From Chrysomallon squamiferum (Eukaryota > Animalia > Mollusca), in assembly GCA_012295275.1 (NCBI GenBank), contig CM022679.1:8618001-8682000 (forward strand): DNA of 64,000 nt. Reading direction: 5' to 3'. A program made the position numbers and the translations under genes. Below are positions 1 through 64,000 of this stretch, one piece after another. The first letter of the stretch is position 1. Every line of letters begins with the position of its first letter. The notes under the pieces were generated by a model. It made no database searches, had not been told where the DNA came from, and saw nothing but the letters and a program-made list of their open reading frames with translations.

Positions 1-811
1 ATGCCATTTGGCATCTTTTCATATCCTTCAGGCATTCCTAAAGACATGTCAGGTGGGTTTTAACTCCAAAGATGAATTTTTAGTCTCAGAGAAAATGTAC
101 ATTGTAATGCATTGTATCAATCATCCATGCAGGTATGCATTTTTTTAAATCTCTATTATGGCTAAACAAAAAATATTATACCCAGGAAACTTTTATATGT
201 GAACTTTATGCATACATGTAGGCCTACAATGTCTTACTCGATGATTAAGAGAGATGGTGATTCCTAGCATCCAGAATTGATCATTCAGGTTTTAGTTAAT
301 CAGATGTTAATGGCTGAAAAGGTGTTATTTTCATGTATGTGCATTTTTTAAATCTATATTGTGGCTAAACAAAAAATATTACACCCAGGAAACTTTTATA
401 TGTTTTAGTTAACATGTGGGAGATTAAATTTCAATAAAGGTCATCTCAAGATCACGTGATCCACATGATCAATTTCAAGGTCATAGCAAAGGTCAAGGTA
501 CTCCAATATTTTCCAAACTAAACAAAAATGGCAGATTTGGTATCCTTGTTATTTTGCCTTTCTAACAATACCAATTTTATGAAGATTGGCCCAGTAGTTC
601 CTGAGATATGAGGGTTCTAAGGTTGGTGGTCACGCCCATTTTTGGCAAAAATCTCAAAATTCCGTGGGCCATATCTCCCACACCACTGGTCTGATTGGGC
701 TAATATTTCAGATTTGGTGCTGTGGGATCCCAGTCAACAAGTATACCAAGTTTCATAAAAATCTGAGACGGTCGGGTTTAAACCATTGGGTGATTTGACA
801 CGGAATGACCC
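1..811. mobile_element. Probable end of a non-autonomous DNA transposon or interspersed repeat (truncated by the window start)
   Basis: Higher GC and CpG than its flanks, ending abruptly at ...TTTGACACGGAATGACCC (811), whose reverse complement GGGTCATTCCGTGTCAAA looks like a TIR. Internal ~70-bp direct repeat (~132-200 vs ~336-403). Contains AAGGTCA and 'GTTCCTGAGATAT' motifs typical of invertebrate MITE-like repeats. The partner TIR is not in the window. Confidence 0.45.
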
Positions 812-2333
812 TAATGCATTATAACTAATCTATTTTACTTGCTGTAAGAATAAATGAACTGCTGCCAAATGATGTCCACTAAATATAAAAACTGGTTGTA
901 ATGCATTTTCATTTAATATTCATTATATTATTTCTGTTGTATTATTTAAAGAAAAATATACACAGAAGTTCTACATCTATCTTTAATCGTATTTTTTTCC
1001 ATTCTGTAAGTAATTAATGCACCTTTTCTTGGCAACTTTGTCATTGTTTATCATAATTTATTATGATAAACATAGTTTCATCGTTAATGGTTGACTATAA
1101 TTACTTTATTAATTTCATCACTTAAAAGTTTAAAAACAGAATATACTGCCTTACTTATTTATAAGACACAGCAGAATTTCATATTAATAAAAAGTAAATG
1201 AAAATTTAAAAAATAGCTGTCATAATCAGTTATAAAGTAAAATTATGAATTTTAAAATGAGATTAATTAAATAGAATTAGTTTAATGGTTAATGTATTTA
1301 ACTTTCAATAGCAATGTCAAAGAAGAACCAGTGTCCAGCAGAAAATACTTAATTTCCACTGAATATACTTTGCTGTTTCCATTCATATTTCAGCAATTTT
1401 GACATCTTTACCCATGGTGGGGATGTCAGATTGAATTAACTGGAAATGTTAGGTTTCCTAAATCATCAATTATGTTCTGATGTCTAATTATGTTTGTTAA
1501 TAAAATCTGATGAAATAAAAATATCCTTCAATCTTTTTCATTGTTGTAGTAAGTTGCAACAAATTTTGATTTTTTTTTTTTGTTGAAACATAATTGTCTG
1601 CATATGCTTTATTTATTATTAGGTGTAAAATAACCTACTTAACAAATCTAAAGTCAGATTTTGTTGGTCAAATGATTTTTCAAATATTTAATAAATAAAC
1701 AAAATAACTAGTAATTCTTGAGGAATTTTGGGCCCCATTTATTAACAAAAATAGTAAAGTTATTTCTTATTAAATTACATGAATCAATTTATGTTGATTT
1801 CTCTGTGATTGTGTTATATATTCTAAATATCAAACAACAAAACGTTCTTCTTTTATCAAAATCACAATATTTTTAATAAAAAATGTCTACTGTTAAATTA
1901 TCACTCAAGAGAAATAAAATACCCATAACTTATAATTATCCAAACGTTTGTACAAGTTCCATTGAGCTTAAAGGTTAATTTTAATCTATAGGACTATACA
2001 TAAATTCTATAATACAATTTTGTAAAATGTTGCTGACTATGCAATTTGATTACAAATACCAGTATTTCATCCATTTGTTTATGAGCTTTTTGCAATGGCT
2101 GCCTATGCTAAATTAGCAAAACACAGAGGTACATACATATATATGACAATTATAAACAAAAGAAAACATAAAACAACATGGTATTCTGTATTAAATAAAT
2201 TTTCATTTTTTGCTCTATGCCTGTCTCTACAGCACTGAACCAATATCCTATCACATGGTATTTAAGTAGCTGCATCAGTGTCTATGAAAGTATTGTGGTA
2301 ATAAAGTGCCCCATCATGTGTACATTCTTTCTC

Positions 2334-5300
2334 CTATGGGGTTTGACTTATGGAAGATGAAAGGATGTGTGTACGATACTGCACGCTTAGTCCTGTCATC
2401 CAGAATTTCAACAGCTGCTGATCTTCATCTCTGGCTCCAACCACTTGAAGCAGTTTAGCAGTGTCCTCCTGTGATCTGCTTCCCCCAGCTTTAGTAAATT
2501 TGAATAACACTTTCACCTTGCTGCAAAAACATAATTATTTTTCACTTGTAAAATCTCAAATAACAAAACAACCCTCCTGACAGATTAAGTACTGACAATG
2601 TATGTATATTATTTTTTTAACAAATAAGTTGTGTAACATTTTTTGTCATTTCCAAATACATATTCTCAAAATGCTATTTTATTAACAAAATATCTTTACA
2701 ACAAATATAAACTGATATATTAATGCAATATAATTCTACATACAGAAGTTTTTCAAAGCACAGGGAAAAATTACTCACTTCATCCATTCTTCTTTCAAAC
2801 AAACAAAACAAGATTCCACTACTTCTAGTGTAAGATTTTCATTCTGAATAGCTAGCTCCATTTTCTTCAGAACAGTTGGAGCTGAAAAATAGCCAAAACG
2901 TGTAGTTATTTCACTTGTACTAAATTAATAAATATTTTTTCAAATGATAAATAAAAAGAGAAGAGAATTTACAACAAGGAACAATACATGTAAAAGTAAG
3001 GGATGTTAGATTTTTATATTACAATATCTTGTATAATGAACATTTGAGAAAGAAAAATTGTTACTACCCTCTGTTGGATTCTCTTATTAATCTGTTGCCA
3101 GAGAACTTGTATGTGGACCATTCACGTCCATGGTTACATTTTATGAAAGAACAACAGACACGATTATTTTACCTTTAACTGGAAGTGTAACTGGGCTGGA
3201 CATCTTGAAAATGTATGCAGACAGCAATTCGTTTAATTCTCCTTTTTCTGAATCGAGTGAATTTAATGAATTGTCTCTCTGCTCAGGGTCTGTTGTTCCC
3301 GAATGTTTCACTTCTAACAGGACAAACATCTCGGATGACATCACATGCTTTGGCACTAACACGCCAGACTTCAATCCAAGAAAATTGCATCTCCAAGATT
3401 CTTCATACTTACTACTGTAACAGATAGTTCTGCAGCAGCCTTTGGGCAGCAAACACTGCAAAACAAAAATAAATTAATCATTAATATAAACTTTACCTCA
3501 GTGAAAATTAATTACTTTACCTTTTCATTGTTGTTATTGAATTTAACTGTGATATGGCTTGAGGATTGCAGCATGTAAAAAAAAAAAAAATGTCGTTATG
3601 GTAAAGTTATATTTAGCTCTATCCTGACACTTTGTTGCCACCAGTGTTCCAAAAAAAAAAAAAGAAAAAAAAAAATAAAGTAGACTTTTATAAAAATAAA
3701 AAAGAATAAAGATAAATTGTATCTTTCGAAAATTTGTCTCAAACCATTTATTCAGATGCAAATATCAAAAGATGATGAACAGTTACTTAATTATGTTGCA
3801 TTATTCATGTATCCTATAAATAATTTTGGAGTCACAGTGAAAAAACAATTAAGCTATTTTCACTTTCTCCTTGAATATCACAGAATGTAACAAACAGCTT
3901 ACTTTTAATGCAATCAGAATGGATTTCACTAATGATTTTGGTGACCCAGTCACAATAACCTGATTGCCAATAACAGCATGATGAGCCAAAATGTGAAACT
4001 GATTGTGTCCAAGAACCTGTGTGTTAGAAATGAAATAACAATTATACCACTGATACATATCACTTTTAACCAAAAGAAATTAAAAACAAATTAGATTCAT
4101 AAAATAATGATTAACTTATAAGTAAGTAGCATATTAAAATATTTAAGAAAACAATTGTGTTATTAAAATTGTTTTATAGATTTATTACAAATTAACAATT
4201 TTCTCCAATTTTTAATATAACATGAAACTGTAATTCACATTGCTGATTATATAATTATCTTTTTCTACAGATACATTATAGTATTTGGATGCCATAAAAC
4301 ATGGCTAATACTAATATAATTTATTATTAAATATTGTGTATCTCTGAACGTACCTTTCTGAGATGCCTGATGTTCTTTATAACTGGTGATGATACATCGC
4401 CTACACCCATATCAATACTGTTGTCACTCTCATCTTCAGAGCTGTGCAGTGTGTCACCTTCACCAAGTTTCCTTGTGTAAACCTTAATAAATCCATCCTC
4501 TGTTTCTGTTAAGAAATACAAAATGTTGACCAATGTTGAAAAATAAAAACATTATCCTGAATGATTCTGAAAACCAGTTACAACAGATTCTCCATCTTAA
4601 ATTCCACTGAAAAATATAATGTATATGAAATGTATATTCATCATACAAATTATACACATTTTAGTACTTGTACTGAAACGTACAGAACTAATAACATCAT
4701 CATTTAAAATTATACAAAGTCTATTTAAACTGTTTGTTTTCATCACAACACAGAGCCATGGCTGGTACTGCCAAAGAGACTTACTATGAAATACCACAAG
4801 ATGCAAAAATCTGATGGACACCAAAATTTATTTAATAAAGTGTTTATTTGCATAGATAAAGACTACGAAACAATAAAATGAAAATAAACAGACTGTCATT
4901 ATTATTTTTTTGATGTGATAATACACTTAAAAGAACTCCTACCTCGGTTTTCATCAAAATGATACCACTACTAGTAATACTTCCAAGTACACAGGGACAC
5001 TAATTAATGTATTATCCACAAACAGTTATTATTTGTCGACAGAGAGACAGATTACCTTCTTGTTTTTCCATGTCAATGATGGAGTCCTCAGTGGGTGGAC
5101 CTTCCAGTAAAGTCTCAGAAATGCGATTACTGCACGACTTTAAAATCCACACAAACGACAAGTGGAGAAGCTTGAACACGTGACTGTATCCTGTCAGTTC
5201 AACCAGAGAACGAGCAGGTTTACCCCCCCGCCTCGAAGACGTTAACCTGTCTAATCGTGGCGGATTAGTCTTTTCATCCATTTCAAACACTCTGTCAGCT

Positions 5301-5940
5301 TTTGACTGCAAATTGTCTATCACAGTTTTTAAATGAGGCACCAGAAAAGGCCACGAATTTAAAAGATATATTTTATCCATCATTACTACCAAGATGCTGT
5401 TCCAACGTCTGAAACCGCGAGCCTGGCTGTCTGCCAGAAAAAAAGTGTAGCTTAGTACATGTCCGTATTGTTCATCTCCAAAAAATATCGGACCTTCTTT
5501 ACCTGGACATACCTGTAATGTAAAAACAGAACAAAAAAGACAACTCAAAAAAACAATTTTGACAAAATAAATCAATTTATATTAAATCTCTAGACTTTAT
5601 TATACACTATCTTAACATAATGAACAAAAACAATTTGTTTGGATAATCTAAACTAGAATCAGTTGAGTACACAAAAATAATATTATGATTTTTATTACTA
5701 TTATAATTTATATTCTTTGTCAATTTTACTTTTTTAAATCAAAATATTTTGATGATAATGCAATTGGCAGAAAAGATGTTTATATGTGAGTTATGGGTGT
5801 GTTTTTGAAAAGAAAGGAACAAAACATTGAGACTGACCAAGCTGATGTAACTGGATAAACTATAAAAAAAAATATTCATTTGTTTTACTCCCAAGATTAA
5901 TGTATTGTTACTTTAAAATAATAATAATAAAAGTAAAAAA

Positions 5941-6008
<68 letters not shown>

Positions 6009-6998
6009 CAAAAATATACAGGGTACCACAAACTGCATGGGAAACATAATTTCAGAGGCAATTTCTTTAAGAAAATGCTTAAATTTGAAACTGCCTGTAA
6101 TAAAAACAAGGTTTATTTTATACTGATTAAATATAAAAGTATTGGCTATCTATAAATTATCACAGATTTAACAACCTCACAACTGAGACTTCTAATGCAA
6201 GCTTGGCGGATTCTGCTGAACACTCTAGGATGATGGGGCTGCTGTTTGCTCACATAACTAACTTGGGCATCCTCATCATGAGTATAATATCCCGTTTTTA
6301 TTGAATAACATCCCTGCAAAAAAGAAATCCAAGAAACTTCACATTTGCAATGCTGCAAAGATATGATACAATATTCTTAAGATATTATATTTCTCTGTTA
6401 TCATTTAAACAAATTAAAAGTGAAAGATGATTAATAATAAAAAATAAAAAACTTGTTTATGATTTTAAATACATTTACTTAAATTTGTGAGTATTTACTT
6501 CTTAAATAATGAAACAGCATTAAGAGATCCATATTAATATTTTACCTTTAGTGAAAATATTATATACTGTTTTCTTTCAATAACAAATATTATAACAGAC
6601 ATACATATATATATATATATAAATGCACATACACACACATATCAAAAATAAAAACCTTTTCTAGTTGGAGCTAATAATTAATTAGGATTATCCTAAAAAT
6701 GTTCTCCTAAAATAATTTAATTGTGTAAGATAATTTATATGATAATTAATTAGCAAAGCTGTATATTCACCTCACAGAGATCATTTTTCATGCTGGGAAG
6801 AGATGTTGTGTTAGCCGATGTGTCACATGAGGAGTTTGAACTAATGGACGGAGACTTAACTCTCCATGATGATGCTGTAGCAGAATCATCACTCTCAACA
6901 TCTGTGCTGGGCTCCTGTGGTCGAAATGGTTGTGTACAAAACACAATCCTAGGACCATGCACCTCACAGAAGTGACACAAAGCAATGATGGCATTCAT
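2334..6998 (-). CDS. FLCN: Folliculin (longin + DENN, RagC/D GAP), 8 coding exons, ~553 aa
   Basis: Exons 6998-6771, 6313-6176, 5512-5056, 4505-4354, 4016-3903, 3455-3173, 2881-2779, 2520-2334; all GT-AG and phase-compatible, 1662 nt total. Signature motifs: [18 protein letters not shown]|GC zinc ligands, [11 protein letters not shown]|[29 protein letters not shown] (arginine finger), [34 protein letters not shown]. Confidence 0.97.
5941..6007. repeat. (TAAA)n/(TAA)n microsatellite in a FLCN intron
   Basis: Directly visible tandem repeat; it explains the spurious poly-Leu ORF 5897..6109. Confidence 0.9.
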
Positions 6999-7637
6999 AG
7001 CTCTACAAGTAGTGATACTGCATTAAAAAAAAAAGAATAAAGAAAAACAAAAAAAAGGAAAAAAAATTGATATAACAGTGTTTTTTATTATTATTGTTAT
7101 TATTATTTAATATTAGAAAGCCATTTTTTATTATTATATTTTTAAGATTATATATCTTATATAAAGAATTTATATATTTGTTATACAGATAAATTTGTAT
7201 GGCCTAAACATTCTACATTTCATTTGCTGTCTATGCAGATAAATATGTAATAATTATCAAATCTTTTTACTTAAAAAAAGTAAGTCAATAGCACTATGAA
7301 TATCAATATCAAAATATGATTAATTTGATTATATTTTTAGTATAAACATTTACATGAAAAAAAAAGTATTTAAAAATGTATTTTTAACACTTACTGTTTT
7401 GTAACACTGCAGTCTTATAAACTGTAAATTAATTAAAAGCCAGTTTTGAAATCACATCATAATTATAAACATTAGTAATATATGAACCCACAACGCGAAG
7501 ACATGCAAAAATCATGTGACAGTTGTTCATCGATTCTCTTCGAAAGCTTTTAATCTGTAACATGAGTATTTCGTTGTATATTTATTTGTTTCATTTACTA
7601 TTAACTATCGTGTTAATAAAATGCACATGATTCATAC

Positions 7638-8086
7638 CTTATCAAATTAGATATTTAATATACTGAACTTTGCTGTGCATTTAATAATTATTCAATTCAT
7701 TAGGTAAGTCGAAAATTCATTAAACCTATAGACTATAGTTAAACAAAAAATGTAAACAAACGCCCGAAGACAACCCAAGTAGCGAACTAAACCGCCGATT
7801 TTTTTATTATGCCGCCTATTACAGAATTATAACGAAGAAACCAATATCAGTCTAAATATTTGTTACACTCAATATGATTCGTTTTCTGAATTACAATTAT
7901 GCCAATCAATTTTGAGTTTTTAAACAAGTAGTAATGTTATTGCCATTTGTTTCAAAATGGAGGGAAAGGAACATTATCTGAATAGTAAAAAAGGCCAAAC
8001 ATTGTATTGAATGACTGTCACATGGAATCAGTACTGCCTTACGTAGAAATGAAACTACTGTTACTTATAATTAATTAAAGCAGATG
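7638..8086. promoter_or_regulatory. Putative bidirectional promoter and first exons shared by FLCN (-) and CCP110 (+)
   Basis: Minus-strand donor AAG|GTATGA at 7638/7637 pairs with the FLCN 5'UTR acceptor at 7018-7019. Plus-strand donor ATG|GTAAGT at 8086/8087. Local CpG enrichment at ~7760-7835 (CGCCCG, AGCGAA, ACCGCCGA, GCCGCC) in otherwise CpG-poor DNA. Confidence 0.55.
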
Positions 8087-11000
8087 GTAAGTAACAAAGT
8101 TATATTGCTTTGAATATTTTACCTGTTATACCTCCAGTTAATGACATAGGCGTCATAGGGCAGACAGGTTGAGGCCTGTTCTGAGTGTTCGAATTAATCA
8201 CAAATGATACCTGAAATTTGAATCAGATATGATATAACAACCGAAATTAATTTTCTTATACTTTGAAGTTTGTATACAATTTTACAAATAACATTTTTTT
8301 TTTTTTTTTTTATAAGAACATGTCAGATAATATGTCATTTGTGACTTTGCCAGATTATTTATAGATTGTACTATATTTATAATCGAATAATCTGTTGACG
8401 ATAGCACTGTCTGTACTTTTATTAAATATTAGTTTCAATTCAGACAATGAGAGCAGTTTGGGCTATACGTTTTGAAGTGCCATACTAAAGACACCAACTG
8501 AGAAATATACTATATATTCTTTTTCTGATACATTATTTACCTTTTTTTTAATATCTGCTGTTAATTTCATAGTTTATACAAGAGAAAAAAACAGCAACAT
8601 CCATATTTAGTATTGTGATTTCAAATTTGCCAGTAGTACAGCCACAACTATACTTTAATATAAAAACATGTAGTAAAAATAGTCTAATGAAATTCTTTAT
8701 AATGTAGATTGTTATTTTATTGCTGATAACTAAATAAGGCATAAAAATAATACTGTTGCAAAAGATTTTAGGCCTTATTAAAACGAATTTTGCTCTTATT
8801 GACTGTTACTGAGTTCATGGTGGAATGGCAGCTCTTTTTTTTCTCTTTTTTTTTTTATGACAATCTGAGAAGAAACAAGAGCAGATTTGTCCATCCTGCA
8901 TGTAATAAATCATGACAAGAGGCAAATGGCGCACCCTGACATTTTTGTACTGTTTTTGTTATATATATATGTGTGACAAAATTTTCAAAAATATTATTTT
9001 CCTATAAAATTTTATAGCATCAGAAACTGTGAAAAAGCACAAAAAAAAAAAATTCAGATTAAAATGACACCAAGATATCTTATTTAAATTAAATTGTGCC
9101 AGTATGTTTCGTTCAGAATCTATGGAGAAACTGTGATCTATTTCCTTCATTTGGCAACATACCCACTGATTTAAACCAATATGCATATATTATGTATCAA
9201 AATGAAGCTTTAGGTGTATTCTAGAGCTACAAAGTATTTTTAAGAATGTTGCTATCATTTTTTAAATTTTAATTAATTAACTGCAGTAATTAGCTCAAAC
9301 GTACCATATGCCTTAATTATGTAATTCTCAAAAACTCAATAGAAATTAAACCAGTATACAAAAAGAACATTTTTCAAGACTGGTGAATTGTAGAGGTCTT
9401 TTACAGTTTAAACCATTTTGCTGACCATGTTTTTTGTCAGTTATTTAATAACATTAATTAGTGTTAATTTGCCTTATGACTTCATTATATATAGATCAAT
9501 CTAAAAAAAAAAAAAAAAATCATAAAAATATAAGTTGCTAATCAACATCTTTATCAGAAAGAAAGTATTATCTAAAACTGGTATATTATGCCATATAGTT
9601 ACTAAATCAAACAAGTGAAATAACAAATCTTTCAGATATCAGCAGGAATCACTATGGCCACATCATTTGCTGAAAACACCTCACTTTTTTCTACCAAAAT
9701 TAAGTACCTGCTACCCTTAATATTTTTATTAAATTTGGCAGACTATGAAAGAAATGGATACTTTGAAACTTATTTATATATATGATTTAAAGTTCTGAAT
9801 AAGCTTAGCTTAGTCTCTGAGGTTTATCGAAGATAACATGTCAAGAAATACAAACGATGATGAAGCTGAATATGTGTACTGTATTATGATATTTGTTATT
9901 TTTGAAAATATATAAAAATAAATATGAAACCGAAACACAAATAAAGCAACCCTCTTCAGAGAAAGCAAAAACGCATCACAAAATTCAGGCAGTCTTCTCC
10001 CACGGAATATGCATTAAATAGATGCTTTTTAATTGTTATGAAATTTCAAAAATAACTTCAGGTATTTATTTTATTTTATTTCATTTATATATGTTATTGA
10101 TATTGACATAATTTATGACTAAATCATAGCTGGATACATTTAATATCATATTCTTTTATTATTTAATTAATATGAATTTATTTTTATTGTTCTATTATCA
10201 TTAGTATCATTTATATCAGACAAGAATTATAAAACCAGTTGTTTCCCAGGTGAGAATGAAACAGTGACCTGAAAAAAAGATATCTGTGATATATACTTAC
10301 TCTTTGCTTAATTCTTTGTTGTGTCAAAATAAAACATGTTGGTTCACGTTTTCTGATGACTATTTATTCAACTTGATTCTTTGCCAAATCTTTCATCAGG
10401 AAGAGAGTTCTGCGTATAACAGTCTTTGTATATATGCATATTTGTCATATGTCTTTTGAAAATAACTCTGACCTGCAATATTGTCCATACACCAGTATGT
10501 CTATTGTAATTGTTTTGGAAGACTTGGTAGGTCTGAATTAATTTAGTGTTATCACAAGTAGACTGCATGACAATGCTTTTGATTAGTAAATGAATGTGGG
10601 TGTACTGATGTGGGTGTAAGGATATACAGTTTATATTTGTGTACCCTTTCTTATTGTTGATGAATAACCAAGTTGATGATTAATATGTTTGTTGGTGATG
10701 GTTGGTAGTCTAGGTAAAATTGACAAAGTATAAATGAAGTTGTTACGTAGTTTTGACAAGATAAAGTAGTGTATCAGGTGAGTCTAATATATCACACTGG
10801 TTGTATGTTGTTGTTTTCCTTTTCTTCTCTATACTGACTTTCAACAACAAAATTCTTAGGTCAACTAATATTTTAAGTAGTGTAAAAAGTAACAGTTTGT
10901 CAAATTTGTGTCTGTATTTTGTTTTATTTTTTATTTTTATTTATTTGTTTATTTATTTTATTTTATTTTATTTCATTTTGATGTTGTTTTTCTCTCTTCT

Positions 11001-14000
11001 TTTTTGATGTTTTGATCTGATTCATCATGAAGTCTTTAGATCACTTAGATCTTACATCAAATCATCATCATTTTACACAATGTTGAACAAAGTTCAATAG
11101 TATGTCTCCTTCAAATACTAATATTTTGTGAGTTATGATAGTATTTTCAGGTGTCATTTGTTTGTCTGTTTTCAGGCACTGTGATTAAATATAGAATTTT
11201 CATATATATAATACTGAAGCTAAAATACTGTTTTCCGAGTTCTTTTTTGTCCCTTTTCCCCATTTCTTAATATTTTTTATAAGCATACGGGTGTAAATAC
11301 AGTAAAATTTATTTTTATTATTGTTCTGTTTGTCCTCATTTAAAGTTTGGTGTTTTTTAGACATTAGTTACATATAGTGAAATTAGATTACTTTAATCAT
11401 TTTTCAGTAAAATAACTGTTTTACATTTACTGGCTTTGTTCCTTTATTAGAAAAGAAAATTCAAATTTGACAACCATATCAGAATTTTATCTAGTTGTTG
11501 TACAGTTTATTTTCAGTGTCATAAAATAATAATTACTCATTCTCTGTAGCTCATTATTTTAGATAGTTAATTTTATCTAATAAAAACTTTTTATATAAAA
11601 AAGATCTTATTGATCTTTCTCTTATGTATTTGTGTTAAGTCCTGTTAGAAATCTGTATACATAATGGAAAAGTGCATTTTTAATTGATACTATATATAAA
11701 CAGAGACCTTTCCTTTTCTGCAGGCTATGTTACCAGCCACAATGGAAGAAACAATTCACTATTTTGAAAAACAAAATGAACTATTTGAAAGACTTGATAA
11801 CTCAGCAGCACTTAGAAGTTTGATTCCTGAATATATTTCGTGCATCAGATTCAATGGCATCCCAATACTGCCTCCTGTTGTAAGTATTTTACAACAATTT
11901 CAGTTTGAATTTTTCATTCTACATTTCACACTGTTCAGTGTTTATGCTTATTTATTTTACTGCATCTTTTTATGTTTTTTTTTCTGTTTTTTTTTTTTCA
12001 TTCTTTATTTGTAACTGTATTTGTCACGTATAAACAACAACAATAATTCATGTATTTTCAGATGACAGCTAAAAAAAGGGATGAAATGCAGACTTTAAAA
12101 AGTCAGGCTCAGGACTTAGAAAAGAAAACGAAGTCTCGTCAAAGAAAGTCATTAATGGCAAAGGCTCAGTCGATTGTGGATAGTGCCAAGGTATGAAATA
12201 ATTCTATGTTTTTTGATGTTCACAGATGTTTTTGGGGGTTACATTTTGGAAAGATTACTTGGATGTTGTTTTTATTATATAAAAATGAAAAACAATTTAA
12301 TTAATAATTTTGTTTTTGAACATCTCAGTACTTATTTACGCTAAGTTATTCACTGGAAAGTAAACTTTGGCTGCTCAGTAGTGGAAAAATAATAATAAGT
12401 GTGTACATATATAGTAATCTTGCACATATTTATTATTTATAGGTACTTTCTTCTTTACTTTTTTTATTTTCTTAATTTAAATTTTGCACTGTTAATAATT
12501 ATAAAAAATGTTAATGTCTTACTTTCTCACTTTATTTACAATAGATTTCCTAATTATACTTGATATTTAGCAAATCTTTAATTTATAGCAAAGGCCATTT
12601 TTGTTTAGAACTAGCATTGTTATATCTGTTCAAATGCACAGAAGCTATGTTAATAATGTTTACATTTAATGTCAGGATCCTGAAGAGAGTGTTACAAAAG
12701 TGGATACAGCTGTGGTAAATCGACAGTCACCTTTGCCATTATATCAGTTACCTGATGAAAATATTTCTAATACTTTATGTGATATTAACCCAAGGTGTAC
12801 CTTTGCAATGCTCGACACTAATGAAGATGCTGATAATGCTATTGGCATGACTCAGGATTCTCTTTCCTCTGATTTTGTGTCACTAGAAGAAACCTCTCTA
12901 CCCACAGTTTTCAACGGAATTCCTCTCACCTCTATCCAGCAGCAGCACATTTCTCAGACACTTGCCAAGTTGTCAAAAGCACTGAAGCTGGAGGATACTC
13001 AGAGTTTAAATTCCACAGGAAACAGTGAATTCAGTGAACTGTTGTCACAGAGAATTCCTCAAGGCCACCCAGTGCCTCAGACAGCATCGGCTGGAGAACC
13101 AGTTCCCTCAGTCCATCAAGAGAACAATTCAGAAAACAACTCCAGTGTTTTTCGTGAAAGTCAAGAAACAATAGTAGAAGTCTCTCAAGAGTTAGAAAGA
13201 AACTTATCTTCTGGAAATTCAGATTTCAAAAGCACCGATAAGCCAGATCTACATGTACCCCAAGATAGTCCACAACAAATATCACACAATGATTCTGGCA
13301 GTTTAGGTATGAATTCTAGTTTTAATTCAGCAAACACTTCAACTAATACAGCTGACAGTCATCACAGTAGCAAAAGTAGTCCAAAGTCATTGAAAAACAC
13401 TGTTCACTTTGCACAGTATGTGACTGAAATAACTAGGAAATCTGTCGAGGACAGTGTTGTGCAAAGAAAAATAGACCTAACTCCAACGAACAGTCCTAGA
13501 ATGATAGATCCCTTTTCCAAAAATAACATTACTTCTGATTTAGTTTCTGATGAAGCAAGTGAAAGTAAAACCAGCCCTTCTGGCATCAGGGCAGGAAGTC
13601 TGCTCAGCAGAGTAGACTTCAGTCCAGATTGTGACTCAGCTCCATCTCCTGTTCATGCAGCAACAGTTCCATTCCAGGCATACTCAGCAGAGGCTGAGTA
13701 TTCAACTTCAGATAAAGAAAATGAACAAAATCAGAGTTCTCAAACCCAGAAGTATCGAATTCCATCCATGTCTGTAGAATCAATGACTGGGCAGTCTTCT
13801 ACTTCAGGCCAATCAAATGTAACCAGTGAAGCTTCTCACATCAGAAACACTAATTTGTCCATGGGATCAAAGATTCCTTGGAAGACATCAGAATCAGAAA
13901 GCAGCACTCTGAAGGAAGAGTGCTTACTCTCAAAGGAATCTGATGGTTTCTTGCAATTTGCAGATGTCCCAGGATATGTAGATACTGACACTGGAAGTAC

Positions 14001-17000
14001 TAATTTACAGAAATACATGCAGACACTGATTAGTTCTCAGGGCAGTGAGAGCCAGTCGTGTTCTTCATCTAAAGACCACTGCTGTGGTGATGATTCAGAA
14101 TGTTGCAAACTTGACATAAATGCTTTGAAACGAAACCATCCACTGAGAGAATCCTACACTCTGAGTGAGCCATCTCCGGCACTGCTGAGGTCACAGTGTA
14201 GAACAGACAGAGAATCTGATGTTACAGAGAAGCAGGTTCAAGTGAATGATAATACACCTAAGGCAGCTCAGGCAAGAGATAACCAACTGGATGAAGACAG
14301 CCAAATAGAGCTGGTGAGTATTCCCTTGCCTCCAGGACCAGAGCATGATGGAAAAGCTGAGCATATTAACAAGTATCTGGCTCAAATTCAACAACAAAGC
14401 ATGAAAAATGCTGACAAGGTGTCATCAAATTCAAATACAAGACATTACAGTTCAGCTCTGCCACAAAGTCCAGCAGGCAGTATTAGCATGATCCAGTCAC
14501 TCCTACAGAACATGAACTCTCTTCCAGAGAGTCTCACTGAGGAGGAGTTACTGAAAATTCAGGCAAGTCATTTCCAGGTTCTTCAGCAGCAGGTGATTTC
14601 ACAGCAGCAGAAAGAACTCGAGGAACTGTTCATACGACAGAGGAGGGAACAACTCAGTCTTGAAGGTGAAGTTAAAAAACATCAGAAAACACTCCGTGAA
14701 CAACAGGAGTTCCTTGCTGAAAATGCACCAGAAACGTTAAAGAAATCCAAGCTGATGTCTAAAGCTTTTCTTGCTGAAGAACAGATAGTGGCTGAAAACC
14801 TGAACAGTTTCAGTACCACAAATAAAAACCATTCCAAATCAAATCTGTTTGAAAACACAAGTCCAAAAGTGGCAAAAGTCTATCGCCCTGTGGTGAGATC
14901 TCCCACCAAATCAAGACCATTACCAAGACGATCAGGGGTGGTAGTAACTCCTGAAAAGGTAAGGAATCTTTTATACAGTTGTTTTAGTAAATACAAATAA
15001 ACATCTGTTTATATTGTGAAATATTTTTGTATTTGGTTTGTGCAACAAAGAAAACAAACATTGAGAGTTGTCATATAGGAGTATCATAAGATTTGAGTTC
15101 CTGTATAATGTGTTTTTTAAATGTAGTTTATTTCTCCATATTACATAACTAATTTAAACACATTTTAAGTGAGACATCTGTGATCCAAGTAAAAGTGATT
15201 GATTGCAGGTTTATCATCCTCAGATGAAACACAAATTTGAAAAGATCTCGGGTTTAGCAAAAGGATTTCTAACGCGTCGACTCATGCTGTCAGATAAAGT
15301 TCAGGAATTGCTGAAAACTATTCGGGTATTCCTTTATTAAAATTTTTCTTTTTCTTTATTAAGTATTTATTTTTTATTTTTGATGTTTGCTACCGTCAAG
15401 TATCGGTTATATGTTTCAAAAAATTATTTCGGTATAACATCGTTTGTGAACTTTAAAATTGTTTTTAAAACTAAAACCGATTTTAAACTTAAAGTAACTG
15501 AACTATGTAACTTCAACAGATAAAACTGATTTTGAATTTAAATGTTCTGAGAAAAAATTATTAACTTTTAATATCAAAAACTTAAAATACTTATATTTTT
15601 ATATTTTATTATTATTTTATATTTTATTTCTAGCTTGAAAGTTATAGAAGGTATATATTTTACTGCCTAATAATTGGTTTCATTACCAAATTTTACCTGT
15701 TTTTCTTTGTATGTTAAGGATACAAAAGAATTTGCAATAAAGTTTACTACAGAAACTCCAATAAAACAAGGAACTTTATCCAGTCAAGACAAAGAGCTTC
15801 TTGAAAGAATAACAGCACAGGTAACATGAATAACAGAAAAATGTACAATCGTGAAGCATTCTGAAAGTATTTAGAGTGAACTGCTTATTAAAATATCTTT
15901 TAAAGCATTCCACATTATTCTATAGCATGGTATTTCTAAATTAAAATCATTTCATTATCTTTTAGTTTTAATGTTAATTCTGTTTGTTGAAGAATCATTT
16001 AAAATAATTTTTATCAATGAAACATGGTTTTTGGTGTATACATTATTACAGGCCATTTATTATGACACAGTCTGTCATAAGTTATATATCATGAATTATA
16101 TACTATCGGTTATATAACATGAATGATATATCATAACTTAGATATCATGAATTATACTTCATGGGTTATTTACAATGAATTATATATTATTGTTTATATT
16201 ATAAAAAAAGTTGGATGTTGTTGTTGCTTGTATTTCATGAAGTAGATGAATTATAATAACCCTGTTTTGTAGCATTCATTAAAATAAAAATATGTGTATT
16301 TATATTGTTATTATTGTTATTATTATTAGCTGCATGCTGCCAAGCTGGAAATTTATGAGATTTTCTTCTGTCTTACACCCATTGAAAAAATGTCTCTGAT
16401 TGCTAGCACACGTCAAACTCGAGAGTATAAACGACTGAAGGTAATTTTTTATTTTAATTCATTTATTTAATATTCATTTAACTTTTTTCTTTTCATTTTT
16501 TATATATATATATATATTTATTTGTTTGATATTTTTTAATTACTTTTTTTATTTTCATATAAATGGTTTTCTTAAATCATTTTATTTACTTTTAAGATTA
16601 TTTTTCAAAGTTATTTATTTATGATAAAAATATATATAAGTTGTTAAATTCCTGTTTACAACATAGGCATTTTTTCTGATCAACAACTGAAGTGAGACAG
16701 TTTATTGCAATTGTTCTGTTTCATTCCAGCTATTTAGCAACCATTTCACTAAATGTCATAAAACAATGTTTATATCAGTTTTAAGATGAAAAAACAATAT
16801 CATTATTTTAAAGGGATAATGTTAAAAACATTACTAAATATTATTAAAAATAGCCTGACTAGATTTTTGTATTTAATATATTAACTGATTTTATTTATTG
16901 TTGTAACATAAGTTTGATAATAAAATAAAATCTCATCAGAATATGTGAATAGTTTTGCAACATTCCTTTTTTCTTTCTTTTTTTCTTTGTTTGTTAACAT

Positions 17001-17008
17001 GATATTTC

Positions 17009-17072
<64 letters not shown>

Positions 17073-20000
17073 ATAATAATAATAGAAAATAAATAGTAAG
17101 AATAAATTCTGTATATACCAAACTATCTGAAAATTTGGAACAGAAGTTAATTTAGTCAATCATTCCCAAATTATAAAAGCAGTCTATATAGCTACATACA
17201 TACATTTTTTTAATTCTTATTTTTTTTATTTGTTTACTTATTTATTTATTTATTTATTTATATATTTATATATTTATATATTTATTTATTTATTTATTTA
17301 TTTTTATAATTATTTATTTATTTTATTTTTTAATTATTCTTTTTTATTTTGTTCCTATTTAAGAACAGAACTATTTGGTAGTTTAACGAAGGTGTGGTAA
17401 ATTGCATTAGTTTCTTTTATTATTATTTTTTGTTGTTGTTGTTGTTGTTGTTGCAGACAAGTCAGAGCAGCAGTCTGAGGATGCATCGACGTATCAGCAC
17501 AGCCACAATGAAAGCTATCGAGAGGAAGAAGAAAGCTCAGTATCCTTTATAACTCTTCAATAATTTCATATAAAGTGCATTTTAATACAAGAACACTGGA
17601 AAACAAGAATGTGGATATTTCCCTTCATGCCACTAAAGTGACTAAACATTATTACATCGATAGTGATATTATTTTATTTTATAAATTATTTTTAAGTTCA
17701 TATAGCACAAATTCAAATCCAGCAAACAGTCTGTTATACTGTTCAACCTATATAATATATATTATGAAATGAGTATGAATTATTTCTCTGTATTTGCTTT
17801 GCCTATTTTTGTAATTTCAATTCAAAATAATAATAAAAAAAAGAAGAAAAAGGTTATGTAATATAGCTAATGACTAAATTTATCTACATATCACTACTTT
17901 ATCATTTACATTTTCAATTACTATTATATCACAGCACTTGTAAATTCATTTAAGGAAACAGAATTTACATCCTTTATGATTTTAAATCTTTATTAATAAA
18001 TTACTGTTTCAAACACATACAGTAATGTTTAAAAAATTTCCAGTTACTATCATATATATTAAAGATTTCCAGCTAGTTTTTTTCATATTCTCAGACTTAG
18101 ACTATACTGTATATTAAATAAATAAAAGAAAAGAAAAATACTTTTCCACTTGTTAATTTATTTTATTTGACTTTATTTTAAGAGAAATGTTATGTAGACT
18201 TTGAAGAAAACTGTTGTTTAACACTTCATACATTTAAATTACTGAGCTTTTAGCACCTTAACAATTGCCAGAGAAGCAGAAACAGTGTTCGGATCGGGAA
18301 ATACCCGTCCAAAAACTGCTCCACCTAGTACGAGCAGTCCACGCAGTCAGTCGACAGACATCAGGTATTTCTTACATTTTCATAATATTTAGATTATGCC
18401 TGTGTTGTGTGTGTTTGTGTACATATTAATTCTGGTTTAAATTTCATATTTAGATTATGCCTGTACATGTTAATTTTGGTTTAATTTTGATAATGTTTAG
18501 ATTATACCTGTGTTGTTTTGTGTTTTGTGTGTGTGTGTGTAGATGTTAATTCTGTTTTAATTATTGCAGATTATTTGCCAGCAAAAGAAGAGACAATAAA
18601 TCTAAATTATGTCTTTACTGAAATGCTGGTTTTAAATAAACAGATATCCATTACATTAAGCTGGATATTTGTTAAATTAAAACCAGCATTTCAGAGAGAA
18701 CGTAATTTAATTTCAAGCTTTTGTAAACACTAATAATGCTTACTAGTAATGTTGTTTGTTTTCTTCTTTTTTTCTTCTTTCTTTATATTTCTTTTTTTTT
18801 ATTTTCTTTTTTTTTTTTTTTCTTTCTTACTTATAAGAAGATTGATCAAATAACTGAAATTTAACTGGTTTCATATTTTAGTTATTTTTTATTATTATTA
18901 TTAAAATAGGATTTTTAATATTGTTTTTATTTTTGTTTAGAGCACTGAGGCCACTACAAGGTCAGATTTCTCCCATCACAGCTGATGGTTCTACCAGATC
19001 AAGGTTACTTTCTGAATAACTATTTCTAATTGCTAGTTTCCCCACAGATAATTTTATGCACGGTTTAAAAATTTCCATTTTAAAACTGAACTGTCTCATG
19101 TATATGGTTTGAAGTCAAATCTGCCCTGAATTTATACGAAAAATAATGAATTTTCTAATTGAAATATCAAATGTTTATTGTTTGATATTAATATTGCAGT
19201 AATTCTGAATATTACAGTAATAAGTGTATTTGCCTTTAACATATTACATATTGGTAAACTGTTATTTATATATAAAAAAAGATTTTTATTCTTTTCGTAG
19301 AAATGAACAAGATCGACCCAAGACTGCACCAGAAAAGACAGGATTAATACATCATACAAAGTTAAAGAAACCAGACCCAACCAGACCATCTTCTACAAAT
19401 AATAACAACAGCAATGGTAACTTACGACTAGTTTACATTCCAAATCTCTGTTTTTTCAACTTTGGGTTAGAGATCTTTCTTTAAAAAAATAAAAAAAATA
19501 ATAGTAATACATTCACTCACACACACAAACACACACACATAATAATTTTGTTAGTGTTTCCTTTTATTTATTTATTGTTTATTTGTTGGGATCTATCATT
19601 TTGTAACAAAAATCTTATAGGAATGATATACAAAATAGTATGGTTTTTCAAAACAAACAACAAATACCTTAAACATTAAGTTAACATTTAAAGTGTGCCT
19701 GTGCAAGTAGCCTAAATACATTTATGTGTATTTAAACATTGTCACAAAATGAGTCACTTGTGTGAAACATTCAAAAATAAGTTATCAGTAGCAATTAGAA
19801 GAAGAGCATTTTTTGTTTTCTTGATATATCATAAATAGAAGATCCATCAGTTATAGTGGAAGCTATGGCGTGATAAATGCGTTGGGGATCGAAATATGCA
19901 ACCCATGTTGTCAATCTTTGCTAATAATAAAGAATGAAAATAAAAGAAATTCTCAGGAGAAACACATATAAAGTTCAGATTTTCTCTACTGATTTAAACT

Positions 20001-20161
20001 GCATTGTTTGGTAGTATTTTAATTATGTTTGTTAATTCGTGCCTTCCTTTTCTCTGCATGCAGGCAAGCAAAACAAGCCAACAACAGGTGGAATATCAAC
20101 CAAGTCTAAAGTAGCACCAGTCACAAAGCTTAAAAGTAAACCTGGTAAAGCATGGAGATAA
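8084..20161 (+). CDS. CCP110: Centriolar coiled-coil protein CP110, ~12 coding exons, ~1117 aa
   Basis: Exons: (8084-8086, ATG only, tentative), 11724-11879, 12062-12190, 12676-14958, 15209-15325, 15719-15820, 16330-16440, 17457-17539, 18272-18364, 18941-19003, 19301-19416, 20064-20161; all phases compatible. The N-terminal SCIRFNGIPILPPV|MTAKKRDEMQ matches CP110 SLIRFHGVAILSPLL..KRKEMQ. The C-terminal KFEKISGLAKGFLTRRLM...QDKELLERITAQLHAA..EIFF...ISTATMKAIERKK matches the CP110 IQ-like region. There is one long S/T-rich central exon, as in vertebrate CP110. If the ATG-only exon is not used, the start is 11727. Confidence 0.92.
17011..17063. repeat. (AT)n microsatellite
   Basis: Direct observation. 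Confidence 0.95.
18385..18560. repeat. Three degenerate ~50-60 bp tandem repeats in a CP110 intron
   Basis: TTTAGATTAT(G/A)CCTGT...TTAATT(C/T)TG(G/T)TTTAA recurs three times. Confidence 0.6.
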
Positions 20162-22249
20162 CACAGATTAAAAGATGTATATATATATATAAACTATAAT
20201 CCAAGATCAATGGATTATTGAGAACCAGTATTAAGATTGTCAAATACATTAAATTCAACAGAAAGATGAAGGAAAAAAAAAGGAAGATTTTGTTTTTTTT
20301 ATTTTTTATTACTATTTACACACAGTTTGTATAATGTTCTTCATTTGTTCTACATTATTTGTGAAAAAGATTAGTCAGTGGATGTGATTTTGTATCTTTA
20401 ATGTTCATTTAGTTGTTAGCTGGCTATCTAAGTAACAGAAGTTGAGAATCAGTTACTTTACAACAGAAATCTTTTTTTTCTTTCTTTTTGTCGTTTTACT
20501 AATTAGTGTCAGAAATTATCCTGTTGCAAAAAGGAAGAATAAATTATTTATTTTGAAATACTGTGTTCCATTTTTAATTTATTTTTTAATCTTTATTTTT
20601 TTTTAAATTTTAAAAGTTTTATTTTCCATTATTGTGCTGTTTATATTTTCACTGAACAGCCAGTTTTAACAGCCAGTTTTTGCAATATATTTGATATGGT
20701 AGAATGATGATATATTCTAAAATTTCCATTATCATTCAGTGGTTAATAAAAGTTGCTTCCATTAAATAAACAACAAACATTTCCATGAGGTTTTGTTCAT
20801 AAACATCATTATAGATTATGTTAAAATATCCAAGTAATAATAAAAAAGCATATTAAATGAGTGAATTCATTACATTAAATGGAACCTTTTGACTAATTTC
20901 AGTGTATCATATTAGAAAAGTTTCCACTTCCAAGATAAAAAAAAACCCAACAGATTGTTTTTTCCTCAAAGTATCCATAAAAAGATTTTTTAATTCAGTT
21001 AGAAATATCTTGCTTACAAAGTAATTCCGTTCTACAAATTGTTTATAGATCATAAAGTAAGAAAAAACTTAAGTTAATTGAAATAATGGAATACTTGTAG
21101 TCAGTGTCAGCTTACCATCATATAATATTCACCTAATGTAGTTGGTAAAACTGAAAAATAAACTCAATAAATCATTAAGATGCACAAATAACAAAGCCAT
21201 AAACTGGAAAAATACAAATCTTTTATTTAAAATTTAATTTTCAAATTTGATTTAATTGCTAAAACATATATATATTTTTTATCACGATTTCTAATAATTA
21301 TTAAACAAATTTTTTAAAAATAAACAATGAGATAATTAATATTTACCATTTATTAATATTTCAATCAAATATTTTTTTCTAATTTGTTATTTTAAGTTAT
21401 TTTTGGCCATGCCCATTTTAGGATCATCCTGCTATTTGCATTTAATAATTAATGAATTAATAAATATGTCATTTGAATAGTATTGATAGAATGTAAAATT
21501 ATCATATCCAAAGATCAGAAATTAAAATTTAGTTGTAATATTTCCTGGATTAATATTGTAAAGTTAATATTACTGTTATACAATAATGATAACAATTATA
21601 TATATATAATGCACATTCACATATATTATTGTATTTTGAAAACAATCACTGTTAAAATAATCTGTTACAACATGGCAATAATGTGCCTAAATATTTTATT
21701 TAAATTGTTATTAATTAATATTTTCTCTTATAAAACATAATTTTAAAATCAAAGCAGATGTTTTGTTTTCAAAATTTAAATTTTCTGTAATCTGTTCAGA
21801 GTAGTACTGCGATTTTACATTAATTAATTATACATTAAAGAAATTAATGACAGCACATTTAAGGATAACGCTAACACTTGTATTTTCTATAAAGTTCCAA
21901 AACATTCAGTTATGCTATCTTGTTTAAACAATAAATTTAGTATCTGTTTTTTGATATTTAACAACAGTTATTAGTGGCAGAAAAAAGTAAACAAATAAAA
22001 ATATGCAATATAATATATAGATATATGTATATATGTATACGTGTATATATAAGTCACTGCGATTCATAATTCATTCAGATTTACTGCAGAAGCATGGAAA
22101 TAAGTGTTGACTCTTGGTAAGAAGTGGTAAATAACAATGGAAAATACATTATTGATTAAATTACATCTTGTTATCAATTAAGCTTAAGTTTTCTTCTCTG
22201 TAAGGATTAAATTTAATTTAACCGCAATGACTTATTCCTCAACCCAATA

Positions 22250-25200
22250 CATAAACATACAAATTATCTGGTATGATACAAAATGTTATAAAGTACTTTA
22301 ATAATATAAACTAAGAAAAAACCTAAAAGAAATTAACAAGAATTATGTGACTTACTATTGAACATTATACAATTAACACACATATAAAAAGAATGACATC
22401 ATCAAATTCTATTTTAATCAAGAAATATTTCAAATATTACAAACCAAAGTATCAAAGTTATATAAAAGGACATTATTTTCTTTTATCATTTATAAAGCAT
22501 ATACCAAAATGGTACAGTACCACTGGGGCATTTCGCAGTCTGTGTTTATTTTCAAAACACAAGCAACATTTATATGAACTATACCAAAATTATACATTAA
22601 AGAAGAAACAGAAATTAATGACATCACATTTAAGGATAACAATAAAAACTGTATTTTCTTTAAAGTGCCATAATATTCATTTATTTTATTTTGTTTAAAC
22701 AATAAATCCAGTATCTGGATTATGATATTTAACATCAATTATGAGTGGCACAAAAAGTAAACAAACACACACACACACATTATTTAGTATGAATTTAACA
22801 GAAATTAAATTAAATTAGTTATTTTTAGGAACACCGTAGTTGCAGAAATTCATATTAATATTTGTATTTGTATATGTATAATTTACTTATATATCATATT
22901 TTTAATCACTTCATTTTAAATTAAACTCTTAGTATTCAGTTTGAACTGAACCTAATATCCTGCAGGAATTAATAATCACATATACAGCAATATTTACTTT
23001 TAACATTAAACAAATATAAAAAGTTTGAAACAAAAGAAAGCCATGTTATGAAATGCGACTATAAATTGAAAGTAAATATAAATATATCAAAAATAAGTTT
23101 CAAATTATACATTTATTTATAAGAAACCTAATTTGTTATAAAATATTATAAACTACTTTAATAAAATGAACTATGATAAAAGATTCTTTTTTTTTTTAAA
23201 AACCAACAAGAATTATATGATTTAGTATTGAATATTATATAATTAAAACACATTTACGTACAAAAAGAATAACATCATCAAATTCTATTTTAATCAAGAA
23301 ATATTTCAAATATTACAAATAAAAGTATCAAAGTCATATAAAAGGACATTATTTTCTTTTATCATTTATAAAGCATATACCAAAATGGTACAGTACCACT
23401 GGGGCACACATATAAAAAAGAATGACATCATCAAATTCTATTTTTAATCAAGAAATATTTCAAATATTTCAAAGTTATATAAAAGGACATTATTTTTTTT
23501 TTATCAGTCTGTGTTTATTTTCAAAACACAAGCAACATTTATATGAACTATACCAAAATTATACATTAAAGAAGAAACAGAAATTAATGACATCACATTT
23601 AAGGATAACAATAAAAACTGTATTTTCTTTAAAGTGCCATAACATTCATTTATTTTATTTTGTTTAAACAATAAATCCAGTATCTGGATTATGATATTTA
23701 ACATCAATTATGAGTGGCACAAAAAGTAAACAAACACACACACACATTATTTAGTATGAATTTAACAGAAATTAAATTAAATTAGTTATTTTTAGGAACA
23801 CCGTAGTTGCAGAAATTCATATTAATATTTGTATTTGTATATGTATAATTTACTTATATATCATATTTTTAATCACTTCATTTTAAATTAAACTCTTAGT
23901 ATTCAGTTTGAACTGAACCTAATATCCTGCAGGAATTAATAATCACATATACAGCAATATTTACTTTTAACATTAAAAAAATATAAAAGTTTGAAACAAA
24001 AAAGAAAGCCATGTTATGAAATGCGACTATAAATTGAAAGTAAATATAAATATATCAAAAATAAGTTTCAAATTATACATTTATTTATAAGAAACCTAAT
24101 TTGTTATAAAATATTATAAACTACTTTAATAAAATGAACTATGATAAAAGATTCTTTTTTTTTAAAAAACCAACAAGAATTATATGATTTAGTATTGAAC
24201 ATTATATAATTAAAACACATTTACGCATTAAAAAAGAATAACATCATCAAATTCTATTTTAATCAAGAAATATTTCAAATATTACAAATCAAAGTATCAA
24301 AGTCATATAAAAGGACATTATTTTCTTTTATCATTTATAAAGCATATACCAAAATGGTACAGTACCACTGGGGCATTTCGCAGTCTGTGTTTATTTTCAA
24401 AACACAAGCAACATTTATATGAACTATACCAAAATTATACATTAAAGAAGAAACAGAAATTAATGACATCACATTTAAGGATAACAATAAAAACTGTATT
24501 TTCTTTAAAGTGCCATAACATTCATTTATTTTATTTTGTTTAAACAATAAATCCAGTATCTGGATTATGATATTTAACATCAATTATGAGTGGCACAAAA
24601 AGTAAACAAACACACACACACATTATTTAGTATGAATTTAACAGAAATTAAATTAAATTAGTTATTTTTAGGAACACCGTAGTTGCAGAAATTCATATTA
24701 ATATTTGTATTTGTATATGTATAATTTACTTATATATCATATTTTTAATCACTTCATTTTAAATTAAACTCTTAGTATTCAGTTTGAACTGAACCTAATA
24801 TCCTGCAGGAATTAATAATCACATATACAGCAATATTTACTTTTAACATTAAAAAAATATAAAAAGTTTGAAACAAAAGAAAGCCATGTTATGAAATGCG
24901 ACTATAAATTGAAAGTAAATATAAATATATCAAAAATAAGTTTCAAATTATACATTTATTTATAAGAAACCTAATTTGTTATAAAATATTATAAACTACT
25001 TTAATAAAATGAACTATGATAAAAGATTCTTTTTTTTTTTAAAAACCAACAAGAATTATATGATTTAGTATTGAATATTATATAATTAAAACACATTTAC
25101 ATTAAAAAAGAATAACATCATCAAATTCTATTTTAATCAAGAAATATTTCAAATATTACAAATCAAAGTATCAAAGTCATATAAAAGGACATTATTTTCT

Positions 25201-27870
25201 TTTATCATTTATAAAGCATATACCAAAATGGTACAGTACCACTGGGGCATTTTAGCAGTCTGTGTTTATTTTCAAAACACAAGCAACATTTATATGAACT
25301 ATACCAAAATTATACATTAAAGAAGAAACAGAAATTAATGACATCACATTTAAGGATAACAATAAAAACTGTATTTTCTTTAAAGTGCCATAACATTCAT
25401 TTATTTTATTTTGTTTAAACAATAAATCCAGTATCTGGATTATGATATTTAACATCAATTATGAGTGGCACAAAAAGTAAACAAACACACACACACATTA
25501 TTTAGTATGAATTTAACAGAAATTAAATTAAATTAGTTATTTTTAGGAACACCAGTAGTTGCAGAAATTCATATTAATATTTGTATTTGTATATGTATAA
25601 TTTACTTATATATCATATTTTTAATCACTTCATTTTAAATTAAACTCTTAGTATTCAGTTTGAACTGAACCTAATATCCTGCAGGAATTAATAATCACAT
25701 ATACAGCAATATTTACTTTTAACATTAAAAAAATATAAAAAGTTTGAAACAAAAGAAAGCCATGTTATGAAATGCGACTATAAATTGAAAGTAAATATAA
25801 ATATATCAAAAATAAGTTTCAAATTATACATTTATTTATAAGAAACCTAATTTGTTATAAAATATTATAAACTACTTTAATAAAATGAACTATGATAAAA
25901 GATTCTTTTTTTTTAAAAAACCAACAAGAATTATATGATTTAGTATTGAACATTATATAATTAAAACACATTTACGTACAAAAAGAATAACATCATCAAA
26001 TTCTATTTTAATCAAGAAATATTTCAAATATTACAAATCAAAGTATCAAAGTCATATAAAAGGACATTATTTTCTTTTATCATTTATAAAGCATATACCA
26101 AAATGGTACAGTACCACTGGGGCATTTCGCAGTCTGTGTTTATTTTCAAAACACAAGCAACATTTATATGAACTATACCAAAATTATACATTAAAGAAGA
26201 AACAGAAATTAATGACATCACATTTAAGGATAACAATAAAAACTGTATTTTCTTTAAAGTGCCATAACATTCATTTATTTTATTTTGTTTAAACAATAAA
26301 TCCAGTATCTGGATTATGATATTTAACATCAATTATGAGTGGCACAAAAAGTAAACAAACACACACACACATTATTTAGTATGAATTTAACAGAAATTAA
26401 ATTAAATTAGTTATTTTTAGGAACACCGTAGTTGCAGAAATTCATATTAATATTTGTATTTGTATATGTATAATTTACTTATATATCATATTTTTAATCA
26501 CTTCATTTTAAATTAAACTCTTAGTATTCAGTTTGAACTGAACCTAATATCCTGCAGGAATTAATAATCACATATACAGCAATATTTACTTTTAACATTA
26601 AAAAAATATAAAAAGTTTGAAACAAAAGAAAGCCATGTTATGAAATGCGACTATAAATTGAAAGTAAATATAAATATATCAAAAATAAGTTTCAAATTAT
26701 ACATTTATTTATAAGAAACCTAATTTGTTATAAAATATTATAAACTACTTTAATAAAATGAACTATGATAAAAGATTCTTTTTTTTTTTAAAAACCAACA
26801 AGAATTATATGATTTAGTATTGAATATTATATAATTAAAACACATTTACGTACAAAAAGAATAACATCATCAAATTCTATTTTAATCAAGAAATATTTCA
26901 AATATTACAAATCAAAGTATCAAAGTCATATAAAAGGACATTATTTTCTTTTATCATTTATAAAGCATATACCAAAATGGTACAGTACCACTGGGGCATT
27001 TCGCAGTCTGTGTTTATTTTCAAAACACAAGCAACATTTATATGAACTATACCAAAATTATACATTAAAGAAGAAACAGAAATTAATGACATCACATTTA
27101 AGGATAACAATAAAAACTGTATTTTCTTTAAAGTGCCATAACATTCATTTATTTTATTTTGTTTAAACAATAAATCCAGTATCTGGATTATGATATTTAA
27201 CATCAATTATGAGTGGCACAAAAAGTAAACAAACACACACACACATTATTTAGTATGAATTTAACAGAAATTAAATTAAATTAGTTATTTTTAGGAACAC
27301 CGTAGTTGCAGAAATTCATATTAATATTTGTATTTGTATATGTATAATTTACTTATATATCATATTTTTAATCACTTCATTTTAAATTAAACTCTTAGTA
27401 TTCAGTTTGAACTGAACCTAATATCCTGCAGGAATTAATAATCACATATACAGCAATATTTACTTTTAACATTAAAAAAATATAAAAAGTTTGAAACAAA
27501 AGAAAGCCATGTTATGAAATGCGACTATAAATTGAAAGTAAATATAAATATATCAAAAATAAGTTTCAAATTATACATTTATTTATAAGAAACCTAATTT
27601 GTTATAAAATATTATAAACTACTTTAATAAAATGAACTATGATAAAAGATTCTTTTTTTTTAAAAAACCAACAAGAATTATATGATTTAGTATTGAACAT
27701 TATATAATTAAAACACATTTACGTACAAAAAGAATAACATCATCAAATTCTATTTTAATCAAGAAATATTTCAAATATTACAAATCAAAGTATCAAAGTC
27801 ATATAAAAGGACATTATTTTCTTTTATCATTTATAAAGCATATTTCCAAACTGTACGGTACCAGTGAGTC
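22250..27870. repeat. Tandem array of ~874-bp units (~6.4 copies, near-identical)
   Basis: The same spurious ORF starts at 22738, 23707, 24583, 25458, 26332 and 27206 (spacings 969, 876, 875, 874, 874). The first interval carries an extra partial duplication near 23270-23500. Copies at both edges are diverged. Confidence 0.97.
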
Positions 27871-28319
27871 TGTGTTATTTTCACACAGTATATGAATATG
27901 AATTATAATGAGATAAATTATACATCTAAACAGTATTTATGAACTTTACAAATTACAATACTGATATAAAAATACAGTCGTTATATATACAAAAAGGGAG
28001 AGAAAAATCATTAATCAAATATCAAATGTTTCTCTAATGTTATCAAAGAAGTCATATCAGTGATATGATGTTATAATTTTCCACAACATTCCATTTTTAA
28101 ATCTTAAATTCCTTTTAATTATAAAAATACAATACAAATGACATTAAGAAAAGTATTAATACTTGTTCCATACAAAAATTCTATCTCTTATATTTTAAGT
28201 AGCCCATATTATTATTATACAGTGGGTTATTATTACTATTGTTTTTTTTTTTGTTTTTTTTTTGTATTTTTGGCAAATATTTATAGTGTATGCAGTTATA
28301 TTGTTCTCATACTTAAAAA

Positions 28320-28655
28320 ATAATATATGAAATGTTATTTATTTGATGTATAACACAATAACATTAAGTCTGCTTTTATTATATATACAAAACTACCTGC
28401 AAATAGGTAAGTCATATAATACTAATATGAATGTAAGTGTCTGCTCATTCAAGTGTTTATAAATATGATAAATGAATGAATTTTATTGTTTATTAAAGTG
28501 ACATGCAAAATAAAAGCTTGACATAAAACATTATTTACATAAAATGATCTTGTCCTCTAGCCAAAGACTGTTCATGAGATATAAAACATAATACATATAC
28601 AGAAAAAGAAAATCAATTAATAATTACAGTCACATTTAAAACAGTGAAAGAATCT

Positions 28656-28699
<44 letters not shown>

Positions 28700-31070
28700 T
28701 TTTTTTTTTTTAAAGAACTCCTGAAAGTATTCAACAAAACGAAGGTAACTTCAGAAGAAACAAAACATGTAGAAATAATAATGAAGATTGTTAATAATTC
28801 AAATCATCTAACGAAATATCTCAAACAAGTCAATAAAAGAAACTTTTGTTTGAGCAAAACACTAGTAACATTAATATGAACTATGCCAAAATTATACATT
28901 AGAAAAGAAACAGAAATTAATGACATCACATTTAAGGATAACAAAAAAATCATGTATTTTCTACAAAGTGCTAAAACTTTCAGTCCTGCTATCTTGTTTA
29001 AACAATAAATCCAGCATCCTGATCATGATATTTAACAACAATTATGAGTGGCAGCAAAAAGTAAACACATAAAAAAATACAATATAATGTATGTAGATAT
29101 ATGATCTTATATGAATGAATTTAACAGATTAAATTACCTCTTAAAGTCTGAGTAGACTATATTATCATTATAATGTTTTTGAAGGGAAGCAAATATGTAT
29201 TCTGTCTGCAGTCATATTATTCAGAATAGTTCATATGACATCCATTTTCTATTATTTACAAAATAATATATGAAATGTTATTTATTTGATATATAACACA
29301 ATAACATTAAGATAGCTTTTAATATATATTTTAATCTACCTGCAGCTAGGTGTGTCAAATAACACTAATATGAATTTAAGTGTCTGCTCACTCAAGTGTT
29401 TACACATGAAACAAATAAATGGATTGTATTGTTTATTAAAGTTTAACAATAAAACATGACATAAAACCTTATTTACATAAAATAGTATTGTTATCTAGCC
29501 TAATTAGGTTGATGAGACACATAAAACATATTGCATATACAAAAAAAAAGAAAAGAAAATCAGTTAATAATTACAGTCATATTTAAAAGAGTGAATGAAT
29601 CTAAAAGTTTTTTTTTTTTTTTTTTTTTTTAAAGAACTGAAAGTATTCAACAAAACGAAGGTAACTTCAGAAGAACCAAAACATGTAGAAATAATAATGA
29701 AGATAGTTAATAATTCAAATCATCTAACGAAATATCTCAAACAAGTCAATAAAAGAAACTTTTGTTTGAGCAAAACACTAGTAACATTAATATGAATTAT
29801 GCCAAAATTAAACATTAAAAAAGAAACAGAAATTAATGACATCACATTTAAGGATAACAAAAAAATCATGTATTTTCTACAAAGTGCTAAAACTTTCAGT
29901 CCTGCTATCTTGTTTAAACAATAAATCCAGCATCCTGATGATCAAGATATTTAACAACAATTATGAGTGGCAGCAAAAAGTAAACACATAAAAAAATACA
30001 ATATAATGTATGTAGATACATGATCTTAGATGAATGAATTTAACAGATTAAATTACCTCTTAAAGTCTGAGTAGCCTATATTATCATTATAATGTTTTTG
30101 AAGGGAAGCAAATATGTATTCTGTATGCAGTCATATTATTCAGAATAGTTCATATGACATCCATTTTCTATTATTTACAAAATAATATATGAAATGTTAT
30201 TTATTTGATATATAACACAATAACATTAAGATGGCCTTTAATATATATTTTAATCTATCTGCAGCTAGGTGTGTCATATAACACTAATATGAATTTAAGT
30301 GTCTGCTCATTCAAGTGTTTACAAATGAAACAAATGAATGGATTGTATTGTTTATTAAAGTTTAACAATAAAACATGACATAAAACCTTATTTACATAAA
30401 ATAGTATTGTTATCTAGCCTAATTAGGTTGATGAGACACATAAAACATATTGCATATACAAAAAACAGAAAAAATCAATGAATAATTACACTCATATTTA
30501 AAACATCATATAACACCAATATGAACTCTGAAAGTATTCAACAAAAGGAAATCAGTTCAGAAGAAAAAACATGAAGAAATAATAATTGAGACTGTTAATA
30601 ATTAAAATCATCTATCAAAATATCTCAAACAAGTGTTTGAGCAAAACACAAGTAATATTTATATGAACTTACCAAAAGTATAGATTAATGAAGAAACAGA
30701 AATCAATGACATCACATTTAAGGATAACAGTGAAATCATATATTTTCTATAAAACGCTGAAACATTCAGTTATAAAATGTTGTTTAAATGATAAAACATT
30801 ATTTACACAAAATGATATTGTCATCTAGCCTAATTAGGCAGATGAGACACATAAAATATATTACATATATAAAAGAAGAAAATCAATTAATAATTACATT
30901 CATATTTAAACCAGCAATTGTAAAACTGAAATGAATACAAATTTCAAATAAAATAATTTTAGAAAGATCTCCTCCTGAAGGGAAGGTAACTTCAGAAGAA
31001 ACAAAATGTAAAAATAATAATGAAGATTGTTAATAATTCAAATCATCTAATGAAATATCTCAAACAAATC
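28320..31070. repeat. Second tandem array of ~900-bp units (~2.5-3 copies, more diverged), related to the first array
   Basis: 28720-29620 recurs at 29640-30520, with decaying copies to ~31070 (repeated MKIVNNSNHL pseudo-ORF). It shares the GAAACAGAAATTAATGACATCACATTTAAGGATAAC core with the 874-bp array. Poly-T tracts at 28658-28711 and 29608-29630. Confidence 0.9.
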
Positions 31071-31656
31071 AATTTCTCTACTGAGTTTATAAACATCTGT
31101 ATTAATTTACATGAAAATAATAAGTATATTATCTATTTTAAAAAGACCAAAACAAACAACACAAAAAATACATTAAAAACAAGTAAAAAAAAACCCCCAA
31201 AACAAGAGTTATTTAATGTCTAATCCAGTTTCAAATTCTGTGATGTAACTGCAACAAGCTTTATCAGCTTTATGAAAAATGAGCATGCACAGAAATGTCA
31301 AATCTTCTTTATACATAGACAAAATGCCCACTGTCATGTCCAAATAACTGAAATAGAAGGAAATTCAATTTAAAAAACAAAACAAGCAAAATGGATCAAA
31401 ATAAGATACACTGTAAAATGACATAAAACATTTCTTACACTAATATTTGTATATCACTATTAAAGCTGTCATCCAAAACAATTTTTTTGAAAGATAAATA
31501 CATTTTTAAAAAGCACCAATGATTGGGTGTATTGAAAGTATATATTTTAAACCTCTGTATTTGTTTGAGAATTTGACAAGAGGTTAACCTGATTAACCTG
31601 ATTACTAACTAATTATTCCATTTGATCATAACTGTGACTATTTTCCACTACTGATA

Positions 31657-31964
31657 CAGGCCCATGCACGTGATGCATGTGTGTGAGGAGCGTGTACACA
31701 CCCAACAGTCTGCCAAAGTCGATGGATGTGAAAAATAAAAATAGTCTGACAATGTGAACTGTATGAAGTTTTGCAGTTATAGCAGATCCCATGCTGTAAT
31801 GTGCAGTAGAAATGTGCTGTATGTAACTGGTGTTGTTAATTTTTCTGCAGATCCATTCTGATAGACACTATCTTCATGCCCCTGCACCTCCATAACAACT
31901 GCAACCCTTTGAGGTACCAATTATCTACACACATTCCCAATATTAACTTGTGCATGCCAGCCTG
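31657..31964. mobile_element. Possible degenerate MITE (~310 bp)
   Basis: GC-richer island bounded by imperfect inverted termini CAGGCCCATGCAC ... GTGCATGCCAGCCTG. No clear TSD. Confidence 0.35.
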
Positions 31965-32777
31965 TGGTGTACAACCAGGTAACTTGGTATTCAATATATA
32001 ACTGACATTATAGCCATGAAAGTAAATCCTTGTTGAATGATGGTCATTTGTTTGATATTTTACCTTCAAAAATGTTTACCAATAAAACAGCTAGAAGTAG
32101 CATTGTAACTCGATCCTTCTCACATACTAATTACTGTTGTTGATTATTTTTTTTTAAATTAATTATATGAATGCTGATCATGGAGCTGTGAAAGAGATAG
32201 TTTGTAAGTTTTGAGTCTGTGATATATTTGTCACATAACATTGGTGTTAATAGTTAGGAATAAAAAAAAACAAAAAGGAAAGAAATATAAGAAGCATAGT
32301 TTTGGAGATTACAGATTCTACTTTCACTGGATTTTTAATTGTTATTTAAAATATGCAGAGAACAAAATTAAAAGGAAAATATATATATTTGATTATTATT
32401 TTATAATATCACTATGACTATCTAATAATGTATATTTAATACTTTCATAGTAGATATCCTTTCATGTATTATGATTAATCAACTTTTTTCAATATCTTAT
32501 CGATGATATATTATCATTAATAGTTTTAATTAATTTTATGTAAAATGCAGTCACCAAATACATACTCTGTGCATGTAAAAAAAATAATGCAATATAATAA
32601 TATGAGAAAATACAGTAGATGAAATGTATGAAACTTAAATACTTTTTAATCTTACAGTAGGAAACCAGTTTAATTTATTACTGATTTTGAGATGTGGTAG
32701 TAAAGTCTATGTGATGGTTGATAGTTAATGTGTTACTTACTGCTTGGTGCCCTGTTGTGACACATTAATATAACAAA

Positions 32778-32820
<43 letters not shown>

Positions 32821-32865
32821 AAAAATCTACTGGAATCACCTGATGGTTATTACTGCTAGTACCCT

Positions 32866-35800
32866 TCAGTTTAGTTTCTTGTTCCAATGTCCTGGGCGTC
32901 TTGATTGCTTAGTTCTCATGTTGTTTGATTTTAATCGGCCTCTTTTCTTTTCAATAAACTTAAAGTAAAAAAATATTGTAATATTATTATTTGATTACAA
33001 ATTCTTATTAAATTCAATATCGAGAGAAGCAATAGCAAAAATTCAAGCCAGTAAAGCACATAATCTACCTAACTTTTCAGCAGGTTAATTAATTTTGTTT
33101 CCCTGCATATGCATACATTGTCAAATTACTTCTAATTATGCCTTTATGAAACTACATTTATAAAACAAAACATCACGATTGAAGGTTCTTTGTACAAAGT
33201 CTGAATGAACAAACTAATCAGACTGAAATATAATTTGACATTTTGTCATAACCAGAATCAGCTTATTTTAATCAAACCGTTCCACAAATGTAGTTTTTTT
33301 TTGATAAATTTAATTTATTACGGTAATTTTAATTACAGAATTCCAAAGTGTTAGGTGTTTTAACGGAGATCTCTTCTTCTTTTTCAGATTTAATGAAATT
33401 TAGCATTCACAAAAAGCTAAATTTTATTGGAACTAACTGACTTTTGACAATTTTTGACAATTTGAGACAAACAAAGTGGCAATACCACCTATTTTGCTCT
33501 CTGAACTGAACACTGTGTAATTATCCAAATACCAAATTGATTATAAATCATAGTCTTTTGTAAATATTATTTATGTATTTTAATTTCGAATTTAAAAAAA
33601 ATGTCTAATACCTTTATTTGCAGCAGTAACTAGAATAAACACTAACCTAAATCATTTAAGGGTGCAAATCCAAGGTGAATTTCCTCTAGAAGAGTTGTCT
33701 TTAATTTAAGAATTTCTACTTTAAAATCAAATCTTTAAAGCTAAGTTTAAAGGATGAATTTTATAATTTCTACACTCTGCATAAAACTACCTTTAATCAA
33801 ATATTTGTTCTCTACGTTTGACAAATATCCTTGAAAGAAACTGAAGAGTTTCATCACAAAACACAATGCATAGACTGGCACTCTTTTCAGATAAGCAAAG
33901 GAGAATGGCATGATACTTCATTTAGAAATAAAAGCACATTAATTATCAGTACCAATAACTTGTTTATATCATGCTTTACCAAAAACTGAAAGAGAGTTAT
34001 CTATTTTAATTTTTGGGAATAATTATATAATTAGTCATATCAGTCAAATATTAAAATAGGCTGAGGCTGAATTGTTAGACAATTTATCATAAACATATTA
34101 AATCTGATTTAAATATTAGCTATACATATTTCTGTTTATTACTTTTATTTAATATATATATATAAATCATAAAAATGATTATTCCTCGTAATAATATAAT
34201 ACTAAATAAAATTAAAGTTAATACACTTAATCAAAAACTTATATAAAATAACATTTCCTTAACCCACAGCTTAGCTGTCTGTTTATGAAATGTTAAACAT
34301 TTGTTATGTCATTATCCCATAGAAAATCATAGAAAAAAATACTGACCTCTCTCAAATACTGCACTGTGCACTCGATGTGTTCCACACAGAGGTCTGGATG
34401 AAAAACAATCTGTCTTGCTTTCTCTTGATATAATTTCTGCATTGTGCATGGCCAAAGTGCCTGGTTTTGAAGTATTCTTGGACCAAGCTGCTCACCAGGG
34501 TGAACATTAGGATCATTAATAAATCTGTAAGCAAATCGCTTCAGCGCTGCTAACAATCCTTCGAGTAATTCAAGATCAGTTTGTTCTGTTAGAGTTCCAA
34601 GACTTGTCTTCAGCTCTTCTTTTAATGAAACTTTGAATTTTTCATCTAAAAAGGTGATGGCTGTATCAGCCTCAATACCCTCAACAAATTCAAAAAGAGA
34701 TGTCAAGAAGCAGAGTTTAAGTGGCATTAGAAAATGCACTACTTCAGGGGACCTTTGGAGAAAGGACACTGACCACTGTGTAATGTAATACTGAACAGTG
34801 TAATCTGTCTCATTTTTTGGTAGTTTAACTTTTTTCATTAAAGCAAATATGGTTTCCAGATATTCAAGGATAATTCTCAAATTAGAATGACTCTGACATT
34901 TAAGTGTCAATATTGTATTTTTCATATCTTCTGTTATTGGTTTTTGCTGGACAAAATTTTCAATATCTTCAAAAGGTGTTACTGATCTATAAAGACAATC
35001 CCCCAAAAAAACAATGATTGGAAAACTGTCTGTGATCTCCAGGAATGGTTTGTTAACCAGTAAGTAATCTGACAAAAGATGGTCTATAGAATAATAGTCA
35101 TAACTGTGAACTCTTCCATGGTCATAACCAGAGCAGCACTGTGAAAATCTTAGAATAGTTTCTGATCGTTTTCTTTCAGGATCATCCGAAGTCCAGTGCA
35201 CAATTTCTTTCTCAGTAATTTCTTCAATTGGAAAAACAGATAAGTTAGCTGATTTATCACTTTTCATGAAACTCAAAGGAAGAGATTTATAGACAAGACT
35301 TATTATCAATACATCCTCCAAAAATTCATTTTGCATGTTCTTTAAGGCAATAAGAATCTGATACATAGCTGAATTTTTGTCAACAATGATGCAGTCTTCC
35401 ACTGTGCTGTTCATGGTAATTTGGGGAATTGATCCCAAGTTTTTATTGTACTTTTTAAGAAGTTTTTCTTTTGACCGCATTGTAATCCATGATTTTTTAA
35501 AATCTACAAACAGCTTTTCTGAATACTCTTTCTGATCATCTCTGTCAATGAAGTCAAGTAGATATAATTGTTTACATTCATTTCTTGTCTTTTTATAACT
35601 GATCTTTTTAAAACAAAACAAATGCCATTTCACAACAGACAGCAAACAATCTAGTAAAGACAGTTGATTTTCTTTTGCAAAAACAAGTGCTAAAAACGGA
35701 TGTTTCTCTTCCATCATGTTTATCACAAACTCTGACTTCATGTTTTGATTAGTTGGTGGTAGTGAGTACCTTAAAAACATTGGAAATTTGTCTTCATTCA

Positions 35801-38800
35801 GCCCACTTTCATGCAAAATCCTGTCAAAGCTCATCTCAGGTTCTGTACATTTTCTTATCAAATCCTGAAGTTTTGAAAATCGAAATCTAGTAATTTCATC
35901 AGTCTTTTTAGAGATGGAGTCTTCAAAGAATTGTCTCTCTTCGGGTGTTTCAAAACAATTATTATCTTGGAGCAACCGTTTCATTTCTTGCAACAGCAAG
36001 TGCAGAAATGTTCCTACCTGTCCATTTCCAAGAGCTGTCATCTGCCGTAATGTATTCCAATGTGTGGAGAGATGTTTTCTCAAATAGTCTTCTACATTTA
36101 CATCTTCTCCAAGATTAAGATGGACTGCAAGGTCTTCTTTGGTGCAAAATCCAAGTGCCAAAGATCCTGCAAAACAGGCATGAAGTACAAGATTTAAAAA
36201 CCTGAAGGTAACTGGAGATAATGTACGTCCAGTCGTGATTATATCAGCGTTTGGGTCACTAGGAATATAACCTTTTATACTAGGTGTGTCTTCTAAAATA
36301 AGAGAAAGATTTTTCTCAGTTATTTTGTCACTTTCAACAGTTTTGGTGCATGCTGTACAATGTCTTATATCTGAGTCACTGGGCACTGCAGAAATAAATC
36401 TGCACGAACACTGAAAAAAGTTTACTGTTTTGACTTCAGTCTTCAAAGATAAAAGGCCTGTTTTTTCATCTTCAGATTTTGTTACTGCAGGTAAGTAATA
36501 TCTGGCTGTTTGAGATGCATCCACTAAACATTTGAAAATTAAAGACTCCTCAGAATTTGTCAAACAGCAGCACATAACATGAATTAGAAAAGACGACATT
36601 TGAAATTCTTCTTCTTCTGATTCTTCTGAAAAGTTAAAAAGTGAAGAAAAATGAAAACTGTCCTGACAGCAAAGACAGCGTAATAATTTTAAAGCGTACT
36701 TTGACATTCCTAGATCTTCTGCCTTTTTGCACATTTTTTTACCAAATGTTTGGTTTTCTTCTGACAATGGCCCAATTATTTTTGAGAATAAAAATCTGTG
36801 AAGTGTGAATGAAAACAAATCAAACAGCTTTGAGCCATCATTGACAGCGTCACGCATCAACTTTTCCCAGTTCTGTTCTGTTTTCTCAGACATCTGCTGA
36901 TCTAAACCTAGTGGATTGAGATCAAAAATACAATTCAAATTCTCCTGTTTAACATCAAAAGTCTTGAATCGTTTACACAACTTGTTGAAAGTTATGAATC
37001 CATTTCCCGCAACAGCATATTCTATGAAACAGACCTGGATTCCAGAATTTTGTATATTTTCTTCCTTGAAAATGTTTTGTGATTCAAGACGAGAAAAATT
37101 TTCAAACTGATATTTAATACAGGCAACTGCTATTGTCTGAGACAGAGAGAATTCAGATGAAATAAACTTGCTCAGATAATCTCTGAAATCTTCATCCTTA
37201 ATTTCATTATCAACAAAGAAATGGTGGAAAATATCAGTACAGATGCAGCCTAGTGAAGAAATTTTGCCCTGTTCTTTTAGTGTTTTGTCTAAATTTACAA
37301 AGAATTTGTTAGCCCCAATGCTGCTCTCATCCTTTATAATATCACTCAATGTTTGAGGGCCACAGTTCAAACCTAAATTGCTTCTGATGGCTAAATGTAA
37401 TGCAGGACCAAACATATGATAATTACCTTTGTCTAACAGTTTTTTACTCAGAGCAGTGTCTAAGACCCATTCCATCACCTCTGTATCAGGATCTGCTGCA
37501 AAACAACACCTCACATAAAAAGAATAGAACTGCAAGATATATTCAATTGGTATATTGTCTTTCTCTAATTTCTGCAGAAATTCAGAAATAAAATGAAAAG
37601 TTTTCTTAGAGACTAAATCATTTTTAATCAGCTGGCCACCAAGTGTAACTAACCACTGTTCTGAGATTCCATGTGATATTACAATCAAATCAGCAAAATG
37701 AATGCATAATGATAATGCATGAGACTCAACAGGCATTTCTGACACTTCATCAGCATGAGTAAGGATCATGTTTGTGTTTCTTTGCCAGTTTCTACAACTA
37801 TTCTCACTGTTCACATTAGCAGTGGAACGCAAAAGCTCTTGGCAAATATGTTTTGTAATTCTGGACCATGTGCTTTCAAAGTTATTTTCCTGATCTTTAT
37901 TTGCTTCCATTAGTTTTGTAAATTCTTCAAAATATTCATTTGATTTATCAGGTTGTACTTGCATACAAGCATCAACAAGATGTTGAACTGAATGAAATTT
38001 CTTTTTGTTAAGCCAGTATGTGATATGAAGTTTGGTAACAAACATTGAAAATTCTTCATTTGATAGAGGAATTAAAGAGTTGATGATTTGTTTAAGCATA
38101 GTGATCTTTTGCTTGACGTTCAATACCAAAACAGTTTTAGAGGACACCATAATGCAAAAATCATCAAAGTAATCATCCTTTTGAGTACTGTAAGGACTTT
38201 CAAAAAAGGCAGGTGCTGCCTTTTTCACGTCAGTCAAATATCTGTCAAATAATTCATAAATTTCCTCCTTAGATAAATAGTCTCTGTCTTTCTCATCCAT
38301 GATTATCTGACATTCTTTCATACATTGTTTTTGTAATTTATCTTCAATTTGATTAAAAAATACTTTGCTAAATGGATGTTTCAGTTCTAATAGTAAATCA
38401 GGTCCATAAAAGCATTCTGGACCTGATGGAAGGGGTTCTTCTGAAATATCAACAATTTCTGTATTGGTCAAATGATTTATCCATATTTCTGTTTTCTGTG
38501 AATCATCTGTCTGCCAGTAACATTTATTCCATGCGTTGAACACTTCAACTTTGTGCACAACTGCAGACAAAGGGTGTTTGATATAGCTGATGACCACTTC
38601 ATCAAGGGCATCCATGAAAGTTGAGAAATCTAGAAGTTTGCATCTCTCCACAGCTACATCAAATTGCCATTTTTCTTTTTCCTGCACTTTTTTATTGTTT
38701 TCAAGCCAATGCCAAATAACCTTTTCAATTGCATGCATAACAGATTTTGTTTGTTTAATGCTTTCAATTATTTCATGCAGGTTATCCAGAGTCCTGAAAT

Positions 38801-41800
38801 CATTACTGTACCGAATGCATGTGAAAGCCCAAAACATGAGTTTACTTATTTGATCATGAAGTGGCTTATTCATTCTTAGAATATCATAAATAGATTTGTC
38901 ATACATGTCTTCCAGAGAAATGCTCCTTGCCACTAAATTGTCAATAGTTGTAAGTTTCCATCCACTAAGGAAATTAATAAAACACAGGTTTTCGTCAATA
39001 GCTCTTCCAAGGTGAAGAATGATAACAACGTGTTTCTCATAAACATCTGCTACACTTGTTTTCATATATTCTTTTCTCTGATTTTCAATTAGAGTTCTGA
39101 AATGAAGAATCTTTCTACCATCTGTATTTGACAGGCTGTGAAAAATCAAAATCTTCTTTTGTGTATCTGACCAGAATGCTTCCAGTTTTGATGAGAGTTC
39201 TTTTTCACATTTAAAAATTGCCATGTGTTCAACCTGACATTGTGAATGGATATCATTTTTTAAATTTTCATGTATATTAGTATGTGTAAGGACGATAATG
39301 TTTTGCCCATGGTTATCAGGTAATGAATTTATAAATGATCCCAAACCTTTGTGTGCTGTAAGTTCAAAGTAATTGTTTTGCAGACGAGCATATTCTGTTT
39401 TATCTTTGGTTGACAAAATTGATTTCTTTCCTCGAATGACGCCTTCAGGTGTGCATACACTTATCAGTTCATTCTTGCACTTTTCAAAAATTGCTTCTTT
39501 AGAAGACTGTGCATTTTCTTTTGTGCAAAAACTATAAACAAGAGATGGAACAAGTTCTTTACCATACACAGGAATCAGATCAGATTTTTTAAATTCTGTG
39601 ATTTCTATTTTACTTAAATCTGTAATCCAGTCTTCCAGCTGCTGAGTTATTTCTCTTTGCTTTGAATTAAGCACATCAGTAATTCGCAGAGTCTGTTTCT
39701 CAAATCTGTTAAGAAAAGGAGGATCAGAACAGGTCAAATTCCTGCCGTCAACTATAACTATGCAGCGAAAGTTCTCATGAACATGGCACCAAGAGTTACT
39801 GTATGGGCCTAAAGCAATACGGCACATGTTTTTCCCTGTTATACTTGTATAATTTTGATTCAGCATATCATACAAACTTCCATATATTTGTTCCAGGCCA
39901 TTCAAAATTAGGACCTTACCTTGCTCCATGTAAAGAATGATTTTACTGAGAATTCTGTAGTTGTATTCATCTCCAATATCATCCTGAAACTGACTTCCAA
40001 TGATTGTAACATATTCTCTTCCAATTTGTAGCAGAATGTTTTCAACTAATCCAAGAACTGCATCTCCTTCAGTAATAACCATCAAATTCCTGGCATTACT
40101 GTCTTTGATATTATCTTCAATTAGTTTTATAACAGGTACCAGTTTATCTACATCTGATGATACATTTGTTTTCTTTTTCTTCATATTGTCTGAAAACATC
40201 TTTATCAGTTTATTCAAATATTCATTACCTCCAAAATTTCTCTGCAAACCTTTTAAGACACAGTGCAATTTACAGTCATAGCTATTGCTGTTCTCATGCT
40301 TATTAATTTCTCTAGCTATGTATTTCACCAGTGAGTAAAAATCTCTCAGTCCGTGAAAGTTTGGCAAAACATCTGACATGTCTTTTATAAACTGACAGTA
40401 AGTTTGGGCTATAACAGCGAGAATGTCATTGTCTATTCTACAGCCCTCTTTTGACGTAACAACACTGATAGCATGTCCCGTTTCTTCAAGCTCTTCAACA
40501 TTCAAATCAGGACGTGAAACATGTATTACACGATTCATTTTAGCAGGATCGAGAGCCCAGTTAGATATTCCTACAACAGAAATTTGAGCATCTTCAGGCT
40601 CAAGCAAACTGTGCAGCACTTTCAAAGGATGAAAACGTGAATTTTCTGCTAGACCCACTTCATCAAGAATGACAACAGGTAGAACATTCTCTCTATTTGT
40701 ATTATTTAGAAAACTCTTTGCCTTTTCAAATACTCTGGTAATTCCATCAGATGTAGACATTTCTGAACCTTGATAGGTAAAAAAGTAGAGCTCAGGCAAT
40801 GTTTTAAAAAACTCATTTTCAGAATCTTTGCCTTTCAGATTGTCTTTTATCAGCTGTAAAGACAATGATTTGCTACTTCCTGGTTTTCCAACCAAAAATA
40901 CTGGCATTTTATTCAAGATGCACACCAAAACAACAAATACATTTTCCTTCAAAGCAGAATTTTTGGCAATTCCTTCAGGCATATGCATCCTGTTCAATAT
41001 GTCGGCTTGTGATTCTGAAATAATTTTTAAAATGTTGCTATCTTGCCACACTGAATTCTTCTTGAAAACATTTATTAGTTTGTTTCTATACTCACGCCTA
41101 TTTTTTTCTTCTGATATTCGATAGTAGTATGTATGAGCTAGACTGAGAATAACTGAATTTCTTAGCACTTCATCAGGAGATGTGCCTTTTAGCTTTATTT
41201 TAGAAAACCATCTGATGAGTTTTCTACATCGATCGATTTCCCTCAGACTAACACAGTAATGCGTGCTTTCAAACTGTCTTATTAGACGTTGTGATTCTGC
41301 TAAAAGTTGCACAAGAACTGGAACTTTTTCTTTAGGCAGTATATCTCTTACCATTCTTTGAATGTATGAATATTCGTCCTTTTCGCCAACGGTACCAAAA
41401 TCCCAGACATAGTCCATCATATTTTCTGGTAATGGATGAACTCTGTAAATCAAATCTGACATTGCATCCTTTTTTATTTTACCTTGAAGACCTGATGTAC
41501 ATCCAGTGGTTTTTAATTTGTAAGGATTGCAAGCAGCAATGAGTGCTACATTTTCAGGTAATTTATGGTCGTAACAGATACGGTGACACATGATACTTGT
41601 AATCAGTCCTAAATGACATGATGTGTTGATTTCATCTAAAAACAACCACAGGGGCTCTTTTGATGAACATGCTTTTGCAATGATGGAGCAGATTCTTTCA
41701 ACAATCTGCTTTTCATCTATGCCTGCATGAAAATTAAAAACTTCCATTTCGATGCCAGAAATTTCTGACAAATATTTAATAACACTTGTTTTGCCACAGC

Positions 41801-44800
41801 CTGTTTCACCCATCATAATAACTGGAATGTTTGCATCTATTCTTTGGCAAATTAACACCATTTTCAGAAAATTGTCAAGAGTAATGGCGTAAGAATGCTG
41901 TAACTCTTCTAAAATATCAGGTGCAATATCTTTCTTTTCTTTTCGGACTATCCGCTGAAGCATCTGTTGTAGTTGCACAGGACTAAATTCTGTCAGATCA
42001 GGAAGATCTTGTCTTTCTTGCAGCTTGTACAGCTCTTTTATATCACGAGGAACTTCATCCCTTTTTCTATAGATAAACGACACTGTATTTTGGTCATGAT
42101 TGTTAAATGCAATAAGCAAATGATTGCTATCTTCCCATCTAATTAAACCAGTTTCCATTCTCTTCACAAGAGCATCAGCAGACATCTGACTACTTATATG
42201 TCTGACAGCTAATTGTTGTTTATTGCGACAAGCATTTACTGATCGCTTAGCAAATTCTTTTGATAACTTTAATAAGGCTTTAAGGAAATTGTCTTTAACA
42301 TTTCTTGCCGGCAGGAAATGCATGTATTGAAGTTGTTCATTTTGAAAAAATGTACTTAGTGACATTCTTTTCAGCTGCTCTGCAAGAACATTTAAGGCGA
42401 TATTGACCAATGTGAATGAGCTGTCATTTTCAAAAGAAAAATACTTTACAAGAATTTCTTGGCACTTCTTTTCATGTAGGGGCTTTAAAGAAGCATCTTC
42501 TTCAAAGTGTAAATCTTTAACATTTAAGGTGCTGGTTTCCATTGCATGCACATAGTGACATACAACCTGTATGGCTGATTTTATATCTGCAGAAACCTTG
42601 TAGTTGGAAAAGTTTTCCCATTTTATATGTTTTCTTTTAAACATTCTTGTTGTGAACAGAGAGTTTTGCAGACAGTTATTGACTGTGTTTGCAATTTCAA
42701 TAAAAACCTTCTTCGGTTGAATATAGACACGACTTGACTGATGTGAGAGTGTCTTCAAAATGATCATTTGATATATCAATAAATCTAGATTCATAGGATC
42801 AGTGACTAGTTCTACACTGATGTGCAGAATTTCAGAATGTTGCAGCTTTATTTTTTCAAGCTGCTTCAGAATGTCTTTTATATCTATGTTGCCATTAATA
42901 TAAACGGTTTTCAATTTACTTTGTTCTTTTTCAGTTTCATCTTCAATAAATGTTGTTTTCCCAAGACCTGGAACTTCCGATGTCACAGTGAAAACCATTG
43001 GAAATAATTTTTCATAACATGCACTTAATTCCTCTTCTTCCATGGGAGTTATGCGGCACACATAATCAGAAAAATACTCCAGGAATGGGTGACCTGTTTG
43101 ACCTCGGCATATAAGTACTAGTTTAGATAACTGCTGTAGGTGTTGTTTTATTTCATTTGCCAGAGAAAACTGCAAGGAGTTGGGTAATTTCTCCACCATG
43201 GCAATGCAGTATAGCTCAAGGTTTTTATTTCTGTCATTTCTTTTTGAAGACTGCCGACACCTTAGTAATATTAAGTTAATTTCCTCCATTGTTGTGACTT
43301 CATGACAAAATAGCACTTGATGAGGAAAAGGAAGTGATTTAGTTGTATTTTTATACATTGTCATTAATACAGGTATGACCTGGTTGGAATCCTGTTCTAA
43401 TGAGACAATCTGCAACTGCTTATTAAATGTGAGACTTTTAGATGAAGTTTTTTGAGAACCTGGAAAACTTCTTGGTTCTAGTTTTAAGTTTTGAAGAACC
43501 TTGTCAAAAATATTCCCCAGTAGTGAAAGTCCATAGTTATTTTTAACTGGTTTACTGTTATTGAACAATTCACATGCTTTTTGAAAGCAATCGCCTTGGA
43601 ATCCAGTAAAATGCAGAATCTGCAAAAAGTATTCTTTTTCATCACCTTTCTTCAAACATTGTTTTATTTTCCACAACTGCTGAGGATGAAAATAGCAAAG
43701 CCAAAAGAATTTTTCATATTTTTTTTTAAAAATATTTTCCCAGATTTCTAATTGATTTTTCAGCTCTTCAGCTTTGTATTTCAACTGACTGACTGTTAAT
43801 TTAATGTTAAACCCAAAGACAACATAGTCTTCATGGCCCGTTTGGTGAAGCCTTTCCAAAAAAGAAGATATTTGTAAAATGTTATCAATGTAGTTAATAA
43901 ATTGGCGATAGGAATCAGAAGTGAGGTTCAGCGTGTCTTTCTCAGTGGCTGCTGTGTTAATTAACAGTAAGGCCCGGATTCGAAAATCACTGATATCAAA
44001 TTTTGAATACACAAATTTCCTGTTTTTCTTTTGGCATTTGACCTTTACCAAACATGTGCCCTCAGCATCAAAGCTGAAACTGATTACTGCAGATGTATCT
44101 TTAACTGTCAACATACTTATCACTTCTTTAGTGACTGCAGTGTGACTAGCAACGTTATGAAACAAAGATCGCAGACTGCTGACATGTTTTGCTGTTTCTG
44201 TTATCATTTGCAAGAGTTTTGTGCAACCAGTACACTTAGCAGCATCACAAATGATTTTGAATAAAGTCTTGGCATTGATTATCTTGATGTCTTTTTTACG
44301 AAAATGACTGACAAAGCTTTTGATATGCATTAAGGTTGATACTGTAGATGGATGAAGCTGATGTTCGGAATATTCCTCTACTATATTAATTAAATTTCGT
44401 ACGTCTTCATCAACAATTTCAAGCAGAAACTCCACTAGATCAGGACATTCTACAAGCTTGCGTATAACTTCAATGACATCTTTCTTCACCTGCCCTAAAA
44501 TATCATCCATTTGTTCTTTAGCATCATGCAGATCTTTCAGTGTGAAATCAGAACTGTTTTGGTTGAAATTTAAAAACAAATTCATTGCATTTGAGAAATC
44601 AGCATCATTTTTAATGTCAATCTTAAACACATTAAGAAAGTGTTGCAAAGTATTTATTTCTGACTGGTATTTCTTGTAATCACTGAGCATAAGCAATCCA
44701 ATTTTTATCCATGGAACAAATGTTTGTTTCATTTGCTTTTCAGCACAGTCTAGCTCTTTTTCCATATCTCTTGAATTTATAATCGATTCATCAATAATTT

Positions 44801-45869
44801 CACATCTTATATTTTGTTTATCAAAATAAGGCTGCCATAAAGCTGAATATTTTTTAATTCCATCTTTCTTCAGATTATCAAGTATGTTTACTGTGACAAC
44901 AAAGTTTTTTTCCAAACTTTCTGGTTTCATTTCTCCAAACAAAATTGGTAAATACTGTTCAATCTCTGATTCTGGATAAATATCTTGTAAACTCTTGACT
45001 GTGTCATCAATAATGTCTTGACAAACATTCCAAAATACATCTGAGTTGCTCAGCTGTTCAATCTCTGGAGCAGATTTCTTAACGTCTTTGAGCATTTCCC
45101 AGAAAGTCATATTCTCAAAGTCAACAATATGAATATTACCTTTATCCATGTAACACTGTTCTTTCAATTTCAGACTTTCCATTGCATTATCGATGTCTGG
45201 TATGGCTCTTTTGGAATGCTGTTTAAGGTTTTCTAATACCTTTTTCATCAGTTCGAATGTCTGATCAGTTTCTTTTAACACTGATATGGCTTTATTCCAA
45301 CCATATATAATATCTGATACATCTTTGTTACAAATTTGTTTCACTGAATCATATATGTTTTTTATTTTTTCATCGACATCTTTAGTTTTCTGAAGAGTTC
45401 TCACAAAACTGCATGATATTTTCAAGGAGACCATTCGTTCTGCAATAGTACAGAGCAGATCTGTTGTCACCTGTATTTCAGGTTGTTGATGAATGCCTTT
45501 GATAACACAGTTTTCAATAGGAAAGATCTTGATCCAAAATCTCCATGTTTTCATTATTTTTGCAAATGATTCTTGTAAATTTTCACATGCTTTCAGTTTT
45601 GCATATTCCAGCACAGTTATAATAACTTCCATATGGAAACTAATAAAAAAGATAAAAAAAAGAAGAAAAGAAATAAATAAGCATTTGTTTTTGACATACT
45701 CTACTATACAAACTGTTTTATTAGATAAAGAAATACTTGGACCTTTCCATTCATTTGTTCTTGTAATGCTTTATTCCCCTTCTTTTTGTTTTTTTACAAA
45801 GAGTGACAATTTTGTTCAGTTTTTTTACTGTATAGATAGTTGATATATGTATGAATGACTGTATGAATG

Positions 45870-45917
<48 letters not shown>

Positions 45918-48900
45918 ATCATTTTTACTTTGTATCATTTAGGTACATCACACTTCTAACTCTTAATCTTTTTAGAAATATGTTAGTGTTGATGTTCTAA
46001 TTAAATACATTTGGCACGTTCTAATTAAATGCCTTAAGGCATTTCTGTATTCTTTCACTATATCATCTATTTAGCATTCATTCTTATTGTCTATTTTTCT
46101 ACTGATCAGCCAGTTGATTTATTGTTCTACTGTGCACAGAACAAATATAATTCACAACAGCCATCAGAATACAGACTGGCGAGAATGTGCAAAACATTCT
46201 AAAATATGCTTTCTCTTTCATCATATTTTCTAAATTTTGAATGCTGACGTGCTACCTTTTTTTTTCTAGAAAGGAAATGGTCAGTATCTGGGGAATGCCA
46301 TGCATGACTGAAAGAATATTCTTTTATTTATTATATTTCTGTTGTTTTCTAGACAACAATCGAAGATTAGTTGGTATCAAAATAGGAAATGAAGTAAGAG
46401 TTCATTTTATTTTTAGTTTTGCTTTTTACTGTGATAATTAATATTTTTCATAATTTTTTTTTTCAGATAAACACAATTCCAAAGTACAAAATTATGTATA
46501 AATTGTCATTTACCTTGAATTACACATCTAAAATACAAAAATATATGTACACACATACCCACACTAATATATATATATATATAATATAATAAATAAAATA
46601 AACCCTGAAAAACACAAATATTTTGTTTTATAGCTATCCATCTGTGAAAAATAATTATAAATTTGAAATCTTTGAGAAATTACCATTTCCAGCAACATTG
46701 ATTAACTGATTTCTAAGCTACATTCATTTGAATATCCACCATATGCTCTTTTGGTTACAACTGTCAAAATTTAATGAGTGGTATTTTGGAAACCAACTTG
46801 TCCAATGATGCTAAAAACAGAAATATCAGTGTTTTCAGCACCAGTTACTCTAAATACAAAATCAAAGGGCTCAAATTTGATTGTCTAATATTATTGGGTG
46901 ATTTGATATGGAATAACTCGTATAATAATTTTTTTTATATCCCTAAAAAGATTTCAAATAGAGCTACTCATAAAATTATAACATAACTAATTGCAGGTCA
47001 AATGCATTAATGGTAGGCACTATACTACTCAGTTTCATGTTAATTAAATATTAATCTTCCTTAAAATAGGAATGAAAATATAACTCTGGGCACTAAATAT
47101 ATATCATTTTTTATTTTTTATATCTCTCAATCTCATTAAAGAAGACTATTTTCAGCATTTACCTGCAATCCTTGCATGTTGCTTTACCCTCATGCCACAA
47201 GTCACCTAATACAGCCAAAGGATCAGTATCTGATGAACATCTTGAGAAAACTGCATCCATATGTTTCTTGATTAGTTCTTTAGTGAAAGTGCTTCTAAAT
47301 GTTGTAAGGCAGAATATGCTGAGCAAAACATTTTTGAGATCATTTCTCAAAACAACATTCTGAGCTTTTTCATCAAGACCTTTACTTGTTTCATGATTTG
47401 AAGAAACAGCTTCCAATGTGAACAGGTGATCCAAACAACTGTACATGAAAGGAAGATCATTTTCATGGAGATGATTTTTCCTGTTTGAACTATTGAAACA
47501 CTGAGATGTTTCAAACCACTCTATTACATACGAACAGCATTCTGTTTCTGGCAAATATTTCCACTGATCTGTTGACAAATATGTCAGAAATAAATCATGA
47601 ATAGTTTTATGTTTTGACTGAAGAAGATTATTCAGAATATCTGACAACTCATTTTTTGTCAAAACTGCAGTGATATCTGAAAAAGCACGAGCTTGCTCAG
47701 GTGGTATATTTACTGTGTTAGATTTTGAAAAAGAAATGACAACAGATTTTATGATGGACTGTCTATATTCATTACCTTTATCTGCCACTGTTTCCAAAAT
47801 TCTTTTTATTTCAACAAAATCATATCTGTTAGCTAGATGATCAACTGTATTTTCAAGCTTTGAAAAAATCTTTGTATGTATCCTGTAAATGTCAAACATT
47901 TCAACTTCTGAAAATGAAAGTTCTAAAGGCACCTTATCAAAAAGACTACAGAGCAGAGATTTAGAGATGTCATTCATATTCTCATAACTTGATCGATTGG
48001 GGCATATCCTGCAAATCACACTATGAAACAACTTTAATTTCTTTTCACATGTCATTTTTTCATCTACAACTGGAATGGTTCTGTTTTCATCTTGCAACAT
48101 GTGATTAAAAAAACAAGAGCATAATGCTGGATAGCAATTGTCCATCAGTGTCAGTACACAAGCTCCCACTTCAGGATAGGCAATATGACAAAGTTTCTTT
48201 ATTGCAGCCTTAATTTTGTTCTCGGCATTTGGTGTCAGATTCTCAGGTTTCAAGTCCTTAAAAGACTGCAACATTGTCTTTGCTCTTTCACTTGGAATAT
48301 TTTTCTCAAAATGTGAATATTTTTGAAGAAAACCACCAACAATGTATGAGAGCAAGATGTATTTTGAATCACATTCATGATCTTTTCTATCTAATTCTTT
48401 ATACAGTTGTTCCATTAAGCTTACTGCTTCTTCCCCTTTCAACTGACTCAAAGGCAGTGACACCAAACTGTTCTCACAAAGATTAAGCGTTTCAGGTGAT
48501 ACTTTTGAAAACAGGATTCCAATTAAAGCTGAACATCCATCAATTAAACAATTGTCTGTTGTTTTCTCAATATTTAGAATACAGATACTGTTTTTATAAA
48601 AGTAAATATCACTTTTTTTTTCATTAGTCTGTTTCATCTTGTGGCCAGCGAAATCAATTGTGGTTTTTCTGTTTTTATAACTGTAATAATAACCACCTTC
48701 CAAAGTTTCATAATGAATTATTTTACAAGTCCATATATTATTTTGTGATGGGTCTAGATTTTCCATTCTCCATTTTTTTTCATTATTTTTCAATACAAGA
48801 TAAACATTTTTTATTCTGTTCTTCTCTTTAGTGGCAATGTAAACAAATGCTTCCAAATGTTGCTTCTGAAATGAAAAAAGTAATTATGTTAACTCATGAT

Positions 48901-50553
48901 CTTCACTACTCATAACAAGACAAATTTGATAATTATTATTTATTTATTTATTTATTTATTTGTTTGTTTGTTGTTGTTGTTTGTTCTGGTAACAAATGCT
49001 GAAATCATTTTTATTTTTTATTTTGTTATTTTTTATTATTGTTTTTTTTTAAGGACATATAAAAACTTAACTTTTGAAATGAAATGTCATGCAGCTCATT
49101 GACTTTGAAGAAAAAGATAAGCAAAAAAGACATTTTATTTTTAAAGTCAAGCCTCACAATACTGAAAACAAATTAATTAATATTACTAGAACTGCTTCTT
49201 TTATCTACTGAATCTGTTGTTGTTGCATTTAGCTGTTTGAGTTGTTGGTTTTTTTTTTTTACTATAATCTTGGTGTATTTCCCATAATAAATATTTTGAT
49301 GATCCTACTGAAACTCATTTGCATGTTATTATAATGATGTTTTGGGGAAAAAAAGAAAAAAAATGAAATTTTTAATTTTGGGACATAATATCAGACATTA
49401 TTTCTTTCCACCACCATCAGTACTCAATTTATAATCTTAAAATAGTTTGAGTTTTGCTTATTTCATTTTAATATGTCTAAAATAAATAATCAGTTCTTCT
49501 CTGATAGAAAAAAAAAAAAATTTGAATTTTCAAGCTAAAAGGACAATATGGCTAATATTTCATCTATTTAAGAATGGAATAAATGCTGAGTATTTTGATT
49601 CTACTATCTAATAACAATGTGACACATGAAGAGCTATCTTAACAGCAATATAGAGCCCCATGTGTATTGTTGCCTCTACCTATACAATGTCCATCTGTTA
49701 TCATAAAAAATTAGCATTAATATTGTTCATTTTCTTTAGAAAAACATACAAAAATATTTGTAATATAGTATTGATTTATTGACAGCAATTCACAACATAC
49801 ATATAAATTACTGTAGATAGCATTAATGAGTTGATGTTTAATTAGAGGTAAGGTATAAATTACTTTAGATAGCACTTATCGTAGACCTATCTAACTGATG
49901 GCATAAAGTTTTGGTTCCTGTGTCTGCTGTTTGTTTCTTGTTTGTTTTTTTTTTTTTTTTTTTTTGTCTTTTAATGATTTGTTTTCAAATTTGTTTTGAA
50001 ATTGTAAAACACACTAAAAGTCTCTGAGTGTTTTGTCAAATACACTGTGATTAAAAATATGAAAAGGCAAGCAAGCAAGCTCTCTTTCTTTGTATTTCTG
50101 TAACTTACTTCAGGTTGCCCAATCTGAAATTGAACAGCATCCTGAAATTCATCATTATAACGTGATTAACTTTTGAAATGAAATGTCATCAGTCATACTG
50201 AATGCATTTACAGCTCATTGACTCTGAAGGATAATGATCTCACACGAAGAAAAAGATAAGCAAAAAAGAAATTTTATTTTAAAAGTCAATCATGATAAAA
50301 CTGTATATTTCCCATAGTAAATATTGTTGATGATGATACTAAAACTCATTTGGATATAATTATAATGATGTTATTGAAAAAAAAAAAATCAAATCTGTAA
50401 GGTTGGGTCATGATATCAGGCATTATTTCTTCTCCAGAACCATCAGTACTGAATTTATAATCTTAAAATAGTTTGAGTTTTGCTTATTTCATATTAGTTT
50501 TTCTGAAATAAATAATCAATTCTTCTCTGACAAAAAGTATGAAAATGCAAGCT

Positions 50554-50645
<92 letters not shown>

Positions 50646-53600
50646 GGTGTGTCTTCAAATTTTTATAAATTTGTTAATGCAAAGAATATCTGTATTTCTG
50701 CAACTTACTTCAGGTTGCCCACTCTGAAATTCGATAGCATCCTGAAATTCATCATCTTCATCCAAGACTTTTGAGGAGAAATTCCTGAGAATTTCATCTA
50801 CAAATATAAAATATTTCATTCATTAATTTGTATTTTTGTAACAGCAAAGAACAAGTACTGAACAGAAAGCACCAATTGGTGAAACCATGAAATGAATCAG
50901 CATGGCAATTGCACTTTTTTACTTCTGTGATATACAACAACATCTAACCAGATTGTCCAGTGCTGTCATGCTGATTTCATTTTGTTGTGCTGAATTCAGA
51001 TTGCAAGAATTTTGTTAGTGCAAGCTGGATGCATAGAATTCCACATTAACAGTTATGTGGTTTTATTTTGACAATTTCTTTGATGACATTAAAGAAGATC
51101 ATTTATGCAAACATATGAGGCATTATTTGGTTATGTAATTGGGAATATTAGTTTGTTGATTGGCTGTTCATGTATGTGTTGGAATTCCTTTGTGTATATT
51201 TATACTTTAAGGAGAAAAATCTAATTCATATTTTGGTTATTATTGAATTGATGAAAGGCAAATATATAATTGAAAGAAAATTAACAATGGTTAAACCTCT
51301 CTTTTTTAGAAATATTTCTGCCACATGTTTTTGTTGTATGTCCTTTGTACAAAGAGCCGTCTGCAAGAATTCAAACCAGTCGTCTTTTGTTTTCAAAATC
51401 TCTAACATTCGCAAAGCTGCTTCATGCCGTCCTTTTGAATTTTGGATAGCTTCTATTTCAGACTGAAACAAAATTAGTTTCATGTTTATTTATTAAGGTA
51501 AAATATAATTCAGCTTAACTGAAGATATTTGTTATTTTAAATACAATCTGGATTGATGTAGAGTTTTCAGAAAAAAGAAGAAACTTTTAAATATTCATAG
51601 AGGATACCAGGATATAAAATAAATATAAAATAAACTAGGTTAAGTAAATACTCAAACTACTGTATAGCTATAAATTTATATAACAGTGTACTGACACATA
51701 TACTTTGTTAATATAATCAGTAATTTAAGTGTTTATATTTTTTAAAAACACATGACTGTAAAAAAAATAAAAAGAAAATGCAAAAATTCATGGAGAAGCT
51801 AAAATGTTTCTAATAAAATTTGGTATTTTTTATATATGCAAGAAAATGCCTTAGACATTACATCAGTTTTTAAATGATAGCCATAAAATTCCTAGTCCAA
51901 AGAAAAACAGTATTCTGAGAAACAATAAAGTGAGCAATCATCAACTTTTGTTATTGTGGACAGAACTACTCACCACAAATAAATATAAAAAATACAGTTG
52001 CCCTGTCTTAATCGTTTGTTTGTGGTTACTCACAGATGTGCAGAAACTTCAGATAGGTATTTATTAAATTACATTTTTTTAAAAATTTTATAAACTAATT
52101 CACTTAAATTGTATGTTACCTGATTCCCAGGATTCAAGACATCACTAAGGTGAGGCATCAGATGTTTAGGATCAACATTTTTTTTGAAGTCTAAATGAAT
52201 TGCTTGTACCAGTTTTTCATTGTATTCATGAAATGTTTTTTGATGATCATGTTTCTCGTCCAGAGACTGAAAAACACAAATCATTTCATTTTTTACTGAG
52301 ACATTAATGATCATAAATAGCAATTATTTACCTGAACACTTTATATGTAATGTAATTAATCACTATAAAAACAAGCATTTTGTTGCAAATTCTAAAACCA
52401 AAATCAAATTAATAACAGTATGTGCCTATGTTGTTTAACATTCTAATATTATGAATAAATGGATATTTTTTATGGCTATTGTCAAATGAAACAGAAATTA
52501 CATTTGGTTGAAATGATTATTATTAAAACAACAGGTAATACTTTAAAAAAAAAATTCATTTATATTAATAATAAAACAATTAATAAATTGTTATTTGAAA
52601 TATTTATTCAATCAATTATAATCTTTTAGTTATTTTTGTTTTCACATTAAAAACAGGACATCTCTTTTTAACATAATAATTATCACAGATTAAAGATGGT
52701 ATTAGGCAAGGAATAATTTGTAATCAACAAAATGAATCACACTATTAAGACTGAATAGAGCTTTCTTGAACGTTATGCACATCAACTAAGTATTTCAACA
52801 AAACTAGTGTACATGCTATCACTAGTGACATCCACATAAAAGCTGTTAACTATGCAAGTTAATTTCATTTTTTCCACTAATATTTTTTTTGTGAGTAACA
52901 AAATGATTTGACAATGCTGCATTTTAGAATTTGATTTCCATAAAATTACAAAAATAATTAGATTTTGCTGTTGGAAGTTTGATTTCTCTAAGACCACAAA
53001 AATGATTAGATTTTGAAGTTGGAAGTTTGATTCGATTTTGAAGTTTGATGTTTGATTGCTCTAAAATCACAAGAGTGATTAAAATTTCATAGGAAGTTTG
53101 ATTTCTCTAAAACCAGAAGAGTTATTAGATTTTGAAGTTGGAAGTTTGATTAGATTTTGAAGTTGGAAGTTTGATTTCTCTAAAACCACAAGAATGATTA
53201 GATTTTAAGTTGGAAGTTTGATTTCTATAAAACGTCAAAAATAATTATTAAGCTCACCCTAAGATCCATAATATGAAATTGATTTGCAGTTGATGATTGA
53301 GAACGATTAACAAGTTACCATGCAAATGCAACACATTTTTTCTGTATAAAGAGACTTGTCAAGTTGCTTTCCATAGAGCAGTTACACTCCTATTATTGAA
53401 GATTATTCTTTTGAAATCTTTGGAAAAAAATGAGCTGACCTAAAATATTTTCTCTATCTCTTTATGTGTGAGTAGAAGCCAAAAGCAAATGAATAAATAA
53501 ATATTAAACATCTAAGCAAACTGAAAACTAAAAGATGTAGATATTTCTGATGATTGATAAAACTTTAGATTTTGGAACTTTTAGGAATTTCAGAATTTCA

Positions 53601-56600
53601 GATAAAGGATCCTCAACCTGTATATATCTTTTCATAAAAAGTTAACTACTTAAGATGGTTCTAAGTAAACACATCACTGTTGGGATGTAACTCTTTGGAT
53701 GTAATGTTATTTTGAATAAACATAGTAACCAAAATGAATATTCTGCAATAAACGTCAGCCTGTCGTATGCTCTCAAAAATGGAGCTTTGTACATCTGTGG
53801 ATTATCTACCTGTGATTCCTCATGTGATTTGTATGATTCATGGTCTTCACTGGATGTCTTCAAACAAATCATCTTCTGTTATAGAAATATTCTCTTGCCC
53901 TTCAAATTTTGAAACCAACAAGCTGTTAGCAGAATCAGCAATCCTGTTGCCATTCTCGATTTCTTTTTCTTCAGTCAATGCAGCCTGAAAAACAAATCAG
54001 ATTTATTAATAGTATGTAAGTTTCGAAGTTTTTTTTGATGCAACAGTCTGTGATGCAATAAATAATCAGGAGGAAATCAATAAGATAAATAAGAGAATTT
54101 TACAGAGATAAATAACATCATGTGGCATTTGTACAAATCCATTCATGTTACAGTGTGTAAAGCAGCTTTGGAAATCACACTACCACGTATGTAAAACCAC
54201 TATTTTCCAGTGAACAGCAATGGATATTGTTTAATACAGGTTGAGAACTGAAATACTTGGTACTGGAAGTGTTTCAGATTTTGGAATATAAGGAAAGTCT
54301 GAGAATAGGATCTAATTCCAAGAATAAACTTTATTTATAGTTTTTAAAATTAATATTTTTATAATTTTGTGCATAAAATTAGTACATGCAAAATAAACTG
54401 AAAATTATAAGAAGCAGATTTTTTCGATTACTGATCAAAGTTTAGATTTTGTAGCTTTTTGGATTTCGGAATTTCAGATAAAGAATCCTCAGCCTGTATA
54501 CACCTTAAGATGGCTCTAAATAAACACATTATTGTTGGGATATAAAACACAGTGGGCATGGTAACTAAATAGAAAGTACAATATTTTTTAAATTAAAGAT
54601 GTTTTATGATTCGTAGAGTCACGTATAACTCTTTGGATGCAATGTTATTTTGAATAAACATGGTAACTGAAATGGAAATATTTTGATTTAAACTGGATAT
54701 TCTGCATTAAACATCAGCCTACCGTCTCATATCAAAACTGGGGCTTTCTACATTTATGGATTATCTACCTGTGATTCCTCTATAGCTGTAATGACTGTTT
54801 CTGCTGCTTTAGATTGATGATCATCAGAATTGTCTATCACCTCATCAATCTTATTTTTCTGTCCAGCAGTCTCAACTGTTGTAACGCTAACATTAGAAGC
54901 TATATCAACCGACGAACCATGTGATGCCTCAGTTTGTCCAGGGGTGTCTTTAAACAGATCATCATCTGTTCCAGAAATATTCTCTTGCCCTTCACATTTT
55001 GAAACAGATGAGCTGTTAGCAGAGTCAGCAACCCTGTTGCCATTCTCGATTTCTTTTTCTTCAATCAATGCAGCCTGAAAAACAAATCAGATTTATTAAT
55101 AGTATGTAAGTTTCGAAGTTTTTTTGATGCAACAGTCTGTGATGCAATAAATAATCAGGAGGAAATCAATAAGATAAATAAGAGAATTTTACAGAGATAA
55201 ATAACATCATGTGGCATTTGTACAAATCCATTCATGTTACAGTGTGTAAAGCAGCTTTGGAAATCACACTACCACGTATGTAAAACCACTATTTTCCAGT
55301 GAACAGCAATGGATATTGTTTAATACAGGTTGAGAATCTGAAATACTTGGTACTGGAAGTGTTTCAGATTTTAGAATATAAGGAAAGTCTGAGAATAGGT
55401 CCTAATTCCAAGAATAAACTTATTTTATATTTCAGTTTATACAAATAGTCTGCAAGATTTTAAAATTAATATTTTCATAATTTTGTGCATGAAATATGAT
55501 TAGTACATGCAAAATTGACTGAAAAATATAAGAAGTAGATTTTTCTGATTATTGATCAAAGTTTAGATTTTGTAGCTTTTTGGATTTCGGAATTTCAGAT
55601 AAAGAATCCTCAGCCTGTATACACCTTAAGATGGCTCTAAATAAACACATTATTGTTGGGATATAAAACACAGTGGGCATGGTAACTAAATAGAAAGTAC
55701 AATATTTTTTAAATTAAAGATGTTTTATGATTCGTAGAGTCATGTATAACTCTTTGGATGCAATGCTATTTTGAATAAACATGGTAACTGAAATGGAAAT
55801 ATTTTGATTTAAACTGGATATTCTGCATTAAACATCAGCCTACCGTCTCATATCAAAACTGGGGCTTTCTACATTTATGGATTATCTACCTGTGCTTCCT
55901 CTATAGCTGTAATGACTGTTTCTGCTGCTTTAGATTGATGATCATCAGAATTGTCTATCACCTCATCAATCTTATTTTTCTGTCCAGCAGTCTCAACTGT
56001 TGTAACGCTAACATTAGAAGCTATATCAACCGACGAACCATGTGATGCCTCAGTTTGTCCAGGGGTGTCTTTAAACAGATCATCATCTGTTCCAGAAATA
56101 TTCTCTTGCCCTTCACATTTTGAAACAGATGAGCTGTTAGCAGAGTCAGCAACCCTGTTGCCATTCTCGATTTCTTTTTCTTCAGTCAATGCAGCCTGAA
56201 AAACAAATCAGATTTATTAATAGTATGTAAGTTTCGAAGTTTTTTTTGATGCAACAGTCTGTGATGCAATAAATAATCAGGAGGAAATCAATAAGATAAA
56301 TAAGAGAATTTTACAGAGATAAATAACATCATGTGGCATTTGTACAAATCCATTCATGTTACAGTGTGTAAAGCAGCTTTGGAAATCACACTACCACGTA
56401 TGTAAAACCACTATTTTCCAGTGAACAGCAATGGATATTGTTTAATACAGGTTGAGAATCTGAAATACTTGGTACTGGAAGTGTTTCAGATTTTAGAATA
56501 TAAGGAAAGTCTGAGAATAGGTCCTAATTCCAAGAATAAACTTATTTTATATTTCAGTTTATACAAATAGTCTGCAAGATTTTAAAATTAATATTTTCAT

Positions 56601-59600
56601 AATTTTGTGCATGAAATATGATTAGTACATGCAAAATTGACTGAAAAATATAAGAAGTAGATTTTTCTGATTATTGATCAAAGTTTAGATTTTGTAGCTT
56701 TTTGGATTTCGGAATTTCAGATAAAGAATCCTCAGCCTGTATACACCTTAAGATGGCTCTAAATAAACACATTATTGTTGGGATATAAAACACAGTGGGC
56801 ATGGTAACTAAATAGAAAGTACAATATTTTTTAAATTAAAGATGTTTTATGATTCGTAGAGTCAGGTATAACTCTTTGGATGCAATGCTATTTTGAATAA
56901 ACATGGTAACTGAAATGGAAACATTTTGATTTAAACTGGATATTCTGCATTAAACATCAGCCTACCCTCTCCTCTCAAAACTGTGGATTTCTACATTTAT
57001 GTATTATCTACCTGTGATTCCTCTGTAGCTGTAATAACTGTTTCTGCTGCTTTAGATTGATGATCATCAGAATTGTCTATCACCTCATCAATCTTATTTT
57101 TCTGTCCAGCAGTCTCAACTGTTGTAACGCTAACATTAGAAGCTATATCAACCGACGAACCATGTGATGCCTCAGTTTGTCCAGGGGTGTCTTTAAACAG
57201 ATCATCATCTGTTCCAGAAATATTCTCTGCCCCTTCATTTTTGAAACAGATGAGCTGTTAGCAGAGTCAGCAACCCTGTTGCCATTCTCGATTTCTTTTT
57301 CTTCAGTCAATGCAGCCTGAAAAACAAATCAGATTTATTAATAGTATGTAAGTTTCGTAGTTTTTTTTGATGCAACAGTCTGTGATGCAATAAATAATCA
57401 GGAGGAAATCAATAAGATAAATAAGAGAATTTTACAGAGATAAATAACATCATGTGGCATTTGTACAAATCCATTCATGTTACAGTGTGTAAAGCAGCTT
57501 TGGAAATCACACTACCACGTATGTAAAACCACTATTTTCCAGTGAACAGCAATGGATATTGTTTAATACAGGTTGAGAATCTGAAATACTTGGTACTGGA
57601 AGTGTTTCAGATTTTAGAATATAAGGAAAGTCTGAAAATAGGTCCTAATTCCAAGAATAAACTTATTTTATATTTCAGTTTATACAAATAGTCTGCAAGA
57701 TTTTAAAATTAATATTTTCATAATTTTGTGCATGAAATATGATTAGTACATGCAAAATTGACTGAAAAATATAAGAAGTAGATTTTTCTGATTATTGATC
57801 AAAGTTTAGATTTTGTAGCTTTTTGGATTTCGGAATTTCAGATAAAGAATCCTCAGCCTGTACACACCTTAAGATGGCTCTAAATAAACACATTATTGTT
57901 GGGATATAAAACACAGTGGGCATGGTAACTAAATAGAAAGTACAATATTTTTTAAATTAAAGATGTTTTATGATTCGTAGAGTCATGTATAACTCTTTGG
58001 ATGCAATGCTATTTTGAATAAACATGGTAACTGAAATGGAAACATTTTGATTTAAACTGGATATTCTGCATTAAACATCAGCCTACCCTCTCCTCTCAAA
58101 ACTGTGGATTTCTACATTTATGTATTATCTACCTGTGATTCCTCTGTAGCTGTAATAACTGTTTCTGCTGCTTTAGATTGATGATCATCAGAATTGTCTA
58201 TCACCTCATCAATCTTATTTTTCTGTCCAGCAGTCTCAACTGTTGTAACGCTAACATTAGAAGCTATATCAACCGACGAACCATGTGATGCCTCAGTTTG
58301 TCCAGGGGTGTCTTTAAACAGATCATCATCTGTTCCAGAAATATTCTCTTGCCCTTCACATTTTGAAACAGATGAGCTGTTAGCAGAGTCAGCAACCCTG
58401 TTGCCATTTTCGATTTCTTTTTCTTCAGTCAATGCAGCCTGAAAAACAAATCTGATTTATTAATAGTATGTAAGTTTCGAAGTTTTTTTTTGATGCAACA
58501 GTCTGTGATGCAATAAATAATCAGGAGGAAATCAATAAGATAAATAAGAGAATTTTACAGAGATAAATAACATCATGTGGCATTTGTACAAATCCATTCA
58601 TGTTACAGTGTGTAAAGCAGCTTTGGGAATCACACTACCACGTATGTAAAACCACTGTTTTCCAGTGAACAGCAATGGATATTGTTTAATACAGGTTGAG
58701 AATCTGAAATACTTGGTACTGGAAGTGTTTCAGATTTTGGAATATAAGGAAAGTCTGAGAATAGGTTCTAATTCCAAGAATAAACTTATTTTATATTTCA
58801 GTTTATACAAATAGTCTGCAAGATTTTAAAATTAATATTTTCATAATTTTGTGCATAAAATAAGATTAGTACATGCAAAATAAACTGAAAAATATAAGAA
58901 GTAGATTTTTCTGATTATTGATCAAAGTTTAGATTTTGTAGCTTTTTGGATTTCGGAATTTCAGATAAAGAATCCTCAGCCTGTACACACCTTAAGATGG
59001 CTCTAAATGAACACATTATTGTTGGGATATAAAACACAGTGGGCATGGTAACTAAATAGAAAGTACAATATTTTTTAAATTAAAGATGTTTTATGATTCG
59101 AAGAGTCACGTATAACTCTTTGGATGCAATGTTATTTTGAATAAACATGGTAACTGAAATGGAAACATTTTGATTTAAACTGGATATTCTGCATTAAACA
59201 TCAGCCTACCCTCTCCTCTCAAAACTGTGGATTTCTACATTTATGGATTATCTACCTGTGCTTCCTCTATAGCTGTAATGACTGTTTCTGCTGCTTTAGA
59301 TTGATGATCATCAGAATTGTCTGTCACCGTATCAATTTTATTTTTCTGTCCAGCAGTCTCAACTGTTGTAACGCTAACATTAGAAGCTATATCAACCGAC
59401 GAACCATGTGATGCCTCAGTTTGTCCAGAGGTGTCTTTAAACAGATCATCATCTGTTCCAGAAATATTCTCTTGCCCTTCACATTTTGAAACAGATGAGC
59501 TGTTAGCAGAGTCAGCAACCCTGTTGCCATTTTCGATTTCTTTTTCTTCAGTCAATGCAGCCTGAAAAACAAATCTGATTTATTAATAGTATGTAAGTTT

Positions 59601-61501
59601 CGAAGTTTTTTTTTGATGCAACAGTCTGTGATGCAATAAATAATCAGGAGGAAATCAATAAGATAAATAAGAGAATTTTACAGAGATAAATAACATCATG
59701 TGGCATTTGTACAAATCCATTCATGTTACAGTGTGTAAAGCAACTTTGGGAATCACACTACCACGTATGTAAAACCACTGTTTTCCAGTGAACAGCAATG
59801 GATATTGTTTAATACAGGTTGAGAATCTGAAATACTTGGTACTGGAAGTGTTTCAGATTTTGGAATATAAGGAAAGTCTGAGAATAGGTTCTAATTCCAA
59901 GAATAAACTTATTTTATATTTCAGTTTATACAAATAGTCTGCAAGATTTTAAAATTAATATTTTCATAATTTTGTGCATAAAATAAGATTAGTACATGCA
60001 AAATAAACTGAAAAATATAAGAAGTAGATTTTTCTGATTATTGATCAAAGTTTAGATTTTGTAGCTTTTTGGATTTCGGAATTTCAGATAAAGAATCCTC
60101 AGCCTGTACACACCTTAAGATGGCTCTAAATAAACACATTATTGTTGGGATATAAAACACAGTGGGCATGGTAACTAAATAGAAAGTACAATATTTTTTA
60201 AATTAAAGATGTTTTATGATTCGTAGAGTCACGTATAACTCTTTGGATGCAATGTTATTTTGAATAAACATGGTAACTGAAATGGAAATATTTTGATTTA
60301 AACTGGATATTCTGCATTAAACATCAGCCTACCGTCTCTTATCAAAACTGGGGCTTTCTACATTTATGGATTATCTACCTGTGCTTCCTCTATAGCTGTA
60401 ATGACTGTTTCTGCTGCTTTAGATTGATGATCATCAGAATTGTCTATCACCTCATCAATCTTATTTTTCTGTCCAGCAGTCTCAACTGTTGTAACGCTAA
60501 CATTAGAAGCTATATCAACTGAAGAACCATGTGATGCCTCATGGTGTCCAGGGGTGTCTTTAAACAGATCATCATCTGTTACAGAAATATTCTCTTGCCC
60601 TTCACATTTTGAAACAGATGAGCTGTTAGCAGAGTCAGCAATTTTGTTGCCATTTGTTGTTTCTTTTCCTTCAGTTGATGTAACCTGCAAAATAAACAGA
60701 TTTATTAATAATATGTAGCTGTTCAAAGTTTTGGAGTTTTTTTTTAATGGAACTATCTATGATGCAATAAATAATGAGGCGGAAATCTATAAGGTAAATG
60801 GACAGTATGTTTCTGAGACAATCAAAATTAATTAGAATGTGTAAATGTTTTCAAAAAATAAAAAATAAATCTGATATGCAAGATACAAAATTATAATTAA
60901 CTATACAGAAACACCAAATCAATTAAATGTTCATTTTTGATGTCAGTTAACATATTTATTACCTTCACAACTCTACTGGCATCCCTGAAAGATAAAATTA
61001 GAAAAATAAACTAAAATATAATAGTATTTTAATATTATGGTGAAGATTACAACATGATAGAAAAAGCATCTGATAATTTGAATAAAATAATATATTTAGA
61101 ACTAAAGTCTAAAATATCTTAATTAAATTTTAATTATCCATAGAAAGTGCATAAAAAGAGAGACATTATTACCAAACATTTTCGATACTTCAGCTCTTTT
61201 TTCCTTATAATATGTTTAAAAAGTTATCTGTTTCAAAAACAAATAGTACAATACTGTAATGTATTCTGTGGTGATATGCAAAACTTTAAATCATACTTTT
61301 GTCATAATTATTGAAGTTATTTCTAGTAAAAATATTAAGTTATAACAAAGTTTATGTATTTGTCTAACATGCAGGATAGTTTAATTAAGCTATGAAAATG
61401 TCTGATTTTCTCTAAAGCTGCACATGAATTTTGCATCATTAAACAGATTAACAAAAATGATATATTAATGAGATTACATATAAAATTACACACATACACA
61501 C

Positions 61502-61552
<51 letters not shown>

Positions 61553-62443
61553 AAACTGGATCTATTTTGCTTTATATCAGACATTACCATAAAGTCATTC
61601 ATGTTAAAGATGTTTTGCAAATACTGCCAAAAAAATATTAAAAATTATTAAACTCAGTTACCTGTTTTAATATACTAATTTTTTTGTTTGTTAATTTCTC
61701 AACATTTTTTTTACCTATGTAATAATTTCACAGACCTAATGGCATATAAATATGTCATAATATGAAATTAAGTTGCACAATAATTTAAAGTTATACTTTA
61801 TGAGAAAATATACAGGCAAATATTATTATTTTGGAAGGTTGGTGTGGTATACCAAATATAAATGTATTATCCATTTTATGCAGCAAAAAAAAAAAAAAAA
61901 GAAAAAGAAAAAAAAAAAGCAGAGACAAATTTTACAGCTTTGGTGGTGAAAATGAAGCTTACCTAAAATAACATCGAACTGATCGTCTTGTTGTTTTCAG
62001 TAGCTCCAACTCCAAATCAATACTTTCATCACCAAACACATCAATTTTTTCAGGCACAGAATTAATAAAATCTGTGAGTTTTTTCTGCATACTGCCATCA
62101 TCAACTACTTTCATAAAATTAGTGAACTCTTTTTCAGAAGATATGCTGAAGTATGATTTACCATCTTTGACTTCTTCAAAATGAATGAAAGAATCATCTT
62201 TGAAAATAGTCTGCAACTTTTCCTTACATAACAGATTAAAGACAAAATTCTTCTGGGCATAGGTGGCCTGTAACTCTTCTGGAGTAACATAAATGTTAAG
62301 ATCAACCGAAAAAACTGAAATTGAGAAGTACACACTTGCTAACTGCCAGACAAATAGATCATTTAATAAACATATGTACTTGTATAAAAAGCCAGTTTAC
62401 AAAAGAAATTATTAAGTTTTTAATGTAGTTTTATATGAGTTTA

Positions 62444-62517
<74 letters not shown>

Positions 62518-62889
62518 GTGCGGGGTTATGTAGACAAAATTAATATTTATCATCCAAAAAAAAATAATAATAAAAAAATAACAAATATGATTACCTAGAT
62601 TTTTATTTCTTTATCTTCAACAATGTGATCTTATGTCCATGTAAATTTATAACTGCTAACATTTTATATTTTACATATGGACTGCCATTCAGTAAACTGG
62701 CTGGACAAATAGTTGTTTAGATATTTTACATAATAAAAAAAAAAAAGAAAAAAAGAGCAGGAAGAAGAGAATATGTCTTTGCTTTAAATATTATTTAGTT
62801 GCTTGTGCATGTGTTTGAAGAAAGATATTACCAAATGGTTCAACAAGGATGGGTGGATCCTTTTCCAGTTCTGCACTTTTTTCTGCCAT
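32866..62889 (-). CDS. RNF213: Giant RNF213/mysterin-like AAA+ ATPase with N-terminal TRADD-N-like domain, tandem acidic repeats and CARD; ~5150-5250 aa
   Basis: Model: 62889-62832 (ATG in AGCATGG context, in-frame stop upstream), 62314-61963, 60984-60963, repeat exons 60684-60379, 59561-59256, 58438-58133, [57316-57012 frameshifted], 56195-55890, 55074-54769, [53984-53810 frameshifted], then 52266-52120, 51462-51297, 50797-50709, 48865-47163, 45639-34347, 32958-32866. All junctions are GT-AG with matching phases. The RNF213 family assignment is solid; linkage of the 5' exons and the last exon is inferred from phase. It is probably a lineage-specific paralog rather than the strict ortholog. 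Confidence 0.75.
34347..45639 (-). CDS. RNF213: 11,293-nt exon encoding the RNF213-like stalk, dynein-like AAA+ ring and E3-like module
   Basis: 3779-aa ORF with RNF213 motifs: LPFPHQVLFC..TTMEEI, PGLGKT (~42960), PVIMMGETGCGKT (Walker A 41810-41787), LFLDEINT, IAACNPY, YRVHPLP..VWDFG, VSLRE, ALKENVF, VFLVGKPGSSKSLS (40889-40866), VVILDEVGLAE..PLKVLHSLLE, VGISNWALDPAKMNR, GLRDFYSLVK, SLYDMLNQNY, PFLNRFEK. Acceptor TTTTATTAG at 45641-45640; donor GAG|GTCAGT at 34347. Confidence 0.95.
45872..45916. repeat. (GT)n microsatellite
   Basis: Direct observation. Confidence 0.95.
47163..48865 (-). CDS. 1703-nt exon of the RNF213-like gene (N-arm: beta-rich, possibly CBM20-like start, then helical stalk)
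   Basis: 565-aa ORF bounded by acceptor TTTCAG (48867-48866) and donor AG|GTAAAT (47163). The phase-2 end joins the giant exon in frame (DC-S-FHM). Confidence 0.85.
49067..50760. repeat. Old local duplication including a truncated copy of the 50797-50709 exon
   Basis: 49067-49510 resembles 50168-50530. 50090-50155 duplicates the 3' half and GTAAGT donor of the exon (50693-50755) but lacks its acceptor. Confidence 0.75.
50556..50640. repeat. (CT)n microsatellite
   Basis: Direct observation. Confidence 0.95.
51297..52266 (-). CDS. Two exons encoding a RIG-I/MDA5/MAVS-type CARD (death fold)
   Basis: Spliced peptide EKLVQAIHLDFKKNVDPKHLMPHLSDVLNPGNQ|SEIEAIQNSKGRHEAALRMLEILKTKDDWFEFLQTALCTKDIQQKHVAEIF. 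It shows the D-P..lmp.L, I....G...A...L..L....W...l..AL.......A pattern of RLR/MAVS CARDs. Confidence 0.8.
52890..53235. repeat. Intronic minisatellite, ~48-bp unit with a 25-bp subunit
   Basis: GATTAGATTTTGAAGTTGGAAGTTTGATTTCTCTAAAACCACAAGAAT repeated ~6-7 times with variants. Confidence 0.85.
53810..53984 (-). pseudogene. Degenerate, shortened repeat exon (175 nt, frameshift and in-frame TGA)
   Basis: Same splice sites as the 306-nt exons, but the length is 3n+1 and it reads ...LFEDIQ*. Confidence 0.65.
55326..55617 (+). mobile_element. Tc1/mariner-pogo (Tigger4/MER46-like) MITE, ~292 bp; further copies at 54237-54496, 56448-56739, 57569-57860, 58692-58983, 59815-60106 and a 3' remnant ending at 53620
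   Basis: TA|CAGGTTGAGAATC ... GAATCCTCAGCCTG|TA: imperfect TIRs with a TA target-site duplication. The subterminal TTTGGATTTCGGAATTTCAGAT repeats resemble recalled Tigger4/MER46 ends. Confidence 0.8.
61507..61546. repeat. (GA)n microsatellite
   Basis: Direct observation. Confidence 0.9.
61963..62314 (-). CDS. N-terminal exon of the RNF213-like gene, TRADD-N-like alpha/beta domain (tentative)
   Basis: Open exon with a phase-1 acceptor and a phase-2 GTAAGC donor. Peptide FEEVKDGKSYFSISSEKEFTNFMKVVDDGSMQKKLTDFI...SIDLELELL resembles the TRADD-N-like 'v.eGs..f...s...l..l....dG.lq..L' pattern. Confidence 0.6.
62449..62514. repeat. (GA)n microsatellite
   Basis: Direct observation. Confidence 0.95.
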
Positions 62890-63309
62890 GCTGTATTTGA
62901 AAGAACTACTGTACTTGCTCCTTGACAAAATTCATACATCTTCCATGAGACTCTTTGCTTTGTTTTTCTTTCCTGCAAAATAAAATTATGTTCACTAAAA
63001 CCTATACTTCTTTATTAGTAGTTTTTAACAAACAAAAACAACAAAAGCAGTGTATAAAGCTATTGAAAAATTTGTCAGTGATCCTATTTAATGATTCTAT
63101 GTAATTTTATATTTTTCTAGAAAAACAAATTAGAAAAGAGTGTAATAAAAAACAAAGTTAGGGTAAAACCTGATAGAAGAGAATAGTTTAATTTATTATC
63201 TGGGTAGAATATTAACAAACATTTATCCTTGTTCAAGAAATGTACTAAAATATATCACTGGCTCTTAACTCAGTCATGTATGGTTTAATTTACTTTGATA
63301 GTTGTTAAC

Positions 63310-63348
<39 letters not shown>

Positions 63349-63392
63349 TATTATTATTATTATTATTATTAATAATAAATAAATAAATAAAC
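63310..63392. repeat. (AAT)n followed by (TAT)n and (TAAA)n; self-complementary microsatellite
   Basis: Direct observation. Confidence 0.9.
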
Positions 63393-64000
63393 ATTATTGG
63401 CAACTGTGTCAAAATAACACTATTTAAAAAATAATAATAATTTTAAAACATTTAAAGAAAGATTTGTTGTGGAGAATGAAGTGCTAGTAATATTGGATTA
63501 CAGTCAGTGTTTTTGTTTTGACTGTGAAACAAACTGCTATTAAACTCACACTCTCACGATTCTAGTATTGAAGTTAATTAACAAAAGAATTAATAAATCA
63601 AACTGGATGATATATAATATTTGTTAATAAAATTTAATGAAAACAACATGACAAAATGAAATGTTACCTGAAATAAAATAAATATTTCCTTATCAACTAG
63701 AACTTGTGAAACCAACCTCTGACCTTTTACATTGATATTGGCACAAACCATTAGATAACGTGGGTGTTATGGAATATTTATGGTTTTAATATAAATGAGG
63801 GAGAGGGGAAAGGAAAATGATATCCTTACAGATTATACATACACACATATACACAAACATACATTTAAAATAAAATTTTAAATCTATTTAAATATGCCCC
63901 AATACGAAGAAAAATTAAATAAATAAAAATATTGAATAAATAAATATTAGCAGCAACTGTGTGAAAAGAAGATTATTTTTAGTAACGAAGAAAAGATAGA

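What the first reader, a model, noticed from the sequence alone, without database searches (positions are those of the whole stretch)
32866..62889. CARD- and TRADD-N-like-fused giant RNF213-like AAA+ protein: candidate invertebrate innate-immune sensor with a new architecture
Seen: 14 phase-compatible exons give one ~5150-aa ORF: TRADD-N-like - (acidic 102-aa repeat)x5-6 - RLR/MAVS-type CARD - FFAT-like motif - N-arm - intact AAA ring - E3-like region. Known: vertebrate RNF213 is a pathogen-sensing AAA+/E3 that ubiquitylates bacterial LPS and has no death-fold domain, while RLR-type CARDs nucleate MAVS/caspase signalling filaments. Inference: an RNF213 chassis has been coupled to a death-fold signalling output, in the manner of an NLR or RLR receptor. 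I do not know of this architecture being characterised.
Basis: partly seen in the sequence, partly recalled or inferred. Interest (0 to 1): 0.85.

Follow-up and report, generated by a model that had tools for sequence, protein, structure and literature searches.

The report
CARD-armed RNF213 relative without ligase site
A likely mollusc gene encodes a giant relative of the human microbe-tagging enzyme RNF213 that lacks the known tagging chemistry and likely carries an alarm-relay (CARD) domain, so it would detect microbes and pass on a signal instead of tagging them itself.

Summary
The gene is real. Fourteen GT-AG exons give one 5150-aa frame. RNA contigs (4 runs, 1 study) splice 47163>45639 in 4 of 4 runs and 50709>48865 in 3 of 4. 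Both CARD half-exons match Pfam CARD_2, and RIG-I is their only PDB hit. Their join to the AAA part is inferred (about 85%), not read. The first domain is TRADD-N-like but is not new to this gene: it is the native N-terminus of a mollusc RNF213-like clade. The CARD was found in no relative (0 of 123; only 16 have the full N-terminus). Main correction: the 'E3-like region' has no RING, and the RZ finger is a four-cysteine zinc ribbon without the catalytic Cys/His. This holds for most of the clade. The AAA2-4 motifs are intact. An N-arm patch differs 7% from the RNA, mostly non-synonymously. Best reading: a paralogue of RNF213 that is likely ligase-dead and senses ligands, signalling through TRADD-N and a lineage-specific CARD. 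The mechanism is untested. No description was found in 10 literature searches.

The parts
62832..62889 (-). First coding exon (ATG at 62889); supplies the start of strand 1 of the TRADD-N-like domain
   Evidence: the gastropod-seeded profile aligns from residue 17, across this junction
61963..62314 (-). TRADD-N-like (RRM/ferredoxin-fold) domain, the native N-terminus of the mollusc clade
   Evidence: AF2 pLDDT 90.6; 1f3v Z 6.9, rmsd 3.5, 107 aligned, tied for top; homologue P0123 nearest to PF20694 clusters at 0.91-0.92; profile iE 4.7e-9; no Pfam hit
60963..60984 (-). 22-nt micro-exon that restores phase 0
   Evidence: needed for the frame; not seen in RNA
54769..60684 (-). Tandem array, about 1.12-kb unit at 97-99% identity; five intact 306-nt exons give a 510-aa acidic, likely disordered linker; the copy at 57316-57012 is out of frame
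53810..53984 (-). Truncated, out-of-frame seventh repeat copy (pseudo-exon)
52120..52266 (-). CARD, first half (phase 0/0)
   Evidence: PF16739 3-36, E 0.0084; RIG-I 106-136, E 0.33
51297..51462 (-). CARD, second half (phase 0/1; weak donor)
   Evidence: PF16739 40-81, E 7.5e-6; RIG-I 143-181, E 0.0011; donor survey
50709..50797 (-). Acidic linker exon with an FFAT-like motif (EFQDAIE after an acidic run; motif consensus recalled)
   Evidence: spliced to 48865 in 3 of 4 RNA runs
47163..48865 (-). Beta-sandwich at the CBM20 position plus helical N-arm; polymorphic patch at 48094-48552
   Evidence: AF2 pLDDT 83.3; best Foldseek hit human RNF213 9g08, E 5.5e-5; RNA differences
34347..45639 (-). 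Giant exon: stalk, dynein-like AAA core (AAA2 P-loop near 42980, AAA3 near 41813, AAA4 near 40889), RING-less E3 scaffold, pseudo-RZ zinc ribbon (Cys codons at 36410, 36404, 36359, 36350), C-terminal part
   Evidence: RNF213 E 4e-113; profile to RNF213 E3 core E 8.3e-13; motifs
32866..32958 (-). Last exon, basic tail and stop
   Evidence: basic tails in full-length relatives; not tested with RNA

Best explanation
This is an expressed member of an invertebrate paralogue clade of RNF213 that keeps the ATPase motifs, lacks the RING and the catalytic RZ residues, and likely carries a spliced-in RLR/MAVS-type CARD, so it would work as a cytosolic microbe sensor that signals through partner proteins instead of ubiquitylating its target. 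Steps: (1) shown: gene model, N-arm and AAA splicing, AAA2-4 motifs, loss of RING and of the RZ Cys/His. (2) Inferred, about 85%: both CARD exons are in the long mRNA. (3) Inferred by analogy to human RNF213: the CBM20-position sandwich and the variable N-arm patch bind microbial surfaces, and nucleotide binding in the AAA ring gates coating. (4) Inferred: crowding of the tethered CARDs nucleates a MAVS-like or caspase CARD partner, and TRADD-N recruits a ligase such as a TRAF in trans. (5) Speculative: the FFAT-like motif holds the sensor at ER contact sites.
For: Frame and splicing. The CARD exons lie between two parts that are homologous to parts of single full-length relatives. The FFAT exon starts in phase 1 and is spliced to the N-arm; in the model only CARD exon 2 and exon 1 end in phase 1. 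A 404-nt overhang equals 402 plus 2 letters shared by alternative upstream donors. CARD identity. At the RZ position of human RNF213 the clade has CxC...CxxC without the loop that holds the catalytic Cys, and the window has no free Cys and no His after it. In vivo RNF213 activity needs that Cys (PMC11549300, passages; bioRxiv 2021.05.10.443411, passages). No RING pattern in 0 of 121 proteins. N-arm patch: 33 differences in 459 nt, 4 synonymous; P about 2e-7 if dN/dS were 0.2. It lies next to the sandwich, where simian RNF213 is under positive selection. TRADD-N binds TRAF MATH domains, and molluscs have CARD+TRADD-N adaptors (PMC8195603, section 8 and supplement 4).
Against: The CARD exon 2 donor is weak, and the CARD-FFAT cassette could be skipped in frame. 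No relative has the CARD (0 of 123 by phmmer, best E 0.38; 0 of 23 by Pfam), so no sign of selection on it. The joined CARD was not folded. The uS turn motif that marks TRAF binding in TRADD-N is not conserved in alignment A1 (read by eye). By a loose pattern 31 of 97 clade zinc ribbons hold some internal Cys and 16 of 97 start CxxxH, so loss of catalysis is not uniform. The patch does not differ from neutrality (P 0.17), only 40 of 106 differences were listed, and it could reflect a paralogue. No binding or signalling was tested.
Confidence: 0.5

Rival explanations
1. The CARD-FFAT cassette is a recent insertion into a hypervariable linker. It is often skipped or has little effect, and the protein does whatever the CARD-less clade members do.
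For: The linker varies widely among relatives: the sandwich starts at about residue 176 to 406 in those with a full N-terminus, and one has a doubled TRADD-N. Here the linker holds a young tandem array with broken copies. The cassette is phase 0-0 overall. No CARD in 123 relatives.
Against: The FFAT exon is spliced to the N-arm in 3 of 4 runs and no skipping joint was listed (upstream exons lay outside the laid stretch). Both CARD exons are open and colinear with RIG-I CARD, whereas nearby duplicated exons have decayed.
Confidence: 0.2
2. The protein is still a ubiquitin ligase through a remodelled or cryptic site, and the CARD selects substrates such as RLRs or MAVS, making it a regulator of antiviral signalling.
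For: The E3 scaffold is kept. The zinc-ribbon cysteines are nearly invariant. ZNFX1 hid a second ligase domain (bioRxiv 2025.10.14.682297, passages).
Against: No RING pattern. All four cysteines fit zinc binding, leaving no nucleophile and no His base. No zinc-finger ligase family hit in Pfam for the giant exon.
Confidence: 0.13
3. The CARD is an integrated decoy, as in plant NLR-ID receptors (recalled): it baits pathogen proteins that attack RLR/MAVS CARDs, and the AAA ring fires when the bait is hit.
For: A single RLR-type CARD on a flexible tether in one lineage only fits a swapped-in bait. The conserved TRADD-N could be the real output.
Against: The variable patch found lies in the N-arm; the CARD itself could not be examined for variation. 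No direct evidence.
Confidence: 0.1
4. The CARD mainly belongs to a short TRADD-N/repeat/CARD product that reads through the weak donor at 51296 into a hydrophobic tail and stops at 51226, a MAVS-like membrane adaptor, separate from the AAA protein.
For: Weak donor; the read-through tail has a mean hydropathy of 1.89 over 19 residues, reached by 2.5% of intronic starts. Small CARD+TRADD-N proteins exist in molluscs.
Against: With 10 donors tested, one such tail has about a 1 in 5 chance. The 404-nt overhang fits use of this donor. The TRADD-N exon is homologous to the N-termini of full-length relatives.
Confidence: 0.07

Closest known systems
Vertebrate RNF213 (mysterin; PDB 8s24, 9g08, 6tax)
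   Same: N-arm fold, dynein-like AAA core with AAA3/AAA4 Walker motifs (E 4e-113), E3-core scaffold around the RZ position (E 8.3e-13), variable surface near the N-terminal sandwich.
   Different: No RING; RZ finger replaced by CxC...CxxC without catalytic Cys/His; N-terminal TRADD-N-like domain, 510-aa repeat linker and CARD; most of the protein on one 11.3-kb exon.
Invertebrate 'RNF213-like / rnf213-alpha-like' proteins (Haliotis, Gigantopelta, unionid and venerid clams, scallops, Lingula, amphioxus, corals)
   Same: 41-46% identity over the AAA region, one unnamed relative at 60%. The window groups inside the mollusc clade (99/98), next to gastropods (89/90, long branch). Shared RING-less zinc-ribbon E3 region; molluscan members share the TRADD-N-like N-terminus.
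   Different: No CARD found in any (0 of 123). Amphioxus and coral members examined lack the TRADD-N-like domain. Databases name many as E3 ligases although the catalytic residues are missing.
RIG-I/MDA5/MAVS CARDs (PF16739)
   Same: Both half-exons match the model and the RIG-I CARD colinearly.
   Different: One CARD, internal, attached to an AAA protein instead of a helicase or a membrane anchor.
Metazoan TRADD-N adaptors (Kaur et al. 2021, PMC8195603)
   Same: RRM-like fold; TRADD-N combined with CARD in molluscs.
   Different: No RNF213-like partner in their supplement 4 as stored (0 hits for 'rnf', file cut); uS motif not conserved; no Pfam hit.

Membership tests
RNF213 (active E3 ligase) | Dynein-like AAA+ core with Walker A/B in AAA3 and AAA4 | tested here: met
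   Aligned to human RNF213; motifs present in the window and in 113-119 of 120 relatives. ATPase activity itself untested.
RNF213 (active E3 ligase) | N-arm/stalk with a CBM20 beta-sandwich | tested here: inconclusive
   Eight-strand N-terminal part and RNF213 as best Foldseek hit; no Pfam CBM_20 hit; Atlas lead at 0.81 on a homologue only.
RNF213 (active E3 ligase) | E3-core scaffold | tested here: met
   Profile A2 matches RNF213 at E 8.3e-13.
RNF213 (active E3 ligase) | RZ finger: CHCC zinc site plus free catalytic Cys and His base | tested here: not met
   Window has C4433, C4435, C4450, C4453 only; full pattern in 1 of 120 relatives, GECG-like motif in 0 of 120; definition.
RNF213 (active E3 ligase) | RING domain | tested here: not met
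   Loose RING pattern in 0 of 121; no Pfam RING hit in the giant exon; 7 relatives inspected carry an acidic insert at the likely RING position.
RNF213 (active E3 ligase) | Ubiquitylation of LPS or itself | not testable with these tools
   Needs biochemistry.
RLR/MAVS-type CARD (PF16739) | Profile match over the domain | tested here: met
   Model 3-36 and 40-81 of 93 on two consecutive exons, 16.5 and 26.3 bits; each under the 28.2 cut-off, rough sum above it; RIG-I the sole PDB hit for both.
RLR/MAVS-type CARD (PF16739) | Six-helix death fold | not tested
   The domain is split over two exons and no stored homologue carries it; the joined domain was not folded.
RLR/MAVS-type CARD (PF16739) | CARD-CARD binding or filament nucleation | not testable with these tools
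   No host partner sequence at hand.
TRADD-N superfamily | RRM-like alpha/beta sandwich with kinked helices | tested here: met
   AF2 order E-H-H-E-E-H-H-H-E-H, pLDDT 90.6; 1f3v Z 6.9 with the longest alignment, tied with HUH transposases; Foldseek E 0.046, highest probability 0.69.
TRADD-N superfamily | Sequence-level kinship (PF20694, PF09034, PF13820) | tested here: inconclusive
   0 of 16 members hit in Pfam; homologue P0123 nearest to TRADD-like_N clusters at 0.92/0.91/0.91 and TRADD by structure, TM 0.59; P0123 linked to A1 at 98.4%.
TRADD-N superfamily | uS motif in the beta2-beta3 turn (TRAF contact) | tested here: not met
   Not conserved in alignment A1 (by eye); definition. Filed as TRADD-N-like only.
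NLR / STAND receptor | NACHT or NB-ARC NTPase | tested here: not met
   No NACHT or NB-ARC hit in the giant exon at E <= 1. It may work like an NLR; it is not one.

The most novel reading that the evidence does not exclude
Invertebrates have a whole clade of ligase-dead RNF213 paralogues that act as a third NTPase receptor chassis beside NLRs and RLRs: a variable N-arm senses microbes, the AAA ring is the switch, and the N-terminal linker is a slot for swappable signalling modules (TRADD-N across molluscs, a doubled TRADD-N in one abalone, an RLR-type CARD here) that couple it to TRAF, MAVS or caspase pathways.
Probability: 0.3. Interest if true: 0.88.

Novelty: new variant of a known kind. 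Interest (0 to 1): 0.66.

Why it matters
RNF213 is known as a ligase that tags bacterial LPS, and mollusc studies read expansions or inductions of 'RNF213' genes in that light (PMC9993606, PMC7430831; passages). This analysis suggests that many invertebrate 'RNF213-like' genes lack the catalytic site and carry signalling modules instead. That separates RNF213's sensing and ATPase functions from ligation, and offers a natural system in which to ask what the AAA ring and N-arm do without E3 activity. A CARD-bearing member would link this chassis to death-fold signalling in animals that lack adaptive immunity.

Tried and rejected
No whole genome is held, so paralogues and host CARD partners could not be searched. 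RNA could be laid only on 44500-48950, so junctions 5' of 50797 and the last exon remain unread. Search with CARD exon 2 against proteins of 98-2000 aa: 28 candidates, none at E <= 10 (weak evidence). Search with the N-terminal 771 aa of P0006: only itself among 4105 candidates. An alignment-based search timed out. HMMER over 1.84 billion representatives with the N-arm exon gave 3 hits, none with a CARD. Nine metagenome loci (25-32% identity) gave no CARD and no TRADD-N-like hit. Profile A1 found no TRADD chain by sequence in PDB, and VIA wide gave no match at Z >= 8. VIA on the N-arm model gave only generic helical repeats; chains over 3000 aa such as RNF213 are not aligned. The C-terminal 1604 aa as a single sequence had no significant PDB hit. 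Alignment A3 was used only for the locus scan. The scan's earlier notes had nothing. Literature, search listings only unless stated: RNF213+CARD+invertebrate (20), TRADD-N+RNF213 (29, 0 papers), RNF213+death domain+evolution+expansion (38), TRADD-N+metazoan+AAA+ (39), RNF213+phylogenetic+homologs+RZ finger (51), RNF213+RZ finger+catalytic cysteine (56), RNF213+CBM20 (68), RNF213+mollusc+expanded (72), RNF213+caspase recruitment domain (101), RNF213-like+death (108; its one paper read at the passage, unrelated). No title or abstract start describes this architecture. Otten 2021 is not held. A recalled conserved intron in RLR CARDs was not confirmed in PMC4565553 and is dropped. Subscription papers, bioRxiv supplements and the cut part of Kaur's supplement 4 were not seen and could mention the clade. 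No complex was predicted. An assembly artefact was rejected for the AAA and N-arm part because RNA confirms it; the copy number of the repeat array remains unverified.
Full report
Gene model. The 306-nt acidic exon lies in a tandem array of about 1.12-kb units at 97-99% identity. Five copies are intact; 57316-57012 and 53984-53810 are out of frame. No genome is held. A tree of the AAA3-4 region (33 rows: the window, 28 named and 4 unnamed or distant relatives out of 120) places the protein inside the mollusc clade (99/98), beside gastropods at weaker support and on a long branch. The host is therefore likely a mollusc.

RNA. Four runs of one study hold the gene. Contigs laid on 44500-48950 splice 47163>45639 in 4 of 4 runs. 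In 3 of 4 they continue from 48865 into the end of exon 50797-50709, an exact and unique match. Those contigs extend 119, 450 and 404 nt, while that exon is 89 nt and it plus both CARD exons make 402 nt. A contig would end 2 letters further if two different upstream exons feed the first CARD exon, and the repeat exon and the micro-exon share just 2 final letters. This is inference from length, not a read junction. The donor of CARD exon 2 is the weakest in the model.

CARD. The two exons match consecutive parts of PF16739 CARD_2 (E 0.0084 and 7.5e-6). Each has RIG-I as its only PDB hit, in order. The joined domain was not folded. It was found in none of 123 stored relatives and none of 23 scanned with Pfam. 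Most relatives are single-exon ORFs without an N-terminus: 23 of 120 are long enough and 16 of 123 show the N-terminal domain. Only 120 of 1492 hits were listed, so CARD-bearing relatives may exist.

First domain. A profile from six N-terminal segments of five gastropod relatives, without the window, finds residues 17-137 at iE 4.7e-9 and several bivalve N-termini. The 5' exons thus belong to this gene, and the CARD lies inside it, in a linker that is variable and low in complexity in relatives. The AF2 model (pLDDT 90.6) has an RRM/ferredoxin-like fold. TRADD-N 1f3v scores Z 6.9 (rmsd 3.5, 107 aligned), tied with transposases. Pfam finds nothing. A homologue's domain falls nearest TRADD-like_N clusters in the Atlas (0.92, 0.91, 0.91) and nearest TRADD by structure (link). 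The uS motif defined by Kaur et al. (PMC8195603, section 8 read) is not conserved. 'TRADD-N-like' is fair; TRAF binding is open.

N-arm. Exon 48865-47163 folds as a beta-sandwich followed by helices (pLDDT 83.3), with human RNF213 as best structural hit (E 5.5e-5). The RNA differs from the window at 33 listed places in 459 nt (48094-48552; residues 893-1046, just after the sandwich), 4 of them synonymous. In run X1 the flanking contigs differ at 6 of 1474 letters. This rejects ordinary purifying selection (P 2e-7 at dN/dS 0.2) but not neutrality (P 0.17). Only 40 of 106 differences were listed; for X1 the list covers 33 of at most 36 in that area. An old allele, gene conversion or a paralogue could each explain it. 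In simian RNF213 the CBM20 domain and adjacent stalk are under positive selection (PMC11549300, passages).

AAA and E3 parts. The core matches RNF213 at E 4e-113, and the AAA2 P-loop, AAA3 and AAA4 motifs are kept here and in 113-119 of 120 relatives. A 16-sequence profile of the region around residue 4440 aligns with the RNF213 E3 core at E 8.3e-13. Where RNF213 has its CHCC zinc site with a free catalytic Cys and a His base (passages), the clade has CxC...CxxC. The window has four cysteines and no spare Cys or His. The full RZ pattern occurs in 1 of 120 relatives, the GECG-like loop in 0 of 120, and a RING pattern in 0 of 121. A loose survey finds some internal Cys in 31 of 97 ribbons, so a few members may differ. 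By the membership test this is not an RNF213 ligase, but it is built like one.

Mechanism. Most likely (0.5) a sensor that binds microbial surfaces through the N-arm, switches through the AAA ring, and signals through the tethered CARD and TRADD-N, with any ubiquitylation supplied by partners. Only the anatomy is shown. Rivals: a dispensable or skipped cassette (0.2), a cryptic ligase aimed by the CARD (0.13), an integrated decoy (0.1), a short membrane-anchored CARD product (0.07).

Novelty. Ten searches showed no paper on CARD- or TRADD-N-bearing or RZ-dead RNF213 paralogues. Kaur's table lists molluscan CARD+TRADD-N adaptors but no RNF213 partner in the stored, cut file. All parts are known domains and the CARD is seen once, so this is a new variant of a known kind. 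The clade-wide loss of the ligase site and the TRADD-N cap are the better-supported discovery. Interest 0.66.

Noticed in passing
window 3144-7022, minus strand: Folliculin gene exons (PF11704 E 9.5e-37, PF16692 E 4.3e-20).
   Followed up: partly
window 12670-14997, plus strand: 776-aa open frame, low complexity then coiled-coil-like, no Pfam hit; resembles a large exon of centriolar CCP110 from recall only.
   Followed up: no
window 21800-31100: Second large tandem array, about 875-bp units near 100% identical (22300-28000), with older related copies to 31100; very low GC, likely non-coding.
   Followed up: no
window 50091-50155: Decayed partial copy of the FFAT-like exon with its donor (92% over 65 nt); the RNA loose ends use the 50797-50709 copy.
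   Followed up: partly
window 51296-51226, minus strand: Read-through of the weak CARD donor gives a 23-aa hydrophobic tail and stop, a possible MAVS-like short form; chance about 1 in 5 over 10 donors.
   Followed up: partly
window 46315-46336 and 46797-46817: Short RNA contig pieces with loose ends inside the 47163-45639 intron in runs X1 and X4; probably a repeat transcribed elsewhere.
   Followed up: no
P0019 residues 19-143 and 163-285: An abalone relative has two TRADD-N-like domains in tandem; the second shows a GS turn like canonical TRADD-N (by eye).
   Followed up: partly
P0002: A 5677-aa glomeromycete fungal protein is the second-best hit and has a duplicated AAA region.
   Followed up: no
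Atlas result for P0123 (structure row 2): A 63-member, mostly molluscan cluster of about 878-aa CARD proteins has an unannotated part matching this TRADD-N-like domain at TM 0.58; a candidate partner family or CARD donor.
   Followed up: no
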